Shown here one piece after another: positions 1 through 64,000 of a DNA stretch of 64,000 nucleotides. Position 1 is the first letter of the stretch. Each line of letters starts with the position of its first letter. Location of the stretch: the sequence record PQ464595.1; one strand, 5' to 3'. Both the position numbers and the translations under genes were made by a program. The notes under the pieces are model-generated. The model was not told the origin of the DNA, did no database searches, and saw only the letters and a program-made list of their open reading frames with translations.

Positions 1-1139
1 CCATCAATGAACTTTAGCCAATCTTCATGACCTGGGTGACGTGGACTACCTGGATGTGTAGGTTCTGACGCACCTTGCACAACAGGGATTTCAGTACCTT
101 CAAGATCCATACGTAGTGCTTCATCCATAGTTAGGTTCTCACCTAGTACTTCACGAACTGAAATCATTAGTTCTTTTAGAATGTCTTGTTCAGTACGATC
201 AGATTTCTGAAGTTCAGTTAGGCTTTCTTGAAGATCGAAATCAAATACAAATTCAGCAAGATTCTGATCTTCGATATTATATGTTTCCATAACTGCTTTG
301 ATAGCTTCTAGGTATTCACCTTCACTAATCTTAATGTTATCAACTAAGAAAACATCATCAGACATGAATCGTGCTACCTCGGCTTCTAGTTCTTCAAATG
401 CCTGAACAATATCCGCATAGTTTTCATCAGAAAATGCATCAAGTATATTACGCATTTCTTGTACTTCTTTTTCATGACGTGCCGCAGCATCAATTTTAGC
501 ATTTTTCTCTGCGTCGATAGTCAGTTCACGTACTGCTTTCAGATTATCACGAATTTCCTGAATTTGTTCTTCAGTTAGTTCATCATCTGGTATGATAGTT
601 TCAGGTTCTTCTGAACGAGAAGTTTGTAGCAGACGGACAGTACCGGTAGCTTGATTATAAGTACTGTAATCAATAACAACGTTACATTGTTTCTCAATGA
701 GTACTAGACCATTTTCAGTACTGATAGATACTAGACCATCGTAAGTACTAAGTTGACCTAGTTTGAATTCTTTAGTTAAAAGATAATCAATTTGTGGGTC
801 ACGGTCAAAGATGATTGCCATTGCTGCTAGTGGTTCATCAGATTTTTGTTCAGCAAATGCTTCCTGTACTGAACCTTCAGTGTAAGAAGAATTTTCCTTA
901 ACAATATCTTCAACGACATTAATTAGGCTGAATTCTTTACCATCAACTTCTAGTTCAAACGTTACTAGACCTTTGGTTGGAATAACTTCAATGTACATGA
1001 TAGCATGTTTTGGAGTTACCGAGTAACGAACGATACTAACATTACCGATAGCTGACTGTAGCTTGTCCTTTAGGACTTGAACAGACGTAATGCCTTCGAT
1101 GTTAACTAGTACTTGAATGACGGATTTAGTATTAATCAT
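1..1139 (-). CDS. Hypothetical acidic protein, 5' part only (runs off the window edge)
   Basis: Not in the ORF track. I read ATG at 1139 with a GGAG RBS upstream; the frame stays open to the window end (MINTKSVIQVLVNIEG...). Glu/Asp-rich. A TATAAATA element lies at 1174-1181. Confidence 0.8.
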   Translation of the reverse strand, partial: MINTKSVIQVLVNIEGITSVQVLKDKLQSAIGNVSIVRYSVTPKHAIMYIEVIPTKGLVTFELEVDGKEFSLINVVEDIVKENSSYTEGSVQEAFAEQKSDEPLAAMAIIFDRDPQIDYLLTKEFKLGQLSTYDGLVSISTENGLVLIEKQCNVVIDYSTYNQATGTVRLLQTSRSEEPETIIPDDELTEEQIQEIRDNLKAVRELTIDAEKNAKIDAAARHEKEVQEMRNILDAFSDENYADIVQAFEELEAEVARFMSDDVFLVDNIKISEGEYLEAIKAVMETYNIEDQNLAEFVFDFDLQESLTELQKSDRTEQDILKELMISVREVLGENLTMDEALRMDLEGTEIPVVQGASEPTHPGSPRHPGHEDWLKFID

Positions 1140-1199
1140 ATAACACTCCATGTTGTATAAAAAAAGGTAGAACTATTTATAAAATTGATCATTCTTTGA

Positions 1200-1685
1200 T
1201 CAGTTCGATTCTTTGAGGACAGTTCTAATATCCTCGTAACTTGCACTGAGCCAGTCGAATCCTTCTGGCATTATAACTCTACCATGATACTCATAGTAAT
1301 GAACAAATGGTAAAGTACTTTCTTGTAATAATTTGGCTATAGCTGGATTATGAGCAATCTTAGTTACTAACATATTCTCCATGATTTCTAAATCTTCATG
1401 AGATAATCCGAGAACGTCCAGCCTGTCGTCTCTATATTTACGTCCAGCTTTTTTGGCTTCGAAACCATGTAGTTCTCTGAGATCGTCATGTTGTTGACCT
1501 GTAAGATACCAGTACCAGAACCCTTCAGCACTGGTAAAGTACCCATAAGGTTCATAGACGAATGGAGAACGGGCGAAGTTTGATAGTAGTCTGCCTAATT
1601 CAGTTCTGGCTTGACTATAGATGTTGATGTGCGTTACGCCATCTTCTTCGGGGTCGTAAATGGGGGTTATATCGAATTCAAACAT
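1200..1685 (-). CDS. NADAR-like (YbiA/T4 gp30.3-type) ADP-ribosyl hydrolase
   Basis: LSNFARSPF...FTSAEGFW and MLVTKIAHNPAIAKLLQES match the NADAR pattern LSNF..PF / S.E / L.AKF.QNP.L..LL. Start moved to ATG 1685, which has GGAAG upstream. Confidence 0.6.
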   Translation of the reverse strand: MFEFDITPIYDPEEDGVTHINIYSQARTELGRLLSNFARSPFVYEPYGYFTSAEGFWYWYLTGQQHDDLRELHGFEAKKAGRKYRDDRLDVLGLSHEDLEIMENMLVTKIAHNPAIAKLLQESTLPFVHYYEYHGRVIMPEGFDWLSASYEDIRTVLKESN

Positions 1686-1700
1686 TTTACTTCCATGTGA

Positions 1701-1724
1701 AAAACCCCTCACTAGGAGGGGTTC
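1701..1724 (-). terminator. Intrinsic terminator
   Basis: CCCCTC-ACTAG-GAGGGG stem with a U-tract on the minus strand. Confidence 0.7.
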
Positions 1725-1729
1725 AGGTA

Positions 1730-2080
1730 TTAATATGGGTCTGAGTTGTGGGTATCATCACCTGGATTGCCACGAGTACGGTTAATGTCAATATAGACAC
1801 CAGCAGCGTTCTTGGCCTGACACTGATCCATCCACCACGAGTACTGCGTTTGAGCATTCGTGATCATACCTTGCGTGGAGCAAGAACCCATTTTGTACAG
1901 TTTAACTGAACATAACAGTGTAGCGATAATAACTGCTGCCAGCATAGTTTTTAGGAAGCGTTTCATGTTATCACCGATAACGAGAACCCAATCATCCTTT
2001 AACCAGTACTTCGCAAACAGAAACCATACGCCGAAGTTCAGGAACATGAACAACAGAACTACGAGAAAGTACTTAATCAT
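1730..2080 (-). CDS. Hypothetical membrane protein
   Basis: Two N-terminal hydrophobic helices and a Cys-containing C-terminal part. Confidence 0.7.
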   Translation of the reverse strand: MIKYFLVVLLFMFLNFGVWFLFAKYWLKDDWVLVIGDNMKRFLKTMLAAVIIATLLCSVKLYKMGSCSTQGMITNAQTQYSWWMDQCQAKNAAGVYIDINRTRGNPGDDTHNSDPY

Positions 2081-2083
2081 TTG

Positions 2084-2398
2084 TTAGCCCCATAATTTGG
2101 CATGTTGAATAACCCACTGTAAACGAAGATCGTTCTGGTGAGCAGATTTTTTACGCACTTCTTCTGAATAGTCATTACCGTTATAGTTAAACGGATATGA
2201 AACATTCAACTTAGCATTCCGTAACTGTTGGCGTAGTTCTTTGAAAATAGCAATACTTTTTAAATTAGTATTACTATAACGAAGAACACAGTCACACAAA
2301 CCAACATCAGTACTGAATAGTGGATGATTAGGAGTTCCATCTTTAATCCACTTCAGATATTCACGATAGAATCGTGTCAGTTCGTTAGATTGATCCAT
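2084..2398 (-). CDS. Hypothetical protein, paralog of 2385-2729
   Basis: Shares the motifs Y..W...GTP.H..FS...GLC, PFN and H.N..R..WV..HA with its neighbour. Confidence 0.75.
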   Translation of the reverse strand: MDQSNELTRFYREYLKWIKDGTPNHPLFSTDVGLCDCVLRYSNTNLKSIAIFKELRQQLRNAKLNVSYPFNYNGNDYSEEVRKKSAHQNDLRLQWVIQHAKLWG

Positions 2399-2729
2399 TT
2401 GAACTATCCAGCATAGCGTGAACCATAACCCACTTGATACGATGTTCGTTCAGGTGAGATTTGTTAAAATGCATTTCATCAATAAATTCTGAACGAGATG
2501 CGTTAAATGGGAACATATAATCTAAGTTCTCACTTTCGAATATTTTTTTCAATTCTGGATAAGCATGAAGTACTGAACCATTTTCCACCTTATCAGTACT
2601 CAAAAGATAATCCATCCACATACGGCATAAGCCGTTCCGAATGCTGAAAATTTCGTGTGATGGTGTACCTTTATTGAACCAGCTAATATAGTCGCGACAG
2701 AAGTCTGTCATTGCTTGAGATTGTTGCAT
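2385..2729 (-). CDS. Hypothetical protein, paralog of 2084-2398
   Basis: Same shared motifs; tandem arrangement. Confidence 0.75.
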   Translation of the reverse strand: MQQSQAMTDFCRDYISWFNKGTPSHEIFSIRNGLCRMWMDYLLSTDKVENGSVLHAYPELKKIFESENLDYMFPFNASRSEFIDEMHFNKSHLNEHRIKWVMVHAMLDSSNGSI

Positions 2730-2732
2730 GAT

Positions 2733-2906
2733 TTATTCCTCAGTACTGAAACATTTAGCAGTAACGATAGTAAGATTACCATTAGCGAACCGACTCTTAG
2801 CTTTCGGTAATGACTGTTTCTCACAAGTTTCAACATCCACTTTAAGTGGGATTTGAACTGTAGTCGGATTACCGTTTAATGACAAGATAAGAATGATGAT
2901 TGACAT
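2733..2906 (-). CDS. Small hypothetical protein, 57 aa, not in the ORF track
   Basis: MSIIILILSLNGNPTTVQIPLKVDVETCEKQSLPKAKSRFANGNLTIVTAKCFSTEE; GAGG RBS; fills the gap directly behind a sigma70 promoter. Confidence 0.7.
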   Translation of the reverse strand: MSIIILILSLNGNPTTVQIPLKVDVETCEKQSLPKAKSRFANGNLTIVTAKCFSTEE

Positions 2907-2938
2907 ACTAGCCTCACTTAAATTATTAACTTGATGCT

Positions 2939-2967
2939 AGTGTAACAGAACTCTCAGGATTCGTCAA
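2939..2967 (-). promoter_or_regulatory. Sigma70-type early promoter
   Basis: TTGACG-17 bp-TACACT. Confidence 0.65.
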
Positions 2968-3524
2968 GCAGTTTTTCTGAAATTCTCAAACAAATCTATA
3001 AGAGCCAGTACTGAAATGTCATCTTCTACTAGATCATGAGTGAACGCTTCAGGTGAATCTATTTTAAACCATTTGCCGTTAACAAGCAAGTCTTCATCAT
3101 GAAAAACAATACTATGAATAACTTTCTCACTATTGGACAAATTATGATGCCAGTTCTCTACGACTTGTAGTTTAACAATTCTGTCACGTGTGCAAGTAAT
3201 AACAACATGGAACGAAGTCAATGTAGGTGAGCTTAAATTACCAGAACCAGTATACGATGAAACTGTATAAACCGCAGGTAATGTAGTTACACCTGGTTGG
3301 ATTTGCATTGATGATAATGAAGGTACTACAGGTGGTGGATTAAATCGTTCTGCTGTAGCAGCTTTCTTAAATTTATAAACATTAGGTTTAGGAATACTGA
3401 TTGTTAGATTATGGAATAGATAATCTTCTGCGTAGTCCAGTACATCAAAGTTACACTTGTTAATAGTGTCTAGTAGAGATTCGACTTCTGCGAACCAATC
3501 AATAAATGGGATTTTTCTTTCCAT
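2964..3524 (-). CDS. Hypothetical protein
   Basis: 186-aa ORF, GGAG RBS, no recognisable motif. Confidence 0.7.
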   Translation of the reverse strand: MERKIPFIDWFAEVESLLDTINKCNFDVLDYAEDYLFHNLTISIPKPNVYKFKKAATAERFNPPPVVPSLSSMQIQPGVTTLPAVYTVSSYTGSGNLSSPTLTSFHVVITCTRDRIVKLQVVENWHHNLSNSEKVIHSIVFHDEDLLVNGKWFKIDSPEAFTHDLVEDDISVLALIDLFENFRKTA

Positions 3525-3540
3525 ATTTGCTCCATGCGAA

Positions 3541-3565
3541 AAAGCTGCCCCGAAGGACAGCTTTT
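3541..3565 (-). terminator. Intrinsic terminator
   Basis: AAGCTG.CC-CGAA-GG.CAGCTT stem flanked by A and T tracts. Confidence 0.6.
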
Positions 3566-3572
3566 GTATAAC

Positions 3573-4124
3573 TTAGTGAAGTTTAATAACTTCTTGACGA
3601 TGTGTTTCGAAAGCTTTCGCAGTACGATCATCAGTTACGATGGTACACAGCTTTTCGATGTTGTTGCCTGGGTATTTAGCACTGAGGAACATGCTTGACC
3701 AGACGCGACCACGGAATTCTTCGTAATCAGAACATACATCCGTCTTCTTATTTTGTGCGTTCTTGAAAGCTTCACGACCTGCGTCGATTGTCACCATCAG
3801 AGTTTCGTACATCTTAGGAGACAGGTTCGGCATGTTTTGCTGGACGAAAGAACGAATGTAAGTTTCGTCTTTGTTACGTCCTTCGAAGTACGCTTTAAGC
3901 GTTTTCTGAAGGTCTTCAGCGTACATTGCTGGAATCTGAGCTTGTTCCTGCACTTTCAGAGTATAGGTGCTCAGTTGTGTCTGACTTGCCAGATCGTTAC
4001 GCTTGATATTAGTTTCAAACGCATTGGCCTTGTTGTTTACGCTGGTGTAAGTACCAACTACCCCAAGGAATCCCAATACCAGTACTACCACAGTTGAGAT
4101 TAAGATTGCTGTTCCGAGTTTCAT
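3573..4124 (-). CDS. LemA-like membrane-anchored coiled-coil protein
   Basis: Start moved to 4124 (ATGA overlap with the upstream stop). N-terminal TM helix, then Y..VNN.AN.FE.NI and a helical body as in the LemA family. Confidence 0.55.
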   Translation of the reverse strand: MKLGTAILISTVVVLVLGFLGVVGTYTSVNNKANAFETNIKRNDLASQTQLSTYTLKVQEQAQIPAMYAEDLQKTLKAYFEGRNKDETYIRSFVQQNMPNLSPKMYETLMVTIDAGREAFKNAQNKKTDVCSDYEEFRGRVWSSMFLSAKYPGNNIEKLCTIVTDDRTAKAFETHRQEVIKLH

Positions 4125-5215
4125 AGATCTACTTTCCTCATGTAATTGCCGACTAATAATGATGATACCGCAGCTAAGATGGAGCAGAGAATAACTACCC
4201 ACAAGCTAGGTTCAAGTTTGTATTTCAGATATTCAAATTCCGCATTAGGCAGACGTTTGAAGTTCTGGTTAATATCTTTCACTAAAATCTGAACTAAGTC
4301 AAGTGACATTTGTTCAGACATGGCATCCATACGCAGTTTGCTATGAAGCAGTTCGTTATTAGATCCTTGAGCGAATGAAGTACTGGAAAAGTTACGAACT
4401 GAACCAGTTTCATCTAACGCTGCGAACATGATAACGTCATTCTTCTTACCACCACGCCACTTACCGAGGATAGCTTTCGGTAATTCAGCATCTTTGACAG
4501 GATAAAGTACTAGCACGATGTTAACTTGCTTAGCTGCCCCCATGTCACGGAGTGCCGAATTCAGGTAATCATTATAGCCTGTTACGCTATGGTTCGTCAA
4601 GTTCAATACGTGATTTACCCGATAATAATCGTATACTTCAGGGTACTCAGGTAGAGACTTTTTGTACGCTTCAGTGTAATCACGCTGATATTCTTTTTCA
4701 TGGAACAATGATTCTTCATTGCCCAGGAGATAGTTAAAGTACGTGTGCTCAGTACTAGCAGGATCGCCAATCTGAATCATAGACCAGCGAGGCGGTGTTG
4801 CTGTACCTTGACGGTTCACACGTTCGATAGTATGAGAATCAACTGAAGTTTTAACCCGCCAATCTACTTCATATGAATAATCGAACACTTTATATGATTC
4901 ACAACTCTTTTGTCGCTTACCATGACTATCAGTGTAGTATGAACATTTCTCATGCCACGTATAGTGTTTACAGGAACTGCTTTGTGAACACCATTCTACA
5001 TGACGTGATTTGCTCAGTACTTTGCCGTTTAAAATCTCAGTATCAGCCATTGAAGCATAAATGCTTGCGTAGGTAACACCCATCATGATAGCAATACTGG
5101 CACATACTGCTAAGAAGTGATATAGACACTCTTTAGTAGTGATAGTGTGACTGTACTTGTATTTCATGATGATCATAATCAGTAATGCTGGTAAAGCAAT
5201 AATGAAGAAGTTCAT
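4121..5215 (-). CDS. Membrane protein with Cys-rich extracytoplasmic region and TPM-like domain
   Basis: Two N-terminal TM helices and one C-terminal; VNIVLVL...WRGGKKNDVIMF resembles TPM domains; translationally coupled to the LemA-like gene. Confidence 0.45.
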   Translation of the reverse strand: MNFFIIALPALLIMIIMKYKYSHTITTKECLYHFLAVCASIAIMMGVTYASIYASMADTEILNGKVLSKSRHVEWCSQSSSCKHYTWHEKCSYYTDSHGKRQKSCESYKVFDYSYEVDWRVKTSVDSHTIERVNRQGTATPPRWSMIQIGDPASTEHTYFNYLLGNEESLFHEKEYQRDYTEAYKKSLPEYPEVYDYYRVNHVLNLTNHSVTGYNDYLNSALRDMGAAKQVNIVLVLYPVKDAELPKAILGKWRGGKKNDVIMFAALDETGSVRNFSSTSFAQGSNNELLHSKLRMDAMSEQMSLDLVQILVKDINQNFKRLPNAEFEYLKYKLEPSLWVVILCSILAAVSSLLVGNYMRKVDL

Positions 5216-5254
5216 GGTTTAGCCCTATTATTGGTTAACAGGGCTATTCTAGCA

Positions 5255-5944
5255 TTAAGCGGCGGGAACGTCAAGCGGTTTTACAAGATCCAGCATGTAA
5301 CGAGTCATCAGAGATTCTTTAGCAGCGTCAAATACAGGATTGTGTAAGCACAATGGGAACATTTTGTCAAGAGAATCTACTTCTTCGACGAATGCATCTA
5401 AGTGCGGTTGAATAGCTTCTTTCATAGCTTCTTCTTGTTCTTTCGAAAGTAGCATACGAAGGGTACGAACGTTCTGAGGTGAAGTGTAGTTCCACAAAGT
5501 ACCTTCACCGAACATTACACGGTGGTTCTCTTGTAGAATACTACAATCGAAATGGCAACCATTACCAAATACTTTAGTACTGAATTTTGGATCATCAGAA
5601 CCGTGAAGGAACCATTTAAGGATACTTGGAATGTTAGTAGATTCGTAAACAGTACCGTCACCACGAATAGCAGTTGGACGTTCAAGTTTGAATGACTTTT
5701 GCATTTCGCAAAGAGCAAGGGGGAATTCCTGAGCACAAGCGTTAAACCAGAAGTCCATAGTACGGGCATCTACTTTCAAGCCTAGATCAAGTTGTTCCTG
5801 TATAGGAAGTTGAATGTACAGCCAATCCATTTCATGGGTCAGTACTTCAGGGATACGCACAACGGCGTAGTTAGGGATTACAATGTTATAGCCTGAGTTC
5901 TCTGGTGTTGCTAGAGTCTCAATATCAATAGTACACATAGACAT
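5255..5944 (-). CDS. DEDDh 3'-5' exonuclease, T4 DexA-like
   Basis: ExoI IDIET, ExoII FGNGCHFDCSIL, ExoIII LHNPVFDAAKE. Confidence 0.75.
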   Translation of the reverse strand: MSMCTIDIETLATPENSGYNIVIPNYAVVRIPEVLTHEMDWLYIQLPIQEQLDLGLKVDARTMDFWFNACAQEFPLALCEMQKSFKLERPTAIRGDGTVYESTNIPSILKWFLHGSDDPKFSTKVFGNGCHFDCSILQENHRVMFGEGTLWNYTSPQNVRTLRMLLSKEQEEAMKEAIQPHLDAFVEEVDSLDKMFPLCLHNPVFDAAKESLMTRYMLDLVKPLDVPAA

Positions 5945-6264
5945 TATAGATTAACCACCTTATAATAAGTTTTTACTACTGTTTTTTCATGTTTTGTTAC
6001 GAATGAAAATACAGTATCTTCATATTCATAACCTTGGTAATAATCTCCAGTACGTTCAAGTTCTGCTTGAACAAATACTTCTAAATCTACAAATCCGAAA
6101 ACCATAGTTTTATGAGAACGACGGCCTTCATCTTCCCAAGCAGTTTCTTGTAAAAGATTATATTTAATTCCTTCGTCACCCCATTTACCTTCTGGATCAT
6201 CTTCATAATCCATTGAATCAATAAGTTCACCGAGTTTAGTTAGAAGTTCTTGTGTATATTCCAT
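5944..6264 (-). CDS. Hypothetical acidic protein
   Basis: Start moved to MEYTQ (6264) because the longer start lies inside the terminator. Confidence 0.7.
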   Translation of the reverse strand: MEYTQELLTKLGELIDSMDYEDDPEGKWGDEGIKYNLLQETAWEDEGRRSHKTMVFGFVDLEVFVQAELERTGDYYQGYEYEDTVFSFVTKHEKTVVKTYYKVVNL

Positions 6265-6281
6265 ACAAATTTTCCATAAGA

Positions 6282-6307
6282 AAAAACCCCGCAATGCGGG
6301 GTTTTGT
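6282..6307 (-). terminator. Intrinsic (bidirectional) terminator
   Basis: AAAAAACCCCGC-AAT-GCGGGGTTTT. Confidence 0.8.
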
Positions 6308-6321
6308 TTTAGTAACCGATG

Positions 6322-7470
6322 TTACTTTTTGTTAGCAATATCGCGGAGGGCGATTTTCAGGTCGTTGTCCATTTTTGCCATGCTAATGGCGGCCTGTTTG
6401 CGTTCCAAGCGACCAGCTTGTTCAATACGCATGGTTTCGTTGATACCGTTCAACATATCAGTCTGGATTGACTGGAGTGTTGCCAGGTCAACAACGCCAC
6501 GCTGGTTAGCTGCTGCCGCATCTTTCATGTTCTGAGCCACGTTTTTCGCGTTATCCTTCAACAGACGGTTCGTTTCATTGTCGATCATGTTCGACAGTTC
6601 GTTATCTTTCTTCTGCTGGAGGCTGATCAGAGAAAGACTCATGTTGTTTTTCCACGCTGGGATAACAACGGTGTTGAGAGATTCGAACTTCTCAACGGTG
6701 TTCATGTTAACTTTACGCATTGACGCAATTTGCGGTGCGGTCAATTTGGAAAGCTGTACCAGACGACGCAGTTTATCAGCCTGTTTATCCAGTGCGTCAG
6801 TCAGCATACGCTGTTCATCGAGAATGTTCATTGGAGTTTCTGGATCTGCCAGAAGTGCTGCCATTTTCACATCTTCGACTTCTTTCACCGCTTCCACGGA
6901 ATCCAGAATATCTTCCAGTTCATGGAGGTATTCGATATTCGCAGTGTAAGCATTGTTCAGCCACACGGCCTCACCACGCATACGAGTGATACCAGTGGTC
7001 AGAGTACCAGTGATTTTCTCAATCTGGTCTTTGCTGGTTTCGAACTGATCCAGTACTTTCTGTTTGGTATCACCAAAGATGTTCCAAACACGAGACAGCA
7101 GACCTGAACGTTGTTCACCGAGTTTGGTAATATCAACTTTACGGGTCAGTGTCAGAATGTTAGAAATACCTTCACCGAGTTCGCCAGTATCAGCAACTTT
7201 TACTTTTGACAGAATTTCTTCTGACAGTTTACCGATATTCTGACCAGCATCAGAACCGAGGGTATGGATGTTAGCGATGGTCAGTTCCATCGTAGTGCCC
7301 TTTGAGTCACGCAGTACTGGCAGGTTTTTCTCACTTTGAGTGATTTCTTCCTGGTCAAAGGTTTCCGGTTCACGCTGTTTTGTCGCCGCAGGTTTGCGTT
7401 TACGTGGCTGAGCTTTTTTAGGCTGAGGCTGTACTTCTTCGAAACCGTTGTTTGCGTCGTCAATTGCCAT
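6322..7470 (-). CDS. telA: TelA/KlaB-family toxic anion resistance protein
   Basis: Long helical protein with I..LGSDAG, ITAW/VIPAWK-like motif (NTVVIPAWKNNM) and NRGVVDLATL, typical of the TelA family. Confidence 0.75.
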   Translation of the reverse strand: MAIDDANNGFEEVQPQPKKAQPRKRKPAATKQREPETFDQEEITQSEKNLPVLRDSKGTTMELTIANIHTLGSDAGQNIGKLSEEILSKVKVADTGELGEGISNILTLTRKVDITKLGEQRSGLLSRVWNIFGDTKQKVLDQFETSKDQIEKITGTLTTGITRMRGEAVWLNNAYTANIEYLHELEDILDSVEAVKEVEDVKMAALLADPETPMNILDEQRMLTDALDKQADKLRRLVQLSKLTAPQIASMRKVNMNTVEKFESLNTVVIPAWKNNMSLSLISLQQKKDNELSNMIDNETNRLLKDNAKNVAQNMKDAAAANQRGVVDLATLQSIQTDMLNGINETMRIEQAGRLERKQAAISMAKMDNDLKIALRDIANKK

Positions 7471-7524
7471 GATGGTAATTCCTTCATTCTAAGTTAATGG
7501 GAGATTGCTGTCTTGTTGAGATAC

Positions 7525-7553
7525 ATAGTACAGCAATCTTCAGGGTTCGTCAA
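7525..7553 (-). promoter_or_regulatory. Sigma70-type early promoter of the telA-like gene
   Basis: TTGACG-17 bp-TACTAT, overlapped by a 10-bp inverted repeat (7502-7511 / 7530-7539). Confidence 0.75.
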
Positions 7554-7573
7554 GGATTATTTTACTTTATTTC

Positions 7574-8848
7574 TTAACGCGGTCCAGTACTACGAGTACC
7601 TTTTTCTGCCATGTCGCCCTTTTCAGAATCGACTTCTTCAACCGCGTCAATATAAACCTGTACTGGATCAACTGGTTCGTCTGATTCAGTAGGAGCATTA
7701 TACCCGTTATTTTTCGGGGATGCAACTACATTTTCACGATAAGCCAGGCCACGGATGATATTAACAGTTTCATCATCGACACGTTTAGATGCCTGATTCT
7801 GAAGTTTAACAATCAACAGTGGAACTACTACTTCCTGTACTTCTTTGAGCTTGCTCAAATCTGACAGGAACTTTTTATGAATAGTGCTAAGTGACAATTC
7901 CGAGATTTCGGTTGTCGCACGAATTTTCATCAAACGTTCCTGACGCAGTTCGAACTCATACGGATCTTCATCAGTCGCAATAACATACTGACAACCAATG
8001 ATACCGTGCTCAACGCGATCTTTGATTTCACCGATATTACCCTGAATGCCTTTAAAGACTTCAGAGATACCGCTAAAGCGGTGCGGGTCAACCGAAACAG
8101 CGTTACGTAAAGTACTGAGAATAGTACTCAAATCTTCCTGTTTAACTTCGATGGCTTTAGTTCCACCGAACATACGTTGCATGAACGTTGGTTTCAGTGG
8201 GAACATACCTTCGAGTACAGTAGTCAAGTTGTTCATAACACCGTGAATGTAATCACTGTTATTTTTCAGAATCTGAACAAGTTTAATTTGTTCTTCTGAC
8301 AACGCTTGAGTACTGACAGTAATTTCCTGAGAACATACTTCAAAGTTCTCAACCCAATCCAGTACTAGCATTGGCTGGAACTCTACGTTTGCTTTCATGC
8401 CGATAATGGCTGGCAGACGTTTGTCGTTCTCGCTCAGTTCTTTACGCTCGAATACAATCGGTGCTGGAATGTCCGGCATTGCTGGATTGTTATTCTGAAG
8501 TACTACAGGTTTAGCTTTCCCATCGAGAAAGTCCTGATACTCTTGCTGTAAGCGAGGAACCGGAAGATCTTCAATGCGGATTTTACCGAAGTAAATATCA
8601 TCCAGCATCATTTCGAGCACACGCAGACGAACGCTATCATAGAAGATTTCGTTCAAGTTCAACGGGCGAACATCAAAGATCGGCATACCAGTACCGTCAT
8701 ATGTACGGCTAACGATTACGTTGAAAATATACTTCTTAGCAACGTTCTTATCAAATACCTTCAGCAAACTATTGCGAACGTAGTTGTAATCGAATTCCTG
8801 AATCTCAATGTTAGAACGACCATCGTTGAAGAAATATTTTCCTTTCAT
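7574..8848 (-). CDS. Hypothetical helical protein, probable TelA-operon partner (KlaA/XpaC-like)
   Basis: Adjacent to telA; helical C-terminal half with FMQRMFG, similar to the LLSRVWNIFG segment of TelA. Confidence 0.45.
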   Translation of the reverse strand: MKGKYFFNDGRSNIEIQEFDYNYVRNSLLKVFDKNVAKKYIFNVIVSRTYDGTGMPIFDVRPLNLNEIFYDSVRLRVLEMMLDDIYFGKIRIEDLPVPRLQQEYQDFLDGKAKPVVLQNNNPAMPDIPAPIVFERKELSENDKRLPAIIGMKANVEFQPMLVLDWVENFEVCSQEITVSTQALSEEQIKLVQILKNNSDYIHGVMNNLTTVLEGMFPLKPTFMQRMFGGTKAIEVKQEDLSTILSTLRNAVSVDPHRFSGISEVFKGIQGNIGEIKDRVEHGIIGCQYVIATDEDPYEFELRQERLMKIRATTEISELSLSTIHKKFLSDLSKLKEVQEVVVPLLIVKLQNQASKRVDDETVNIIRGLAYRENVVASPKNNGYNAPTESDEPVDPVQVYIDAVEEVDSEKGDMAEKGTRSTGPR

Positions 8849-8907
8849 GATTCATAATCTCGCAGTTAAATTAATAGGCTGGGGTGCATTATAGCACCCC
8901 AAAACGA

Positions 8908-9108
8908 TTAACGCCAGGAAATTTTAGCAACCGAGGCGATTGCTTCAACTTTCAGTACGACGAAATCTTTATCGGCATTCTCTTGTGCGAGACGAGCCGC
9001 TTCACCTTTAGCAACAGTCAGAGACATGTGCTCTTTAGGAGTAGCTGACGCAGAGAAACGTCCGTTATTTTTGTCGATACTAGCGACGATGTATTTTCCA
9101 GATTGCAT
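8908..9108 (-). CDS. Small hypothetical protein
   Basis: 66-aa ORF with a GAGG RBS. Confidence 0.7.
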   Translation of the reverse strand: MQSGKYIVASIDKNNGRFSASATPKEHMSLTVAKGEAARLAQENADKDFVVLKVEAIASVAKISWR

Positions 9109-9142
9109 TACTATATTACCTCTTTGTTATTGAATTTTGTTA

Positions 9143-9781
9143 TTAACGCAGGATGCCTAATTGACGCAGTTGAGCCAGGTCTTCTTCAGAAATACCAGCA
9201 GCTTTCAGTTGTTCAAGAACGTTAACTGATTTGCGAGTACCTTTAGCAGTTGGGGTTGTTGCGGTGGTTTCAGCGGTTTGAGAAGTTGGTGCTACCTGAA
9301 CTTCTTGAACTTCAATTACAGGATTCGCATTAACTTCTTCTACGTTTGCTGGTTCATCTGCTTCTTCATGAACGATGTTAGCAGTACCAGTATACGCAGC
9401 TTTGCGTTTAGCACGACGAGCTTCGTACTTAGCTTGTTCTTTTTCTTCACGAGCAGGAGCTTGTTCAGCACGATAAGCAGCGACACGAGCAGCTTCAGCT
9501 TCAATGTTAGTCTGACGACGAACAGATTCACCTTTAGGTACTACGTCAAAGCTATCGTACAGACCTGGGATGATAGTCACTTCACCAGTTTCAGTGTTAC
9601 GAACTACAGCATACAGCAGGTCGGCTTTGTCTACAGCACGGAGGTTCAACCCACCAACAGTACCAGACTCGTTCAGAACGGCCTGAGTGTATTCTACCAT
9701 AGACTCGTCATGAGTAATGGAGGTAACGTTGGTTGCTTTATAGGTAACGCCTTCGGTGTATACGAAATGTACAGTACTCAT
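9143..9781 (-). CDS. Hypothetical early protein
   Basis: Follows a near-consensus sigma70 promoter; host-like codons (CTG); Ala/Glu/Lys-rich helical middle. Confidence 0.75.
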   Translation of the reverse strand: MSTVHFVYTEGVTYKATNVTSITHDESMVEYTQAVLNESGTVGGLNLRAVDKADLLYAVVRNTETGEVTIIPGLYDSFDVVPKGESVRRQTNIEAEAARVAAYRAEQAPAREEKEQAKYEARRAKRKAAYTGTANIVHEEADEPANVEEVNANPVIEVQEVQVAPTSQTAETTATTPTAKGTRKSVNVLEQLKAAGISEEDLAQLRQLGILR

Positions 9782-9837
9782 TTTCTTTCCTTTTTGTGTT
9801 TAACTTAAAACATGAATCTTCCGAATTCATGTGGGCG

Positions 9838-9866
9838 ATTCTACAGCAAGATTTTCGGCCTGTCAA
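9838..9866 (-). promoter_or_regulatory. Sigma70-type early promoter
   Basis: TTGACA-17 bp-TAGAAT. Confidence 0.8.
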
Positions 9867-9877
9867 GGACAAAAACG

Positions 9878-9904
9878 AAAAAAGGACGAAATTACGTCCT
9901 TTTA
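9878..9904. terminator. Intrinsic bidirectional terminator
   Basis: AAAAAAGGACG-AAATTA-CGTCCTTTT. Confidence 0.7.
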
Positions 9905-10686
9905 ATGTTCCAATGGAATTCTGTTACTGGCACGAACTGTTCCGGCATCGGAGTTAGGTCATACATCGTTCCATTTCTAAATTTTAGTATATACGTTCCA
10001 CTGAGAATAGCAACTGCTTTTTGTAAAGATTGCATCGCTCTCTCTTTCCAGAAGTTTTCATACGGTTCAGGACAATCCAAATAATCATATCTGTACATTC
10101 CTAAACTTGCCTGTATCAACCTCTGTGGGGCTTCGGTACGTCCATCTACAAGACTAGCACCATGCTGTACGGAAGTCCAGCCTGGAATGCCTGGTAAAGA
10201 ACAAAATAAATCAAAATCACGAATACTTACACACATCTCTGAATCCACAATCTGATTGTGAATTACTGCTTCTTTAGCAGTCTTGTATAATTGGAAATCC
10301 ATATATACAGCTTTGTTATCCATGATGTGTTGTATTTCATCATATGTCGTCGGTACTGGTAGTTCAGGCATCATTTGTCCGAACACTTCCATACAGAAGA
10401 TTCTCCACAATCCGTTTGTAAAAGCTATCTCTGATTCATAAACTTCATCAATAAGAAATCTACCTCTACGGTACTTCTCATTGATGAATACTTTACGTGC
10501 TAGATACGCTTTTAGAACCATTTCAGTACTTACATCATCTCGATTAATATCATCGTAATTCTTTCCAATACGGTTAATTTCATAAGTCCTAACGTATAAA
10601 CGTTTGCTTAATCCTACATTACCGATTGAATGAATAGCTGTCCTTGTACTTTCGTGTAGTGCTATCAACATATTATAAATTTTCAT
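9892..10686 (-). CDS. Hypothetical protein
   Basis: 264-aa ORF coupled to the upstream gene. Confidence 0.7.
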   Translation of the reverse strand: MKIYNMLIALHESTRTAIHSIGNVGLSKRLYVRTYEINRIGKNYDDINRDDVSTEMVLKAYLARKVFINEKYRRGRFLIDEVYESEIAFTNGLWRIFCMEVFGQMMPELPVPTTYDEIQHIMDNKAVYMDFQLYKTAKEAVIHNQIVDSEMCVSIRDFDLFCSLPGIPGWTSVQHGASLVDGRTEAPQRLIQASLGMYRYDYLDCPEPYENFWKERAMQSLQKAVAILSGTYILKFRNGTMYDLTPMPEQFVPVTEFHWNIKRT

Positions 10687-11369
10687 TATCTTAGTACTAC
10701 GTATTTCCCGTTAATACCAACAATGTATTCATTGCCAGATCTTAGTACATCGTAGTTCTCACCTAGCACCGCACTCAAACGAGTACCGTCTAAAGTCATA
10801 TCTTCAGATAACAAATCTTTTACGTAATTTTCGTTAACAACGCCTGAACCTTTACTATAATGTAATTCTGTTCCGTAAACACTTTTAATCTTGATGCTCT
10901 CATTTACAATCTCAACATTAACTGCTGCGAAGTCAAAGAACTCTTTTAATTCTTCTTCTGAAACAAGTTCTATGTCATTTGTAATTTGATCAACATCTAA
11001 ATCAATTGGGTCATTAACACCGTACATCTGTAATTTCCAACCTGGATTTGGACAGATGTTTTCAATACTTTTCATTAGTTCAATGAGTTTAGCTGGAAAC
11101 TCACCATTGCGTTCAAATTCAACAAATACTTGATAGCGACCATCAACGTTAGGTGTTTCGGCTGCTTCAGTATCTACTACATCAATTGGTGAACGTTCAA
11201 TGAATGAACTTAAATCGTATGCGGCATCAAAGTTATCCAGTACTTGGAATAGTACAACAATATTCGATTCATCGATCTTTGGTGTATATTCATCTACGCT
11301 CATAATAGGGTAGATTAAATCTTTCAGTACTAGTGGTCTTAATGCTCGTTCGTAAATTCTCTTAGTCAT
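10686..11369 (-). CDS. Hypothetical protein
   Basis: 227-aa acidic ORF with TAATG coupling. Confidence 0.75.
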   Translation of the reverse strand: MTKRIYERALRPLVLKDLIYPIMSVDEYTPKIDESNIVVLFQVLDNFDAAYDLSSFIERSPIDVVDTEAAETPNVDGRYQVFVEFERNGEFPAKLIELMKSIENICPNPGWKLQMYGVNDPIDLDVDQITNDIELVSEEELKEFFDFAAVNVEIVNESIKIKSVYGTELHYSKGSGVVNENYVKDLLSEDMTLDGTRLSAVLGENYDVLRSGNEYIVGINGKYVVLR

Positions 11370-11938
11370 TACATTCCTCCTTGTGGATCGTCAAATTGAA
11401 TATCATCACCACCCGCGTTCGGGTCTTGTTGATCTTGCTGTTCTGGTTGTTGCTCAGGAGCAGCAGTTTGATCTTCATTTACAGTATTACTGTTGAAATC
11501 AGAAGCCATCAATTTGTATTCATCGAAACTTTCAGGGTTAACTAAACGGCGTGGAATCTGGAACTTAACTAATAGAATTGGTGTACGTTCATCTTTTGGA
11601 GTACTCAGGTTAGCTGCGTTACCGAGAATGCTTTGCATGTCATCGTTACTGCGTGGGTGCTCTATTGGGTGAACTTCCCAATCTGGTCGAACAAAAATCT
11701 TTGTTCCTTGTTTTTCGAATATCTTCGTAGCTACAGGATCTGGAAATGTGTCATGGCTGAATTTAAGAGTAATTTCAACCCAATACTTGGAGACGTTCGG
11801 CCCCTCAACAATTTCACCATTAATCCAGTTCTTATAAGCATACAAATCCATGTTATCAAAGTATTCTTCAACGCCAAGAAGAATATCTAATAAACCGTCT
11901 TGATCGTAAAGATTTTGAATTGCTTGTGAACTATCCAT
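11369..11938 (-). CDS. Hypothetical protein with a Q/D-rich disordered tail
   Basis: 189 aa; YKNWINGEIVEGP..SKYWV...PDP; coupled to the next gene. Confidence 0.75.
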   Translation of the reverse strand: MDSSQAIQNLYDQDGLLDILLGVEEYFDNMDLYAYKNWINGEIVEGPNVSKYWVEITLKFSHDTFPDPVATKIFEKQGTKIFVRPDWEVHPIEHPRSNDDMQSILGNAANLSTPKDERTPILLVKFQIPRRLVNPESFDEYKLMASDFNSNTVNEDQTAAPEQQPEQQDQQDPNAGGDDIQFDDPQGGM

Positions 11939-12016
11939 GTATATCTTTCCTTTAAGGTTACTTCTCGGTATGAGAATCGTAATAATATAACCTTATTTAC
12001 TAAACAGAAAAGGGGA

Positions 12017-12640
12017 TTACTCCCCTTTGATTGCTTCAGTAATATGGAAGAACATTTGACCCCAATCATTCACGTACTGATAACGTGGATCATCAACGCT
12101 GTCAGCATTGTGTGAACATTTCAGTACTAGAGTATCTAAACTCAGACTTTGTGCCACATCAATATTAGCCAGATGGTCATCTACAACAGTAACAATATCA
12201 TACTGTTCTTTCAGCTTAGCATAAGTACTGCGTTTCGATTGATAGTTCTCAAGGATAATAATATCATCGAAAATATCACCGAATACGTTAATCAGATTTA
12301 CCTTACGCAGTACTTCACCATGCCCGAACGTACCGCTTTTCGTAACTACGATAAACGCTACATCTGGATTTTCACGACGAAGTTCTTTCATTGCTGGTAC
12401 AGTGTGAATATCCATCGGTTCAAGTAGACCGAATTCAGTACTGTAGAAGTTAAAGTTCTTTAATAGATCCATAACCTGTTCACCATCACACTGTAACCAA
12501 TCCTGAAGATTGTATTGCATTGGTTCACCAACAGTTTCAATATCATAGTACTTTTCGACGTACTTTTTAAAGCCGCCTAGATGATTCAGTAGAATCTCGT
12601 CACAATCTAAGATGACTGCTTTCTTTTTCTGGTTTGACAT
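12017..12640 (-). CDS. HAD-superfamily 5'(3')-deoxyribonucleotidase-like phosphatase
   Basis: Motif I VILDCDEIL, motif II VVTKS, motif IV VVDDHLAN. Confidence 0.8.
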   Translation of the reverse strand: MSNQKKKAVILDCDEILLNHLGGFKKYVEKYYDIETVGEPMQYNLQDWLQCDGEQVMDLLKNFNFYSTEFGLLEPMDIHTVPAMKELRRENPDVAFIVVTKSGTFGHGEVLRKVNLINVFGDIFDDIIILENYQSKRSTYAKLKEQYDIVTVVDDHLANIDVAQSLSLDTLVLKCSHNADSVDDPRYQYVNDWGQMFFHITEAIKGE

Positions 12641-12651
12641 TATCTTGTCCT

Positions 12652-13605
12652 TTACATTTGGTCGTTACAGATCAAATCCACTTCACATAGTAATGCTGAT
12701 AGGTTCATCTCGCGGTCAGAAACGGAAGCCTGTTTAACAACAGCATCACGAATCTTCACTTTGATCTTCATTTCTTTGATTTCATCAGTAGTGAACATAT
12801 CTACGTTACGGTACAAGAACGAGAAGAAACCATCAATTTCATCTTCTGGAATGTTCTGTACGATTTGCTCACGCATCTGACGAATGTTTCCAGCTTCAAG
12901 AGCATCAATGATAGCCGCACGATAACTCGCAGTACTATCAATGGAATCTTCAAGCTTAACTAGTTTACCTTTTACTACGGAGCTTTGCAACGTGTTTAAG
13001 GTTTTACGGAAATCAGGGAATGTACATTTAATGTACTTATTCACCAAATCAAGACTTTCTTCTGAATCCAGTTCTACACCTTCAGCCAGCAGAATTTCAA
13101 TAATACGAGTGGTGAAATCATCCTGATCATGTTTCTCGATTACAATACTTTGTACACGAGATAAAATCGGTTTAAGGATTTTGTGTTGTTCATTTGATGT
13201 TAGAATAAAACGAGCATTCTCGTGATAATCTTCCATAATACGTTTTAGTGAACCCTGAGCTTTCTGACCCATTTGTTCCATTTCTTCTAGTACGAAGATA
13301 CGATAATCACCAAAAGCACTTAGTCGGGCAGCAGCATCAATCTTTTCACGTACTGCGTCCATACCTTCATCGGACATATTAAGAATCGTCACGTCTGAAG
13401 GGTCAACGAATCCATTCTCTACTAGACCATTAATTAGTACTTTAATAGCTGTAGTTTTACCAGTACCTGCTGGACCAAAGAATCCAATATGTGGAATTTC
13501 ACCAGTTTCGATCCACTCTAACATTTTCTGCTTGAATGCTGGATTCTTAAACACATATTCGTCAACGGTTCCTGGGCGATACTTTTCTGTCCATAGAGTG
13601 GTCAT
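12652..13605 (-). CDS. gp44: Sliding-clamp loader AAA+ subunit (T4 gp44/RFC-like)
   Basis: WTEKYRP, Walker A GPAGTGKT, VLEEMEQM, ILSRV (SRC-like), PDFRK. Confidence 0.92.
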   Translation of the reverse strand: MTTLWTEKYRPGTVDEYVFKNPAFKQKMLEWIETGEIPHIGFFGPAGTGKTTAIKVLINGLVENGFVDPSDVTILNMSDEGMDAVREKIDAAARLSAFGDYRIFVLEEMEQMGQKAQGSLKRIMEDYHENARFILTSNEQHKILKPILSRVQSIVIEKHDQDDFTTRIIEILLAEGVELDSEESLDLVNKYIKCTFPDFRKTLNTLQSSVVKGKLVKLEDSIDSTASYRAAIIDALEAGNIRQMREQIVQNIPEDEIDGFFSFLYRNVDMFTTDEIKEMKIKVKIRDAVVKQASVSDREMNLSALLCEVDLICNDQM

Positions 13606-13607
13606 GC

Positions 13608-13904
13608 TTATTCCTTTTTAGTATTGTCTTCATTTATCCATTCTGGATAAAGTAATGCTGTAAATATTTCTTCTGTCATTTCTAATTGGTCTAACAGGTA
13701 ATCCAACGAGTTAGATTGGTTCGGATATTCAGTACCGAGTCTTCTTGCTTCTGAGGCTGTAACCAACATGAACTTAAATTGATCTGCGTCTACTGTGTAA
13801 ACTCTACCTTTGCTTTTTGGCGTCTGGAAATACAATTTACCAGAAGGGTTAGTACTCACCAGTTCAACATCATAGAAATTAAATTTTCCGTTTTCTACAC
13901 TCAT
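13608..13904 (-). CDS. Hypothetical protein
   Basis: 98-aa ORF in the operon. Confidence 0.65.
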   Translation of the reverse strand: MSVENGKFNFYDVELVSTNPSGKLYFQTPKSKGRVYTVDADQFKFMLVTASEARRLGTEYPNQSNSLDYLLDQLEMTEEIFTALLYPEWINEDNTKKE

Positions 13905-13947
13905 AAAATTCCGACAAAAAGAAAGCCCTGACTAAGCAGGGCATAAA

Positions 13948-14268
13948 TTAGTATCCTAGACCTAAGAAGTCTGGACGTTCATCAGCAGCAGCGATAACGC
14001 CTTTCGGATAATCAACTAAATTGAGTGATACATCGTCGATAGTAATTGTTCTACTCCAGCGACCATGAGCCACCAAAATCCAATCACCAGGTTTCAATTC
14101 TGTAACATCTTCACCAACGGAATATACCTTAGCCCATCGACTATGTACACCACGTACAGTACCGTCATCATCGCGAAGGACAATACCGGATTTTAATTTT
14201 TGTTCACCTGTATCTAAATCTGATACAAGGACTTTGCCTTTACAAGCTGTAAGTACTTTCGACTCCAT
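13948..14268 (-). CDS. groES: GroES/Cpn10-like co-chaperonin
   Basis: Start moved to MESKVL (14268). GKVLV...EQKLKSGIVL...VYSVG...LKPGDWILV is the GroES pattern. Confidence 0.8.
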   Translation of the reverse strand: MESKVLTACKGKVLVSDLDTGEQKLKSGIVLRDDDGTVRGVHSRWAKVYSVGEDVTELKPGDWILVAHGRWSRTITIDDVSLNLVDYPKGVIAAADERPDFLGLGY

Positions 14269-14278
14269 TTGAATATCC

Positions 14279-14638
14279 TTATTCTTGTTCAGCAGTGTCA
14301 TCTTTAGTTTTCGCACGTTTAACTGGTGCTTTCTTTTCTTCGATTGGTTCTTGTGGTTCAATCTCGAATTGAGCATCATCAAAACCTGTATCTGCGAAGT
14401 CAAAAGTATCAGGAGCCTGTGAATGGCTTTGATGCTCTGGACTAATATCAGGTTTCTGTAGTTCACGTTCACGTTCAGCTAATAGATCTTCACGCTTCTT
14501 AATAACCGTGCCGCCACGACCGATAATATCACCACGTGCGTTCATATTGGCATTACCAATAGCCACACTGTGTTGATGCTGGAACTTCAGCATTTCCATA
14601 TCGATCTTCTGACCGCGATAGCTGGTGTGTTTCTTCAT
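14279..14638 (-). CDS. Hypothetical protein
   Basis: 119 aa; AIGNANMNARGDIIGRGG; follows an extended -10 promoter at 14664-14693. Confidence 0.75.
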   Translation of the reverse strand: MKKHTSYRGQKIDMEMLKFQHQHSVAIGNANMNARGDIIGRGGTVIKKREDLLAERERELQKPDISPEHQSHSQAPDTFDFADTGFDDAQFEIEPQEPIEEKKAPVKRAKTKDDTAEQE

Positions 14639-14681
14639 AAAAATCCCTTTTCATTGTAGGTAGATTATACCATAAATTTTG

Positions 14682-15200
14682 TTACCATTTCAAAAATTCG
14701 TTAACGTCTAAGTCGTATTTAATAGAATCCACCATGTGGAGTTCTATCAGAAACAGACAATAGCTGCTTACAGAACTTCCACGACCTAAACCCCAAAAGA
14801 TATTATGTTCTTTAAGGTAATCTACGAGCCATATCATACAGCGTAGTAGTTTAGTCATGTTATAGCTTTCGTATAAACTTAACTCATACCGTACTCGTTC
14901 ACGTTGAACATCAGTATCGCATAAGTTCAGAAAATAGTCTTCTAGATTGATTTTGTCATAAGCTGGATCATAACGCCATAGTTCATGATTCTTATCATGT
15001 TCTATATTGTAATCAAGCATACGTTCTTCTAATCCGAACTTACGACAGTTATCGTTGAACTTCAATCGTTCAGCTTCATCTTGTTCATTGAGTTGGATAT
15101 AGGTTATATCTGCCCCGCAGTTGATAGCATACACAACTGCGTTCAGATCTAAGCGAACGTCACCATCCTCGCTTATAGTTCGATTTCCTTGTACTTTCAT
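14682..15200 (-). CDS. DNA polymerase III alpha (DnaE)-like, N-terminal fragment
   Basis: R..YEL..Y...LRCMIWLVDYLKEHNIFWGLGRGSSVSSYCLFLIELHMVDSIKYDL corresponds to the DnaE GPGRGSGAGSLVAY.L.IT.LDP...DL motif; the ORF ends immediately after it. Confidence 0.8.
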   Translation of the reverse strand: MKVQGNRTISEDGDVRLDLNAVVYAINCGADITYIQLNEQDEAERLKFNDNCRKFGLEERMLDYNIEHDKNHELWRYDPAYDKINLEDYFLNLCDTDVQRERVRYELSLYESYNMTKLLRCMIWLVDYLKEHNIFWGLGRGSSVSSYCLFLIELHMVDSIKYDLDVNEFLKW

Positions 15201-15471
15201 TCTTCTTGTCTTCAGTTCCAGTGTTAATATAACTGTCCGAATCAAATACAGTTTTGTTGTCTGCTTCTTTCTGTTCAGCTTCTAAGTCAGCTCTCGCTTG
15301 ACGTGTTCGAAGTTCTTCTTCACATGAGCGAATAACAGAGAACATTTGCTGTATAACTTCATATTGTACACCAGCAACCCGTGCTGATGAAATACGCATT
15401 GAGACTTCATTGATTTTATCATAAAGCTCTTGATTACTTAAAGATGAAGAATCAAAAAATGGATGGAACAT
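15160..15471 (-). CDS. Hypothetical coiled-coil protein
   Basis: MFHPFFD..., about 103 aa, overlaps the DnaE fragment start. Confidence 0.7.
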   Translation of the reverse strand: MFHPFFDSSSLSNQELYDKINEVSMRISSARVAGVQYEVIQQMFSVIRSCEEELRTRQARADLEAEQKEADNKTVFDSDSYINTGTEDKKNESTRKSNYKRGW

Positions 15472-15482
15472 ACACATCCCCC

Positions 15483-17852
15483 TTATTGAAATAGATTTGG
15501 CACTTTTAAAGTTGCCGTAAAGTTTTCACGCTCATAGCGAGCATTGTCTTGTACGAAGTAGCTGAATTCTACACCTGAAACTTCGAATTCATAATTCAAC
15601 AACGCACCATGTTCATTATTCTGAATTAGTGTATTGAAGAATGTTTCACCCTGTCCAGGTTGTAAGTACGCGACTACAATTGCTGGGAAATATTCTGCTT
15701 GAATATTATCTTCTACATAAGGATGGTTCATGAAGCGAGGTACAGTATCAATCATCTCGTCGGATAAACCACCGATAGCATCTACTACGATTCCACGGTT
15801 ATTTAGATCCGTTGGGTCAGTTAACAAGTTTACAGTATCTTCACCTACAACGAGGTACACATTCTGACGTAATCCGAAGATTTCAGAAATGATTGAATTA
15901 CTATAATCCGTGTAAACAAGTGGGTTCAAACTAAGGCTTACTTGAGTTCCTTCAGGGTGTACTTCTCTGTACAGTACATCATACAGTACGTTTCCTGCGT
16001 TGTCAAGGGCAGAACGAACCTTATAGTTACCAAGTACTAAACGGAATGAACCATCAGGAGTCGGAGCACCACTGGTTGTGTTAACAATGCCATTACGAAT
16101 GTTAGTAACAGTCTGTTTAATACCAGGCCAGTTCTTAGTTGTATCAACGTAATTCTCTTTCAAAAGAATACGAGGAACTTTACGAACACCGAAGCGTGGG
16201 TCAGACGCACGATAGTACTGAGCTTGACTGAACGCTGTAGTACTGATGGTATTGAACCAAGTACGTTCCATAGTTAATGAGGGTTGAATATCAGCACTGA
16301 TAAAGTTCTGACCGAATCCACGTACAATAGTGATATTGAAACGTTGTGTCAATGATTTACCATTCTTTCCTGTCGCAGTTACATCGAATTCTAACTTAAT
16401 GTCATCGTTCGCTGAGAAATCTGAACTTAAAGCATATGCTGTACCAATCATAAGACCATCAGCACTTAAATCTAAACCGTACTTACGAATATCATTCGGA
16501 GAAGTACTTTCATTTATTTCATAAGTTACAAGGTCTGAACCGCTGGCAACAATCTTAGGATAAACTGTATGTCCGAAATATTCACCAACATGGATTGTAC
16601 CTAAGTTAGCGTCAGTTTCAAATGACAAATCAGTACCGGTATTGTCGTTTAGAATAATGCGGAAGATTCGAGTATTGTTGATAATACCTGAACCTAGAGA
16701 TTCATTATAGATACCTAAATCGTACCATTTATTCGGATCATAAGAAATTACTGTATTACCTTCAAAGGTTTCTTCAGAAACTACATACGGATATGTTGTT
16801 GTATCTCTTAGTTGATATAAATGTGTACTAATAGGTTCTTCATGGAAGTCAGAAGTATCTGTTGGAGCAATCCAAGTTTGATAAGCACGGAAACGTTTAC
16901 CAACAAAGTAAGCATCAGCTTCAGTACTGTAATAACGTTTAACAGAAACTACTCGAATTTTGATATAAGCATCAATTGGGTCGGAATCATACAGCATAGT
17001 TTGAAGAATCTGACCGTTGTTTCCGTTGAATTTTAATCCAGTACTAACAAGGTTTCCTGTACTGTCTTTAACAAGTAGAGGAATTTCTTCAATTAAGCCA
17101 CCGCTCAAATCTGGTACTAGAATTGTTCCTGAGCCAGTAATATTTGTGCTTGGTTTTTCAGAATCAAGAATAGTCAGTACTTCATACGCTGGCATGAATA
17201 CGTTAGTATTACCACCGATGGTTTGACTTTTTCCGAATGCTTGAACGAAAAGGCGACTTTCAGCACCATAACCTACACCACCTATAGTGTACAGGTTAGA
17301 GCCATGTGTTGTCAACCCAGGAGTTAACCAAATTTCGTTTGTGGTGTTATAATTCAAAGTACTTGAAGTTGTTCCGAGAACACCGCTCGGTAGCGTATTT
17401 GCTATTTGACCATCCAACAACGTAATAACGTTGATGCTGTCAATATTAAATGTTAATGATTCTGGTCCATCCCAAATTCCATCTTGTGGACATTCTATCT
17501 TAAAGTAATAAGCATCAATGTAAGATACAGTACTTAAATCATATGAAGTAGTATTGAATTTTACAATGTGTGTACCTTGAGTAGAGGTTGAACCAGTTCC
17601 TGCGTTGCCAATTGGAACTAATGAAGAAGTACTTTCACCTACAGTAACTATAAAATCGCGTTCTTCTAAAGTCTCACCTGCCCCTACAACGTTATAGGTA
17701 AATTCCAAGTACTGGTCATTTTCTAAAACATATGTATCATTGGGTGAAGTTGATTGACTTTTTTTCAAACGTAATCTAAAATACGTGGTTTGTCCTTCTT
17801 GTATTGTATTGGTGTCAGCGATCAAATCCCATTGGGGTTCGAAGTTTGCCAT
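15483..17852 (-). CDS. Large virion structural protein (possibly baseplate)
   Basis: Beta-rich Thr/Gly/Asn composition; ATAAATA late element at 17885-17891; start moved to MANF (GGAG RBS). The function is inferred only. Confidence 0.5.
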   Translation of the reverse strand: MANFEPQWDLIADTNTIQEGQTTYFRLRLKKSQSTSPNDTYVLENDQYLEFTYNVVGAGETLEERDFIVTVGESTSSLVPIGNAGTGSTSTQGTHIVKFNTTSYDLSTVSYIDAYYFKIECPQDGIWDGPESLTFNIDSINVITLLDGQIANTLPSGVLGTTSSTLNYNTTNEIWLTPGLTTHGSNLYTIGGVGYGAESRLFVQAFGKSQTIGGNTNVFMPAYEVLTILDSEKPSTNITGSGTILVPDLSGGLIEEIPLLVKDSTGNLVSTGLKFNGNNGQILQTMLYDSDPIDAYIKIRVVSVKRYYSTEADAYFVGKRFRAYQTWIAPTDTSDFHEEPISTHLYQLRDTTTYPYVVSEETFEGNTVISYDPNKWYDLGIYNESLGSGIINNTRIFRIILNDNTGTDLSFETDANLGTIHVGEYFGHTVYPKIVASGSDLVTYEINESTSPNDIRKYGLDLSADGLMIGTAYALSSDFSANDDIKLEFDVTATGKNGKSLTQRFNITIVRGFGQNFISADIQPSLTMERTWFNTISTTAFSQAQYYRASDPRFGVRKVPRILLKENYVDTTKNWPGIKQTVTNIRNGIVNTTSGAPTPDGSFRLVLGNYKVRSALDNAGNVLYDVLYREVHPEGTQVSLSLNPLVYTDYSNSIISEIFGLRQNVYLVVGEDTVNLLTDPTDLNNRGIVVDAIGGLSDEMIDTVPRFMNHPYVEDNIQAEYFPAIVVAYLQPGQGETFFNTLIQNNEHGALLNYEFEVSGVEFSYFVQDNARYERENFTATLKVPNLFQ

Positions 17853-17910
17853 ATCTAATCTCCAAAACATAAAAAGCTTTGTCGTATTTATTCAATGGCA
17901 TTAATTAAAA

Positions 17911-17934
17911 ATAAAGGACGCCGAAGCGTCCTTA
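17911..17934. terminator. Intrinsic terminator
   Basis: AAAGGACGC-CGAA-GCGTCCTT. Confidence 0.7.
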
Positions 17935-17938
17935 GAAA

Positions 17939-19354
17939 TTATTCAGTATCATCTTTATAGACGATATTCATGTTACGAAGTTCTATGAGTTCTTCTTCAT
18001 AGATTTTCCAAATCTTATCGTGGTTCTGTAGCAAATCACTGTATTCATCCATCTTCGCTAAAGCATCTTCAATTTCTTGATTTACCTTAACGTAGTTTTC
18101 TTTAGTCCAACGATACGCCGCGAAGTTCACGATGTTTTGAATGTTATCATCTGAGGCTTCGATTTCGCCATTCAGAGATGTTACGAAGTCAACAACTTCA
18201 GCACGGTTCTCAAATTCTTTGATCTTTACAGTCATGTCATTATCGAAACATTCTTTAACCAGAATCTTGTAACGCACTTCTGCGTCAGCATCTGCTAGAA
18301 GTTTTTCGTAACGCTTGATGTAGTACTTGAATCGGAACTGAACGAAGTCCTGGATTATTTCCTGAACGTTGCTGTAACTTTTTACTTTTCCGTTTTCACC
18401 TAAAACATTGAGGGTATGTGCCAATTTTGTTGAAATGTCAAAATACTGAAGCACATCCATTTCTGACCATGAAGCCGAAAGACCACGTGGTAGTTTTATG
18501 GTAATGTCAACCTTACCTGAACTGTTATCATCGTAACTACGGATTTTACCTGAATCTTCCATTGCGATCAAGTCCTCAACGAACTTTTCCAGTTTCATAC
18601 GTGGAGCTAGACCAGTAATACGAACAGTACTTGCGTCAATTACTTCTGCTTTTCCGAAGAAAGTATACTTACCTTCGCCACGGTCTTCAACATAATCGTT
18701 CGCACCATAACTTGCGTAGTACGGCATCATTTCTAAAAGTTCTTCACCACGGATAGCACGGAGAGTGTTCTCGATGATTTCGTTCATACGATATGGGAAG
18801 ATAAAACTTTTATACGCTGTAGCAGTACCATCAACACCAAGTAGTGCTAGTGGAACAATTGGTAGGAAGAACTTAGGTTCCATTGTCGTACCGTCATAAT
18901 TTTCTTGCATCGGTACAACATCCATATCACGAAGTACTAAAGCTTCAGTGAGTTTGGTTTTCTTCACGTATGTATAACGTGGGCTTGCTGGTTCAGGATT
19001 AACCTGTGTACCGAAACCACCACGCTTACCGATAAGTGGATAGTTGTTCACAACTGGACTTGCTAGGTTCTGTAGTGTACCACTAGCAGAAGCATCACCA
19101 TGAAGGTAGATACCGTCACTAATCATACGACCAGCACAAGATACAGTTTTGATTTCACCACTTACTTTACTCAGTGTGAAGATAGCTTTACGCTGTGAGT
19201 TTTTGAAACCATCAATCCCAGGTAGAGCACGATCAAATGTACTCAAAGCATATTCTAGGGATGATTGGTTGATATAGTCTGAGCTACCATAGCCTAACAG
19301 AGTTAGAGCATTAGGTACAATCTCAGCTTGGGTTTTCTTTGTTGATTTACGCAT
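17939..19354 (-). CDS. gp52: Type II DNA topoisomerase, GyrA/ParC-like breakage-reunion subunit (T4 gp52-like)
   Basis: RALPGIDGFKNSQRK, YLHGDAS, catalytic ASPRYT; no C-terminal beta-pinwheel. Confidence 0.93.
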   Translation of the reverse strand: MRKSTKKTQAEIVPNALTLLGYGSSDYINQSSLEYALSTFDRALPGIDGFKNSQRKAIFTLSKVSGEIKTVSCAGRMISDGIYLHGDASASGTLQNLASPVVNNYPLIGKRGGFGTQVNPEPASPRYTYVKKTKLTEALVLRDMDVVPMQENYDGTTMEPKFFLPIVPLALLGVDGTATAYKSFIFPYRMNEIIENTLRAIRGEELLEMMPYYASYGANDYVEDRGEGKYTFFGKAEVIDASTVRITGLAPRMKLEKFVEDLIAMEDSGKIRSYDDNSSGKVDITIKLPRGLSASWSEMDVLQYFDISTKLAHTLNVLGENGKVKSYSNVQEIIQDFVQFRFKYYIKRYEKLLADADAEVRYKILVKECFDNDMTVKIKEFENRAEVVDFVTSLNGEIEASDDNIQNIVNFAAYRWTKENYVKVNQEIEDALAKMDEYSDLLQNHDKIWKIYEEELIELRNMNIVYKDDTE

Positions 19355-19403
19355 TTCCTTTGCCTCTTTGCTAATACGGGGAACTCCTGTTCCCCACTAA
19401 TAA

Positions 19404-21392
19404 TTATGCTTCTTCTACTTCGCGAGTCCAATCTTTACGGTCATCAGCACGTTCTTTGTTGAAGATCAAATCTAGGGTTTCTCCTAGTGAACCATCATCA
19501 GTAATCGCAACTGCTACACCATTAGATAAAGCATCACGGAAGTTTGTTACTTCAAGAGTACCAAGACCTTTCGCACGTGTTGCTTTCCATCCTTTCCATT
19601 CTTCGGGATTATATTCATGGACGTTGTGACCATAGAAGTACTTCGATTCTTTACCTTTCTCAAGGATGATGAACGGAGTTTTGAAGATATAGATGAATGG
19701 GTCTTCTGGATCAGCGAATAACTCAGGCCAGAATTTATAGAAGAAGTTCACCACAAGAGCACCGATGTTCTTACCATCTTCATCTTCATCAGCACAAATG
19801 TATAACTTGCCGAAGTTCATATTAGCACGAACGGCACGTTCACCTGGAATTAGATTTAGTGATGCCATAATGTCATGTATCGCTGAAGGTTTATCAGCAG
19901 TACCCATTAGGTCTTTAGTCTTCTCTTTACCGTTTACGTTCTGGATTTTACCACGTAGTGGAAGAATACCATGAATCTCGGAGTTCCTAGCAGCAGTCAT
20001 TGAAGATACTGCGGAATCACCTTCTGCGATTAGTAGAATACATTTAGAACGATCAGTACCATTAGCATCACGCAATTTAGCAACTTTACCTTTCAGTAAA
20101 CGTTTAGCCATCTTACGATCTTCATCGGCATCTTTCTTGTTTGTACGTTCAGCACAACGAGTATAAATTTCTTCAACCCAATCGTTATTTTTCTTAACGA
20201 GTTCAGCGAAGAATTCATCAGTCATTGCGTTCTGTACTGGTTTAATGACATTCTCATTAGTTAGCTTCGTTTTGATCTGAGAGTTGAATGTTGGAGTATT
20301 CATCTTAGTGACGTTATAAATCAACAAACCTTCTTCAATATCAGAACGGTTAGGGGTCATTTTCTTTTGCTTAGATTTACGTTCTAGGGCTTTAATAACG
20401 CCTAGTGCGAACTTCTGTTGGAAGGTATCTAAGTGAGTACCACCTTCGAGGGAGGGTGCGTTGTTAACAAGACCTTGCATATGTAGGTTCTTGCTAAGTC
20501 CACCAACTACACCAGGGACAATATAGAAAGTACTGTCAAAGCCAGTTGTACCGTCTTCAACTTTCAATGTCATAGTGTTTTTGTGAGCCGAGAATAGACC
20601 TTTCTTAGCGACAACAATACGTTCACCGTTCAAGAAAATCTTGTACGATGGATTTGCTGCTGCGATTTCTTTCAGAATACTAAACACGAGTTCAAGAGGT
20701 AAAGTATGTACTTTAAACACTTCTTTACTGATTTTGAATCGTACTGTAGTACCAGTCTTCTCTGCCTGTACTTTACGAATACTTGGTTCATTAATTCCAA
20801 GTTCAGGGAACATTGCTGTACCTTCAGTGAACTTCTGAGTGAATTTATATGTACCTTCGTATTCAGAGTTGGCTTTATCGGTTTTGTACGGCTTACCCGC
20901 ACGATGAATTTCGAGTTCAGCTTTCTCAGATACGATCATAACCACTGAACCGCCTAAGCCGTTCATCCCGATAACGTTAGTACGTTCATCATCGTTAAAG
21001 TTACGTCCAGTTTTCATTTCGGTTAGAACCATAGTACACACGTGTTTCTGTGTTTCTGGTACATAGTCGATTGGAATACCACGACCGTTATCGCTAATTT
21101 CGAATTCTAATTCATCTTGATTGTACTGGACTTTCAGTACTGGATCTTTAGTTCCAGCTTTTACGAATTCATCCAGTGAGTTATCCACGATTTCGCGGAA
21201 AGATGTTAGTAGGGCAGGAACCCAACCTAAGTTTTGCACGTTGAAACCTTCTTCTCCAAAGAGAAGTACAGGTTGTTCATGTTCTGATTTCGAACCCAAA
21301 TACATTTCAGTACGGATACGAGCATGTTGATATTCAGTTAATTGCTGTACCCCATGTTCAGCGAGAACAGAACTTTTCTTTTCCTTTGCCAT
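19404..21392 (-). CDS. gp39: Type II DNA topoisomerase, GyrB/ParE-like ATPase+TOPRIM subunit (T4 gp39+gp60 in one chain)
   Basis: EIVDNSLDE, DNGRGIP, GMNGLG, EGDSA, PLRGK, DEDEDG, KGLG; start moved to MAKEK (21392). Confidence 0.93.
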   Translation of the reverse strand: MAKEKKSSVLAEHGVQQLTEYQHARIRTEMYLGSKSEHEQPVLLFGEEGFNVQNLGWVPALLTSFREIVDNSLDEFVKAGTKDPVLKVQYNQDELEFEISDNGRGIPIDYVPETQKHVCTMVLTEMKTGRNFNDDERTNVIGMNGLGGSVVMIVSEKAELEIHRAGKPYKTDKANSEYEGTYKFTQKFTEGTAMFPELGINEPSIRKVQAEKTGTTVRFKISKEVFKVHTLPLELVFSILKEIAAANPSYKIFLNGERIVVAKKGLFSAHKNTMTLKVEDGTTGFDSTFYIVPGVVGGLSKNLHMQGLVNNAPSLEGGTHLDTFQQKFALGVIKALERKSKQKKMTPNRSDIEEGLLIYNVTKMNTPTFNSQIKTKLTNENVIKPVQNAMTDEFFAELVKKNNDWVEEIYTRCAERTNKKDADEDRKMAKRLLKGKVAKLRDANGTDRSKCILLIAEGDSAVSSMTAARNSEIHGILPLRGKIQNVNGKEKTKDLMGTADKPSAIHDIMASLNLIPGERAVRANMNFGKLYICADEDEDGKNIGALVVNFFYKFWPELFADPEDPFIYIFKTPFIILEKGKESKYFYGHNVHEYNPEEWKGWKATRAKGLGTLEVTNFRDALSNGVAVAITDDGSLGETLDLIFNKERADDRKDWTREVEEA

Positions 21393-21486
21393 TTCAAATT
21401 CCTTTTTGTTTCTTAGCCATTGCATTATAGCATAAATTGTTTCTTTGTTCCAAAAAAATAACGACGCATCTCTGCGTCGTTAGTAT

Positions 21487-21858
21487 TTATAGTAGAACCA
21501 ATATAGCGATTATCACGTAGTGTGTCAAGTGGTGAGCCATCTGGTCGATACCTAAGTACCACCAGAATTGAGGCTTACTGTGATCAGTACTGCGAGAAGC
21601 TTCGACTTTGACTTTATCGACAATAAAGTGTATTCCAAAATCAAGTAGTGCGACTGCTATCATAATCTGAAGCGAAGCACCAGCACACAAAGCTATCAAT
21701 AACGTACCTAAAAAGTGCGTTCCAGCATGTGCGGTTAGTGGTAGTTCCCACCCTTCTTCTTTGAATTTACCTAGCATGTAACGACCCTGGAAGAAGTAAT
21801 CACATAGTAGATGTTTAATTTGGTACACGAATAGTAAGATAAAAATCGTGGTTATCAT
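21487..21858 (-). CDS. DUF3307-like membrane protein
   Basis: H.L.DY.FQ, H..TH, HF.VD..K and DQ..H motifs; hydrophobic. Confidence 0.7.
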   Translation of the reverse strand: MITTIFILLFVYQIKHLLCDYFFQGRYMLGKFKEEGWELPLTAHAGTHFLGTLLIALCAGASLQIMIAVALLDFGIHFIVDKVKVEASRSTDHSKPQFWWYLGIDQMAHHLTHYVIIAILVLL

Positions 21859-21867
21859 ATTTTGCCT

Positions 21868-24317
21868 TTATTTGACTAGTAATAGTTGGAACTGCGATTG
21901 AGGCGAATCTTCTTCATCACTCCAGTACTTGTGGAATTTCTCTGGTGTAGCAGCTTGTAGTACTTCACCATTAGCAACCACATATACTTTATGTGACTGA
22001 ATCAGTCTTTGCCAGAATTTAATGGCATCATCGGATTGTAGGCGTCCACTTAGAATTGGAGTACCTTCAACTTTAATAATGTCCATGAACATCTGATAAA
22101 CTACACCTTTAACCGACCGGCTAGAGGCTGTTACATCGACGTTAAACCATCCTTCATCCACATGACCATTAACTGAAGCAATTGCTTCTCCAGTATCATT
22201 GTCATATGCCATGTATCCATCTTTCCCACGGTAAGTTGTCCACTCACCATGATCTTTAACTGGAGTCATGTTTTTTGGTGTATTAGTTTTTGCTTGCTTA
22301 TCTACGTACACTTGTGGGTCCATTCCCATAAACGAATCATATTTAAGTGGCATTTCTTCTAGAACACCTTTGTTAATTAGTTCTTGATCTTCAGCATCAT
22401 CCATATCATGTTCTAGTTCAGCATTTTGTACAATGTCTGCTAGACCACGCATACTTGATTCTGCCATAGCTGCTTCACCACGTTCTTTGCGTTTAGCAGT
22501 ACGCTCTACATAATAAGCAAGTGATTCATCAAAATCAGCAATAGATTCTGAGTACTGTAATGCTTTGTTTATGTGCCGTGGTTCAACTTCTGAATTGTAA
22601 TATGCGTCAAAGACCTTAGTGAAGAATTCTTCGATTTCTTTTTCTGAACCGATGAAATCATTTTCACCATCATCAATATCAACAGTATACATTTTTCCTG
22701 ACGTTTGGCAAACAATTTTTGCTTTTACATCTGCCATTTGGACAAGGAAAAATCCTTCGTCTTGAATATAATCATCAAATTGAACTCTACGTGAATTGTC
22801 ATGGTTCAAGAATCCAGAGTTTTCATTGATATTCTCAACTGCGAATAGCATACCTTCTAGATTAGCATCAGGTGCGTTTTCTTTTTCAACCATATCTTGT
22901 AGAGCATTAATTCCACGCATGTTACCAAGATAATTGACAGGTAATTTAGCCATTTGTTCTTTGGTAAAATCAATACGAAGTTGCTCACCACCATCAGGTT
23001 TAACAAGAATGAAATAATCATCACGGTGTCCGTGACGGAAGACTATATCATATGGTGTATATCCACCTTCAACACGTAATGTGAATTGTTCTGGATCATG
23101 TTTTTTGCTCAATCCATGAATCTTTGGTTGTTCACCAAATTCTTGCCATACTTTCAAGTATAAATCACCCATTAAGCTATCGCCTGGTGCTGGGTATTCT
23201 TGATCACGTTCAAATTCATGACCATCATCAATATTCTTTTCAGTACTGTCAAATTCGTGATTATCTTCAGCATTTAGTTCATTATCATAGAAGTTACTAA
23301 CTTCACGATAAATCAATTTCATTGCCTTATTAGCACGAGCATCTTCTTTATACTTACGAAGTTCTTTTACTAGATTCGCTTGTGGATATGATCTTAAAAC
23401 ATGTTGAATAGCTTTAGAAATATCTGCATTCTTATTACCAGTTATTGAATCTGGATTTTCCTCAAGCCATTCATTAGCGAAATTCGCTAAATCTTTTACT
23501 TGTGGTCCAAATTCAATACCACCACGATAATACGCATCCGGGTCTTTTCCAGAAATATAATCAGGATGCTGATGGGTTTGTTGGTCTTTTGGATTTAAAT
23601 TTCTATTAACTACCTGTTGAATAGTATGTTGAAGTTCATGCTCAACTGTACCAATAGCATAATTAAGAGAACGAGCAACACCATCTAGGGTAGTATTCTT
23701 AATATCTTGATAAGACGGAATACCTAAATCTAACTCATTTTGAGTTCCACGAACAGCACTGCTTCCACCTTTATGAAGGAACTGATTACTCATTTTCATC
23801 TTGATTGTAAGACTATTAATAAGTTCTTTGGTGCGTGGATTCTTTTTCAAATTTTCAGGTAATGAATTATAAATTTCATCAGGATCAATATTCAAATGGG
23901 TACTGCTATTGATATATTTCTTCAAATCATCAGGTGATAGTACTGAAGCACCATACTTACGTTGAAATCTACGCAAGAAATTCATTAGTGCTTCAGCAGC
24001 TTCAGTTTTATGTTGATTAACAAGTTCATGTTGTTTCATCACACCCATAGTTAGAAGTACTGAACCAACATATTTTTGAACTTGTTTCAGTAGTGTTTGC
24101 GGTACTTTAATAATACCAACACCACTTGCTTCATCAAGTTCAACTTCTTCTGATACATGAGATGGAAGGTCAGAACCCTTCTTAAGATTCCCATCCTTCT
24201 CGTCAGCTTTATTAAAATCGTGAGCAACACTTTGGTCGATACCTGCGTCTCTAGCAATATCTGGATTGTGAGCAGCGGCAGCCATTAAATGTGCCTGAGC
24301 TTTGCTTTTACTTGGCA

Positions 24318-24318
<1 letters not shown>
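21868..24318 (-). CDS. Large multidomain protein with a zincin HEXXH motif and a C-terminal GNAT-like segment; probable capsid-internal protein
   Basis: TVEHELQH...YYRGGIEF; N-terminal domain paralogous to 24318-25907; acidic xxE linkers. Confidence 0.55.
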
Positions 24319-26480
<2,162 letters not shown>

Positions 26481-26497
26481 CTAATTAGGTAAGAATA

Positions 26498-27031
26498 TTA
26501 AATGTCGCCTGGGAAATCACGACGAATCAGACGTTCCAGTACTTCTAAGCTGTCCATGCTGGAAGCATTGAAAGTTTCGATAATGTCAGTTTCCAGTTCT
26601 TCATCAACCTGTTCGTTGATGGTTTCTACCATACATGCAAACGTGTGAGCGAGTTCGTAAGTATAAGTACCTACGATGCATGAACCGTTATAGTGAACAA
26701 GGTCAGCCATTTGAGTAGCTTCTTCGAAAGTTTTGCGGAACAAGTCGCCAATGACTTGAACAACGAAGTCTTTTGAAGATTTTGGATTATCAAGAATAAC
26801 CAGATTGTACATTGGAACTGCCAAATGATTATTTTTCGGATGGTCACGCAGGAAAGCGTCTAAACCATGTTTGATCGCTTCAACTTCATCAATTGCGAAA
26901 GATGATTTAACGATACTAACGTAGTCAGTAATATCACTGTCGCCAGCAATGTAGTATACTGAATCTTTATAAGAAGCCTTAACCACATCCATAGCAGGTA
27001 GGGAAAATACTTCACGCACGATATGTTTCAT
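26498..27031 (-). CDS. clpS: ClpS-like adaptor protein with an extra N-terminal domain
   Basis: YNLVILDN...DFVVQVIGDLF....EEATQMADLVHYNGSCIVGTYTYELA matches the ClpS core; start moved to MKHIV. Confidence 0.75.
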   Translation of the reverse strand: MKHIVREVFSLPAMDVVKASYKDSVYYIAGDSDITDYVSIVKSSFAIDEVEAIKHGLDAFLRDHPKNNHLAVPMYNLVILDNPKSSKDFVVQVIGDLFRKTFEEATQMADLVHYNGSCIVGTYTYELAHTFACMVETINEQVDEELETDIIETFNASSMDSLEVLERLIRRDFPGDI

Positions 27032-27090
27032 AATAATACTCCAGATGTGTGTTAGGGGGTGCTTTTTTGTATTTAGCACCCTTACTGTAC

Positions 27091-27597
27091 TTACTTCGCT
27101 TTTACCGTACAGGTCACATTGTTCCCTTGTACTGCGACATTTTGGACGAAATCGGATTCCTCGATACGTGCGACGAATTGGGTCATCTTTGCGATGTTCG
27201 CTGCGATCATATCGGGATTAGACCTAGCACGACCAGTCATTTTCATAACTACCCGTACATGTTTACCTTCCTGGATAAATTTGTGAGCAGCTTTCAACTT
27301 CGTTTGGAGATCATTCTCCTGAGTACTGAAAGCGAACTGAACTTCTTTAACCTGAACGGCAGTTTCACGCTGTTTCTTTTTATTGCTTTTATCAGCTTGT
27401 TTTTGCTCATACAAGTATTTGTTCAAGTCCATAATTTTCACTACAGGAACATCTTGTTCAGATACTTGGATAAGATCCATTTCTTTACTGTAAGCAAGAT
27501 TCCGTGCTTCAGCAATTGCCATTACTTTACTAGAATCTCCTTGTACGACACGAACATTCTTAGCAGTAATTTTTTCGTTGGCAATAACAGATTTCAT
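27091..27597 (-). CDS. infC: Translation initiation factor IF3 homolog
   Basis: ANEKITAKNVRVV, DLIQVS...PVVKIMD..KYLYEQK, VKEVQF, DL.TKL..A..F..EG..VRV; start moved to MKSVI. Confidence 0.9.
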   Translation of the reverse strand: MKSVIANEKITAKNVRVVQGDSSKVMAIAEARNLAYSKEMDLIQVSEQDVPVVKIMDLNKYLYEQKQADKSNKKKQRETAVQVKEVQFAFSTQENDLQTKLKAAHKFIQEGKHVRVVMKMTGRARSNPDMIAANIAKMTQFVARIEESDFVQNVAVQGNNVTCTVKAK

Positions 27598-27637
27598 ATT
27601 GGATTTGTAACTCCGTGGGGGTTTGTTTACGTAGGAG

Positions 27638-27666
27638 ATGGTATCAGAAAGATACCAGCCCGTCAA
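27638..27666 (-). promoter_or_regulatory. Sigma70-type promoter of the IF3 gene
   Basis: TTGACG-17 bp-TACCAT with the inverted repeat TGGTATC-AGAAA-GATACCA (27639-27657). Confidence 0.65.
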
Positions 27667-27671
27667 GCAGC

Positions 27672-27866
27672 TTACTGCTTGGTTTCGGCGTCTTTTAACG
27701 CCTTGCATATTTCTTGAACAAATTTCAAGTTAGCGATAGCTGTATCAGCAACGCTACGTGTACGTGGGTACGGTGCTTCCTGAGACATTTTCTCAAGATC
27801 AAAAATAATTTGGTCGAACGCACCAACGTCCTCTAGAATGCGATCATAAAAGGATTTGCTATCCAT
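27672..27866 (-). CDS. Small hypothetical protein
   Basis: 64 aa, GGAG RBS. Confidence 0.65.
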   Translation of the reverse strand: MDSKSFYDRILEDVGAFDQIIFDLEKMSQEAPYPRTRSVADTAIANLKFVQEICKALKDAETKQ

Positions 27867-27889
27867 GTCAACTCCATGTTGTGTAGGTT

Positions 27890-28438
27890 TTAAGCAGTTA
27901 GAACGATATGTACAACAGTACTTTCAACACCAGCATCAGCCACTGTGATATACTCAGTTTTCAATTCACGATAATCGTTAGTTGTACTTGAGCCAGGGAA
28001 CTGTGCTTTAGAGTAAGTAACTTGTACTTCAAAGAATTCGTCTAGTAGTTCAGCACTTAAAGCTTCATCAATGATAGCTTTAATTACACCAGCCGCATCA
28101 GCAAAGTGATCACTCGTCAGTACTTCTAGAGTACTTAGGAATGGCTCAATGCTAATATAGCCTACTACGATTTCTGCGTCAGATGGAACAGTGCTTGCTG
28201 TACCTTCTGTATCGTATTTGATTGTAAAATATACAGGAACTGATAGTTCTGATAGTTTACGCTCAACGTGTTTTAGTCTAACAAAAGCCTTAGCTTTTGT
28301 CAAGGTTTCAGCGTCCGTTGGAACGGTTGTGCTTGTATTGTCGTAATCAGCGTACTCGAAAAATTTCTTATCGTCAAGTACTTCGCCAGGTACTTTAATA
28401 CTAAATGCGTTGAATAAGTTGTTCATTGTAGTCTCCAT
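27890..28438 (-). CDS. Hypothetical protein, probably late/virion
   Basis: ATAAATA at 28455-28461 just upstream; acidic, Thr/Ala-rich. Confidence 0.6.
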   Translation of the reverse strand: METTMNNLFNAFSIKVPGEVLDDKKFFEYADYDNTSTTVPTDAETLTKAKAFVRLKHVERKLSELSVPVYFTIKYDTEGTASTVPSDAEIVVGYISIEPFLSTLEVLTSDHFADAAGVIKAIIDEALSAELLDEFFEVQVTYSKAQFPGSSTTNDYRELKTEYITVADAGVESTVVHIVLTA

Positions 28439-28462
28439 ATAAAGAACTTTCTATTATTTATG

Positions 28463-29799
28463 TTAGAATCTTCCACTTTTACGCAACATCACACTATAAC
28501 GTGGACGTGTCAAAGCAGTGTACAGAATACGGCACTTTGTATCGTTGTTTGGAATTCGTTCAATAAAATCGGTATCGAACCAGATATTATCAAAAGTACT
28601 TCCTTGTGATTTGTGAGCCGTAGTCGCATATGGATAGTTAATGACGTTAATCTTATTCTTGATTACATAGTAATCTTGCCACATGTAAGGCTTTTTGGTC
28701 AATGGATTTTCGACACGTTTTTCAATCTTGTCAACAAGATCTTTCAAGTATTCTTCTAGCTTGATTCGGGTATATGGTCCGACTCCTAGAAGGAAATTAC
28801 CATTTGGTAATTTGAACTGCCAACAATCAATTCCTAAGAATGATTCCTGGCGAATTTCAGGACACTGAATAACCTGTTGTACTGTGTAAGGACAGTTCTC
28901 AGTGATACTCTCGAATACGATTGGCTCACCTGGAATAAATTCAGTGTCAGTATGTTCATGGAAGACTTCATTCCTAATATACATATTCGCGAAGTTCACA
29001 CGGTAATTAGTATAAGCAATGATCTTGTTCTCCTGAACGAAATCGTAAATCTTCAATGATGAAGTACTGTGCTCCTTGATATACTCTTTATACACATCCA
29101 GGAATACCATTTCATCTTCAATCGGTGTAATAGTCTCAAGGTCATCTAGTTGGTTCAAGATAGCCATTGGATCATTGCGAGTACCGATACATTGACGGAT
29201 TTGTGTAGCAACACTTAGAATTGGGTTATCTAGTGCTTGACGAAGTACTTCATTTAATTCGTATTGTAGCGGAATATCGAATGTAGGACTTAGCCTTGTT
29301 TCTCCAGTAGTACCTTCAGATTCAACTGGTGGTAGCTGGCATTTGTCGCCGATAAAGATAATAGCACGGCGTACACGGTGAATTTGATCCATGATGTGTT
29401 TGTACATTTCTTCTGAAATCATACTACATTCATCTACAAACAATACATCCACCATAGCTGTACTGTTCTTGGATTGTGGGTCATGTTTCAGTACTTGACG
29501 ACTTTTCTCATAGACTAATTTCAATCCTAAGAACGAGTGTATAGTACTGACTAGAGCATCTTCTTTATCTAATCCAGCATTGAGCAACATCTTACGCAGT
29601 ACAGCATTTGCTTTGTGCGTTGGTGAAGTTACAGCAATGTTATATCCCTGATATATATTCCCGATGATTTCAGATACCAAAGTACTTTTACCAGTTCCGG
29701 CATAACCAACGATTACTGCCTCAGTTCGACCTGGAAAGTTATTGATTCTGTCAATTACATCATCAAAAATATCTTGTTGCTTGTCCGTAAGCGTAATAC

Positions 29800-29803
<4 letters not shown>
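28463..29803 (-). CDS. dda: Dda-like SF1B DNA helicase
   Basis: GYAGTGKST, VTSPTHKA, VDECSM, GDKCQLPPV, AHKSQGSTF, YTALTR. Confidence 0.9.
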
Positions 29804-30742
<939 letters not shown>

Positions 30743-30750
<8 letters not shown>

Positions 30751-31123
30751 TTTTATGTTCTTTCACTTTGTTATATGCGTGTACAAGATTCATTACACGG
30801 TAGAATAATACGCCAGTAATTGCCATCAGTACTGAGTAGTTCTGAAGAAGTACTCCGATGATAATAGCATGACAGATGTATGAACCGATAAAGTTCACTA
30901 ATCGTATCTTATATTCTGATTCATCGAAAATTAATTCAACGGCTTCTTTGTGTTCAGGTTTCAGGTTAGGATAGCGTTTAATCCACGCATCTATTCTGAA
31001 GGTGACAAATAGAGCACCGAGAGATAAGAAAAGGTATAATGATAGAAGATAATTCACATAACCTGCATAATAAAGCAGCGAAGTGATTATAATCATGATA
31101 ATGTTATAAATAGTTGGAAACAT
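30743..31123 (-). CDS. Hypothetical membrane protein
   Basis: Three to four hydrophobic segments; TGTGCTATAAT promoter at 31151-31161. Confidence 0.7.
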
Positions 31124-31223
31124 AAGACGCTCTTAGTAAGTTTTGTAAAGATTATAGCACAAATCCAATTCTCGTTCCAGTTTTTTACACTTTTTAACCA
31201 TGTACAGGTAAATATGTGTATAA

Positions 31224-31967
<744 letters not shown>

Positions 31968-31978
31968 GGAGAATAAGC

Positions 31979-32632
31979 ATGTTTAATCGTAAAGATAAAC
32001 CTTCCATATTGGAAAGATTTTTTACTGTTGTTGCGTGTTTCGTACTTGGTGTGTTCGTCCTGTTCAACGCGAATTTTATACAAGGTAAAGCCGAAGCAGA
32101 AGTATTCCCAATAATGATGAACAGTGTTTATGCTAGTCAGCAAAACAATGAGAACATTAATGTGGAGTTCAGGAAAATGATGTTAAAATATCCTGATATA
32201 CATTCTGTGGTTTTATATAAATTCGTGCAAGATAGCGGAACATCCATATATACTGGTCAAATCAATATAACATCTGAAACACACGATGGCTCTAAATTAC
32301 CGGTTGATAGCAATATCAATCCTATGGTAGATAGTACTAACAGTATTCAAGATATTCTATTGAATAAGATCAACTACGAAAACGTTGCTACAATTCAACT
32401 TTTATGTGAGAACAAATTTAATGCATCTCAACTATTTTCATGCGAGAGATACAAGAAGATTGGTTCACAATATAAAAGTGTAATATCTATTCCAATAATC
32501 CAAAACGTCGATGTTGGCGTAATTGGGTATGTGATGATCACATTGGGGTCAGAATACGATAACCTTCAAGTTCAAGATCTTGTCAATGGTTTACGACCAT
32601 ATATCACAAGTGTTCAGTTACTTGTCAATTAA
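31979..32632 (+). CDS. Putative T4 gpT-like holin, copy 2
   Basis: One TM; SVVLYKF and SVISIPI...VIGYVMITL; paralogous to copy 1. Confidence 0.5.
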   Translation: MFNRKDKPSILERFFTVVACFVLGVFVLFNANFIQGKAEAEVFPIMMNSVYASQQNNENINVEFRKMMLKYPDIHSVVLYKFVQDSGTSIYTGQINITSETHDGSKLPVDSNINPMVDSTNSIQDILLNKINYENVATIQLLCENKFNASQLFSCERYKKIGSQYKSVISIPIIQNVDVGVIGYVMITLGSEYDNLQVQDLVNGLRPYITSVQLLVN

Positions 32633-32636
32633 AATA

Positions 32637-32666
32637 AAAGGGAGCCTTTAAAGCTCCCTTTTTGTT
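32637..32666. terminator. Bidirectional terminator between convergent genes
   Basis: AAAAGGGAGC-CTTTAAA-GCTCCCTTTTT. Confidence 0.8.
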
Positions 32667-32667
32667 T

Positions 32668-33381
32668 TTAAGCGTTAATGAACTTCTGTAAATCAGGTTC
32701 GAAGAAGTTAAGACCTTTCAGTACTTTACCATCTCCAGCACGCCGAATTACAAAATATGAAGTGCCGTTAACCTGAACTTCATGACCCTCAGCACCAGTG
32801 TAATCTTCTGGTTTTTCTTCCCGGCGTTTAGCAATACTTGTAGCACAATCATGAGCACTGGTACAGAACTTAGCCATGTTAGATGCGTGAACTTCTTTGA
32901 AAGCACCATCTAAATCAAAGTTGTGTAGTGTAGCCAAATCAATAGTGTTATAAATCAGACTGTTCAAGCCACTCTGAATAGTACGCATGTCACCCATCAG
33001 AAGACCACGTGCGGTTTTCTCATAACAATCATTAATGTACTTAGACATAGTACTAGCAACGCTGATGGTCAGTAGAGTACTGGAGCCAGTGCGTTGACGC
33101 GGAACATCATAGGTTGGTGACTCGATACCAAAGGTAGCAAGAGCACCGTAAGCAACGTACAGAACGTCACAAATACCATCAAGAATCCCTTTCAAATCAT
33201 CTTTCGAGATACTATCAAATAGTTCATTCGCTCCCGCCATTTCTTCTTTAATCAAAGAAAGACGAAAGTTACCAACTTTAGTTGTAGGTTCAACGAAAGT
33301 AGTGTTTACTTCCTGTCCAGCTACAGTCATGAATTCGACTACAGCATCAAATTGTTCTTTGGTATTTGTTGTGTTAAACAT
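32668..33381 (-). CDS. MazG-like all-alpha NTP pyrophosphohydrolase
   Basis: LIKEE...LDGICDVLYVAYG, EVHASNMAK, R.GDGKVLKG..FFEPDL. Confidence 0.85.
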   Translation of the reverse strand: MFNTTNTKEQFDAVVEFMTVAGQEVNTTFVEPTTKVGNFRLSLIKEEMAGANELFDSISKDDLKGILDGICDVLYVAYGALATFGIESPTYDVPRQRTGSSTLLTISVASTMSKYINDCYEKTARGLLMGDMRTIQSGLNSLIYNTIDLATLHNFDLDGAFKEVHASNMAKFCTSAHDCATSIAKRREEKPEDYTGAEGHEVQVNGTSYFVIRRAGDGKVLKGLNFFEPDLQKFINA

Positions 33382-33758
33382 TACCATTCTCCATAATATG
33401 CGTCACCGTACTTGACAGTGACATTTCCTATTTCAGCAAAACTTGGTTCAATTTCTGATAGAATCAGAAGTAAACCTTTACAGTACTCTTTAACAAATTC
33501 TTCAGAGAACTCTGAGGTTTTAATCTGGAGCATTACATTAGTTCCAGTTAGACTCCCACCAACAAACATACCGTTGTCATATTCATACATGGCATCCAGT
33601 AGTTTGTATTCTAATGGGTTATCGAATAGTCCTGCTGATAGATCAATAGAAACCAAAGTATCAGCAAATTCAGCTAAGTGTAACTTTTTCAAGGAACGTT
33701 TACTGCGAAGTGTTGTTTTCGGATATTTTTCTTTGACTTTCTCGAAAGAGTACTGCAT
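33381..33758 (-). CDS. Hypothetical protein
   Basis: 125 aa, TAATG-coupled. Confidence 0.7.
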   Translation of the reverse strand: MQYSFEKVKEKYPKTTLRSKRSLKKLHLAEFADTLVSIDLSAGLFDNPLEYKLLDAMYEYDNGMFVGGSLTGTNVMLQIKTSEFSEEFVKEYCKGLLLILSEIEPSFAEIGNVTVKYGDAYYGEW

Positions 33759-33769
33759 AATGACTTCTC

Positions 33770-34000
33770 TTATTTGCGGTTCTGACGACGAGACTTACGA
33801 GCAACTTTGTTCGCAGCACGACGTTTAGTTTTGATTTTACGTTTCTCTGCTACATCAGAATCTTTCTTCATGTAGTAGTTAGACAGACGAGCAATCATCT
33901 TACGGGTATATTCCATTTCTTCAGCAGTCATTTCATATCCGGTGATTTCTTCTGATGCTTCGATGTTTTTCTCGACCATTTTATTCAGTTCGTTGTTCAT
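33770..34000 (-). CDS. Small protein with a highly basic C-terminus
   Basis: KRKIKTKRRAANKVARKSRRQNRK tail; TGTGCTATAAT promoter at 34036-34046. Confidence 0.7.
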   Translation of the reverse strand: MNNELNKMVEKNIEASEEITGYEMTAEEMEYTRKMIARLSNYYMKKDSDVAEKRKIKTKRRAANKVARKSRRQNRK

Positions 34001-34051
34001 TGTGATATTTTCCTTTTCACTGTTTTAACACGTTCATTATAGCACAAAAAG

Positions 34052-34264
34052 TTATGCCGTTTCATCTTTTTGCCCGTCAATGACAGGAACGAAGAATGCA
34101 ATTTTATCCGTTGGGATATGTTCTAGTGTGTTCAAGATAATTCCATTATCTCGTGCGTCAATAACATATCCAGTAAGATTAACCTGATTAATCAAAAAGA
34201 ATGTGTATTGGTATTCTGGATCAAAGGTGAAAATATCTTTGATTTGTGGTTGTGTATTAGCCAT
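34052..34264 (-). CDS. Small hypothetical protein
   Basis: 70-aa ORF. Confidence 0.55.
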   Translation of the reverse strand: MANTQPQIKDIFTFDPEYQYTFFLINQVNLTGYVIDARDNGIILNTLEHIPTDKIAFFVPVIDGQKDETA

Positions 34265-34302
34265 ATTCTATCCATGAAAAAAGGAGGCATAGCCTCCTGT
34301 TA

Positions 34303-35424
34303 TTATAGTTCAATCCCTTGGAAGGATTCTTCTGAAATGTCGTTATCAACTCCACCGATTAGGTAAGAACTGATTTCAGTTTCTTGTGGAGCTACTTGTA
34401 CGTCAGCACCAGTAATCCAGTCCATAGTCCAAGGTAGCGGGTTGTTCTGTCCAATGCTATAAGGGCATTTGATTCCTACAGCACTCATACGCTTACAACC
34501 AATCCAACGAACATATTGTTTTAGGATGGTAGCGTTTAGACCGATGATAGAACCATCTTTGAACAAGAAGTCAGCCCATTCTTCTTCCTGCTGAATCGCA
34601 TCCATGAACATTTGCTGTACTTCATCATAGCATTCTTCTGCGATTTTAGCAAAGTCTGGATCTTCTTTCTTCATTAGGCGAAGCATCATTTGCGTTGCAC
34701 CTAAGTGAATGTTTTCATCACGACAGATGAAACGAATGATTTTCGCATTACCTTCCATCTTCTCATTCTCTGCGAAACTCCAGGAACAAGCAAATGATAC
34801 GTAGAAGCGAATACCTTCTAGAATATTGATACTGTTGATACACAACCAAAGTTTCTTTTTCAGTTCATACATATCAACAACAACTTCTTCACCATTTACG
34901 GTGTGAGTGCCTTCTCCAAGCATACGATACTTTAGAATGTAATTATCTAGGTCATCATAGTACTTCGCAATGTCTTCAGCACAATCGGTAATCTCAGGAA
35001 TATCCAACATGGTATCGAATACTTCTGATGGGTTAGGATAGACGTTACGGATAATATGAGTATACGAACGACTATGGATACTTTCGAAGAAAGCCCAGGT
35101 TTCAATGAAGGATTCGATCTCTGGCAGAGACGCGATTGGTAATAGAGCTAGGTTAGGACCACGACCCTGTACTGAGTCAAGAAGAATCTGACGTTTCAAA
35201 TTCGCAGTGAAGATATGTTTCTCATGGTCTTGTAGTGCTTTGAAATCAATACGGTCTTTAGATAAGTCTACTTCTTGAGGACGCCAGAAGAAACTTTGAT
35301 GGCTTTCAGTCATTTTTTCAAATGGTGAATACTTTACCGCATCATAACGTTGAATGTCTACCGATTCATCTAGGAACATATTCTTTTCTAGATGGGAAGT
35401 TTCATTCTTTTTAAATACTGACAT
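34303..35424 (-). CDS. nrdB: Ribonucleotide reductase class Ia beta subunit
   Basis: FFWRPQEV, LLDSVQGR, ESIHSRSY (radical Tyr), LEGIRFYVSF, RDENIH, VAPQETEISSY. Confidence 0.97.
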   Translation of the reverse strand: MSVFKKNETSHLEKNMFLDESVDIQRYDAVKYSPFEKMTESHQSFFWRPQEVDLSKDRIDFKALQDHEKHIFTANLKRQILLDSVQGRGPNLALLPIASLPEIESFIETWAFFESIHSRSYTHIIRNVYPNPSEVFDTMLDIPEITDCAEDIAKYYDDLDNYILKYRMLGEGTHTVNGEEVVVDMYELKKKLWLCINSINILEGIRFYVSFACSWSFAENEKMEGNAKIIRFICRDENIHLGATQMMLRLMKKEDPDFAKIAEECYDEVQQMFMDAIQQEEEWADFLFKDGSIIGLNATILKQYVRWIGCKRMSAVGIKCPYSIGQNNPLPWTMDWITGADVQVAPQETEISSYLIGGVDNDISEESFQGIEL

Positions 35425-35433
35425 TGTATTTCC

Positions 35434-36207
35434 TTATGTGTTAATCTTTTTACCAAGTTTCCATGAAAGCCAGTGAATATCACGCTGTCCATCTTTGGTA
35501 GTATTGTGTAGGGTTAATAGTTCGTTCCATGTTAGAACGGTGGTGTCTAGTGGTGTATGAGCATGATAACGTGTCATACCATCTTCACAAGGGTCAAACG
35601 CAAGAATCTGAGCACCAGTAATTGTTTTGGCTGGTGGTTGTAAACCTAGCAAATCACGAATATCATCTTCAATAATCTGGAATGTAGCGATTGCTGCGAT
35701 ACTTAGTTCTGACCATTTCTCTTTGATGAAGTCCACTGTTAGTTGCTGATATTTAGAAATGTAATTCTTATCCAGATATTCCCACTTCTCTTTAATAAAA
35801 TCAACAGCCATTGTTTGGTAACGTGAAATCTGTCCAGCAACCTTATCAGAAAAGGCTACCATCTGATCCCATTTCTCAGAAAGAAAATCCTGAGTTAGTT
35901 TTTGATACTTAGCAATGGTTTCAACAGCAGTACTTTGAAAATCTGACCACTTCTCTTTAATCCATTCAATAGGCATAACCACGTACTGTGCTATTACGTT
36001 CTTATTGAACCATTCCCACTTCTCTTTAATGAAATCCATTGTCATAGTTTGATAACGTACTAAAGCGTTCGCATCAAGTTTATGAAAATGTTTCTCAATG
36101 AAATCTTGAGGTAACTTTTGATATTGAACAACCTGGTTCATATCTAAGTCTTCCCAAAATTCTTCAATGAAATCTAAATCCATTGGTTTTGTATAGTCAA
36201 CTTTCAT
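35434..36207 (-). CDS. Tandem-repeat protein (about seven 23-aa YQ.L..DFIKEKW repeats) between nrdA and nrdB
   Basis: Repeats visible in the translation; separate C-terminal domain. Confidence 0.8.
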   Translation of the reverse strand: MKVDYTKPMDLDFIEEFWEDLDMNQVVQYQKLPQDFIEKHFHKLDANALVRYQTMTMDFIKEKWEWFNKNVIAQYVVMPIEWIKEKWSDFQSTAVETIAKYQKLTQDFLSEKWDQMVAFSDKVAGQISRYQTMAVDFIKEKWEYLDKNYISKYQQLTVDFIKEKWSELSIAAIATFQIIEDDIRDLLGLQPPAKTITGAQILAFDPCEDGMTRYHAHTPLDTTVLTWNELLTLHNTTKDGQRDIHWLSWKLGKKINT

Positions 36208-36221
36208 ATTGCTTATCCGAC

Positions 36222-36246
36222 AAAAAACCCCTCACGTGGAGGGGAT
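36222..36246 (-). terminator. Intrinsic terminator after nrdA
   Basis: CCCCTC-ACGTG-GAGGGG with a U6 tract on the minus strand. Confidence 0.75.
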
Positions 36247-36252
36247 CTTATT

Positions 36253-38574
36253 TTAAATCTTACAGCTATCGCAGTCGTCTTCAGCTTCCATTGGAGGTAG
36301 AAGTACTACAATACCTTTTTCTTTCTTTTCGCCTTCTAGTTTATCTAGATCTACTTCACCTGAACCATCGTTCGTGTTCATGTAGTACAAGTTCTTAAGT
36401 CCGTACTTGTAAGCTAATAGTAATTCTGTTAGCAACATATCCATAGACAACTTACCGTTAGGATAGTTCGCTGGATTGTAGCTAGTGTTAGCACTAATAC
36501 TCTGGTCGATATATTTCTGTAGAACACCACAAATCTTGATATAACCTTCGTTGCTTGACTGATCCCAAAGTAGAGTATACTTGTTCTTCAGTTTGCCAAT
36601 TTCTGGCACAACTTGTTTCAAGATACCATCTTTCGATGCTTTAATTGAAACTAGGTTACGTGGCGGTTCAATACCATTAGTACTATTACTAATCTGAGCA
36701 GATGTTTCTGCTGGCATTAGAGCCATTGTTGTTGCGTTACGAATACCATGAACCGCAATCTCAGCACGTAAACCTTCCCAATCCATCTTCAATTCAGTAC
36801 CGACTAGAGTATCAATACTTTTCTTGTAGTTGTCAATTGGTAGGATACCTTGAGCATAACGTAGATTTTCGAATTTCTCACAACGACCTTTTTCTTTCGC
36901 CAACTGTACTGATGATTTAATCAAATAGTACGACCATGCTTCTGACCATTCGTTGATAGTCGCTAAAGCGTTATCATCGTAGCGTAGACCACGTTTAGCG
37001 AGGAAGTAAGCTAGGTTGATGATTCCTACACCTAGTGGGCGATAAGCCTTTGTAGCTCGTTCTGCGTGGATTACAGGGTATTCCTGATAGTCTAGTAGAG
37101 CGTCTAACGCACGAACGGATAGGTCACATGCTTCTTCCATTTGTTCTGGAGTGTCGAAATTACCCCAATTGATTGCTGCTAGAGTACAGAGGCTGATTAG
37201 ACCTTCTTCATCATCTTTAACATCCTCGAAAGGAATAGATGGTAAAGCAATCTCTTGACACAAGTTACTTTGTTCAATCGGTGCTACTGATGGGTCAAAC
37301 GGTGAATGCTCATTCACTAAGTCAATATTCTGAATATAGATACGACCAGTTTCAGAACGTTCAGTCATTACCTGAGTGAATACTTCTAGTGCTGGGAGAG
37401 TCTTTTTACGAATGCTTGGGTCTGCTTCATATTTCTGATAAAGTTTTTCGAACTTATCTTGATCCGCACAGAATGCTTCATACAATCCAGGAACATCACT
37501 TGGTGAGAAGAAAGTAATATTTTTGCGTTGTAGCAAACGTTGATACAGAGTTTTATTAATCTGGAAACAGTAATCCAACTGACGAACACGAGATACTTCA
37601 GTACCTTTGTTATTCTTCAGTACTACAAGGTCTTCGAACTCATAGTGCCATAATGGGAAGTGAACTGTAGCAGCACCACCACGAACACCACCTTGAGAAC
37701 AAGATTTAACAGTTTTAGCAACTGCGTGTAGGAATGGAATCAAACCTGTATGAACTGCATCACCACCACGAATTTCAGAACCAACAGCACGAACACGACC
37801 GTAGTTAACACCTAAACCAGCTTTCTTAGAAATGTACTTCATGATAGCACTGTTACCAGCACTAATGCTGTCTAGGCTATCACCAACGTTCATAACTACA
37901 CAAGAACTGAATTGGCGTGTATTGGTACGAAGACCAGCCATAATTGGAGTTGGAAGAGAAATGTCAAAGTTACTGATTGCATCGTAGAATTTCTTAACCC
38001 ACTGAATACGGTTTTCAGTATAATTCATGAATACGATGGCGGCAATCATCATATATGCCATTTGTGGAGTTTCGAAGATTTGTGCTTCGATACCTTTCTT
38101 GGAACGGTTCTGTACTAGGTACTTACCTTCCCATTGCTTCATAGCAACGAAAGTAAATTTATCATCACGTTTGTGTTTGATATAGCGACCAAGTTCTTCT
38201 AGTTCATGAGTAGTGTACTTATCTAGAATCTCAGGATCGTACTTATCATTTTGAACTAATTTGTTTACGTGATCGAGGAATTTGATTGGCTCATAAGTTC
38301 CATATACTTGCTTACGTAGAGAATAGTTAATCAATCTACCAGCAACATATTGGTAATTAGGAGTTTCTTCAGAAATTAGTTCTGAAGCGGCTTTGATTAG
38401 AATGTCATGAATGGTCTTAGTACTCATACCTTCAAAGAACTGAAGTTGAGAACGCATTTCAATTTCTGAAACTGAAACGCCTGTTAAACCTTCACACGCA
38501 AAAAATAAAATCTGGTGAATTTTATCTAGATCTAGTGCTTCCTTAGCACCATTACGTTTAGTAACGTTAATCAT
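36253..38574 (-). CDS. nrdA: Ribonucleotide reductase class Ia alpha subunit
   Basis: ATP cone (VTKRNG), FSSCVV, NLCQEI, LCTLAAIN, LYYMNT, C-terminal CDSC. Confidence 0.97.
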   Translation of the reverse strand: MINVTKRNGAKEALDLDKIHQILFFACEGLTGVSVSEIEMRSQLQFFEGMSTKTIHDILIKAASELISEETPNYQYVAGRLINYSLRKQVYGTYEPIKFLDHVNKLVQNDKYDPEILDKYTTHELEELGRYIKHKRDDKFTFVAMKQWEGKYLVQNRSKKGIEAQIFETPQMAYMMIAAIVFMNYTENRIQWVKKFYDAISNFDISLPTPIMAGLRTNTRQFSSCVVMNVGDSLDSISAGNSAIMKYISKKAGLGVNYGRVRAVGSEIRGGDAVHTGLIPFLHAVAKTVKSCSQGGVRGGAATVHFPLWHYEFEDLVVLKNNKGTEVSRVRQLDYCFQINKTLYQRLLQRKNITFFSPSDVPGLYEAFCADQDKFEKLYQKYEADPSIRKKTLPALEVFTQVMTERSETGRIYIQNIDLVNEHSPFDPSVAPIEQSNLCQEIALPSIPFEDVKDDEEGLISLCTLAAINWGNFDTPEQMEEACDLSVRALDALLDYQEYPVIHAERATKAYRPLGVGIINLAYFLAKRGLRYDDNALATINEWSEAWSYYLIKSSVQLAKEKGRCEKFENLRYAQGILPIDNYKKSIDTLVGTELKMDWEGLRAEIAVHGIRNATTMALMPAETSAQISNSTNGIEPPRNLVSIKASKDGILKQVVPEIGKLKNKYTLLWDQSSNEGYIKICGVLQKYIDQSISANTSYNPANYPNGKLSMDMLLTELLLAYKYGLKNLYYMNTNDGSGEVDLDKLEGEKKEKGIVVLLPPMEAEDDCDSCKI

Positions 38575-38649
38575 TATACATCCTTGTTGTTGTTTTTCTT
38601 AAAATTTGTGGTTCTTTATTTATAAGGGTCGAAAAAAGGCGGGAGCCTT

Positions 38650-39228
38650 TTAAATAGCATCCCACCCGCGAAGTATGTACTCAACAGTAAAGGCTTCAGC
38701 ACTATCGTTAGAAAGTGTTACTGCCATTCTGTTGGTTCCTGTATCAAAAGCTGGATCTTCAAATTCGATCACTGCTAGACCTTCAGGTTGATTTGTGTTG
38801 TTTTGTTGGGCGATAAGTACTGTACCGTCCTGAACCACAAGTTGTACTGAGCCAGATTCTAGTAAAGTACTTCCTGTAGCATTACTAAATCCAACGTACT
38901 CAATGAATAATCTTGATGTACTTTGTACGTTTACTGTTACTGTTCCATTTGCTGGTACTGTAACTTTATATGGTTTATTGATTAGTTCGTTTAGAATACT
39001 CCAAGGTGTAAACTCTGTAAGAATTTCCACATTTTCCTTTCCACTATTTGGGGCGTTATCCCATGTTCTACCAGCAACTAATGAAGAAGGTTCAGAAGAA
39101 CTTGGTAGGCCGATAAAACAGCGACCTACGTCAGTACTAAATCCGATTTGTCCTTTCTCAAGAGCCAACGGTAAGTCACGTTGTTTACCCATACGAACTT
39201 GCATCAAAGCAATTTCTTTTTGAGCCAT
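38650..39228 (-). CDS. Virion protein with an Mtd_N/hyaluronidase-N-like N-terminal motif (tail or baseplate associated)
   Basis: QVRMG...LP..L..GQIGFSTD..RCFIG; TAAATA at 39258-39263. Confidence 0.5.
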   Translation of the reverse strand: MAQKEIALMQVRMGKQRDLPLALEKGQIGFSTDVGRCFIGLPSSSEPSSLVAGRTWDNAPNSGKENVEILTEFTPWSILNELINKPYKVTVPANGTVTVNVQSTSRLFIEYVGFSNATGSTLLESGSVQLVVQDGTVLIAQQNNTNQPEGLAVIEFEDPAFDTGTNRMAVTLSNDSAEAFTVEYILRGWDAI

Positions 39229-39256
39229 AACTAAAATCTCCTATTAAAGTATAGAA

Positions 39257-39808
39257 TTATTTAGTGCTTTCGGCCTGAGCTTTAACATCAGCAATACGCT
39301 TCTCGATTAGCTCATTTACCTTTGCTCCATCAACAGAAGATAGGATAGCTGCTGGTACAGCAGTTTTCAAGTGTTTTAGGAACGGAGCAAAAGATTTGAA
39401 ATCTTTCTCTTTTAGTGCTTGTACAATAATATCAACATCATCTTGAGCACTTTCAGTACGAACAATTTGTACTTCATCTTCAGGAATAACCACTGAACTT
39501 TGAATTTCTTCGATGATAGCTTGTTGTTCTACTGTATTTGTTTTATATTCAAGTACTGCTTCATCAACTGTAGAACCTTCTACAGTAGGAGATTCTTGAA
39601 CCATTAGGTCAGCGATTTCTTCAGAGATTTGTTGAACAGTTTTACCGCCACGCATCTTATAATCTTTTACTGCCTGAATTAGTTTTACTGGAAGTGGTAG
39701 TTTATCCAGTTCTGAATTGTCTTGTTTGATCAATTCTTCAATATCGTAACCCTTAGCTTGTACTGCTTTGATTGCGAAAATATCTTGTTTCATTGCTCTT
39801 AATCCCAT
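39257..39808 (-). CDS. Hypothetical acidic protein
   Basis: Start moved to MGLRAM (GGAG RBS). Confidence 0.7.
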   Translation of the reverse strand: MGLRAMKQDIFAIKAVQAKGYDIEELIKQDNSELDKLPLPVKLIQAVKDYKMRGGKTVQQISEEIADLMVQESPTVEGSTVDEAVLEYKTNTVEQQAIIEEIQSSVVIPEDEVQIVRTESAQDDVDIIVQALKEKDFKSFAPFLKHLKTAVPAAILSSVDGAKVNELIEKRIADVKAQAESTK

Positions 39809-39809
39809 T

Positions 39810-40511
39810 TTACATTTCTCCACGTTGTGCGTAATACATTTCTACACGCTCAATCCACATATTGACTGCTTCTTCAAAATCAGCACCTTCAATAATGAAT
39901 TCTTGATATTCCAGATTTTCAGGGTCTTGCCTAACACAAATAAAAATAACACCGCGATTAATCGTAGTGCCATGTTGTTGATTATGTGCTAATGCGTAAG
40001 CTGCGATCTGAAGACGGTAGTTTTCAATGTATTCCCACGTCTTAGGTTTACGGGAGTTTTTATAGTCCATTATACTAGGGATGCCATCATGTATGCCTAC
40101 TAAGTCGGTTGTTCCCGCCCAAAGTCCTTCATAATATAAAGGTACTTCTTGACCCCATACTTCATTGATAAGAGGCCAGGCTTTTGCCTGTATAACATCA
40201 GCCATATTACGAGCCAGTACTCTAATAGGCATTCCACCTTTATGATCTGGATCGCCAACTAATCTGCGTTCTAGATTTTCATGCATGAACGTTCCGACTG
40301 TTGTAGCTTCTAATGTTATTTCGTTGGCTTTCTTTTCACCAACGGCGGCTCGCCATTTCTTTAATCCTTCATCATCAGAAGTGGCACTTAGTATTGTAGT
40401 CACGCTTGGCAGGTTTCCGCTTGGGGTAGAATAAAGGCGACCATCAGGGCCGCCTTCAATTCGTTCATAACCTGTATACGTGTACTTATTGACAATAGGT
40501 GGTATGTACAT
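39810..40511 (-). CDS. PD-(D/E)XK exonuclease (lambda-exo/Cas4/RecB-like)
   Basis: PSVTTIL, GTFMH..LE, QEVPL, GTTDLV, IMDYKNS, LQIAAYA. Confidence 0.88.
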   Translation of the reverse strand: MYIPPIVNKYTYTGYERIEGGPDGRLYSTPSGNLPSVTTILSATSDDEGLKKWRAAVGEKKANEITLEATTVGTFMHENLERRLVGDPDHKGGMPIRVLARNMADVIQAKAWPLINEVWGQEVPLYYEGLWAGTTDLVGIHDGIPSIMDYKNSRKPKTWEYIENYRLQIAAYALAHNQQHGTTINRGVIFICVRQDPENLEYQEFIIEGADFEEAVNMWIERVEMYYAQRGEM

Positions 40512-40550
40512 CCTGTACTCCTATATTATAGCACATGTTTTTAGTTTGTT

Positions 40551-40886
40551 TCAAAAATCTTGTTTTAAGTTGTTTGCTGCTGCTTTTGTTGCCATGTCCT
40601 CTACTTGATCTTCAGAAGATTCAACATTGTCACCACTTGGTGTAGTGTCATTGCCTTGTAGAGTAACTATGTCAGAGTTTGCATCTTGAACGAATGGTAG
40701 TTCATTCAGAATGTCCATCATGACGTTATAAGGAACATCAATATTAGTACGCTTCTTAATCTCATTAATTAGAGATTGAACACTGATCTGTTCTCTGCCA
40801 GTGGCAATAAGAGACAGTGCGATAGTACTAATCATGTTCCTAATATCTTTTCCTGGAGCATCCTCGGTTATTTGACTATAACGCAT
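40551..40886 (-). CDS. Acidic hypothetical protein, probable head/core component
   Basis: N-terminus MRYSQITE|D resembles a capsid-targeting or cleavage leader. Confidence 0.6.
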   Translation of the reverse strand: MRYSQITEDAPGKDIRNMISTIALSLIATGREQISVQSLINEIKKRTNIDVPYNVMMDILNELPFVQDANSDIVTLQGNDTTPSGDNVESSEDQVEDMATKAAANNLKQDF

Positions 40887-40898
40887 ATAACCCTCCGA

Positions 40899-41549
40899 TT
40901 ATTTTAGGATCTTCAGAACCTTAGCGATTTTATTTTCGTTTTCAGAAAGCCATTGGTTCATTTCTTTCTTAGAGTTAAAGTACTTATTACCTACAGTACC
41001 TTTAACGCTTTCTAGTTGAATACCAATACGCTTAGGTTTAGCAGATTCCTTCATCTCACGATCCATTGGAGTTGGTTCTGGTAGATCACCAGCATCACCC
41101 AAATCAGCATCGTCTTCGAAGTCGAAATCACCTTCTGGAGTATCTACATCTAGAGATACATCATCAGTTCCAAAATCATCTGCACCTAGATCAGAAACAT
41201 CAGGAGACGCAGTAATGTCACCAGTTAGTTTTAGAGTTTCAGTACTGATTTTGTCTTTAACATCCATAATAGTTTTAACAGCATGATCTAGAAGACCACT
41301 GATGTTATTACGGAATGATTCGGCTGCTTCAAGGCCATGTTCAGCTTTAATACGGTCTAGTAGTGGACCTAGTACGTCAACACCCATGTTGTTGATTACT
41401 TCAGCTTGACGTTGTAGCTTATCTACGATTTCACCCTTAACTGCTAGTACAATTTCAGCTTTCTCAATATTTGATTCATTAAGTTGAACAAAATTTAAAG
41501 CTTCAACGCGACTGCCGGATTCCATCATTTTTTGAAATTGTTTTGACAT
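40899..41549 (-). CDS. Acidic hypothetical protein, probable prohead core/scaffold
   Basis: MME|S, LNE|S and MKE|S motifs; D-rich linker; TAAATA at 41582-41587. Confidence 0.55.
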   Translation of the reverse strand: MSKQFQKMMESGSRVEALNFVQLNESNIEKAEIVLAVKGEIVDKLQRQAEVINNMGVDVLGPLLDRIKAEHGLEAAESFRNNISGLLDHAVKTIMDVKDKISTETLKLTGDITASPDVSDLGADDFGTDDVSLDVDTPEGDFDFEDDADLGDAGDLPEPTPMDREMKESAKPKRIGIQLESVKGTVGNKYFNSKKEMNQWLSENENKIAKVLKILK

Positions 41550-41580
41550 TGTTATTTCCTTATAAATGAAATTTATATCC

Positions 41581-42390
41581 TTATTTAGTTATGAATCCTT
41601 CTTCTTTTAAGAAGTTCAATACTCTTGCTTTCAAGTCTTGGGCTTTTTTCTTGTGTTCAGCAATAACTGTATCAAGTTCCTGAGCCTTGTCATACTTAGA
41701 TTCTTTAAGTACGTTTTGACGTTCTTTGGCAGCTTTAATAGCTTCCTTAACGACATTAGTGTATTGAATACCAGAACTAATGATACCAAGTACTTTAGTA
41801 TCAGTTAAGGTTCTACCAGCGTTTAGAAGATTACGTAGTGCTAAAGCTGATTCATACATCATAATATTGTCTAAAACAACCTGATTGGTTGCTAAACATT
41901 TTATGCTGTACGTTTTAGCATTCTTCATACCAAGTACCGATTCTTCAATAATACCCCAATTCATTCCTGGAACATATGGGCGATTTTGTTGTACTGGTGC
42001 TTGTTGAGATTGCTGTTGTTGTGTTTGAGGTTTTACTTGACGCATACGAACAGCGATAGGATCTTCTATAAAATCCTCACCTGCTTGCGGTTCATAATAA
42101 CCATAAATGCTATCATAATCATTATCAGAATCTACATTAACGTATTCCTGACCATAAAATGATTCTTCTTGAATATTACCATATTCTCCGGTCAGTTCTT
42201 GTAGACCGTTTAAAAGATTCTTTGTTTCAGCAAGATTAACTTGAGCAAAGTCATTCACAAAAGTACTACCATCTGGTAATTTCTTCTGTACTGGCTTTCC
42301 TTCTTCAATGTCATCGAATGCTGAAAGAATATCTCCCATTAGATCAACACCGTGTTTATGGTGTTCGAAATTTCCGAAATCATCACTCAT
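41581..42390 (-). CDS. Hypothetical protein (head cluster)
   Basis: 269 aa, poly-Q linker, helical C-terminus. Confidence 0.65.
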   Translation of the reverse strand: MSDDFGNFEHHKHGVDLMGDILSAFDDIEEGKPVQKKLPDGSTFVNDFAQVNLAETKNLLNGLQELTGEYGNIQEESFYGQEYVNVDSDNDYDSIYGYYEPQAGEDFIEDPIAVRMRQVKPQTQQQQSQQAPVQQNRPYVPGMNWGIIEESVLGMKNAKTYSIKCLATNQVVLDNIMMYESALALRNLLNAGRTLTDTKVLGIISSGIQYTNVVKEAIKAAKERQNVLKESKYDKAQELDTVIAEHKKKAQDLKARVLNFLKEEGFITK

Positions 42391-42605
42391 TGCTTACTCC
42401 TTTTAATTGATACAAAATATTCAGTTCCGTCTTTATCTACCTTATTTAGAATTCCACGAGAGACGAGTTTATCACCCATCTCTTGATAGTATTCGCCAAA
42501 GTACTCAACTGGCATCTCAACATTTGCGTCAATTTTCTTAATGAGACGGTATTCTTCATTTGATACAATTATGGTAAAACCTTTATTTGTACCGACCGAT
42601 CTCAT
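42387..42605 (-). CDS. Small hypothetical protein, possibly winged-helix
   Basis: 72 aa, ...LVSRGILNK... Confidence 0.6.
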   Translation of the reverse strand: MRSVGTNKGFTIIVSNEEYRLIKKIDANVEMPVEYFGEYYQEMGDKLVSRGILNKVDKDGTEYFVSIKRSKQ

Positions 42606-43531
42606 TATCTTCCTCTCATTCTTGAACAGAAGTCGATAATCTGAGAAAGAACTTCATCAGCATTATGCATACCTTCGTTACCTTGTGGTGATTCTTCACC
42701 AGTGGTATCTTCTGAACCTTCAATATCACCAATTGCTTGTGATAGTCTACCTAAACTTGGATTCTCATGAGTTAGTGGAGAAGATTGTTGTTCAATACTT
42801 CTTTGTTGTTCTGGAGCCATGATAGCACCTTCACTGTTATCCACTTCATCGTGTTCATCATCTTCCTGAACCGGTTCAATGTCATTTAGACCAAATACGT
42901 TTACTTGGTTGGCTTTTGATGGATCTTTGGTAACTACTAGACTTTTATCTGGAGTTGGACCAATATCCACACCAACAACGTTAGCGAGTTCAGTACTACC
43001 AGCTTGGTTCCCAGGAACAGATACTTTAAAATTCGTGTTCGACGCATTACGTTGTAAATCCGCTTGCTTCATTTTAATAGCAGTTTGTGGATTCACCTGT
43101 GATTGCTGTTGAGCAGTGTTTTGTTTATTGATTTGGTTCGCATTCATTTGTGAAGTAATATCTTCATTCAATTCATCGAATACCAAAGTTTTGATTTCAG
43201 CTAGTGTTAGGTGAGAGTTCTCACGCAACGCAAAAGCACAATTTGCTCTATAGAATTCTTCCAGTTCTGTAACTGTAAGCTTGTTCAATGCGTTCACTTC
43301 TGCTGACTCATTAATTTTGTTCGAAGCGAAAAGTTTATAATTCTCGCTCATTTGTGCTTTGTACTTTTGTAGTACTTGCATGATAGCTCGGTTGTCTGAG
43401 TTATCCATTGCTTGGTTGATTTCTACAAAATCACCAGCATCCATAGCATTCAGGGCTTGGTTTACATCCATTTGTAAGCCATTCGCATCTGCGAACTTTT
43501 GAAGCTCTTGTGCGGTTTGTTGTATATCCAT
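42605..43531 (-). CDS. Acidic Q/N-rich hypothetical protein, probable head core
   Basis: INE|S and LNE|D motifs; ATAAATA at 43571-43577. Confidence 0.6.
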   Translation of the reverse strand: MDIQQTAQELQKFADANGLQMDVNQALNAMDAGDFVEINQAMDNSDNRAIMQVLQKYKAQMSENYKLFASNKINESAEVNALNKLTVTELEEFYRANCAFALRENSHLTLAEIKTLVFDELNEDITSQMNANQINKQNTAQQQSQVNPQTAIKMKQADLQRNASNTNFKVSVPGNQAGSTELANVVGVDIGPTPDKSLVVTKDPSKANQVNVFGLNDIEPVQEDDEHDEVDNSEGAIMAPEQQRSIEQQSSPLTHENPSLGRLSQAIGDIEGSEDTTGEESPQGNEGMHNADEVLSQIIDFCSRMRGR

Positions 43532-43576
43532 ATTATCTCCAAAAAGAAAAACCTTTTCTGTACATGAAGATATTTA

Positions 43577-43975
43577 TCATGTACGGGAAAAGGTTTGCTT
43601 AGTAATGCTAATATTCCGTTCAGAGGTAGTACTGTTGAATTTTGTTAGACGTGCACCATTAACTGTAGTTGGTAGTACTAGAGGTACACCACTTACCGAT
43701 AATTCCACATCCATTGGCAATGCGAATTTGAAAGTACTCACGACACATTCTCCCCATGCACTGGGAAGATTGTAAAATGATGAATTGTTGTTCTTACTCA
43801 AGTCAACTTCAGTTTTAACAACACTCACCATCATTGGCCTATCGAATACCATAACACATTCCAGCAATCTTGACAAATTCATCGCACCAGTAAATTCTCC
43901 ATTCACAATTGTTGGAGTACTACCATCACCAATGTCGATTACAGTGTTGATTGTGTAAAATGTATAAGAAGTCAT
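43577..43975 (-). CDS. Hypothetical late protein
   Basis: 132 aa, in the late cluster. Confidence 0.65.
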   Translation of the reverse strand: MTSYTFYTINTVIDIGDGSTPTIVNGEFTGAMNLSRLLECVMVFDRPMMVSVVKTEVDLSKNNNSSFYNLPSAWGECVVSTFKFALPMDVELSVSGVPLVLPTTVNGARLTKFNSTTSERNISITKQTFSRT

Positions 43976-43976
43976 G

Positions 43977-44132
43977 TTAATCCTTTTTGCCTTTATATTC
44001 TTTGTATCCGAAGAAATTCGATTTAGGCATTCTTGTAATTAGTGGATAATTAAGCCCACCGCTTACAGATGCGATTGAACCAGAACTGGTAGCACCGGAA
44101 GAAGCATTTTCGTTTACTTTTTTCTTTTTCAT
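43977..44132 (-). CDS. Small protein, 51 aa, not in the ORF track
   Basis: MKKKKVNENASSGATSSGSIASVSGGLNYPLITRMPKSNFFGYKEYKGKKD; fills the gap exactly between its neighbours. Confidence 0.7.
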   Translation of the reverse strand: MKKKKVNENASSGATSSGSIASVSGGLNYPLITRMPKSNFFGYKEYKGKKD

Positions 44133-44133
44133 A

Positions 44134-44403
44134 TTATTCACCTTTGTTCTTACGTTTTTCGTCCAAGGTCAGATTCTCTAAACCCTTTTCGAACTTACGA
44201 TAGTCTCGGTTCTTAATACTCAAGAACAAACGTCTAGTGAGATCGTTTGCTACTTCTTCATCAAAATCCTCGTCAATACTATCTAGTAGATTGATTATCG
44301 AATTTATTGCGTGATCAGCACGATTTCCTAAACTTTGAAGTTTTTCTTTGTCCGAAGTATAGTTTACTATACTATCCAGAAGATTGTGCTTTTTATTCGA
44401 CAT
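44134..44403 (-). CDS. Hypothetical helical protein
   Basis: Start moved to MSNKK; TATAAATA at 44464-44471 inside the helicase 3' end. Confidence 0.7.
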   Translation of the reverse strand: MSNKKHNLLDSIVNYTSDKEKLQSLGNRADHAINSIINLLDSIDEDFDEEVANDLTRRLFLSIKNRDYRKFEKGLENLTLDEKRKNKGE

Positions 44404-44404
44404 A

Positions 44405-45907
44405 TTACATCCTACCATTCAAAAAGTTTCGCATACTAGAAACTTTATCCTCAGCCTTTGGTGTATTTATATCTTGGGATTCAGTAGTACTGTGATTTTG
44501 TACATCATTTGTACTAGATTTATGGGTAACTGTAGTCAATTTATTCTGTAGAGAACTCATAGCACCGCCTGGAGCTTGTGGAGTACTGAATACGTTACTT
44601 TTACCGATCATTACCTTGCCGCTGTGTTTGAATCCGGTATTAATTTCCATTTCCTGAACAGTGTTAGGGTGATCTAGTACTCGAAGTGAGTCAATATCAT
44701 AAGACATGATCAAACGAGAACCTACGGCTGAACTGTTACGTGTTTTCTGGAAATCCAGAACCATTTCACCGCGATCTTTACGAGCGTCGATGTAAATTAC
44801 GTTATCAGCAGTATAAATCTTAGAAATACCACCCGCAATCTGTGCTTGAGATTTAACATCTTCTCCAGCAACACCACTACGGTTGAACTGACAAGCTGTG
44901 AATACAGTTAGATCCATTTTCATAGCTAGAGCACGAAGTTCTTCTGATACGAACTTATCCTTAACGAACGCATTTGACTTATCGTTTGGACCACAACGGT
45001 CTGATGTTAATAGATCGAGATAGTCTACACAAACGTAGTCTAGTTTTACGCCAGTTTTGATTTGAAGTTCACGAATATAACTTTCAATGTCGTTGACAGT
45101 ACTAACAGATTCAGGTAAACGATGAATACGTAATTTACCGTTACTGCGTTCCTCAATTTTGACCTTAGCAGCAGTTTCATCAATGTCAACTTTGACTTTG
45201 TTCTGTGCTGTGTTAACCATCATACCATAGATACGAACAGCAACTAATTCAGATGCTAGTTCTAATGTGATGTAAGCACCATTAAGTCCAGCTTTACTGA
45301 AGTTCACGGCTAAGTTTTGGAGAACAACTGACTTACCACCACCAGACGCAGCAGCAAAGATTTCTAATTCTTGCTTGCCGAATCCACCAAATAGTTTATA
45401 GTCAAAAGTTTCCCAACCAGATTTGAATGTACCTTGTTGTTCTGCCAATTTACGAATAACCGATTCTGGATCTTCATAAATGTCTAGACCAATATCATTC
45501 TGTACTGTTACTAACATAGCTTCACGAATGAGTTCTTCGATTCCACCGTAACGTTTTTGGTTCACAAGTTCCATACCTTGCTGAATAGCTTGGGCTAGAG
45601 CTTTATGACGACAAAATTCTCCGATACTGTCCAGTACTGCCTGTTGATTCAACTCAGGAACTGTAGTTTCAGAGTACGAGAAATCCGCATTGTGTTTAAT
45701 GTCATTCAGTGTTGGAGTAACATTGTACTTTGATGAATAATCATGTACATATTGAATGCTTGAGTGATATTCCTTATCGAAATAATCAGGCTTCAAAACA
45801 TTCTTACATCGAACATATAAGTCCGGTGTACTAAAAATTTGCTGTAGCAAATATAATTGATATTGAATATCGTATTTTCTAACGTCCGTGTTGTTACTTA
45901 CTGCCAT
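44405..45907 (-). CDS. gp41: Replicative DnaB-family helicase (T4 gp41-like)
   Basis: AASGGGKS, YITLEL, VDYLDLL, TACQFNRSG, KTRNS. Confidence 0.92.
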   Translation of the reverse strand: MAVSNNTDVRKYDIQYQLYLLQQIFSTPDLYVRCKNVLKPDYFDKEYHSSIQYVHDYSSKYNVTPTLNDIKHNADFSYSETTVPELNQQAVLDSIGEFCRHKALAQAIQQGMELVNQKRYGGIEELIREAMLVTVQNDIGLDIYEDPESVIRKLAEQQGTFKSGWETFDYKLFGGFGKQELEIFAAASGGGKSVVLQNLAVNFSKAGLNGAYITLELASELVAVRIYGMMVNTAQNKVKVDIDETAAKVKIEERSNGKLRIHRLPESVSTVNDIESYIRELQIKTGVKLDYVCVDYLDLLTSDRCGPNDKSNAFVKDKFVSEELRALAMKMDLTVFTACQFNRSGVAGEDVKSQAQIAGGISKIYTADNVIYIDARKDRGEMVLDFQKTRNSSAVGSRLIMSYDIDSLRVLDHPNTVQEMEINTGFKHSGKVMIGKSNVFSTPQAPGGAMSSLQNKLTTVTHKSSTNDVQNHSTTESQDINTPKAEDKVSSMRNFLNGRM

Positions 45908-45914
45908 TTAAACC

Positions 45915-46961
45915 TCAAATCCATTTTTCAGTTTGTACTCTTATGTCGAATCTGTCTGTGTATATGCTCTTATGAAGAAGTTGTAAACAGAACAACCTTC
46001 CATACTTAGCACATGCTTCATCAAAATCCTTAATGTGACGGATTCCCTCTCCATCACGAACAGCCCCGAAGTCAGGTAGTGCTACACTGAATCCGTGCTC
46101 AATAGCTTGTTCAATTGTAACTAGACCATCTTTATCACGGTCTGGTACTATCACTATCATTTTACCACGTTCCTGAGCTTTCTTCAACAATTCAATCTGT
46201 GAAGTACTAAGGAAGTAGTTATTAGCAGAAATTCCACCCATTAACGCTGCGTCAATTGGCCCTTCTGCTACCAGGATTGTTTGCATCCTGTCATCATTTA
46301 GCAAATCGAAGTTATAAAAAATGCTCGTACTCACTTGGTTCCGATAACGATATTCGCTATCTTTGTCAATGTGACGAGCAGTGTAACCTATAATTTGTCC
46401 ATTCATGTAATACGGAATGATGAACCGTTGGAACATGTAAAACTCTTTTGATGGACTCCAGTACAGATTCAAGTCCAACAGATACGGATTACGTTCATTG
46501 ACTGCGTTAACTACTTTCAAAAATTCAGGTGGAATATTCGGAGAATTCACCCAATCAAGGAAAGGTTTAGCGTCAGAAGGTAATTCACGCTGTACTATTT
46601 TCTGGTACAGTTTTGATGCCGCAGTATCTTGTACTTCGTAATCACCACTTTCTACCATCTCTTTTGCGATTAGCTTTATGCTAATCATTTCTTTATCTGA
46701 CGCACCATATGAACGAAGCAAGGATTCCATATCCTTGCTTACATATCTTCCAGGTGTCCAGACTGTTTTTAGGTGACAGTTAAAACAGTTATACACGACA
46801 GAACCATCATTACGGAACATGTGATTTCCACGTCCTTTAGTATCAGGTCTTGATTGCCCTCGTGTAACACAAGCAGGGCAATTGTGTTGATTCCAGCGAT
46901 CCATCATTGGTGCTGGATCGTGCATAATTGATGCCATAATGTCTTGTATCTGATTCATCAT
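45915..46961 (-). CDS. DNA primase (Zn ribbon plus TOPRIM; T4 gp61-like)
   Basis: CPAC...CFNC, RFIIP, GYTAR, VAEGPIDA, PDRDKDG, KDFDE; adjacent to the helicase. Confidence 0.8.
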   Translation of the reverse strand: MMNQIQDIMASIMHDPAPMMDRWNQHNCPACVTRGQSRPDTKGRGNHMFRNDGSVVYNCFNCHLKTVWTPGRYVSKDMESLLRSYGASDKEMISIKLIAKEMVESGDYEVQDTAASKLYQKIVQRELPSDAKPFLDWVNSPNIPPEFLKVVNAVNERNPYLLDLNLYWSPSKEFYMFQRFIIPYYMNGQIIGYTARHIDKDSEYRYRNQVSTSIFYNFDLLNDDRMQTILVAEGPIDAALMGGISANNYFLSTSQIELLKKAQERGKMIVIVPDRDKDGLVTIEQAIEHGFSVALPDFGAVRDGEGIRHIKDFDEACAKYGRLFCLQLLHKSIYTDRFDIRVQTEKWI

Positions 46962-47023
46962 TCATTTCCTATGTCTGTGTCAGTACTTCGATCATTATAC
47001 CACATTTTTACAAGTCATTCCAT

Positions 47024-47995
47024 TTATCTGCGAATCAGAATCTTAGGGATTGTGTTCAACGGATTGTAATCTTTCTTGATTACATTAGGTGGATAATTCT
47101 TAACAATCGGCGGGATAGCAGCTACTACACGAACCCACATAAGCTGTCCGTGGAAGTTAAATGCTCTTATTCCTTCCAATGGAATTGGAATACCATTTGG
47201 ATCAAAATCACTCTCAATGTATTCTTTACCATCAAGTTTAATGATGAACCACTTATAGTCTTCAGCATCCTTTGGCGTCTCGTTAGCAAGACAACCCTGT
47301 AGTTGAACTCTACCAATGAAATTATTGAAGTAAAATGCGATAGTACTTAAACCATCTACTAAACCATACTGAGCATCAGCACGGATTGCGGAACTATGCA
47401 ATACGTCGAATTCACCAATAATACCATTAGAGATAGGCTTTTGTTCCTTGTCTTTAATTGGTAGATATGATGGATTCTTATCTTTACTGATTTCTTGACT
47501 CGGTGTAAATGTTGGAGCAGCTAGATTACTGATAGTTAGTTCAGCACTAGCTTCATAGTTCAATCCAGTATACAAGTACTCTGTCGGTTCAATTAGATCC
47601 CCATCCATTGTAACTTTAGTAATACTCCAGCGGTATTTTGAACCAACACTTAGATCTTGTATAACTCCAGCAGGAACCATACAACCATAGTAGACTTTAA
47701 CTTTATTACTAACAGTTGGTCGTGCTTGTCCAGCTTCAGATACCCATGAAGGTATTTGCTTGTCAAGCACTGTTTCGAAGATTCTGGTATCCGAACGAGC
47801 ATCATAGATACTGAATACCAGATATTGATTATCACTAATCAATGTATATTTTCCATCAGCATTATGAATAGTAAAGCTAAGTGGATTGTTTGCACCTCTA
47901 TAAATGGTTAGTTTCTGTTGAGAGAATGGCATATTAAAATTGCCCAAAGAAACTTCATTGTTATAAGGATACATGTAAACGCCATGATGTGCCAT
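47024..47995 (-). CDS. Probable virion structural protein
   Basis: Beta-rich; ATAAATA on the minus strand at 48033-48039; start ATG 47995 with GAGG. Confidence 0.5.
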   Translation of the reverse strand: MAHHGVYMYPYNNEVSLGNFNMPFSQQKLTIYRGANNPLSFTIHNADGKYTLISDNQYLVFSIYDARSDTRIFETVLDKQIPSWVSEAGQARPTVSNKVKVYYGCMVPAGVIQDLSVGSKYRWSITKVTMDGDLIEPTEYLYTGLNYEASAELTISNLAAPTFTPSQEISKDKNPSYLPIKDKEQKPISNGIIGEFDVLHSSAIRADAQYGLVDGLSTIAFYFNNFIGRVQLQGCLANETPKDAEDYKWFIIKLDGKEYIESDFDPNGIPIPLEGIRAFNFHGQLMWVRVVAAIPPIVKNYPPNVIKKDYNPLNTIPKILIRR

Positions 47996-48048
47996 GTTCA
48001 ACCTCGATAAATATTATATACAATTTATACAATATTTATGGAAGTCCT

Positions 48049-48402
48049 ATGAATGAATATAAAACATATCCGTTCGTGACCATCATTGAACACGACGATA
48101 TAATCTATTATGGGATTATCAAAATCAAAAGTAAACAATACATTACATTGTACTGCTTCTCTGAGATGGATGAATCCCTTCAAGAAGAACTGCTATTACT
48201 GGCTAATAACTGGTGGTGGCAAAGTAATCGAACCATTCCTATTTGCTTATTCATGCAAGAAGAAATGGAAAAATTTGAACCATACACCAAACGATTTAAC
48301 ACTGACCAAGTGAAAGTTCATAGCGGTCCAGTTATATCTTTAAGTGATCTACCTACTAAACGTATTAAACGTCGAAATGTTGCTCTTAAGAAGAGGAAGT
48401 AA
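48049..48402 (+). CDS. Hypothetical protein with a basic C-terminus
   Basis: Start moved to MNEYK; plus-strand ATAAATA at 48007-48013. Confidence 0.65.
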   Translation: MNEYKTYPFVTIIEHDDIIYYGIIKIKSKQYITLYCFSEMDESLQEELLLLANNWWWQSNRTIPICLFMQEEMEKFEPYTKRFNTDQVKVHSGPVISLSDLPTKRIKRRNVALKKRK

Positions 48403-49036
48403 TATACTCAACTAGAGCGTTTAATTGAACAACAATCATCAAACTATAAGCGTATGCATGAGGCTTCTTGAAGTATCTTAACTTCCGACCTTCAGCATCA
48501 AGACCAATACTCTCATAATCCCAAATCACTGCCCTTACTTCATCCCAACTATTCATACTCTGACATTGACGCTTGCCTGGACGAATCATAGCAATAAACA
48601 TTGCCAATTCATCTATATTTTTAGGCTTCCAGATATGTAGCAACGTAATGTGCTTCTTAATCTGCGATAGTTCTTCTACGAATTCCGGTACTAATAATAG
48701 ATCCCAATCTGGCTCTTTGTTCATTAACTCCTTCAAATGATCCCTATCACGAACATGCTCATAAGCCGACTGAGAAAGAATATCAACTTTTTGGTATCCT
48801 AATCTTTCGGCTTCTTTGTATTGTATGCTTGCTAATCCACTAATTGGATCTACGGGTATATTATCGAAGTGAACACCACTATTGTGAGGGATCAAACCAT
48901 CTTCAGTAATCTTCTCAATACTTCTAGTACAAGGAAGTTGCTCAATCACTGACTTTCCATCTTTAAAGTCAATATCAATATCAGTTCGAGCTTTACGGTA
49001 ATTAATAGTTTGAGAACTCTTGTGATCCGTATCCAT
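48386..49036 (-). CDS. DNA polymerase III alpha (DnaE)-like catalytic palm fragment
   Basis: TDIDIDF (two catalytic Asp), HNSGV, LGYQKVDIL (third Asp), LAMFIAMIRPG, FKKPHAYAY, all in DnaE order. Confidence 0.85.
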   Translation of the reverse strand: MDTDHKSSQTINYRKARTDIDIDFKDGKSVIEQLPCTRSIEKITEDGLIPHNSGVHFDNIPVDPISGLASIQYKEAERLGYQKVDILSQSAYEHVRDRDHLKELMNKEPDWDLLLVPEFVEELSQIKKHITLLHIWKPKNIDELAMFIAMIRPGKRQCQSMNSWDEVRAVIWDYESIGLDAEGRKLRYFKKPHAYAYSLMIVVQLNALVEYITSSS

Positions 49037-49361
49037 TCGTAATTTCCTTTAGTCGTTGGACTTCTTGCTTCAACGTAGCAATATCATTAGCCATAATCTT
49101 AATTATGGATGTTTGCTCTTTCACACGCTGACGCAAAGTGAATATTGCTTCTTCATGCTGTCCAATAAAGGTAATAGCCTGTTCTATACGTTTAGGATCA
49201 GTAACCTGAAAGGTTCTGTCTCCCATTGTAATCTCAGTAACAGTACCTTGACGCAGGATTGAAAGCTGTGAAGCATTCTCTTTCAATTGTTCTTTTTCAA
49301 GAGAAATTTCTTTCTTTTCTTCTTCTGTAAGTTCTGGTTCAGAATAAATTCTGGATTTCAT
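49002..49361 (-). CDS. Hypothetical coiled-coil protein
   Basis: 119 aa, overlapping operon. Confidence 0.65.
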   Translation of the reverse strand: MKSRIYSEPELTEEEKKEISLEKEQLKENASQLSILRQGTVTEITMGDRTFQVTDPKRIEQAITFIGQHEEAIFTLRQRVKEQTSIIKIMANDIATLKQEVQRLKEITNGYGSQEFSNY

Positions 49362-50077
49362 ATACCTGCCTCCGTGAGTAAATTTCGTATATCCATTACT
49401 TCATCGTTGTACCTTATTTGTAAAATCTTAAAGTACGTTGGGTCAATGAATCGGACAAGATACTCTAACTCTGAATCCGAAAAACGGTTCAGTAGTTTAT
49501 TCCCACTTTCTGGTGAAGCAGCGTAGATAATCCACGGTGATAGTTTACCAGTTTCGAACCATAATATAGCACGTTCAGTACTGATGTTATCAAAGAAATC
49601 TGTCCATTCATTATCTGTAGCAACTCCCCATTCCACAATTGCGTTAATAGAACGCTCGATTCCTCGACGTGGATGTTCGTTACGAATACAGCTAATTACC
49701 CATTCTTCGTATGTCTTATGTGATTTCCATTCATAAACGGTTTTACCACCAGTTAAGACATGCTTGATGAATTGTTCTTTATTTAGAATATCATGAGACA
49801 AAATGTACTGAGCAAAATCGTAGAAGTCGTTAAAGTACCTGGATTTGATGAATTGCATCAATGGTTCTTCATTCTTCTTCATCTGGAATTTGTGTGCTTC
49901 CATGAATAACATATAAAGACGGTACGCCTCACGCATTAATCGTGATTCACGGTCATTATAACGATCACGTTTCACGCAAGCATGAGTTAGTACTGTATCT
50001 TCTCGTTTGTATTCTTTATCGCAAAATCTGCATTTAAAAGTAGGGGCTTTCGCAGCCCCTTTTTTATTTGTTGCCAT
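49358..50077 (-). CDS. Zn-finger-containing hypothetical protein
   Basis: N-terminal CRFC-x12-HAC. Confidence 0.65.
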   Translation of the reverse strand: MATNKKGAAKAPTFKCRFCDKEYKREDTVLTHACVKRDRYNDRESRLMREAYRLYMLFMEAHKFQMKKNEEPLMQFIKSRYFNDFYDFAQYILSHDILNKEQFIKHVLTGGKTVYEWKSHKTYEEWVISCIRNEHPRRGIERSINAIVEWGVATDNEWTDFFDNISTERAILWFETGKLSPWIIYAASPESGNKLLNRFSDSELEYLVRFIDPTYFKILQIRYNDEVMDIRNLLTEAGI

Positions 50078-50909
50078 ATTTTTCGTTTTCTGCCTTGAAT
50101 AGTTTTAAGAGACTCTTAATCTCTTGGTCTGAACTTCCTAAGTCTTTTAGTAGTTCTTCAAAGGTTTCTTTCGTGTAACTGGACAATAGTATTTTGTATT
50201 CTGCCTCATTCATTTGGACAGATACAGATTCTGGTTGTGTACGTTTAATTACTTCGAAGATATTCTTATCTACGTTCTTTAAACCTTTACAATGTGCCAA
50301 CCAGTTATGAGCACGTTTCTGTGGCCCGATCATTTCCGATACTGAACACATAAGTTGGTAAACTAACTCAGGGTGATTCTTCATTTCCCAAAAGTTACTG
50401 TTCACCATGTCATTCAGCATGATCAAATGGTACTTGATTGTAGTACTATCAATAAGTGAAATGATTTCATGTCCAGTAATACCAAATTCTTTCATCATCA
50501 GTACTAGAGCATCAGCAGATGCCCTATCTTGAACTGCGAATTTGATTCTCCAGTCATATTTTGCGTGTTCATACTTCGCAGTACTGATACATACACCATT
50601 ACCAGTACCGTTGAACTCGTCTTTTAGTTCATTTAGAGCTTCTTTACCGCCGCCTGACCATTTACCAAAGATAGCTTCTACTTTCTTTGCGTTATATGTC
50701 AGTTGGACTGAATCATCAAGAGAACTAATCCAACGTAATACGATATAAGGCTGGAAATGCTTCTTTTCTTTATCACTTAGGGTTTCATAATACCCATAAT
50801 CTGCCATGTCAATCTTTTCAAGTAAGAGATTCATATCTAACTTGTGATTTGACTCGGACGCTGAATCTTCATCCTCTGAAGATGATGGTAATCCGCTAAA
50901 ATCGAACAT
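50064..50909 (-). CDS. Putative clamp-loader small subunit (T4 gp62-like)
   Basis: YETLSDKEKKHFQPYIVLRWIS and C-terminal LLKDLGSSDQEIK resemble gp62-family ends. Confidence 0.5.
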   Translation of the reverse strand: MFDFSGLPSSSEDEDSASESNHKLDMNLLLEKIDMADYGYYETLSDKEKKHFQPYIVLRWISSLDDSVQLTYNAKKVEAIFGKWSGGGKEALNELKDEFNGTGNGVCISTAKYEHAKYDWRIKFAVQDRASADALVLMMKEFGITGHEIISLIDSTTIKYHLIMLNDMVNSNFWEMKNHPELVYQLMCSVSEMIGPQKRAHNWLAHCKGLKNVDKNIFEVIKRTQPESVSVQMNEAEYKILLSSYTKETFEELLKDLGSSDQEIKSLLKLFKAENEKYGNK

Positions 50910-51412
50910 TAGTCACCAATTCCTAAAAATAAATCTTGGATTTTTTCATTTTCATCTGCGAAGTATACACATGGAGGGTTCATTCCATTACAGAGAGGCA
51001 CTGCCAGAAGGTTTTTCTTCGGAAGCATTGGGATTTGCCACTTAGTTGTTAGTGTGAATACTCGTAGTACTTTAACTTGTTCATATCGTGGGTACATCGA
51101 ACGAATAGGATTGTAAACGAAAGCACGAGGGTCTTTCATATTCAAAATATTCTCAATAGTACACATCTCCATCATACCAGTATCTTCATCACCTAGCAAG
51201 ATTTGCCAACTGAGAGGAACTTGGACGATGTGATTTCCAATTTGTAAGTCAGCACTAATACTGTTAAACGAAACTGTGTTCAGAATATGTTTAAAGTAGT
51301 AATCAGCATCTTCAACTGAGCTTAGATCTAATACGCAGTACATTTCTTCTGGAATGGTATCAGTAACCAGATCCATTTCAAATGCATAATTTTCAGGGGT
51401 TAATACGTTCAT
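50909..51412 (-). CDS. Hypothetical beta-rich protein
   Basis: 167 aa, coupled in the replication operon. Confidence 0.65.
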   Translation of the reverse strand: MNVLTPENYAFEMDLVTDTIPEEMYCVLDLSSVEDADYYFKHILNTVSFNSISADLQIGNHIVQVPLSWQILLGDEDTGMMEMCTIENILNMKDPRAFVYNPIRSMYPRYEQVKVLRVFTLTTKWQIPMLPKKNLLAVPLCNGMNPPCVYFADENEKIQDLFLGIGD

Positions 51413-51421
51413 GTGAATTCC

Positions 51422-51859
51422 TTAGTAGTAATTGTCTTCTTCTTCGTCAGAATCCAGATAATAATCATCGTCATCATCGGAACTGCCGTAGAACTCCAAT
51501 CCATAGGTTTCACACAACTCTTGAATCTTGTCGGTGTCAGTATCAAGGTACGCATCGAAATTACCAGTTACACTAATAACATCAATATACGACTTACCAT
51601 CAGTACTAGCATAGATAATATCATATTTGCGTTCTTGATCAAATTTATCATCTAATCGAGCTTTAATGTCGTAGATGTTGACCCAAGAATCACCGTTACA
51701 ATCGCAACGGTACACATAGGTATCTGTAGTTTCCAGTTCTGGAATGTAGTCTACAGAGAATACCATGTCGTCAATCATTGATTCTTCCGTTATCAGAGTA
51801 TCAATGATTTCTAAAATTTCAGAATCACCTATAAAGGCAATACTTGATCGAAGTTCCAT
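51422..51859 (-). CDS. Very acidic hypothetical protein
   Basis: D/E-rich tail; TGTGCTATAAT at 51893-51903. Confidence 0.65.
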   Translation of the reverse strand: MELRSSIAFIGDSEILEIIDTLITEESMIDDMVFSVDYIPELETTDTYVYRCDCNGDSWVNIYDIKARLDDKFDQERKYDIIYASTDGKSYIDVISVTGNFDAYLDTDTDKIQELCETYGLEFYGSSDDDDDYYLDSDEEEDNYY

Positions 51860-51913
51860 TTCAAAATATCCTTATTATTTTGTTTCGTCTATATTATAGC
51901 ACAAAAATGCCAC

Positions 51914-53398
51914 TCATTCCATTTTTTCCCAATCTTCCACTATCATTTCGACATATGGATACTGGACTTCTTTATAATAAGCTATACGTTCTCTAGAGTG
52001 CTTAGCACTGTACTTATTAGAACCGCATATATCATAAATCTCAACATGGTCTTTGTCTTCAGCACGGCGTAAGCCACGACCGATACTCTGAATAGTACGA
52101 ACAAAACTTTTTCCCGGTTCGATAAGTACAACATTGTACAAACGACTAATACTGATACCTGTACTCGCAACACCATAGGTAGCGATAAGTATCTTATTAT
52201 CAGCCCAACGTATCTCACCATAGGACGCTTCACGGTCTTTCTTCTTCGTATTACCCCGAACGAATTCGGATCTTGGAATACCTAAAGCATCGCAAAGCAT
52301 TTCACCCGCTTCTAGCCTATCTACTAGTACTAGAGTGTTTCCAGATTCGGCAATTGCTGAAATCAAAGTGGCAATATAGGACATTCGATCTATATCAGTG
52401 ACCAAGTACTTCAGTTCTTCCTGATAATTCCCAAATTTTAAAGCACTTTTCAATTTAATGCAGTTCACATTACAAGTACTTAGAATCTTCTTATCCTGTA
52501 GTTCCTTCGCAGAGATTGTATAGATAACGTCACCGACATTACACTTAATCTTAGCTGCTAGTACTGGATCTTTCGGAATAGTACCTGTCAATCCCCAACG
52601 TAGGGGAATATTACGCATCACTTGGCCTAGTACTGCGTGTAATGCTTCTGCCGCACTGGTATGTGCTTCATCGACGATTACCGCAATTACACCATTGATG
52701 AAGTCATGTACATCTTGTTCAGTAAGTTCAACTTCACCTTTCTTTGTCTTCTTCCACAAAGAGTTTAATGATTGCCAAGTTGTAATGGTATGTTGATGAC
52801 CAAGTTCTTTCTTGTCACCATAAAACACACCAGCATCTAATCCGACCATTTCATAGTCGTTATATGTTTGTTGTACTAAGTCTTTGTTAGGAACAATAAC
52901 GATACTACGACCGTATTTCTCAACTGACTTAGACATAGCAGCGGTAATTAGCGTCTTACCGGAGCTAGTACTTGCCAATAGTAACCCATGTGGGTTCTGT
53001 AGACAGGTGTTTACAGCGTTCACCTGGTGTTCACGAAGAATAATCTTCTTACCTTCCATGTGATGACCCGCTGGGAATTCTACATAATCAAAAACATTTT
53101 CATCAATCGCATCGAACTCAAAATTGTGTTGAATACGTTGATCATCAATCTCGATCATTACATCATGTTTTTCAAGAATTGGAAGTAACTGATCCAACAT
53201 GTGGTAGTGAGTACTACCACCCATATTCATAAAGTTTACCTTACCATCCCAACGACCCATTCGACCCGCTGGAGTGAATTTAGCGTATGGTAATACGTAA
53301 GATACTTTACGAATCATTTCTTGACGAACATTAGGGGCAAGCCCCTCAAATTTACAGTTAACTTCATCCTGAAGTATTAACTTACAAGTTCCACTCAT
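51914..53398 (-). CDS. uvsW: UvsW-like SF2 helicase
   Basis: LREHQ, STSSGKT, DEAH, GLTGT, GISI, QSIGRGLR. Confidence 0.9.
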   Translation of the reverse strand: MSGTCKLILQDEVNCKFEGLAPNVRQEMIRKVSYVLPYAKFTPAGRMGRWDGKVNFMNMGGSTHYHMLDQLLPILEKHDVMIEIDDQRIQHNFEFDAIDENVFDYVEFPAGHHMEGKKIILREHQVNAVNTCLQNPHGLLLASTSSGKTLITAAMSKSVEKYGRSIVIVPNKDLVQQTYNDYEMVGLDAGVFYGDKKELGHQHTITTWQSLNSLWKKTKKGEVELTEQDVHDFINGVIAVIVDEAHTSAAEALHAVLGQVMRNIPLRWGLTGTIPKDPVLAAKIKCNVGDVIYTISAKELQDKKILSTCNVNCIKLKSALKFGNYQEELKYLVTDIDRMSYIATLISAIAESGNTLVLVDRLEAGEMLCDALGIPRSEFVRGNTKKKDREASYGEIRWADNKILIATYGVASTGISISRLYNVVLIEPGKSFVRTIQSIGRGLRRAEDKDHVEIYDICGSNKYSAKHSRERIAYYKEVQYPYVEMIVEDWEKME

Positions 53399-53420
53399 CC
53401 TTGAGTCCTTTATTTGTTAC

Positions 53421-54296
53421 TTAGTGTGGTTGTTCATCCACACTTATTTCGGTATCTCCGAACGTTACTAAACCAGCATCAATACGACGAGTAATTTCTA
53501 CTTCTACAGTATGAGCAAGGTCAGCATCAAAGTTTGGCATTTCAGGATTCATTACATCCATGTTCATAATCATCCATTCCAGATAATTCATGGGTACGTC
53601 TTCTATAATCCAACCTTTATGCTTACCGATAGTCATAGTACTGTAACATATTGGGGTATTTGCCAGTTCTACAACTTGAGAACCAATATCCTTATTGGAG
53701 TCAATCAAGTTACGTTCGATGGCTATATTTACTAAGTGCGTAAGTACCTTATATGTCATGTAAACATCGTCTTCAGCACTGTGAGGAACGATTTTACGTG
53801 TACAAGTCTTGTATAACTCGAACTTGAACCATAAGAAGCTCAAAGTAAGGTTTTTAAACTCAGTATCTTCAGCAAATAGCTTTTTAGCCAGTTTTAACGT
53901 ACAAATCCACCGTGATTCATCAAATAATTCAGGAAACTCAGATCCATCAGAGTGACGAATATGATTAAGTTGTAACATTCGACGGTCAAACTGCACATTG
54001 TGTCCTACATAGTACTGTTTTAATTCGAATAGTGGGTAAAACTCTGAATACTTATCAGAATATGATAATTCATTTTCTAAATCTTCGGTAGTTATGAAAT
54101 GTACGGCTGATGCTCCTGCTGGAACGTCATGCGTTGGTTTGAAACGTGTTGTATAGTTATATACATCATCAAATGAGTCATCAGCACTCACTGGAAATGT
54201 GGCACTAAACTCAATAATATCAGAATCGTCTTCAACTCCAGTTGTTTCAGTATCTAATACTATCATATTATTGTAAAACTTGTCAAGCTCGCCCAT
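53421..54296 (-). CDS. DEDDh 3'-5' exonuclease (ExoX/epsilon-like) with a C-terminal GKHKG domain
   Basis: LDTETTG, GHNVQFD, ICTLKLAK, HSAEDDV, IGKHKG...VP.NYLEW. Confidence 0.85.
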   Translation of the reverse strand: MGELDKFYNNMIVLDTETTGVEDDSDIIEFSATFPVSADDSFDDVYNYTTRFKPTHDVPAGASAVHFITTEDLENELSYSDKYSEFYPLFELKQYYVGHNVQFDRRMLQLNHIRHSDGSEFPELFDESRWICTLKLAKKLFAEDTEFKNLTLSFLWFKFELYKTCTRKIVPHSAEDDVYMTYKVLTHLVNIAIERNLIDSNKDIGSQVVELANTPICYSTMTIGKHKGWIIEDVPMNYLEWMIMNMDVMNPEMPNFDADLAHTVEVEITRRIDAGLVTFGDTEISVDEQPH

Positions 54297-54317
54297 GTAG
54301 CTTACTCCAAAAAGCAA

Positions 54318-54341
54318 AAAGGACGCAGAAAGCGTCCTTTA
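54318..54341. terminator. Intrinsic terminator
   Basis: AAAAAGGACGC-AGAAA-GCGTCCTTT. Confidence 0.75.
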
Positions 54342-54345
54342 AAAT

Positions 54346-54810
54346 TTATTCTAATCTTGCGTCTTCAATGCCAGCGGTTCTCAATCGAACAATGTTGTTC
54401 AACTGGAATGCTTTCATTTCCAACGACTTTACTATACCAGCCAATTGATTTCTTATATAAGCCACATCAGCGATTAATAATGCTAATGCCACTACATCAG
54501 GATCACCCTCGACGTATTTTTTACAGTCAGAACTTGTTAGAGCACGTTTGTAGTGCTCTAGTAGTAATTTGAATTTCTCGGATTCTAATTGTTTCATTTC
54601 GATTTCGAGAATTTCCATAACTGCTTCTACTTCTTGGAATTGACTGAAGCGGAGTTCATGATAAGCTGGCAATTGTTGAGATATTTTTTCAATAACTCCA
54701 ATTTGTTTGATTTCTCTACGTGCTTCTTCCAATTCACCTTCGAAAAAATCAACCATGTCGATAATCTTTGACTTATCATCTTTGATAATCCAATGCCATG
54801 CTCTAGCCAT
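54346..54810 (-). CDS. uvsY: UvsY-like recombination mediator
   Basis: YKRALTSSDCKKYVEGD; helical; located between uvsX and uvsW. Confidence 0.75.
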   Translation of the reverse strand: MARAWHWIIKDDKSKIIDMVDFFEGELEEARREIKQIGVIEKISQQLPAYHELRFSQFQEVEAVMEILEIEMKQLESEKFKLLLEHYKRALTSSDCKKYVEGDPDVVALALLIADVAYIRNQLAGIVKSLEMKAFQLNNIVRLRTAGIEDARLE

Positions 54811-54811
54811 A

Positions 54812-55945
54812 TTATTCCTCTACGCTATCCGGTACTTCAATGTCTACACCAAAGTTTTCATCACCCTTTTCAGCATCAGAAAGAACAGTAGCAATTAATG
54901 GATGGCGAGTAAATTGAGCCATTACTAAATCTAGACATTCATTTTCATTATTCATCCAACCTTTGCGATATAGAAGAATTTCTTCACCAGTATCAATATC
55001 AATATATGATAGACGGTTTCCTGACTTCAGGATTAGACCATACTTTTCAAACATATCAAGAAGACCACTACGAGGATTCATGCCTTTATCCCAAGGAATT
55101 TTGATTTCCACATCTTCAAATGGTTTGTTGTAACGTGTCTTCATGACTTTACATTTAGAACGAATACCACTTACATCAGAAGTCTTGTTACCATCTTCAT
55201 CTTCTTTTAGTTTTAGTTTACCCATCGCAACAACGATTGAGGAAGCATAAACTAAACCAGAACCACCACTGATTTTAGGATCAGGGCTGAACATATCTTG
55301 GCTTTCATATGAGTGGTTTACACATACCATTCCCATATTCAACGCACCAATGCTGTTTACACAGTTAGTGATGAATGCTTTCAACTGCTTAGGTTTGTGA
55401 CCCATGTCACCTTTTAGATTACCAGCTTTCATTTGATCGTTAGCAATTTCAGTATTCAACATACCGATACTATCAATAATGAATAGAACTTTTTGACGTT
55501 CATCACGTGGTACATCTTCGTATTCTTTACGATAACCTTCAATGAATTCATAAGTGAATTTGGCAACATCACCAATCATACCCATGTTCATTTTAAGTAG
55601 TTTCTCAGGAGACGTATCTACACCAAGTGCTTGTAGCCATTCTGAGTCCAATGCGTTCTCGGAGTCAATAATAACTACGAAAATACCTTGTTGTTGTGCT
55701 TCACGAGCAATATTACCAGATACGATGAATGATTTACCGGAACCGGATTCACCAGCAAACATTGTTACTTTGCCAAGTGGAATACCCTTTTTAAAATCGC
55801 CACTAATACGGTAGTTAAGTGCGAAGTTGCCAGTACTAACCCAAGTATCAGGATCGTGGAATCCAATACTTACACCAGAGTTCTTTTTAACTGAGGCTGT
55901 ACTGTTTTTGATGATGGTTGCTAAACCCGCTGAAAAATTTTTCAT
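54812..55945 (-). CDS. uvsX: UvsX/RecA-like recombinase
   Basis: STGNFALN..ISG, GESGSGKS, DSENALD, IDSIGML, SGGSG. Confidence 0.92.
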   Translation of the reverse strand: MKNFSAGLATIIKNSTASVKKNSGVSIGFHDPDTWVSTGNFALNYRISGDFKKGIPLGKVTMFAGESGSGKSFIVSGNIAREAQQQGIFVVIIDSENALDSEWLQALGVDTSPEKLLKMNMGMIGDVAKFTYEFIEGYRKEYEDVPRDERQKVLFIIDSIGMLNTEIANDQMKAGNLKGDMGHKPKQLKAFITNCVNSIGALNMGMVCVNHSYESQDMFSPDPKISGGSGLVYASSIVVAMGKLKLKEDEDGNKTSDVSGIRSKCKVMKTRYNKPFEDVEIKIPWDKGMNPRSGLLDMFEKYGLILKSGNRLSYIDIDTGEEILLYRKGWMNNENECLDLVMAQFTRHPLIATVLSDAEKGDENFGVDIEVPDSVEE

Positions 55946-55967
55946 ATTAATCTCTCCATGAAATGAA

Positions 55968-55992
55968 ATTGGGACAAATCCTTTGTCCCAAT
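55968..55992. terminator. Hairpin/terminator after the ssb gene
   Basis: ATTGGGACAAA-TCC-TTTGTCCCAAT. Confidence 0.7.
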
Positions 55993-56004
55993 AAATTTTA
56001 ACTA

Positions 56005-57051
56005 TTAGTTACCGCTTTTAGCCTTTAGTTTAGCTACTAAATCTGCTGGTGATAGCTTCTCTTTTGGTGCTGCTTCGGTTGAAGCTGCTGGAGTTGCCGC
56101 AGGAGCAGTTTCAGTTTCTACAGACTTGCTTTCAACTACTGGTGCTGCTACTGGAGCAGTGGTAGTTTTAGCTGCTGGTACTGAAGTTGGAGTTTCAGAG
56201 GTTGAACCAGTTGCTGGTTTCTGAACACCTGCTGGGCGATAGAACGCAGCCCAACGTGCTGGATCATACGCTTCACCATTTACGGATGCTTCGAACATCT
56301 CTTTGATAGCTACTAGTTCCTCTGGAGTTGGCTGTTTAGGCATGAACTCGCTAAGGTTGAATAGACCGTATGTTTCTACAGCGGTGCGTTCGTCTTGGTT
56401 TAGTGGACGCTCGGAGAATTTGAACTGTGATGCATCGTAGTTATTGAATCCACCAGCGTTCTTTGACTTGATCACGCGGAAATCGCGGCCATGTTCAATA
56501 TCGGTTGGTAGTTCTTCAACATCAGGGTTCATTAGGATTGATTTGATCTTCTCGAACAAATCTTTGTTCACTAGAACGCGACGGATTGGATTCTCTGGAG
56601 CATTGTCATCTTTGACTTCTACAGAGTTTGGTGCAATCAGGCATTGGAATAGATATGATTTCTTTTTCCAGTACTTAGATGCTTGTTTAGAAAGATCTTC
56701 GTTTCCAGTTTCTTTCGCGATTTTATACCACTGACGAATCTCGGTAAGAATCGGACAAGAGTTAGCAACCCACATTTCATTACATGGTACTTGTAGACGA
56801 ACTTTATCGGTGTGAACACCTTTAACGCCGTTGAATTCGAGATTAATCATCTCACGTTCACGCCAGAAGTACTGGTTATTGTGGTCGCCATCTGGAAGAA
56901 AGCGTAGGTTAAGATCAGCATTCTCTGGAATGTTCCAGAAAGCTAGGAATGCATCCGGTTGGCGTTCGCCAGTGAATGTTCCGTTTTTTACTGCGTCTTG
57001 TTTTGCTTGTTCTGCTGCTAATAGAGCACGAATTTCTGCTAATGATGCCAT
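56005..57051 (-). CDS. gp32: Single-stranded DNA-binding protein (T4 gp32-like)
   Basis: LRFLPD, CPI, YWKKKSY, GRDF.VIK..GGFNNYDASQF; low-complexity C-tail. Confidence 0.85.
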   Translation of the reverse strand: MASLAEIRALLAAEQAKQDAVKNGTFTGERQPDAFLAFWNIPENADLNLRFLPDGDHNNQYFWREREMINLEFNGVKGVHTDKVRLQVPCNEMWVANSCPILTEIRQWYKIAKETGNEDLSKQASKYWKKKSYLFQCLIAPNSVEVKDDNAPENPIRRVLVNKDLFEKIKSILMNPDVEELPTDIEHGRDFRVIKSKNAGGFNNYDASQFKFSERPLNQDERTAVETYGLFNLSEFMPKQPTPEELVAIKEMFEASVNGEAYDPARWAAFYRPAGVQKPATGSTSETPTSVPAAKTTTAPVAAPVVESKSVETETAPAATPAASTEAAPKEKLSPADLVAKLKAKSGN

Positions 57052-57133
57052 TTTGATTTCCTTATCAATTTGTTTCTTTGTTACTAAGTTTTGCTTCTTT
57101 GTTTGTCATTGGCTCCTTGCCTTTGACATTTCT

Positions 57134-57230
57134 ATTATACCACAATTTCTTGTGGTGTTTCATCTTTTTTCCGTTTTTTCGTCTCGGATGACTACCCAAG
57201 GTTTCGCTTGGTTATGTACATTATACCACA
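57134..57230 (-). promoter_or_regulatory. Tandem extended -10 promoters upstream of the ssb gene
   Basis: TGTGGTATAAT at 57134-57144 and at 57220-57230. Confidence 0.75.
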
Positions 57231-57277
57231 AAATGGTTTAACGTTCCATCTATTTACTGAAGTGGGGTTGGGAGCTT

Positions 57278-58579
<1,302 letters not shown>

Positions 58580-58602
58580 TCAAATCTGTATAGATATATT
58601 TA

Positions 58603-60943
<2,341 letters not shown>

Positions 60944-60986
60944 AATCTTCCTTAAAAAGTACTGCCAAAGGCAGCACTCTATTCAT

Positions 60987-61486
60987 TTATAGCTGTTTTA
61001 ACGTATAAGTCACATCCATATAGGACTTAAATGGCCCATATAGTGCTTCTGTATTGTTTCTTTCGTTATAAATGTCCACACTAAGGGTTAAACGTGGCAA
61101 ATATGTTCCGTTTTCCCCTCGAACAAGCCACCAGCCAGGATAAAAACGCTTTTTAGAGCGTTGACTCTTACGGAAAGAGCCTATTCCTAGTGGATCATCA
61201 TTCTGAATGTCAATAATGTTGTCAGTATCGTTAATAGGATACTCACCCAAGGCTTTCGATGTATTAGTACTGTCAGTTACTTCAATTTCAGCATAAGTGA
61301 AGGTTTCACCTAATGCTTCTTCGAGTTCTTTAATGTTACTAAACTTCAAAGCACCCTCTGAAGTAAAGAACTCAATACCAGTACGTTCAGTAGTACCTTC
61401 ATCGTAATTCACGAGAATACCCATCTTGTCACCAGTATTGGTTTCAACAATGAAGGAGTACTCAGTTAGAATTTTTAAAATAGCCA

Positions 61487-61487
<1 letters not shown>
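60987..61487 (-). CDS. Hypothetical protein
   Basis: 166 aa, coupled to the 5' nuclease. Confidence 0.7.
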
Positions 61488-62470
<983 letters not shown>

Positions 62471-62660
62471 TTAAGGAACTCCATTTTCCATAATTTACTT
62501 CATTATACCACATTTTCCAAGGTGGTTTCACATATGAAATAAATAGTTGCATACAAACATTTTGATTAAATTTTTTACGTTATTAATAGTAACGAAAAGG
62601 ATTTGATAAATAACATTAAGCAGGTATTAAGCCTGCACCAAATTAACAAGGAGATTTCTA

Positions 62661-63221
62661 ATGAGTCTTAATTCTTTTGATCGTAACTATGGTATGTCTG
62701 CTAATAGTCGCGAATTTTGGGGTGGTGACAATGGTTTCGTAACTGTTGTTGTAACTCTACCTGCTGATGTAGAAATCGGCGTTTCTGCTGTAGCATTCGA
62801 TGGTACTGAAGCTGGTGATAATGCCGCTCAAACCGCTCTATCTGCTGCTGAGAAAAACCAATTCATCATCGCTCAAGCTCTTGCTCAACGTGCGGTTCTA
62901 GTAACCACTTCTGCGTTGTCAACTGATGTTGATCCTACTGCTGCTGGTTTTGAAACTGTTGGTGGAAACGTAATCGCTTTCGGTTCCGCTGGTACTCTTG
63001 CTGATGGTTCTTTCGGTATTACTTATATCGTTGAACGCCAAGACGTGTTTACCAAACAAGAAGGTAAACCAGGTTCTACTTACGCACTAGTTGTTGATCC
63101 AACTACAGAAATCGCTACCACTCTAGCACAAGCTGGTGTATTCCAGAAGAAAGACGGTACTCCCGCTCTTGCTGCTGCTGTTGGTATCAAAGTGTTCAAA
63201 GCACTTCCAGTACTACTATAA
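62661..63221 (+). CDS. Abundant virion structural protein, paralog 1
   Basis: ATAAATA at 62539 and 62606, GGAG RBS, strongly biased codons, Ala/Val/Thr-rich. Confidence 0.65.
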   Translation: MSLNSFDRNYGMSANSREFWGGDNGFVTVVVTLPADVEIGVSAVAFDGTEAGDNAAQTALSAAEKNQFIIAQALAQRAVLVTTSALSTDVDPTAAGFETVGGNVIAFGSAGTLADGSFGITYIVERQDVFTKQEGKPGSTYALVVDPTTEIATTLAQAGVFQKKDGTPALAAAVGIKVFKALPVLL

Positions 63222-63238
63222 TTCAAGGAGAATAAAAT

Positions 63239-63895
63239 ATGTTAGAACGTATTAATGGTTTCTCCGAATCTGGAGTACTAGGTTATTTCTATGGTAAGAA
63301 CGCTCTAGTTTCTATCGCTATCGGCGGTGCTTCAAACGTAGTTGTTAAAGTTACTGGTGCTGTGGCATCTTTCGCTGAACTACAACGTTTCCTAAACACT
63401 GAAGATGTTGACGCTATCGTAGAATTCCTAAACGATAAAGGTGTTGTTCGTGTTGATGGTACAGAGTTCGTAGCTGTTTCCCTAGAAGCTGACTATACCG
63501 CTGCTTATGCCGCACAAACTAACGTTAAACGTGTTATCGACATTGTTCAACAACGTGCTGTAGTACTAAGTACTTCTCTAACCGCTCAAGGCGTAGCTGT
63601 TGCTGGTTTCCGTAATGCCCCTTCAGGTGTTACTGCTGCTGCTTCTGTTCCTGCTGCTAACGTTATTACTTTCCTAGTAGAACGTGCGAACGTGTTCGAT
63701 AAAGACCTAGTAACCTTCCAAGGTGTACCAGCTAACCAAATCGACGAAGGCCGTCTACTAATTGATGACCTAACAGGTGTACCAATGCTAACTGCTACTG
63801 GTACTGAAGTAATCCTAGCATCTTCAGCTACTGCTGCTACTGCTGGTAACTTCGCGATTAAAGTTTACAAAGCTATCCCAGCATTGTCAATCTAA
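63239..63895 (+). CDS. Abundant virion structural protein, paralog 2
   Basis: Shares QRAV.., VER..VF.K and IKV.KA.P.L with paralog 1. Confidence 0.65.
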   Translation: MLERINGFSESGVLGYFYGKNALVSIAIGGASNVVVKVTGAVASFAELQRFLNTEDVDAIVEFLNDKGVVRVDGTEFVAVSLEADYTAAYAAQTNVKRVIDIVQQRAVVLSTSLTAQGVAVAGFRNAPSGVTAAASVPAANVITFLVERANVFDKDLVTFQGVPANQIDEGRLLIDDLTGVPMLTATGTEVILASSATAATAGNFAIKVYKAIPALSI

Positions 63896-63907
63896 TAAAT
63901 CCAAACG

Positions 63908-63938
63908 AAAAAAGGACGCTATAAGCGTCCTTTTTTTT
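63908..63938. terminator. Bidirectional terminator
   Basis: AAAAAAGGACGC-TATAA-GCGTCCTTTTTTTT. Confidence 0.85.
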
Positions 63939-64000
63939 ATTCATAAATTTTGAAATTCGGATCAATAGAACCAGTCGGTTGATTCATCTCGTCGTTTACG
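63937..64000 (-). CDS. 3' end of a gene entering from beyond the window
   Basis: Open frame ...VNDEMNQPTGSIDPNFKIYE ending with TAA at the terminator. Confidence 0.5.
   Translation of the reverse strand, partial: VNDEMNQPTGSIDPNFKIYE

Follow-up and report, generated by a model that had tools for sequence, protein, structure and literature searches.

Lytic phages usually avoid 6-bp palindromes, and the question raised by the window analysed here (the whole stretch of 64,000 nucleotides, positions 124001-188000 of the Erwinia jumbo phage Kaldavass, PQ464595.1) is why one such word, AGTACT, should be so abundant in it. The avoidance itself is strikingly true of Kaldavass, whose genome avoids 33 words, with GCGC and 24 hexamer palindromes at zero copies. 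In this jumbo phage family almost all other short palindromes have been purged while AGTACT stands at about nine times chance, in an even, protein-reshaping pattern that points to an unknown DNA-reading machine. No earlier description of AGTACT enrichment in jumbo phages was found in the literature.

A first-pass annotation, made from the sequence alone, had reported about 30 copies in the first 8.5 kb, further copies to the end of the window and a roughly 10-fold enrichment at an estimated GC of about 37%. These figures hold up well: exactly 30 starts lie at or before 8499, each coordinate that it listed is an AGTACT start, and 168 starts run from 145 to 63569, with 21.0 expected from mononucleotide composition (one per 3 kb, as had been estimated) at a measured GC of 38.2%. 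The enrichment amounts to 8.0-fold in the window and to 9.2-fold in the whole Kaldavass genome (1,114 copies, 120.8 expected; 3.04 per kb, or one per 329 bp), with AGTACT ranking first among all 4,096 hexamers. The over-representation is therefore confirmed. Spacing in the window has a mean of 380 bp and a median of 293 bp, and 39 of the 41 genes of at least 600 nt contain at least one site. The features are as follows.

1..64000, no strand: dispersed array of 168 AGTACT sites, 166 of them within CDS, in all three frames.
Starts, part 1: 145, 660, 700, 717, 744, 1108, 1314, 1840, 2005, 2068, 2309, 2569, 2595, 2742, 3007, 4081, 4379, 4506, 4751, 5016, 5576, 5841, 7052, 7313, 7586, 8111, 8123, 8309, 8361, 8499, 9773, 10525, 10693, 11239, 11326, 11600, 12123, 12224, 12309, 12437, 12547, 12931, 13436, 13851, 14252, 16033, 16214, 16239, 16503, 16923, 17040, 17176, 17358, 17529, 17628, 17708, 18322, 18626, 18933, 19637.
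Starts, part 2: 20529, 21136, 21586, 21924, 21959, 22551, 23242, 23939, 24056, 24537, 24970, 24993, 25099, 25468, 25761, 26296, 26538, 27322, 27917, 28119, 28130, 28377, 28595, 29063, 29244, 29490, 29543, 29681, 30340, 30828, 30849, 32333, 32720, 33049, 33076, 33482, 33749, 34959, 35929, 36302, 36679, 37619, 38419, 38816, 38866, 39133, 39552.
Starts, part 3: 40216, 40824, 40979, 41241, 41789, 42262, 42500, 42992, 43371, 43628, 43674, 43733, 43916, 44486, 44582, 44676, 45098, 45633, 46203, 46982, 47342, 47575, 49577, 49989, 50442, 50500, 50580, 51066, 51602, 52326, 52405, 52475, 52560, 52629, 52967, 53210, 53637, 54011, 55832, 56670, 56868, 57330, 57803, 58019, 58323, 58527, 58831, 59006, 59146, 59617, 60642, 60958, 61266, 61457, 61817, 62051, 62141, 63209, 63274, 63562, 63569.
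716..58837, no strand: full 8-bp palindrome CAGTACTG, 18 copies, starting at 716, 2308, 2741, 3006, 7312, 12436, 16922, 21135, 21585, 23241, 25098, 25467, 30827, 41240, 45632, 49576, 50579, 58830.
700..749, no strand: tightest local cluster, three sites (700, 717, 744) within 50 bp.
46982..46987, no strand: intergenic AGTACT upstream of the primase gene, context TGTGTCAGTACTTCGATCATTATACC.
60958..60963, no strand: intergenic AGTACT next to the terminase genes, at the base of a small hairpin (AGTACTGCC-AAA-GGCAGCACT).
47581..49576, no strand: longest stretch of the window without a site, the starts 47575 and 49577 being 2,002 bp apart.

The sites at 46982 and 60958 are the only two of the 168 not wholly within CDS. 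The remaining 166 fall in the AGT-ACT frame (Ser-Thr) in 83 cases, in the xxA-GTA-CTx frame (Val-Leu) in 62 and in the xAG-TAC-Txx frame (K/Q/E-Tyr) in 21. Synonymous shuffling within genes, which preserves the protein sequence and hence each dipeptide, yields 38.6 +/- 5.8 copies in the window against 166 observed (z=22); 72.5 +/- 6.0 are obtained when codon-junction dinucleotides are also kept (z=15.6), and permutation of codon order gives 22.9. Genome-wide, coding sequence holds 1,021 copies against 254.9 expected (z about 72) and intergenic DNA 94 against about 8 (about 11-fold), with the Val-Leu and K/Q/E-Tyr frames also enriched (3.6-4.7x). The mirror word ACTAGT, written with the same two codons, is depleted: the genome has 74 copies, 9 of them in the window. 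The frequency of GTAC does not explain the excess, as an order-3 Markov model, which uses GTAC and other 4-mers, predicts 71 copies in the window against 168; an order-4 model reaches 145, a prediction that is circular. Of the AGTAC 5-mers, 63% are followed by T, a base that makes up 33% of the sequence. The earlier proposal that no single codon pair explains AGTACT agrees with the enrichment in all three frames and in intergenic DNA. That the enrichment survives both synonymous shuffles and is equally strong outside genes supports the earlier suggestion of a signal at the DNA level lying within the coding sequence, and neither a codon nor a dipeptide effect.

Enrichment climbs with word length, from 2.5x for GTAC and 2.4x for AGTAC without a following T to 9.2x for AGTACT and 44x for CAGTACTG (194 copies genome-wide, 4.4 expected; 168 in the coding sequence of the genome against 22.7 under synonymous shuffling). 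At position -1 of AGTACT, C occurs in 41% of sites and G in 8%, against a background of 19%, and an identical flank preference is seen in XbC2, CBB, Hallingskeid, phAPEC6 and SD-2_S15. This shows that the optimal motif is CAGTACTG, with 8-bp dyad symmetry and one flank rule across the clade. The proteome is also shown to be reshaped by AGTACT, which occupies 58% of the opportunities that the protein sequence permits by synonymous choice. Ser-Thr opportunities are realised as AGTACT in 63% of cases, against 13.8% expected from codon usage, and no dipeptide is more over-represented than Ser-Thr (1.50x, against 1.00x for Thr-Ser), with Gln-Tyr at 1.46x and Val-Leu at 1.28x against 1.01x for Leu-Val.

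All sampled Rak2-like jumbo phages (Mimasvirus, Hallingskeid, Asteriusvirus and RaK2) carry AGTACT at 5-10x, and the trait ends at the clade border: relatives with about 43% identity in the large terminase show 0-1.4x. Retention at synonymous positions in relatives, a check proposed in the first-pass annotation, is preferential: where amino acids are conserved in CBB, AGTACT is kept, by frame, in 79%, 72% and 54% of cases and other hexamers in 43%, and per-lineage loss is 0.093 for AGTACT against 0.180 for the others. Sites nevertheless turn over, about 45% being lineage-specific with density unchanged. The spacing analysis that had likewise been proposed revealed placement more even than chance, the coefficient of variation being 0.929, whereas random draws from the potential sites give 1.040 +/- 0.029 (none of 1,000 nulls reached 0.929). 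A potential site is realised in 51-54% of cases with another site within 200 bp and in 78% with the nearest 400-800 bp away; close pairs are overall rarer than chance, and the longest AGTACT-free gap in the genome, 2,016 bp, is shorter than in more than 95% of random placements. Selection and a biased-conversion drive cannot be told apart from substitution patterns by themselves, and only the spacing result favours selection; the even, density-dependent spacing is best read as maintenance by selection on coverage.

The explanation that we tentatively prefer, with slightly less than even confidence, is that AGTACT, optimally CAGTACTG, is a landmark kept by selection in unmodified DNA and recognised by a conserved protein dimer, which marks or organises the phage DNA. 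Selection would hold the word at high, even density along the whole genome of each sampled Rak2-like jumbo phage. A sequence-specific protein with two-fold symmetry (a homodimer), conserved in the clade, would recognise the sites in ordinary, unmodified duplex. Bound sites may mark or organise the DNA about every 300 bp and could distinguish it from the chromosome of the host, in which AGTACT is rare: a 50-kb sample of E. coli K-12, used as the baseline for the real host Erwinia aphidicola, has 0.06 per kb (3 sites, 11.6 expected), a roughly 50-fold contrast with the 3.04 per kb of Kaldavass. Of the functions offered in the first-pass annotation, the even spacing, the 8-bp dyad symmetry and this contrast with the host sample agree best with a self tag or with a site bound by a protein that organises or protects DNA. 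The reader would probably be a phage-encoded protein dimer with a role in marking or organising DNA rather than in enzymatic processing. Pfam scans of the annotated helix-turn-helix protein, the Dps-like protein and eight small virion proteins of the window returned nothing specific.

Classic helix-turn-helix dimers are less typical readers of contiguous 6-8 bp palindromes than are ribbon-helix-helix proteins or enzymes (restriction enzymes, methyltransferases), so an enzymatic reader is as compatible with the anatomy of the motif as an architectural one. It is conceivable, though unlikely, that the sites are not passive binding sites and are processed by the replication or recombination machinery of the phage. 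A DnaG-type phage primase might start at them by preference (template 5'-AGTACTG-3', primer pppAGUACU, with the flanking G as cryptic base), the type II topoisomerase of the phage might preferentially cut there (A|GTAC|T, with a 4-bp stagger), or they might be entry sites and hotspots for recombination-dependent replication. An orientation-independent palindrome would serve forks from either direction, and the even spacing with no gap above about 2 kb is of Okazaki-fragment scale. The clade has its own primase, DnaB-like helicase, topoisomerase II, UvsX/UvsY and SbcCD-like nuclease, several of them encoded in the window, and host Chi is modestly enriched in Kaldavass (24 against 9.9 in a codon-aware test). 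G is favoured at +1 and C at -1. A DnaG-type site would be defined by its CTG, whereas the constraint is strongest in the 6-bp core. To our knowledge, characterised primases need only a trinucleotide. The case for processing is inferred entirely from anatomy. Nothing ties topoisomerase II to AGTACT, and nick-type coverage drops are unreported for Kaldavass and Hallingskeid in Nanopore data (PMC11780129).

A neutral by-product of directional mutation or repair (very-short-patch-like mismatch repair or biased gene conversion), leaving functionless sites, appears rather improbable. It would account for the involvement of coding DNA, non-coding DNA and essentially all genes, mobile HNH genes included, for the marginal deficit of the deamination neighbours AGTATT/AATACT (0.91, z=-2.4) and for the 23 gains against 5 losses on the Kaldavass branch. 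A drive strong enough for a 4-9x enrichment should however drain its source words, and beyond this slight deficit the other neighbour classes are enriched (1.14-1.49) or near expectation (0.94, 1.03). Drive also predicts that realised sites form a random subset, against the even spacing and density-dependent realisation observed, and short-context mutation bias does not yield a graded 8-bp dyad-symmetric specificity. The explanation fails on these undrained source words and non-random spacing; the unmodified state of AGTACT in the Nanopore data and the lack of a co-distributed methyltransferase to seed repair also speak against it.

The suggestion that a phage methyltransferase or modification enzyme acts on AGTACT, whose abundance would be coupled to modification or whose ScaI-type sites would be protected, is disfavoured and held to be highly improbable. 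Such coupling has been proposed for HIP1, with its orphan methyltransferases (PMC4390886). The Kaldavass genome has three methyltransferase genes, one of which, CDS0509, is an N4-cytosine type enzyme with an SPPY motif whose best solved relative is M.PvuII; the M.PvuII site, CAGCTG, is absent from the genome. Native-versus-amplified Nanopore comparison reported only GATC, CCWGG and TGCAT as modified in Kaldavass, three motifs for three enzymes with AGTACT not among them, in a single R9.4.1/Tombo analysis with motifs taken by manual inspection, where N4-methylcytosine could be under-called; only GATC and CCWGG were modified in Hallingskeid (PMC11780129). CDS0509 is restricted to the Mimasvirus-type subclade and absent from the equally enriched Hallingskeid, Asteriusvirus and RaK2, homologues outside the clade occur in unenriched phages (phi18:3, 1.2x; PK3.6, 0.1x), and no methyltransferase co-distributes with the trait among the compared phages. 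Restriction protection would in any case account for tolerated sites and not for a 9-fold enrichment.

SlmA, a nucleoid-occlusion factor, is found in the same host range, Enterobacterales. Mimicry of its sites (consensus GTGAGTACTCAC) would block host division, which could plausibly benefit a long-latency jumbo phage, and AGTACT is identical to their centre; dyad symmetry and a dimeric reader, inferred for the phage, would also be shared. Binding by SlmA depends strongly on G1 and T2, with a purine preferred at position 3 (PMC3020112), outer bases that are missing and even disfavoured at the phage sites, with no G/T enrichment at -3/-2, purine at -1 in only 35% (G 8%) and near-consensus sites below chance (95 against 153 expected, at most 3 flank mismatches), which largely refutes an idea of very low probability. 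An indirect by-product of forbidden-palindrome purging or of an AGT-ACT codon-pair preference, suggested by the 33 purged words and by Ser-Thr AGT-ACT being the largest class, has a negligible probability and is refuted by purge simulation (synonymous purging of the avoided words in shuffled genomes moves AGTACT from 261.7 to 263.2 against 1,021 observed), by the enriched other frames and intergenic DNA and by the depleted ACTAGT.

The closest analogue of the array is cyanobacterial HIP1 (Highly Iterated Palindrome 1, GCGATCGC). Both palindromes are short and much more frequent than codon-aware models predict, occur in all coding frames and in non-coding DNA, are conserved above background and are quasi-regularly spaced, and HIP1 is likewise still without a settled function (PMC5861425, PMC4390886, PMC13756078). 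HIP1 is a different word, of a cellular phylum instead of a lytic phage clade, and holds the methylated targets of two orphan methyltransferases, whereas AGTACT has no detected modification or tracking methyltransferase and coexists with extreme avoidance of other palindromes. Restriction-site avoidance concerns the same word class (6-bp palindromes, type II sites such as that of ScaI) with the opposite sign, depletion against 9-fold enrichment. Chi is asymmetric, orientation-dependent and defined by host RecBCD. The Chi-like cue of the first-pass annotation could apply only loosely, because AGTACT is palindromic and differs from the host Chi. Its density is also much higher; what is shared with Chi in phage genomes is an over-represented gene-embedded oligomer acting as a DNA-level cue to a DNA-processing machine (Bobay, Touchon and Rocha 2013, PMC3784561). 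T5-type nick motifs, such as WACTRTGAC in the Pseudomonas phage Rembedalsseter, are also conserved, dispersed through phage-family genomes and of unknown function, but number only 13 per genome and are strand-specific and asymmetric, and Kaldavass has no reported nick signal (PMC11780129).

The DUS/USS of Neisseria and Pasteurellaceae are genome-wide 'self' words, frequent in their own DNA and rare elsewhere, which lie in genes and shape codon choice, a description that could be given of AGTACT as well. They differ in being asymmetric, 9-12 bp long and recognised by a competence receptor in transformation, and we know of no transformation-type uptake process for a lytic phage. Lastly, 31% of intergenic AGTACT sites have a neighbour within 30 bp, compared with 13% of coding sites, and larger intergenic palindromes contain paired sites (e.g. 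TCCAGTACTAGTACTGGA), an operator-like pairing.

The window matches positions 124001-188000 of record PQ464595.1 with 100% identity; this is Erwinia phage Kaldavass, a 366,556-bp Rak2/GAP32/CBB-like jumbo myovirus whose isolation host is Erwinia aphidicola. A module for replication, recombination and packaging is encoded here, comprising topoisomerase II, clamp loader, helicases, primase, UvsX/UvsY, single-strand-binding protein and terminase. The annotation lists 87 genes, nearly all of them in minus orientation, and coding sequence makes up 96% of the window. In this stretch the palindrome AGTACT, the ScaI site, occurs 168 times against 21.0 predicted by base composition (8.0-fold; GC 38.2%) and ranks first in enrichment among the 4,096 hexamers, the second and third ranks (CAGTAC and GTACTG) being due to overlaps of AGTACT itself. 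Genome-wide, 1,114 copies have been counted where 120.8 are expected (9.2-fold), and all complete 10-kb bins are enriched, with 18-58 copies per bin. The same two codons in reversed order, ACTAGT, occur 9 times in the window and 74 times in the genome. These values agree well with the first-pass annotation, which had estimated about 37% GC and roughly 10-fold enrichment; the AGTACT start positions that it listed are all true, with 30 copies starting at or before 8499. Results for the window follow the GenBank annotation, and genome-wide gene calls follow a simple ORF rule whose calls coincide with 79 of the 87 annotated stop positions.

The enrichment increases with word length in a dyad-symmetric fashion, up to the full 8-bp palindrome CAGTACTG. 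At position -1 of the AGTACT sites, C is found in 41% and G in 8% of cases, against a background of 19%.

Table. Enrichment of AGTACT and related words.
GTAC: 2.5-fold
AGTAC without a following T: 2.4-fold
AGTACT: 9.2-fold
AAGTACTT: 8.7-fold
TAGTACTA: 4.8-fold
GAGTACTC: 10 copies
CAGTACTG: 194 against 4.4 expected (44-fold); coding copies 168 against 22.7 under synonymous shuffle

It had also been claimed that no single codon pair explains the excess, and the 166 coding copies in the window bear this out, being distributed over AGT-ACT (Ser-Thr, 83), xxA-GTA-CTx (Val-Leu, 62) and xAG-TAC-Txx (Lys/Gln/Glu-Tyr, 21), with each of the three frames 3.6-4.7-fold above a within-gene synonymous shuffle.

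Table. AGTACT copies in the coding sequence of the window under shuffle nulls (166 observed).
Within-gene synonymous codon permutation (protein, dipeptides and codon usage kept): 38.6 +/- 5.8, z=22
Synonymous permutation with codon-junction dinucleotides also kept: 72.5 +/- 6.0, z=15.6
Codon order permuted: 22.9

In the window, 83 of the 123 Ser-Thr dipeptides are written AGT-ACT (17.8 expected), and 62 of the 81 occurrences of GTA-CTN follow a codon ending in A (31% overall). Across the genome, coding sequence contains 1,021 copies against 254.9 under synonymous shuffle (z about 72), and the 24.7-kb intergenic remainder left by the simple gene caller contains 94 against about 8 expected. Taken together, the shuffle nulls and the intergenic excess indicate a signal at the level of DNA rather than of translation. 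With an order-3 Markov model, 71 copies are predicted in the window, so that the excess is unexplained by GTAC frequency; an order-4 model predicts 145, a figure that is circular since 63-65% of AGTAC 5-mers continue with T, though T represents 32-33% of bases. The enrichment therefore survives both the Markov and the synonymous-shuffle comparisons and is not reducible to GTAC or 5-mer frequency, in agreement with the DNA-level signal inside coding sequence proposed in the first-pass annotation. The pressure extends to the protein sequence. AGTACT is realised at 58% of the 1,767 protein-permitted positions in the genome (Ser-Thr 63%, with 13.8% expected; Lys/Gln/Glu-Tyr followed by a T-initial codon 48%; Val-Leu preceded by an A-ending codon 57%), and the most over-represented dipeptide is Ser-Thr (1.50-fold; Thr-Ser 1.00-fold), followed by Gln-Tyr (CAG-TAC, 1.46-fold), with Val-Leu at 1.28-fold against 1.01-fold for Leu-Val.

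The placement of the sites is likewise distinctive. At least one AGTACT occurs in 39 of the 41 window genes of 600 nt or more, and copies also lie within mobile HNH/homing-endonuclease genes and methyltransferase genes; the major head gene has just one. Spacing is quasi-regular and more even than under either null, with a coefficient of variation of 0.919 against 1.031 +/- 0.031 for random placement inside 10-kb bins, and 0.929 against 1.040 +/- 0.029 under a stricter null of random subsets of potential synonymous sites, where 0 of 1,000 nulls reach the observed value. The largest gap in the genome is 2,016 bp (random 5-95% range 2,055-3,444), gaps below 200 bp and above 1,200 bp are depleted, and those of 200-800 bp are over-abundant. 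Realisation of a potential site depends on the distance to the nearest AGTACT, rising from 51-54% within 200 bp to 67% at 200-400 bp and 78% at 400-800 bp. Such even, density-dependent placement is expected from selection for coverage, and not from a process acting independently on each site. Intergenic copies are more often paired, 31% of them having a neighbour within 30 bp against 13% of coding copies. Outside the window, pairs 6-26 bp apart have been observed at record positions 10168/10188, 12894/12915, 51781/51789, 88058/88079 and 115899/115905. Some of these pairs build perfect larger palindromes that precede start codons by about 30 nt, TCCAGTACTAGTACTGGA (record position 115896) being one example. 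Certain intergenic copies of the early region abut -35-like (TTGCTT) and -10-like (TATAAT) elements (AGTACTTGCTTT ... AGTACTATATAAT), and these promoter-abutting pairs resemble operators or the MotA boxes of T4 middle promoters.

The trait is shared by the relatives of Kaldavass, as listed below.

Table. AGTACT in related phages (observed/expected, or fold enrichment).
XbC2: 166/23
CBB: 173/25
Eleven IMG/VR loci with a large terminase at least 86% identical (GAP32, Yen9-04 and BF among them): 5.2-8.0-fold
Hallingskeid: 97/9.7
phAPEC6 (Asteriusvirus): 48/10
SD-2_S15 (Asteriusvirus): 50/10
RaK2: 72/9.7; CAGTACTG 10/0.19
Fifteen loci with a large terminase 29-45% identical: 0-1.4-fold

In the phage collection, large terminase identity falls from at least 60% (73 records) directly to about 32%, which indicates that the trait coincides with one sharply bounded clade, the Rak2-like jumbo phages. 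Two distant IMG/VR relatives (large terminase 42-44% identical) lack GTAC altogether (0 against 26 and 0 against 17 expected). Codon alignments of Kaldavass with XbC2 (86 genes, 90.9% nucleotide identity) and CBB (78 genes, 77.4%) have shown above-background retention of AGTACT at conserved amino acids, reaching 88% for AGT-ACT, 84% for xxA-GTA-CTx and 79% for xAG-TAC-Txx in XbC2 (other hexamers 69%), and 79%, 72% and 54%, respectively, in CBB (other hexamers 43%), a pattern that favours the initial proposal of a DNA-level signal. By three-taxon parsimony, AGTACT is lost at 0.093 per lineage and other hexamers at 0.180. Turnover is considerable, with 66 sites present in all three phages, 60 in Kaldavass and XbC2 only and 55 in CBB only, and amino-acid changes accompany many of these differences. 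The low loss per lineage and large turnover imply that density is conserved and single sites are replaceable, as in other genome-wide signal words. Since its split from XbC2, the Kaldavass branch has experienced 23 gains and 5 losses; as gains exceed losses in these alignments, AGTACT may still be accumulating in this lineage. XbC2, 91% identical to Kaldavass in coding DNA, is recorded as a phage of Xanthomonas vesicatoria, and either its host range is unusually broad or the host record needs a check.

AGTACT is thus a coding-independent, dyad-symmetric word of 6-8 bp with a clade-wide flank rule, and it is maintained by selection for dense, even coverage. The main explanation, which is put forward tentatively as quite possible if short of probable, is that a conserved two-fold-symmetric protein reads AGTACT on duplex DNA, and that the bound sites would mark or organise phage DNA. 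The preference for C and avoidance of G at -1 are the same in every clade member tested, which argues for one conserved putative reader. Ten small candidates (DNA-binding or virion proteins) scanned against Pfam returned only a generic HTH_37 and DUF5856, and no reader.

An enzymatic version, with AGTACT as a primase start, a topoisomerase II site or a recombination entry site, is unlikely. The Chi-like cue suggested in the first-pass annotation would apply only loosely, given that AGTACT is a perfect palindrome, lacks the asymmetry of such a cue and is not the word of host RecBCD, GCTGGTGG. This Chi octamer itself exceeds codon-aware expectation in Kaldavass (coding strand 24 against 9.9, 2.4-fold; complement 10 against 4.1), a hint that the phage interacts with RecBCD.

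A neutral repair or conversion drive could also generate an excess of one word, and is considered quite unlikely here; the preference for selection over drive rests mainly on the spacing. A drive is further opposed by the one-mismatch neighbours of AGTACT, which are not drained (NGTACT classes 1.23-1.33, AGAACT 1.33, AGCACT 1.49). Very-short-patch-type biased repair has been rejected, as the transition (deamination) neighbours AGTATT/AATACT are only slightly low at 0.91 (z=-2.4) and the other neighbour classes lie at 0.94-1.49. Double deamination of GCGC or GGTACC to GTAC/AGTACT has been rejected as well, because the methylation context is lost after the first step and 94 expected sources face about 1,000 extra sites.

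The first-pass annotation had also raised the option that AGTACT is the target of a methyltransferase, which is very unlikely. A search of the genome did reveal three DNA methyltransferases, none of which tracks AGTACT: CDS0246, of the C5-cytosine type (PF00145); CDS0509, of the N4/N6 type (PF01555) with an SPPY motif and M.PvuII (N4-cytosine) as its closest solved relative; and CDS0605, of the phage Dam family (PF05869), present clade-wide. Nanopore comparison of native and whole-genome-amplified DNA has shown that Kaldavass is modified at GATC, CCWGG and TGCAT and Hallingskeid at GATC and CCWGG; AGTACT is not among the modified motifs of either phage, and motif-associated nicks were reported in another phage only (PMC11780129). 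The three reported motifs are matched by three enzymes. The Dam-family CDS0605 fits the reported GATC methylation and is rejected as the cause of the excess, with Geobacillus phage PK3.6, which carries a 52% identical homologue, having AGTACT at 0.1-fold. CDS0509 fits TGCAT by presence and absence; CBB, however, has CDS0509 too. This enzyme is confined to the Mimasvirus-type subclade and missing from the equally enriched Hallingskeid, Asteriusvirus and RaK2, and its next homologue, from Cellulophaga phage phi18:3 (52.6% identity), belongs to a phage with AGTACT at 1.2-fold, so that it is also rejected. The names of its best 120 homologues in a 5.8-billion-protein collection say nothing on specificity. 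A reading based on modification is therefore disfavoured by the motif's absence from the published list, which comes from one Nanopore analysis (PMC11780129), and by the mismatched distribution of the methyltransferases; a methyltransferase-protected ScaI-type site is rejected for want of a modified motif in those data and of a co-distributed cognate enzyme. As regards TGCAT, the modification is of unidentified type and was found in Kaldavass only (PMC11780129). TGCA occurs 69 times against 221 in the window, and TGCA/TGCAT is strongly depleted in Kaldavass and XbC2 (0.29-fold); CBB shows an enrichment, with 430 against 242, and Hallingskeid no depletion.

Mimicry of the host SlmA site GTGAGTACTCAC, which shares the AGTACT core, is most improbable. 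The 12-bp SlmA palindrome requires G1, T2, A4 and G5 with a purine at position 3 (PMC3020112). The phage sites match only at A4 and G5, within the core, with a purine at -1 in 35% of cases (G 8%) and no excess of G or T at -3 and -2, and near-consensus SlmA sites are below chance in Kaldavass; SlmA has been rejected on these grounds. A resemblance to LexA and TrpR half-sites fails in arrangement and flanks. Finally, an indirect by-product of palindrome purging or codon pairs is scarcely credible, given that the four shuffle nulls and the intergenic enrichment rule out a codon or dipeptide artefact, and synonymous removal of 33 avoided words from shuffled genomes adds just 1.5 AGTACT.

Phage genomes are textbook palindrome avoiders. 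The clade obeys this rule, which the first-pass annotation had invoked, to an extreme, yet hoards AGTACT: 24 six-bp palindromes, each with at least four G/C, are at zero copies in Kaldavass, and GATATC, TTGCAA and ATCGAT are all but missing. Not one GCGC occurs in the whole genome, the window included, against 494 copies predicted by composition and 336 by the synonymous shuffle, and every AGTACT-rich relative has 0-1. In a single 50-kb sample of E. coli K-12 (1,000,001-1,050,000), which is not Kaldavass's own host, GCGC is found at 6.8 per kb (one per about 150 bp), and AGTACT at 0.06 per kb (3 against 11.6 expected), the phage density of AGTACT being 3.04 per kb. In that sample AGTACT is seemingly under-represented and CAGTACTG is not (2 against 0.8). 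The total absence of GCGC suggests a nuclease whose encounter would be too costly for the phage, perhaps an enzyme that it makes itself to attack host DNA. It has been considered, as an unlikely extension, that Rak2-like phages, which lack a hypermodified base, discriminate self from host DNA by sequence, through the two complementary words GCGC and (C)AGTACT(G). If so, GCGC would be a negative tag by which a phage nuclease could safely destroy host DNA, and (C)AGTACT(G) a positive tag, found once per about 330 bp and about 50-fold rarer in the host sample, where a bound phage protein could attract replication, transcription, protection or packaging to phage DNA or restrict them to it. The outcome would be a genome-encoded self/non-self system without chemical modification, and the pattern suggests a way in which a phage whose DNA is unmodified might tell it from that of the host.

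Among known signal words, AGTACT is closest in behaviour to the cyanobacterial HIP1, being above codon-aware expectation in all frames and in non-coding DNA, retained and quasi-regular. HIP1 contains targets of orphan methyltransferases and is methylated, unlike AGTACT in the published Nanopore data or phyletic patterns; since it fails on methylation by orphan methyltransferases, AGTACT is not filed as a HIP1-type member. Nor is it a Chi site, a SlmA site or a protected restriction site, and it is probably not an uptake sequence. A literature search across 8.4 million papers and preprints returned no earlier report of AGTACT enrichment in these or other phages, and the RaK2, CBB and Kaldavass papers are silent on it, making this a hyper-iterated signal word without prior report in phages. 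It bends codon choice and amino-acid order across hundreds of genes, and the pattern would be the genomic footprint of a previously undescribed, putative sequence-reading machine. The function of HIP1 has been called open for decades in the cyanobacterial papers, and E. coli K-12 with Asteriusvirus offers a fast, tractable laboratory system for studying the purpose of such hyper-iterated palindromes. Candidate therapeutic phages that infect E. coli, Klebsiella, Salmonella and plant-associated Enterobacterales belong to the clade, the recoding or engineering of its phages is constrained by AGTACT, and the AGTACT excess with GCGC absence provides a simple compositional signature for the clade in metagenomes.

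Additional aspects of the window have been noted. The large terminase is annotated as two adjoining CDS (58603-60252 and 60254-60943), and the tblastn match of its 549-aa piece in close relatives spans 2,311-2,356 nt, pointing to a gene that is split or interrupted by an intervening element at 58603-60943. Other replication genes look fragmentary too, such as the DNA polymerase pieces at 14682-15200 and 48386-49036. Poly-A is avoided on the coding strand (AAAAAA 30 against 120 under synonymous shuffle, with AAAAAT and AAAATT also low), probably through avoidance of slippery or poly-Lys AAA runs.

Follow-up and report, generated by a model that had tools for sequence, protein, structure and literature searches.

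Two distant genes of Erwinia phage Kaldavass encode complementary halves of a very small C-family polymerase core

The 64,000-nucleotide stretch of sequence record PQ464595.1 analyzed here (the window) contains two small genes, separated by 33,185 bp, which resemble successive portions of the catalytic core of the bacterial Pol III alpha subunit, DnaE. The locus raises the question of whether these are two parts of a single enzyme and, if so, what such an enzyme is likely to do. The source of the window is Erwinia phage Kaldavass (genome, 366.5 kb), a Rak2/CBB-like jumbo phage assigned to "group 2.2" in the paper describing it (PMC11780129). A split minimal Pol III alpha was described for group 2.2 jumbo phages by Iyer, Anantharaman, Krishnan, Burroughs and Aravind in 2021 (Viruses 13:63; PMC7824862), who assigned NTP binding to the N-terminal protein and Mg2+ and template binding to the C-terminal protein. 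According to the same authors the two parts are separate proteins from distant genes, and the carriers are T4-like jumbo phages with a family B polymerase and without other Pol III domains (PMC7824862). The Kaldavass genes belong to this family and show no difference in kind. The two-gene, intein-free arrangement, which a sequence-only reading of the window had taken as new, was thus already published in exactly this form in 2021 (PMC7824862); another member, CBB_328, was first named a 'truncated' Pol III alpha (PMC5259590). No biochemical or genetic report on any split mini Pol III member was found in the literature. Added to the 2021 description here are natural fusions of the two halves and a tree bearing on them, a three-dimensional model that aligns with DnaE at Z 22, a residue mapping to the E. 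coli enzyme, dN/dS estimates, strict non-adjacency in 160 loci and conserved separate neighborhoods.

Both genes lie on the minus strand, and the positions and sizes given by the sequence-only reading (172 and 216 aa, under 400 aa in sum) were confirmed, for a total of 388 aa; so were its motifs (GRGS, DIDIDF, the third Asp, RPG and FxKxHA), all by translation. The similarity of the two proteins to DnaE greatly exceeds chance. Gene A (14682-15200, 172 aa) encodes the N-terminal half. It was matched by Pfam PF07733 (DNA_pol3_alpha) at E 6.4e-9, better than the curated cut-off, and by phrog_11127 at E 1.3e-84. Residues 1-96 form a family-specific N-terminal domain, after which come the palm helices with GRGS (residues 139-142; 14775-14786), a motif that occupies residues 361-364 in E. 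coli DnaE. When the A family was aligned with a DnaE profile using hhalign, residues 97-172 corresponded to E. coli DnaE 319-394 (94% probability, E 8.7e-8); the C-terminal end falls near E. coli residue 395, giving an overall span of 319-395 that includes GRGS. The string WG.GRGSSVSSY, containing G139-R-G-S142, is without variation in the family alignment, and EFLK marks the end of the ORF throughout, the proteins terminating 0-8 residues beyond it. The GRGS motif is therefore near the end of the protein, as had been noted, but the real end lies 30 residues on, past the next helix, and not right after the motif. Since the aligned DnaE and PolC ranges start near the N-terminal part of each chain, residues 1-96 could be a vestige of the PHP domain. 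The dN/dS of gene A was 0.036-0.037.

Gene B (48386-49036, 216 aa) encodes the C-terminal half and was matched by phrog_11778 (E 1e-106); its Pfam signal alone was weak (finger domain, E 0.056). An AlphaFold (AF2) model of the protein (pLDDT 90.9) aligned to Pol III alpha chains only (VIA; Z 9.8 with Taq, 8.5 with E. coli, the next unrelated match being at Z 2.3), and model residues 15-215 were placed on E. coli DnaE 399-784 in the structural alignment. By translation, DIDIDF occupies residues 19-24, with D19, D21 and D23 of DIDID at 48968-48982. KVD occupies residues 83-85 (48782-48790), RPG residues 152-154 (48575-48583) and FKKPHA residues 189-194 (48455-48472). D19, D21 and D85, the last being the third catalytic Asp, correspond to D401, D403 and D555, the published active site of E. 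coli DnaE (PMC8485763), and K83/D85 were paired with K553/D555 by hhalign. The histidine equivalent to H760, the steric gate of the E. coli enzyme (PMC8485763), is kept in most B representatives in the motif alignment, which assigns His193 as the equivalent gate residue. The finger domain is reduced, with R152-P-G and K191-P-H193 retained. Beside the gate histidine the phage lineage carries Pro at the position of E. coli S759. In E. coli DnaE, S759 tunes base and sugar selectivity. D19, D21, K83, D85 and P153 are invariant among 31 aligned B-family members, and of 132 B representatives, 124 carry DxDxD and 131 carry KxD. The dN/dS of gene B was 0.026-0.040. Purifying selection on the two halves is thus strong (about 0.03-0.04); their catalytic and nucleotide-binding residues are (nearly) invariant in families whose mean column identity is 30-42%.

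Rare natural fusions of the two genes were recovered from ENA and Logan assemblies as three clusters of 375-376 aa (P0187, P0252 and P0253), and a further fusion, P0198, has 336 aa. In all four the order is A then B, collinear with DnaE across the cut, and in P0187 a PF07733 match spans the junction (E 4.8e-16). Fusions originated at least twice, and the tree suggests that they are secondary events. The AF2 model of P0187, a single chain and not an A+B heterodimer, forms one compact body (pLDDT 92.4, pTM 0.90). The top 19 Foldseek matches of this model were all C-family polymerases, with VIA Z scores of 22.0 against Mtb DnaE1, 20.4 against Taq and 17.6 against PolC; after these came the fold of a CCA-adding enzyme (Z 3.4-3.7, model residues 103-278).

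Together with the distribution and the genome search given below, this homology, fold, collinearity with DnaE and set of catalytic motifs identify A and B as two halves that complement each other in a single, very small C-family core. The claim of the sequence-only reading that they are intein-free halves of such a core is borne out by the collinear fusions, the match of the model to DnaE and PolC only, the invariant residues, the dN/dS values and the shared distribution of the genes. The enzyme is probably an accessory, dNTP-using, templated DNA polymerase, the use of dNTPs being suggested by the retained steric-gate histidine. Gene A would contribute its family-specific N-terminal domain along with the palm helices that bear the nucleotide-binding GRGS turn. 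Gene B would contribute the strand on which the first two catalytic Asp residues sit, the third Asp and the trimmed finger domain, whose RPG and K-x-H would hold the incoming nucleotide. Because the cut lies inside the catalytic core neither half should be active alone, and because there is no intein the halves would have to assemble non-covalently, giving an enzyme of about 45 kDa.

It is possible, but considered unlikely, that the assembled enzyme is instead a non-templated nucleotidyltransferase, either a terminal transferase or tailing enzyme or a nucleotide-signal synthase, like other enzymes of the Pol-beta fold. The thumb and every known DNA-duplex-binding module are absent, the Pol-beta core taken alone resembles CCA-adding enzymes (Z 3.7), and Kaldavass is rich in NAD and nucleotide-conflict genes, all of which would suit such an activity. 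However, the C-family finger motifs, RPG and the K-x-H with its steric-gate histidine, are held under strong selection, and 335-348 of the 375 residues of P0187 superpose on DnaE with the fingers included, up to residue 773-830. The genome context is one of replication and recombination, and one of the fused forms, P0198, is coupled to a Rep/primase-type gene, an AEP-type 'Replicase' (PF03090) whose stop codon it overlaps.

A rather improbable alternative is that the halves work separately and share no active site, with A acting, for example, as a nucleotide-binding regulator and B as an inactive scaffold of the replisome. Its appeal lies in the wide separation of the genes in every case; they occupy different conserved neighborhoods and perhaps different transcription units. 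The cut, however, falls where a short surface loop links the GRGS helix with the DxD strand, within the minimal catalytic fold (the Pol-beta-type nucleotidyltransferase core), leaving each half an incomplete domain, and the catalytic Asp triad is invariant. Fusion on at least two occasions also speaks against separate functions, as do the near-identical distribution and equal evolutionary rates of the halves: 94 phage records contain A and 96 contain B, the counts per genus are nearly the same, and the paired A and B identities correlate at r = 0.98.

The spacing itself is variable, 14-44 kb separating the A and B genes in ten isolates. Genes of obligate partners usually stand side by side; A and B were adjacent in none of 160 environmental loci, which is not the pattern expected of a two-subunit enzyme.

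It is very improbable that A and B belong to a conventional DnaE made whole by additional fragments or by protein splicing. The split DnaE of cyanobacteria with its split inteins offers a precedent, and a PHP-only ORF stands beside a polymerase ORF in one unrelated metagenome contig (L181). In A and B, however, there was no Pfam match to an intein or Hint domain, and split-intein halves would have no space at either end, since the median distance from the start of B-family proteins to DxD is 3 residues and A proteins end 0-8 residues after EFLK; the absence of intein halves at the junction, as originally read, thus stands. No thumb domain is present, only 27 residues (one helix) separating DIDIDF from the next strand, and the stretch equivalent to E. 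coli 399-784 amounts to about 200 residues in B. PF02811 (PHP) matched neither A, B nor the candidate phosphoesterases, and no PHP-like ORF was found genome-wide. Likewise there were no Pfam matches in A or B to the clamp-binding/HhH region, the OB fold or the C-terminal tail, and the genome scan turned up no ORF of that kind, in agreement with the first impression that PHP, clamp-binding and OB domains are not recognizable. A and B were the sole DnaE-type matches among 3262 six-frame ORFs of the whole 366.5-kb genome, so the additional fragments that might rebuild a conventional enzyme were not found, and the natural fusions are themselves just 336-376 aa. Within the sensitivity of the single-sequence and Pfam searches used, a rebuilt conventional DnaE is refuted.

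Decay of a captured dnaE into pseudogene remnants, to which the small size of the pieces and the name 'truncated' first given to CBB_328 (PMC5259590) might point, is refuted by the conservation data and can be dismissed: the Asp triad is conserved, dN/dS is 0.03-0.04, the ORF ends do not shift in over 580 environmental loci for each half, and 262 B clusters (50% identity) retain the motifs.

The surroundings of the two genes differ. Near A are a clamp loader and a topoisomerase; the clamp-loader large subunit (gp44-like; 12652-13605, minus strand; Pfam DNA_pol3_delta2, AAA and Gp44_lid) lies about 1.1 kb downstream of A and no more than 10 kb from A in 60 of 76 loci. Immediately downstream of A is a 119-aa gene (14279-14638, minus strand; full-length match to phrog_14844, E 8.6e-57) that adjoins A in 74 of the 76 environmental A loci. 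Its product has a conserved N-terminal segment of 60 residues and an acidic tail, is 85% identical to CBB_329 and is related to PA5oct EST35_0289; by synteny only, it is a candidate partner.

Near B are UvsX, UvsY, a helicase, a primase and DnaB. The primosome module, a DnaB-like helicase (44405-45907; DnaB_C, E 2.9e-16) and a primase (45915-46961) according to the GenBank annotation, is on the minus strand two genes downstream of B and has the same order in PA5oct; in 52 of 80 loci no more than 3 kb separates the primase from B. Upstream of B, and transcribed in the same direction, is a gene whose 239-aa product carries a C2H2-like zinc finger at its N terminus (49358-50077, minus strand; phrog_11058), found in 73 of the 80 environmental B loci. 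This protein shares 27% identity (E 9e-38) with PA5oct EST35_0219, which is likewise upstream of B; its family is confined to phages in the ESM Atlas, and by synteny only, it is a candidate partner. A 117-aa ORF (48049-48402, plus strand; phrog_11637) is convergent with B, the 3' ends overlapping by 17 nt; it occurs in 71 of the 80 B loci and also adjoins the fused gene in L086.

A DnaQ/ExoX-like 3'-5' exonuclease (53421-54296, minus strand, 291 aa; Pfam RNase_T, E 4.9e-17) had been proposed as a possible proofreader. No specific link to A and B emerged that would support a dedicated proofreading role. The gene was matched in 122 phage records, some of them from small Pseudomonas phages without any A or B match, and in 2 Xanthomonas phage records as against 4 for A and B; its product shares 51% identity with the 121Q copy, where A and B reach 79-83%, and so diverges much faster.

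As an accessory polymerase, the two-piece enzyme would assist the family B replicase of the phage as part of a T4-type replication and recombination machinery, whose replication genes are present in Kaldavass, by extending primers or recombination intermediates, for example. The separate polymerase of family A or B that the sequence-only reading had suggested looking for was found 3.2 kb outside the window as a complete family B enzyme (1009 aa; PF00136 and PF03104) with its own exonuclease domain. A phage so equipped has no obvious need of a second polymerase. Primer extension and repair may be considered as roles. Priming as such is unlikely because the steric-gate histidine is conserved, and the suggested part in base modification found no support: no hypermodification is reported for Kaldavass DNA, which carries motif methylation at GATC and CCWGG and a further signal at TGCAT, and for which three phage methyltransferases are predicted (PMC11780129). 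With the thumb, beta-binding/HhH, OB and PHP regions missing, the grip on primer-template DNA and processivity are unaccounted for. A speculative joint reading for the group 2.2 jumbo phages, to which we give little weight, is a replisome of two polymerases in which the small one, in a Pol-alpha-like or B. subtilis DnaE-like role, would extend a primer or D-loop and then hand over to the family B replicase. The clamp-loader cluster of A and the primosome and recombination cluster of B would be separately controlled as an AND gate, activity needing the expression of both, and the zinc-finger phrog_11058 and acidic phrog_14844 proteins would supply the missing DNA binding or clamp tethering.

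Compared with known systems, the phage enzyme shares with DnaE and PolC the Pol-beta-type palm with its GS turn, the Asp triad, the finger RPG and the K-S-H steric-gate motif. It differs in being about one third of the size and made of two polypeptides, in lacking PHP (by sequence), thumb, beta-clamp-binding/HhH, OB fold and tau-binding tail, and in not being the main replicase of its genome. Cyanobacterial DnaE is also a C-family polymerase from two distant genes, there as full-length extein halves covalently rejoined by a split intein, whereas the phage pair is intein-free, broken inside the catalytic core and 388 aa in total. The DnaE of Bacillus subtilis, a full-length single chain, is a primer-extending second polymerase beside PolC; the possible analogy is functional only, the phage enzyme being likewise a candidate C-family accessory, encoded near primosome genes. 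With the CCA-adding enzyme, a minimal Pol-beta fold, it has in common the helix-GS-turn, the DxD strand and the third carboxylate, but the phage core is far closer to DnaE (Z 22) and its finger motifs are of the C-family type.

The stretch analysed is 100% identical to positions 124001–188000 of Erwinia phage Kaldavass (PQ464595.1), a Rak2/CBB-like myovirus of 366,556 bp that was placed in jumbo-phage "group 2.2" by its describers (PMC11780129). Both genes proposed in the sequence-only reading as halves of a DnaE-type polymerase were recovered on the minus strand. Gene A (14682–15200) encodes 172 aa with GRGS at residues 139–142, and gene B (48386–49036) encodes 216 aa with DIDIDF at 19–24, KVD at 83–85, RPG at 152–154 and FKKPHA at 189–194, so that every motif listed in that reading was present on translation. 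The combined length is 388 aa, in keeping with the figure of under 400 aa in that reading, and 33,185 bp separate the genes. The pair, Kaldavass CDS0322 and CDS0365, has counterparts EST35_0288 and EST35_0220 in PA5oct. Both carry the label 'DNA polymerase' in PHROGs and in the GenBank record. In several other GenBank records, B homologues go under 'hypothetical protein' or 'putative membrane protein' (CBB_287 and relatives in GAP32 and the pEa_SNUABM phages), so that this half of the enzyme often goes unnoticed.

Protein A matched Pfam DNA_pol3_alpha over the curated cut-off (E 6.4e-9), and its family profile was aligned to E. coli DnaE residues 319–394 with a probability of 94%. The divergence of B put it beyond the reach of Pfam (E 0.056 for the finger domain); with hhalign, its K83/D85 were paired with E. 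coli K553/D555 and its RPG with E. coli RPG 639–641. An AlphaFold model of B alone (pLDDT 90.9) aligned to Pol III alpha chains only (Z 9.8 for Taq and 8.5 for E. coli; next unrelated chain, Z 2.3), with residues 15–215 covering E. coli DnaE 399–784. A ends at the counterpart of E. coli residue 395 and B begins at about 399, which places the break in the short loop leading from the GRGS helix to the D401/D403 strand, and thus within the minimal Pol-beta-type nucleotidyltransferase fold. The E. coli active-site assignment behind this mapping was taken from PMC8485763.

That the two halves make one enzyme was indicated by natural fusions. An exhaustive phmmer search with B over 1.84 billion representatives returned a family of 262 clusters, nearly all of 185–215 aa and beginning right at the DxD, with two longer proteins among them. 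The first, P0187 (375 aa), consists of an A part (35% identity, E 4e-26), a 10-residue linker and a B part; two close relatives are one residue longer (376 aa), and all three clusters derive from ENA and Logan assemblies. The Pfam DnaE match in P0187 is unbroken across the junction (E 4.8e-16). For AlphaFold2, P0187 was supplied with a joint alignment of fusion, A and B rows anchored on four fusions, in which the opening few residues of the B rows are displaced. The model is a single compact body (pLDDT 92.4, pTM 0.90) with low confidence only in the linker. All 19 significant Foldseek matches to the PDB were C-family polymerases. VIA-align gave Z scores of 22.0 for M. tuberculosis DnaE1, 20.4 for Taq Pol III alpha, 17.6 for PolC and 15.5 for E. 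coli, covering 335–348 of the 375 residues; the next fold was that of a CCA-adding enzyme (Z 3.7).

The second longer protein, P0198 (336 aa), is a singleton in the databases; in it, B follows the C-terminal portion of A, whose N-terminal domain is absent. It lies on a small, unclassified 8-kb contig (L087:1516-4181; JGI 3300080032), where its gene overlaps by 4 nt the end (stop codon) of a gene for 552 aa that has an AEP-type 'Replicase' domain (PF03090) and an HTH. The two may form a primase-plus-polymerase pair, a module of a small replicon. A metagenome scan with P0187 for further fused forms gave ordinary DnaE genes only. A quick, midpoint-rooted maximum-likelihood tree was built from 133 B domains. 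In it, the P0187 clade was nested within a supported clade of stand-alone B proteins, and P0198 sat on a long branch inside a different stand-alone clade. On this nesting, the split state looks ancestral for the phage family and the fusions secondary.

Two side findings came from these searches. Metagenome contig OKRZ01000398.1 (L181:8366-12382) carries a separate PHP ORF of 382 aa followed by a polymerase ORF of 933 aa, and appears to encode an otherwise ordinary DnaE-type polymerase, split differently from the two-gene core described here (mini Pol III). An uncharacterised AlphaFold DB cluster, A0A0J9W6V7 (344 aa), matched the fused model over residues 139–363 (19% identity, E 5e-9) and may be a further short C-family-like protein beyond the phage family.

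The possibility that the missing DnaE domains are encoded as further fragments was addressed with 3262 six-frame ORFs from the entire genome, using as queries E. coli DnaE, two PHP-plus-palm proteins and the two fusions. At the sensitivity of single-sequence and Pfam searches, no DnaE-like ORF besides A and B was found, the rest having E ≥0.5, and hence no such fragments. The annotated phosphoesterases of the genome are not PHP domains. The absence of intein halves at the junction was borne out: no intein domain was found in A or B, and the ORF ends leave no space for one. Thumb, HhH and OB modules are all lacking in mini Pol III.

The N-terminal domain of A gave no DnaE or PHP match by sequence, and only its own family in the ESM Atlas. 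In structural alignments of the fused model, the matched range begins at residues 9–15 in most DnaE chains and at 344–346 in PolC, which we take to be the start of the PHP domain in each. Because the match starts where PHP begins, residues 1–96 of A might be a vestigial PHP domain. If so, the mini enzyme would point to reduction and not to a primitive state, which bears on the view of Iyer et al. of it as a model of an ancestral polymerase.

Pseudogene decay was excluded by dN/dS values for Kaldavass against XbC2 or CBB of 0.036–0.037 (A) and 0.026–0.040 (B), together with the conserved motifs. In A, whose family extends to members of 32% identity, WG.GRGSSVSSY and, at the C-terminus, KYDLD..EFLK are invariant or almost so, and the ORF always ends just past EFLK. 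Five residues of B never vary (D19, D21, K83, D85 and P153), and another four (D23, R152, K190 and H193) are conserved to 90% or more; among the representatives, DxDxD was found in 124/132 and KxD in 131/132.

In 50,697 phage records, A was found in 94 (one match being a full-length DnaE of a Bacillus phage) and B in 96, with near-identical counts by genus. Identities to Kaldavass A and B, paired over 18 phages, gave r = 0.98, the points not being independent. Searches of IMG/VR returned A at ≥587 and B at ≥589 loci. A search for cellular homologues in 185,579 species genomes found only six loci, all on MAG contigs, and the family is essentially phage-restricted. These six B-bearing contigs (L175-L180), up to 335 kb long and filed under Gammaproteobacteria, Neomarinimicrobiota, Crocinitomicaceae and an uncultured bin, are probably jumbo-phage contigs mis-binned with bacteria.

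The genes lie 14–44 kb apart in the ten isolates compared. In the best 80 loci per set, B was absent from the 10 kb to either side of A, and A from the 3 kb to either side of B; the positive controls (the window and two fusion loci) were detected. Each gene has its own neighbours. Beside A (76 loci) these were a 119-aa gene (74/76), a GroES-like gene (70/76) and the clamp loader (60/76), and beside B (80 loci) a C2H2-like zinc-finger protein (73/80), a convergent 117-aa ORF (71/80), a 325-aa protein (69/80) and the primase (52/80). The 235-aa genes upstream of A and of B in PA5oct, compared as possible paralogues that would hint at a duplication-based split, were found to be unrelated to each other.

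The 119-aa gene (14279–14638, minus strand) is a full-length match to phrog_14844, is 85% identical to CBB_329 and is missing from the GenBank annotation, which has instead a 33-aa CDS (14553–14654) and a GroES-like CDS (13948–14379) overlapping it. The start of the latter seems to have been placed too far upstream. A strong sigma-70-like match (14664–14693, minus strand; TTGAAA, 18 nt, TG-TATAAT; 11/12) overlaps the A stop codon just upstream of the 119-aa gene; as a consensus match only, it suggests that A is the last gene of a transcription unit. Scans for sigma-70 and terminator consensus gave weak leads only, and the T4-type late promoter TATAAATA occurred 5 times in the window against 5.9 expected, the level of chance, with none near A or B. 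The zinc-finger protein (49358–50077, minus strand; 239 aa, C2H2-like motif N-terminal) belongs to the phage-only family phrog_11058 and is upstream of B also in PA5oct. The convergent ORF (48049–48402, plus strand; 117 aa, phrog_11637) overlaps the 3' end of B by 17 nt, and also adjoins the fused gene in L086.

A separate polymerase, which the earlier reading had suggested looking for, does exist: a complete family B enzyme of 1009 aa, which has both polymerase and exonuclease domains, is encoded 3.2 kb past the end of the window. Inside the window is a T4-type replication and recombination set comprising clamp loader, topoisomerase II, Dda, RNase H, DnaB-like helicase, primase, UvsX, UvsY and SSB. 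Two adjacent minus-strand genes (60254–60943 and 58603–60252) are both annotated 'terminase large subunit'; the 549-aa product carries ATPase and nuclease domains, and the upstream 229-aa product matched only the N-terminal ATPase of TerL, weakly and below threshold (E 9.5e-4). No tRNA or Rfam matches were found within the window; a large tRNA island lies outside it at 59.8–112.9 kb of the record (34 annotated tRNA genes including a suppressor, with small ORFs between).

A role in base modification, one of those suggested, found no support. Kaldavass DNA has GATC and CCWGG motif methylation, along with an unidentified signal at TGCAT; the phage has three predicted methyltransferases, and hypermodification was not reported for it (PMC11780129). 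The ExoX-like gene at 53421–54296 is a real DnaQ-type exonuclease by sequence. It is also present in phages without an A or B match and diverges much faster, and since neither its distribution nor its rate is tied to A and B, its suggested service as a dedicated proofreader is unsupported.

All residues required for nucleotidyl transfer and triphosphate binding are retained in mini Pol III. The His of K-x-H, the proposed steric gate H760 in E. coli, is invariant in Pol III alpha (PMC8485763); it is conserved in most B representatives, which argues for dNTP use. The preceding residue in this enterobacterial lineage is Pro (P192; 48461–48463), and in other representatives Ser (82), Ala (27) or Gly (4); changes at the equivalent E. 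coli S759 alter base and sugar selectivity (PMC8485763). The kept catalytic residues and steric-gate His, the replication and recombination context and the pairing seen with P0198 favour a two-subunit, template-directed accessory DNA polymerase formed by A and B. Such an enzyme may extend primers or recombination intermediates alongside the family B replicase. The products of phrog_11058 and phrog_14844 are candidate DNA-holding partners, by synteny only.

The A homologue of CBB had already been noted as a 'truncated' Pol III alpha (PMC5259590), and Iyer et al. described mini Pol III as accompanied by a family B polymerase but by no further Pol III domains, proposing a role in one-strand synthesis or repair (PMC7824862). 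Given that earlier description, the split arrangement is already known and its finding here is a correct rediscovery; no experimental work on mini Pol III was found in literature searches. Added here are the natural fusions, a high-confidence model, residue mapping, dN/dS values, the environmental family size, strict non-adjacency with separate conserved neighbourhoods, and a tree on which the split seems older than the fusions. If active, mini Pol III, with about a third of the size of DnaE, would be the smallest C-family polymerase known, and it is naturally cut within its catalytic fold. It would then set the minimal parts for Pol III-type catalysis and offer a natural two-piece polymerase for engineering. 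A large, widespread group of T4-like jumbo phages (>580 environmental loci per half) would likewise use two unrelated polymerases. The enzyme also bears on the choice between growth of the bacterial replicase out of a core of this kind and reduction in the phage form.
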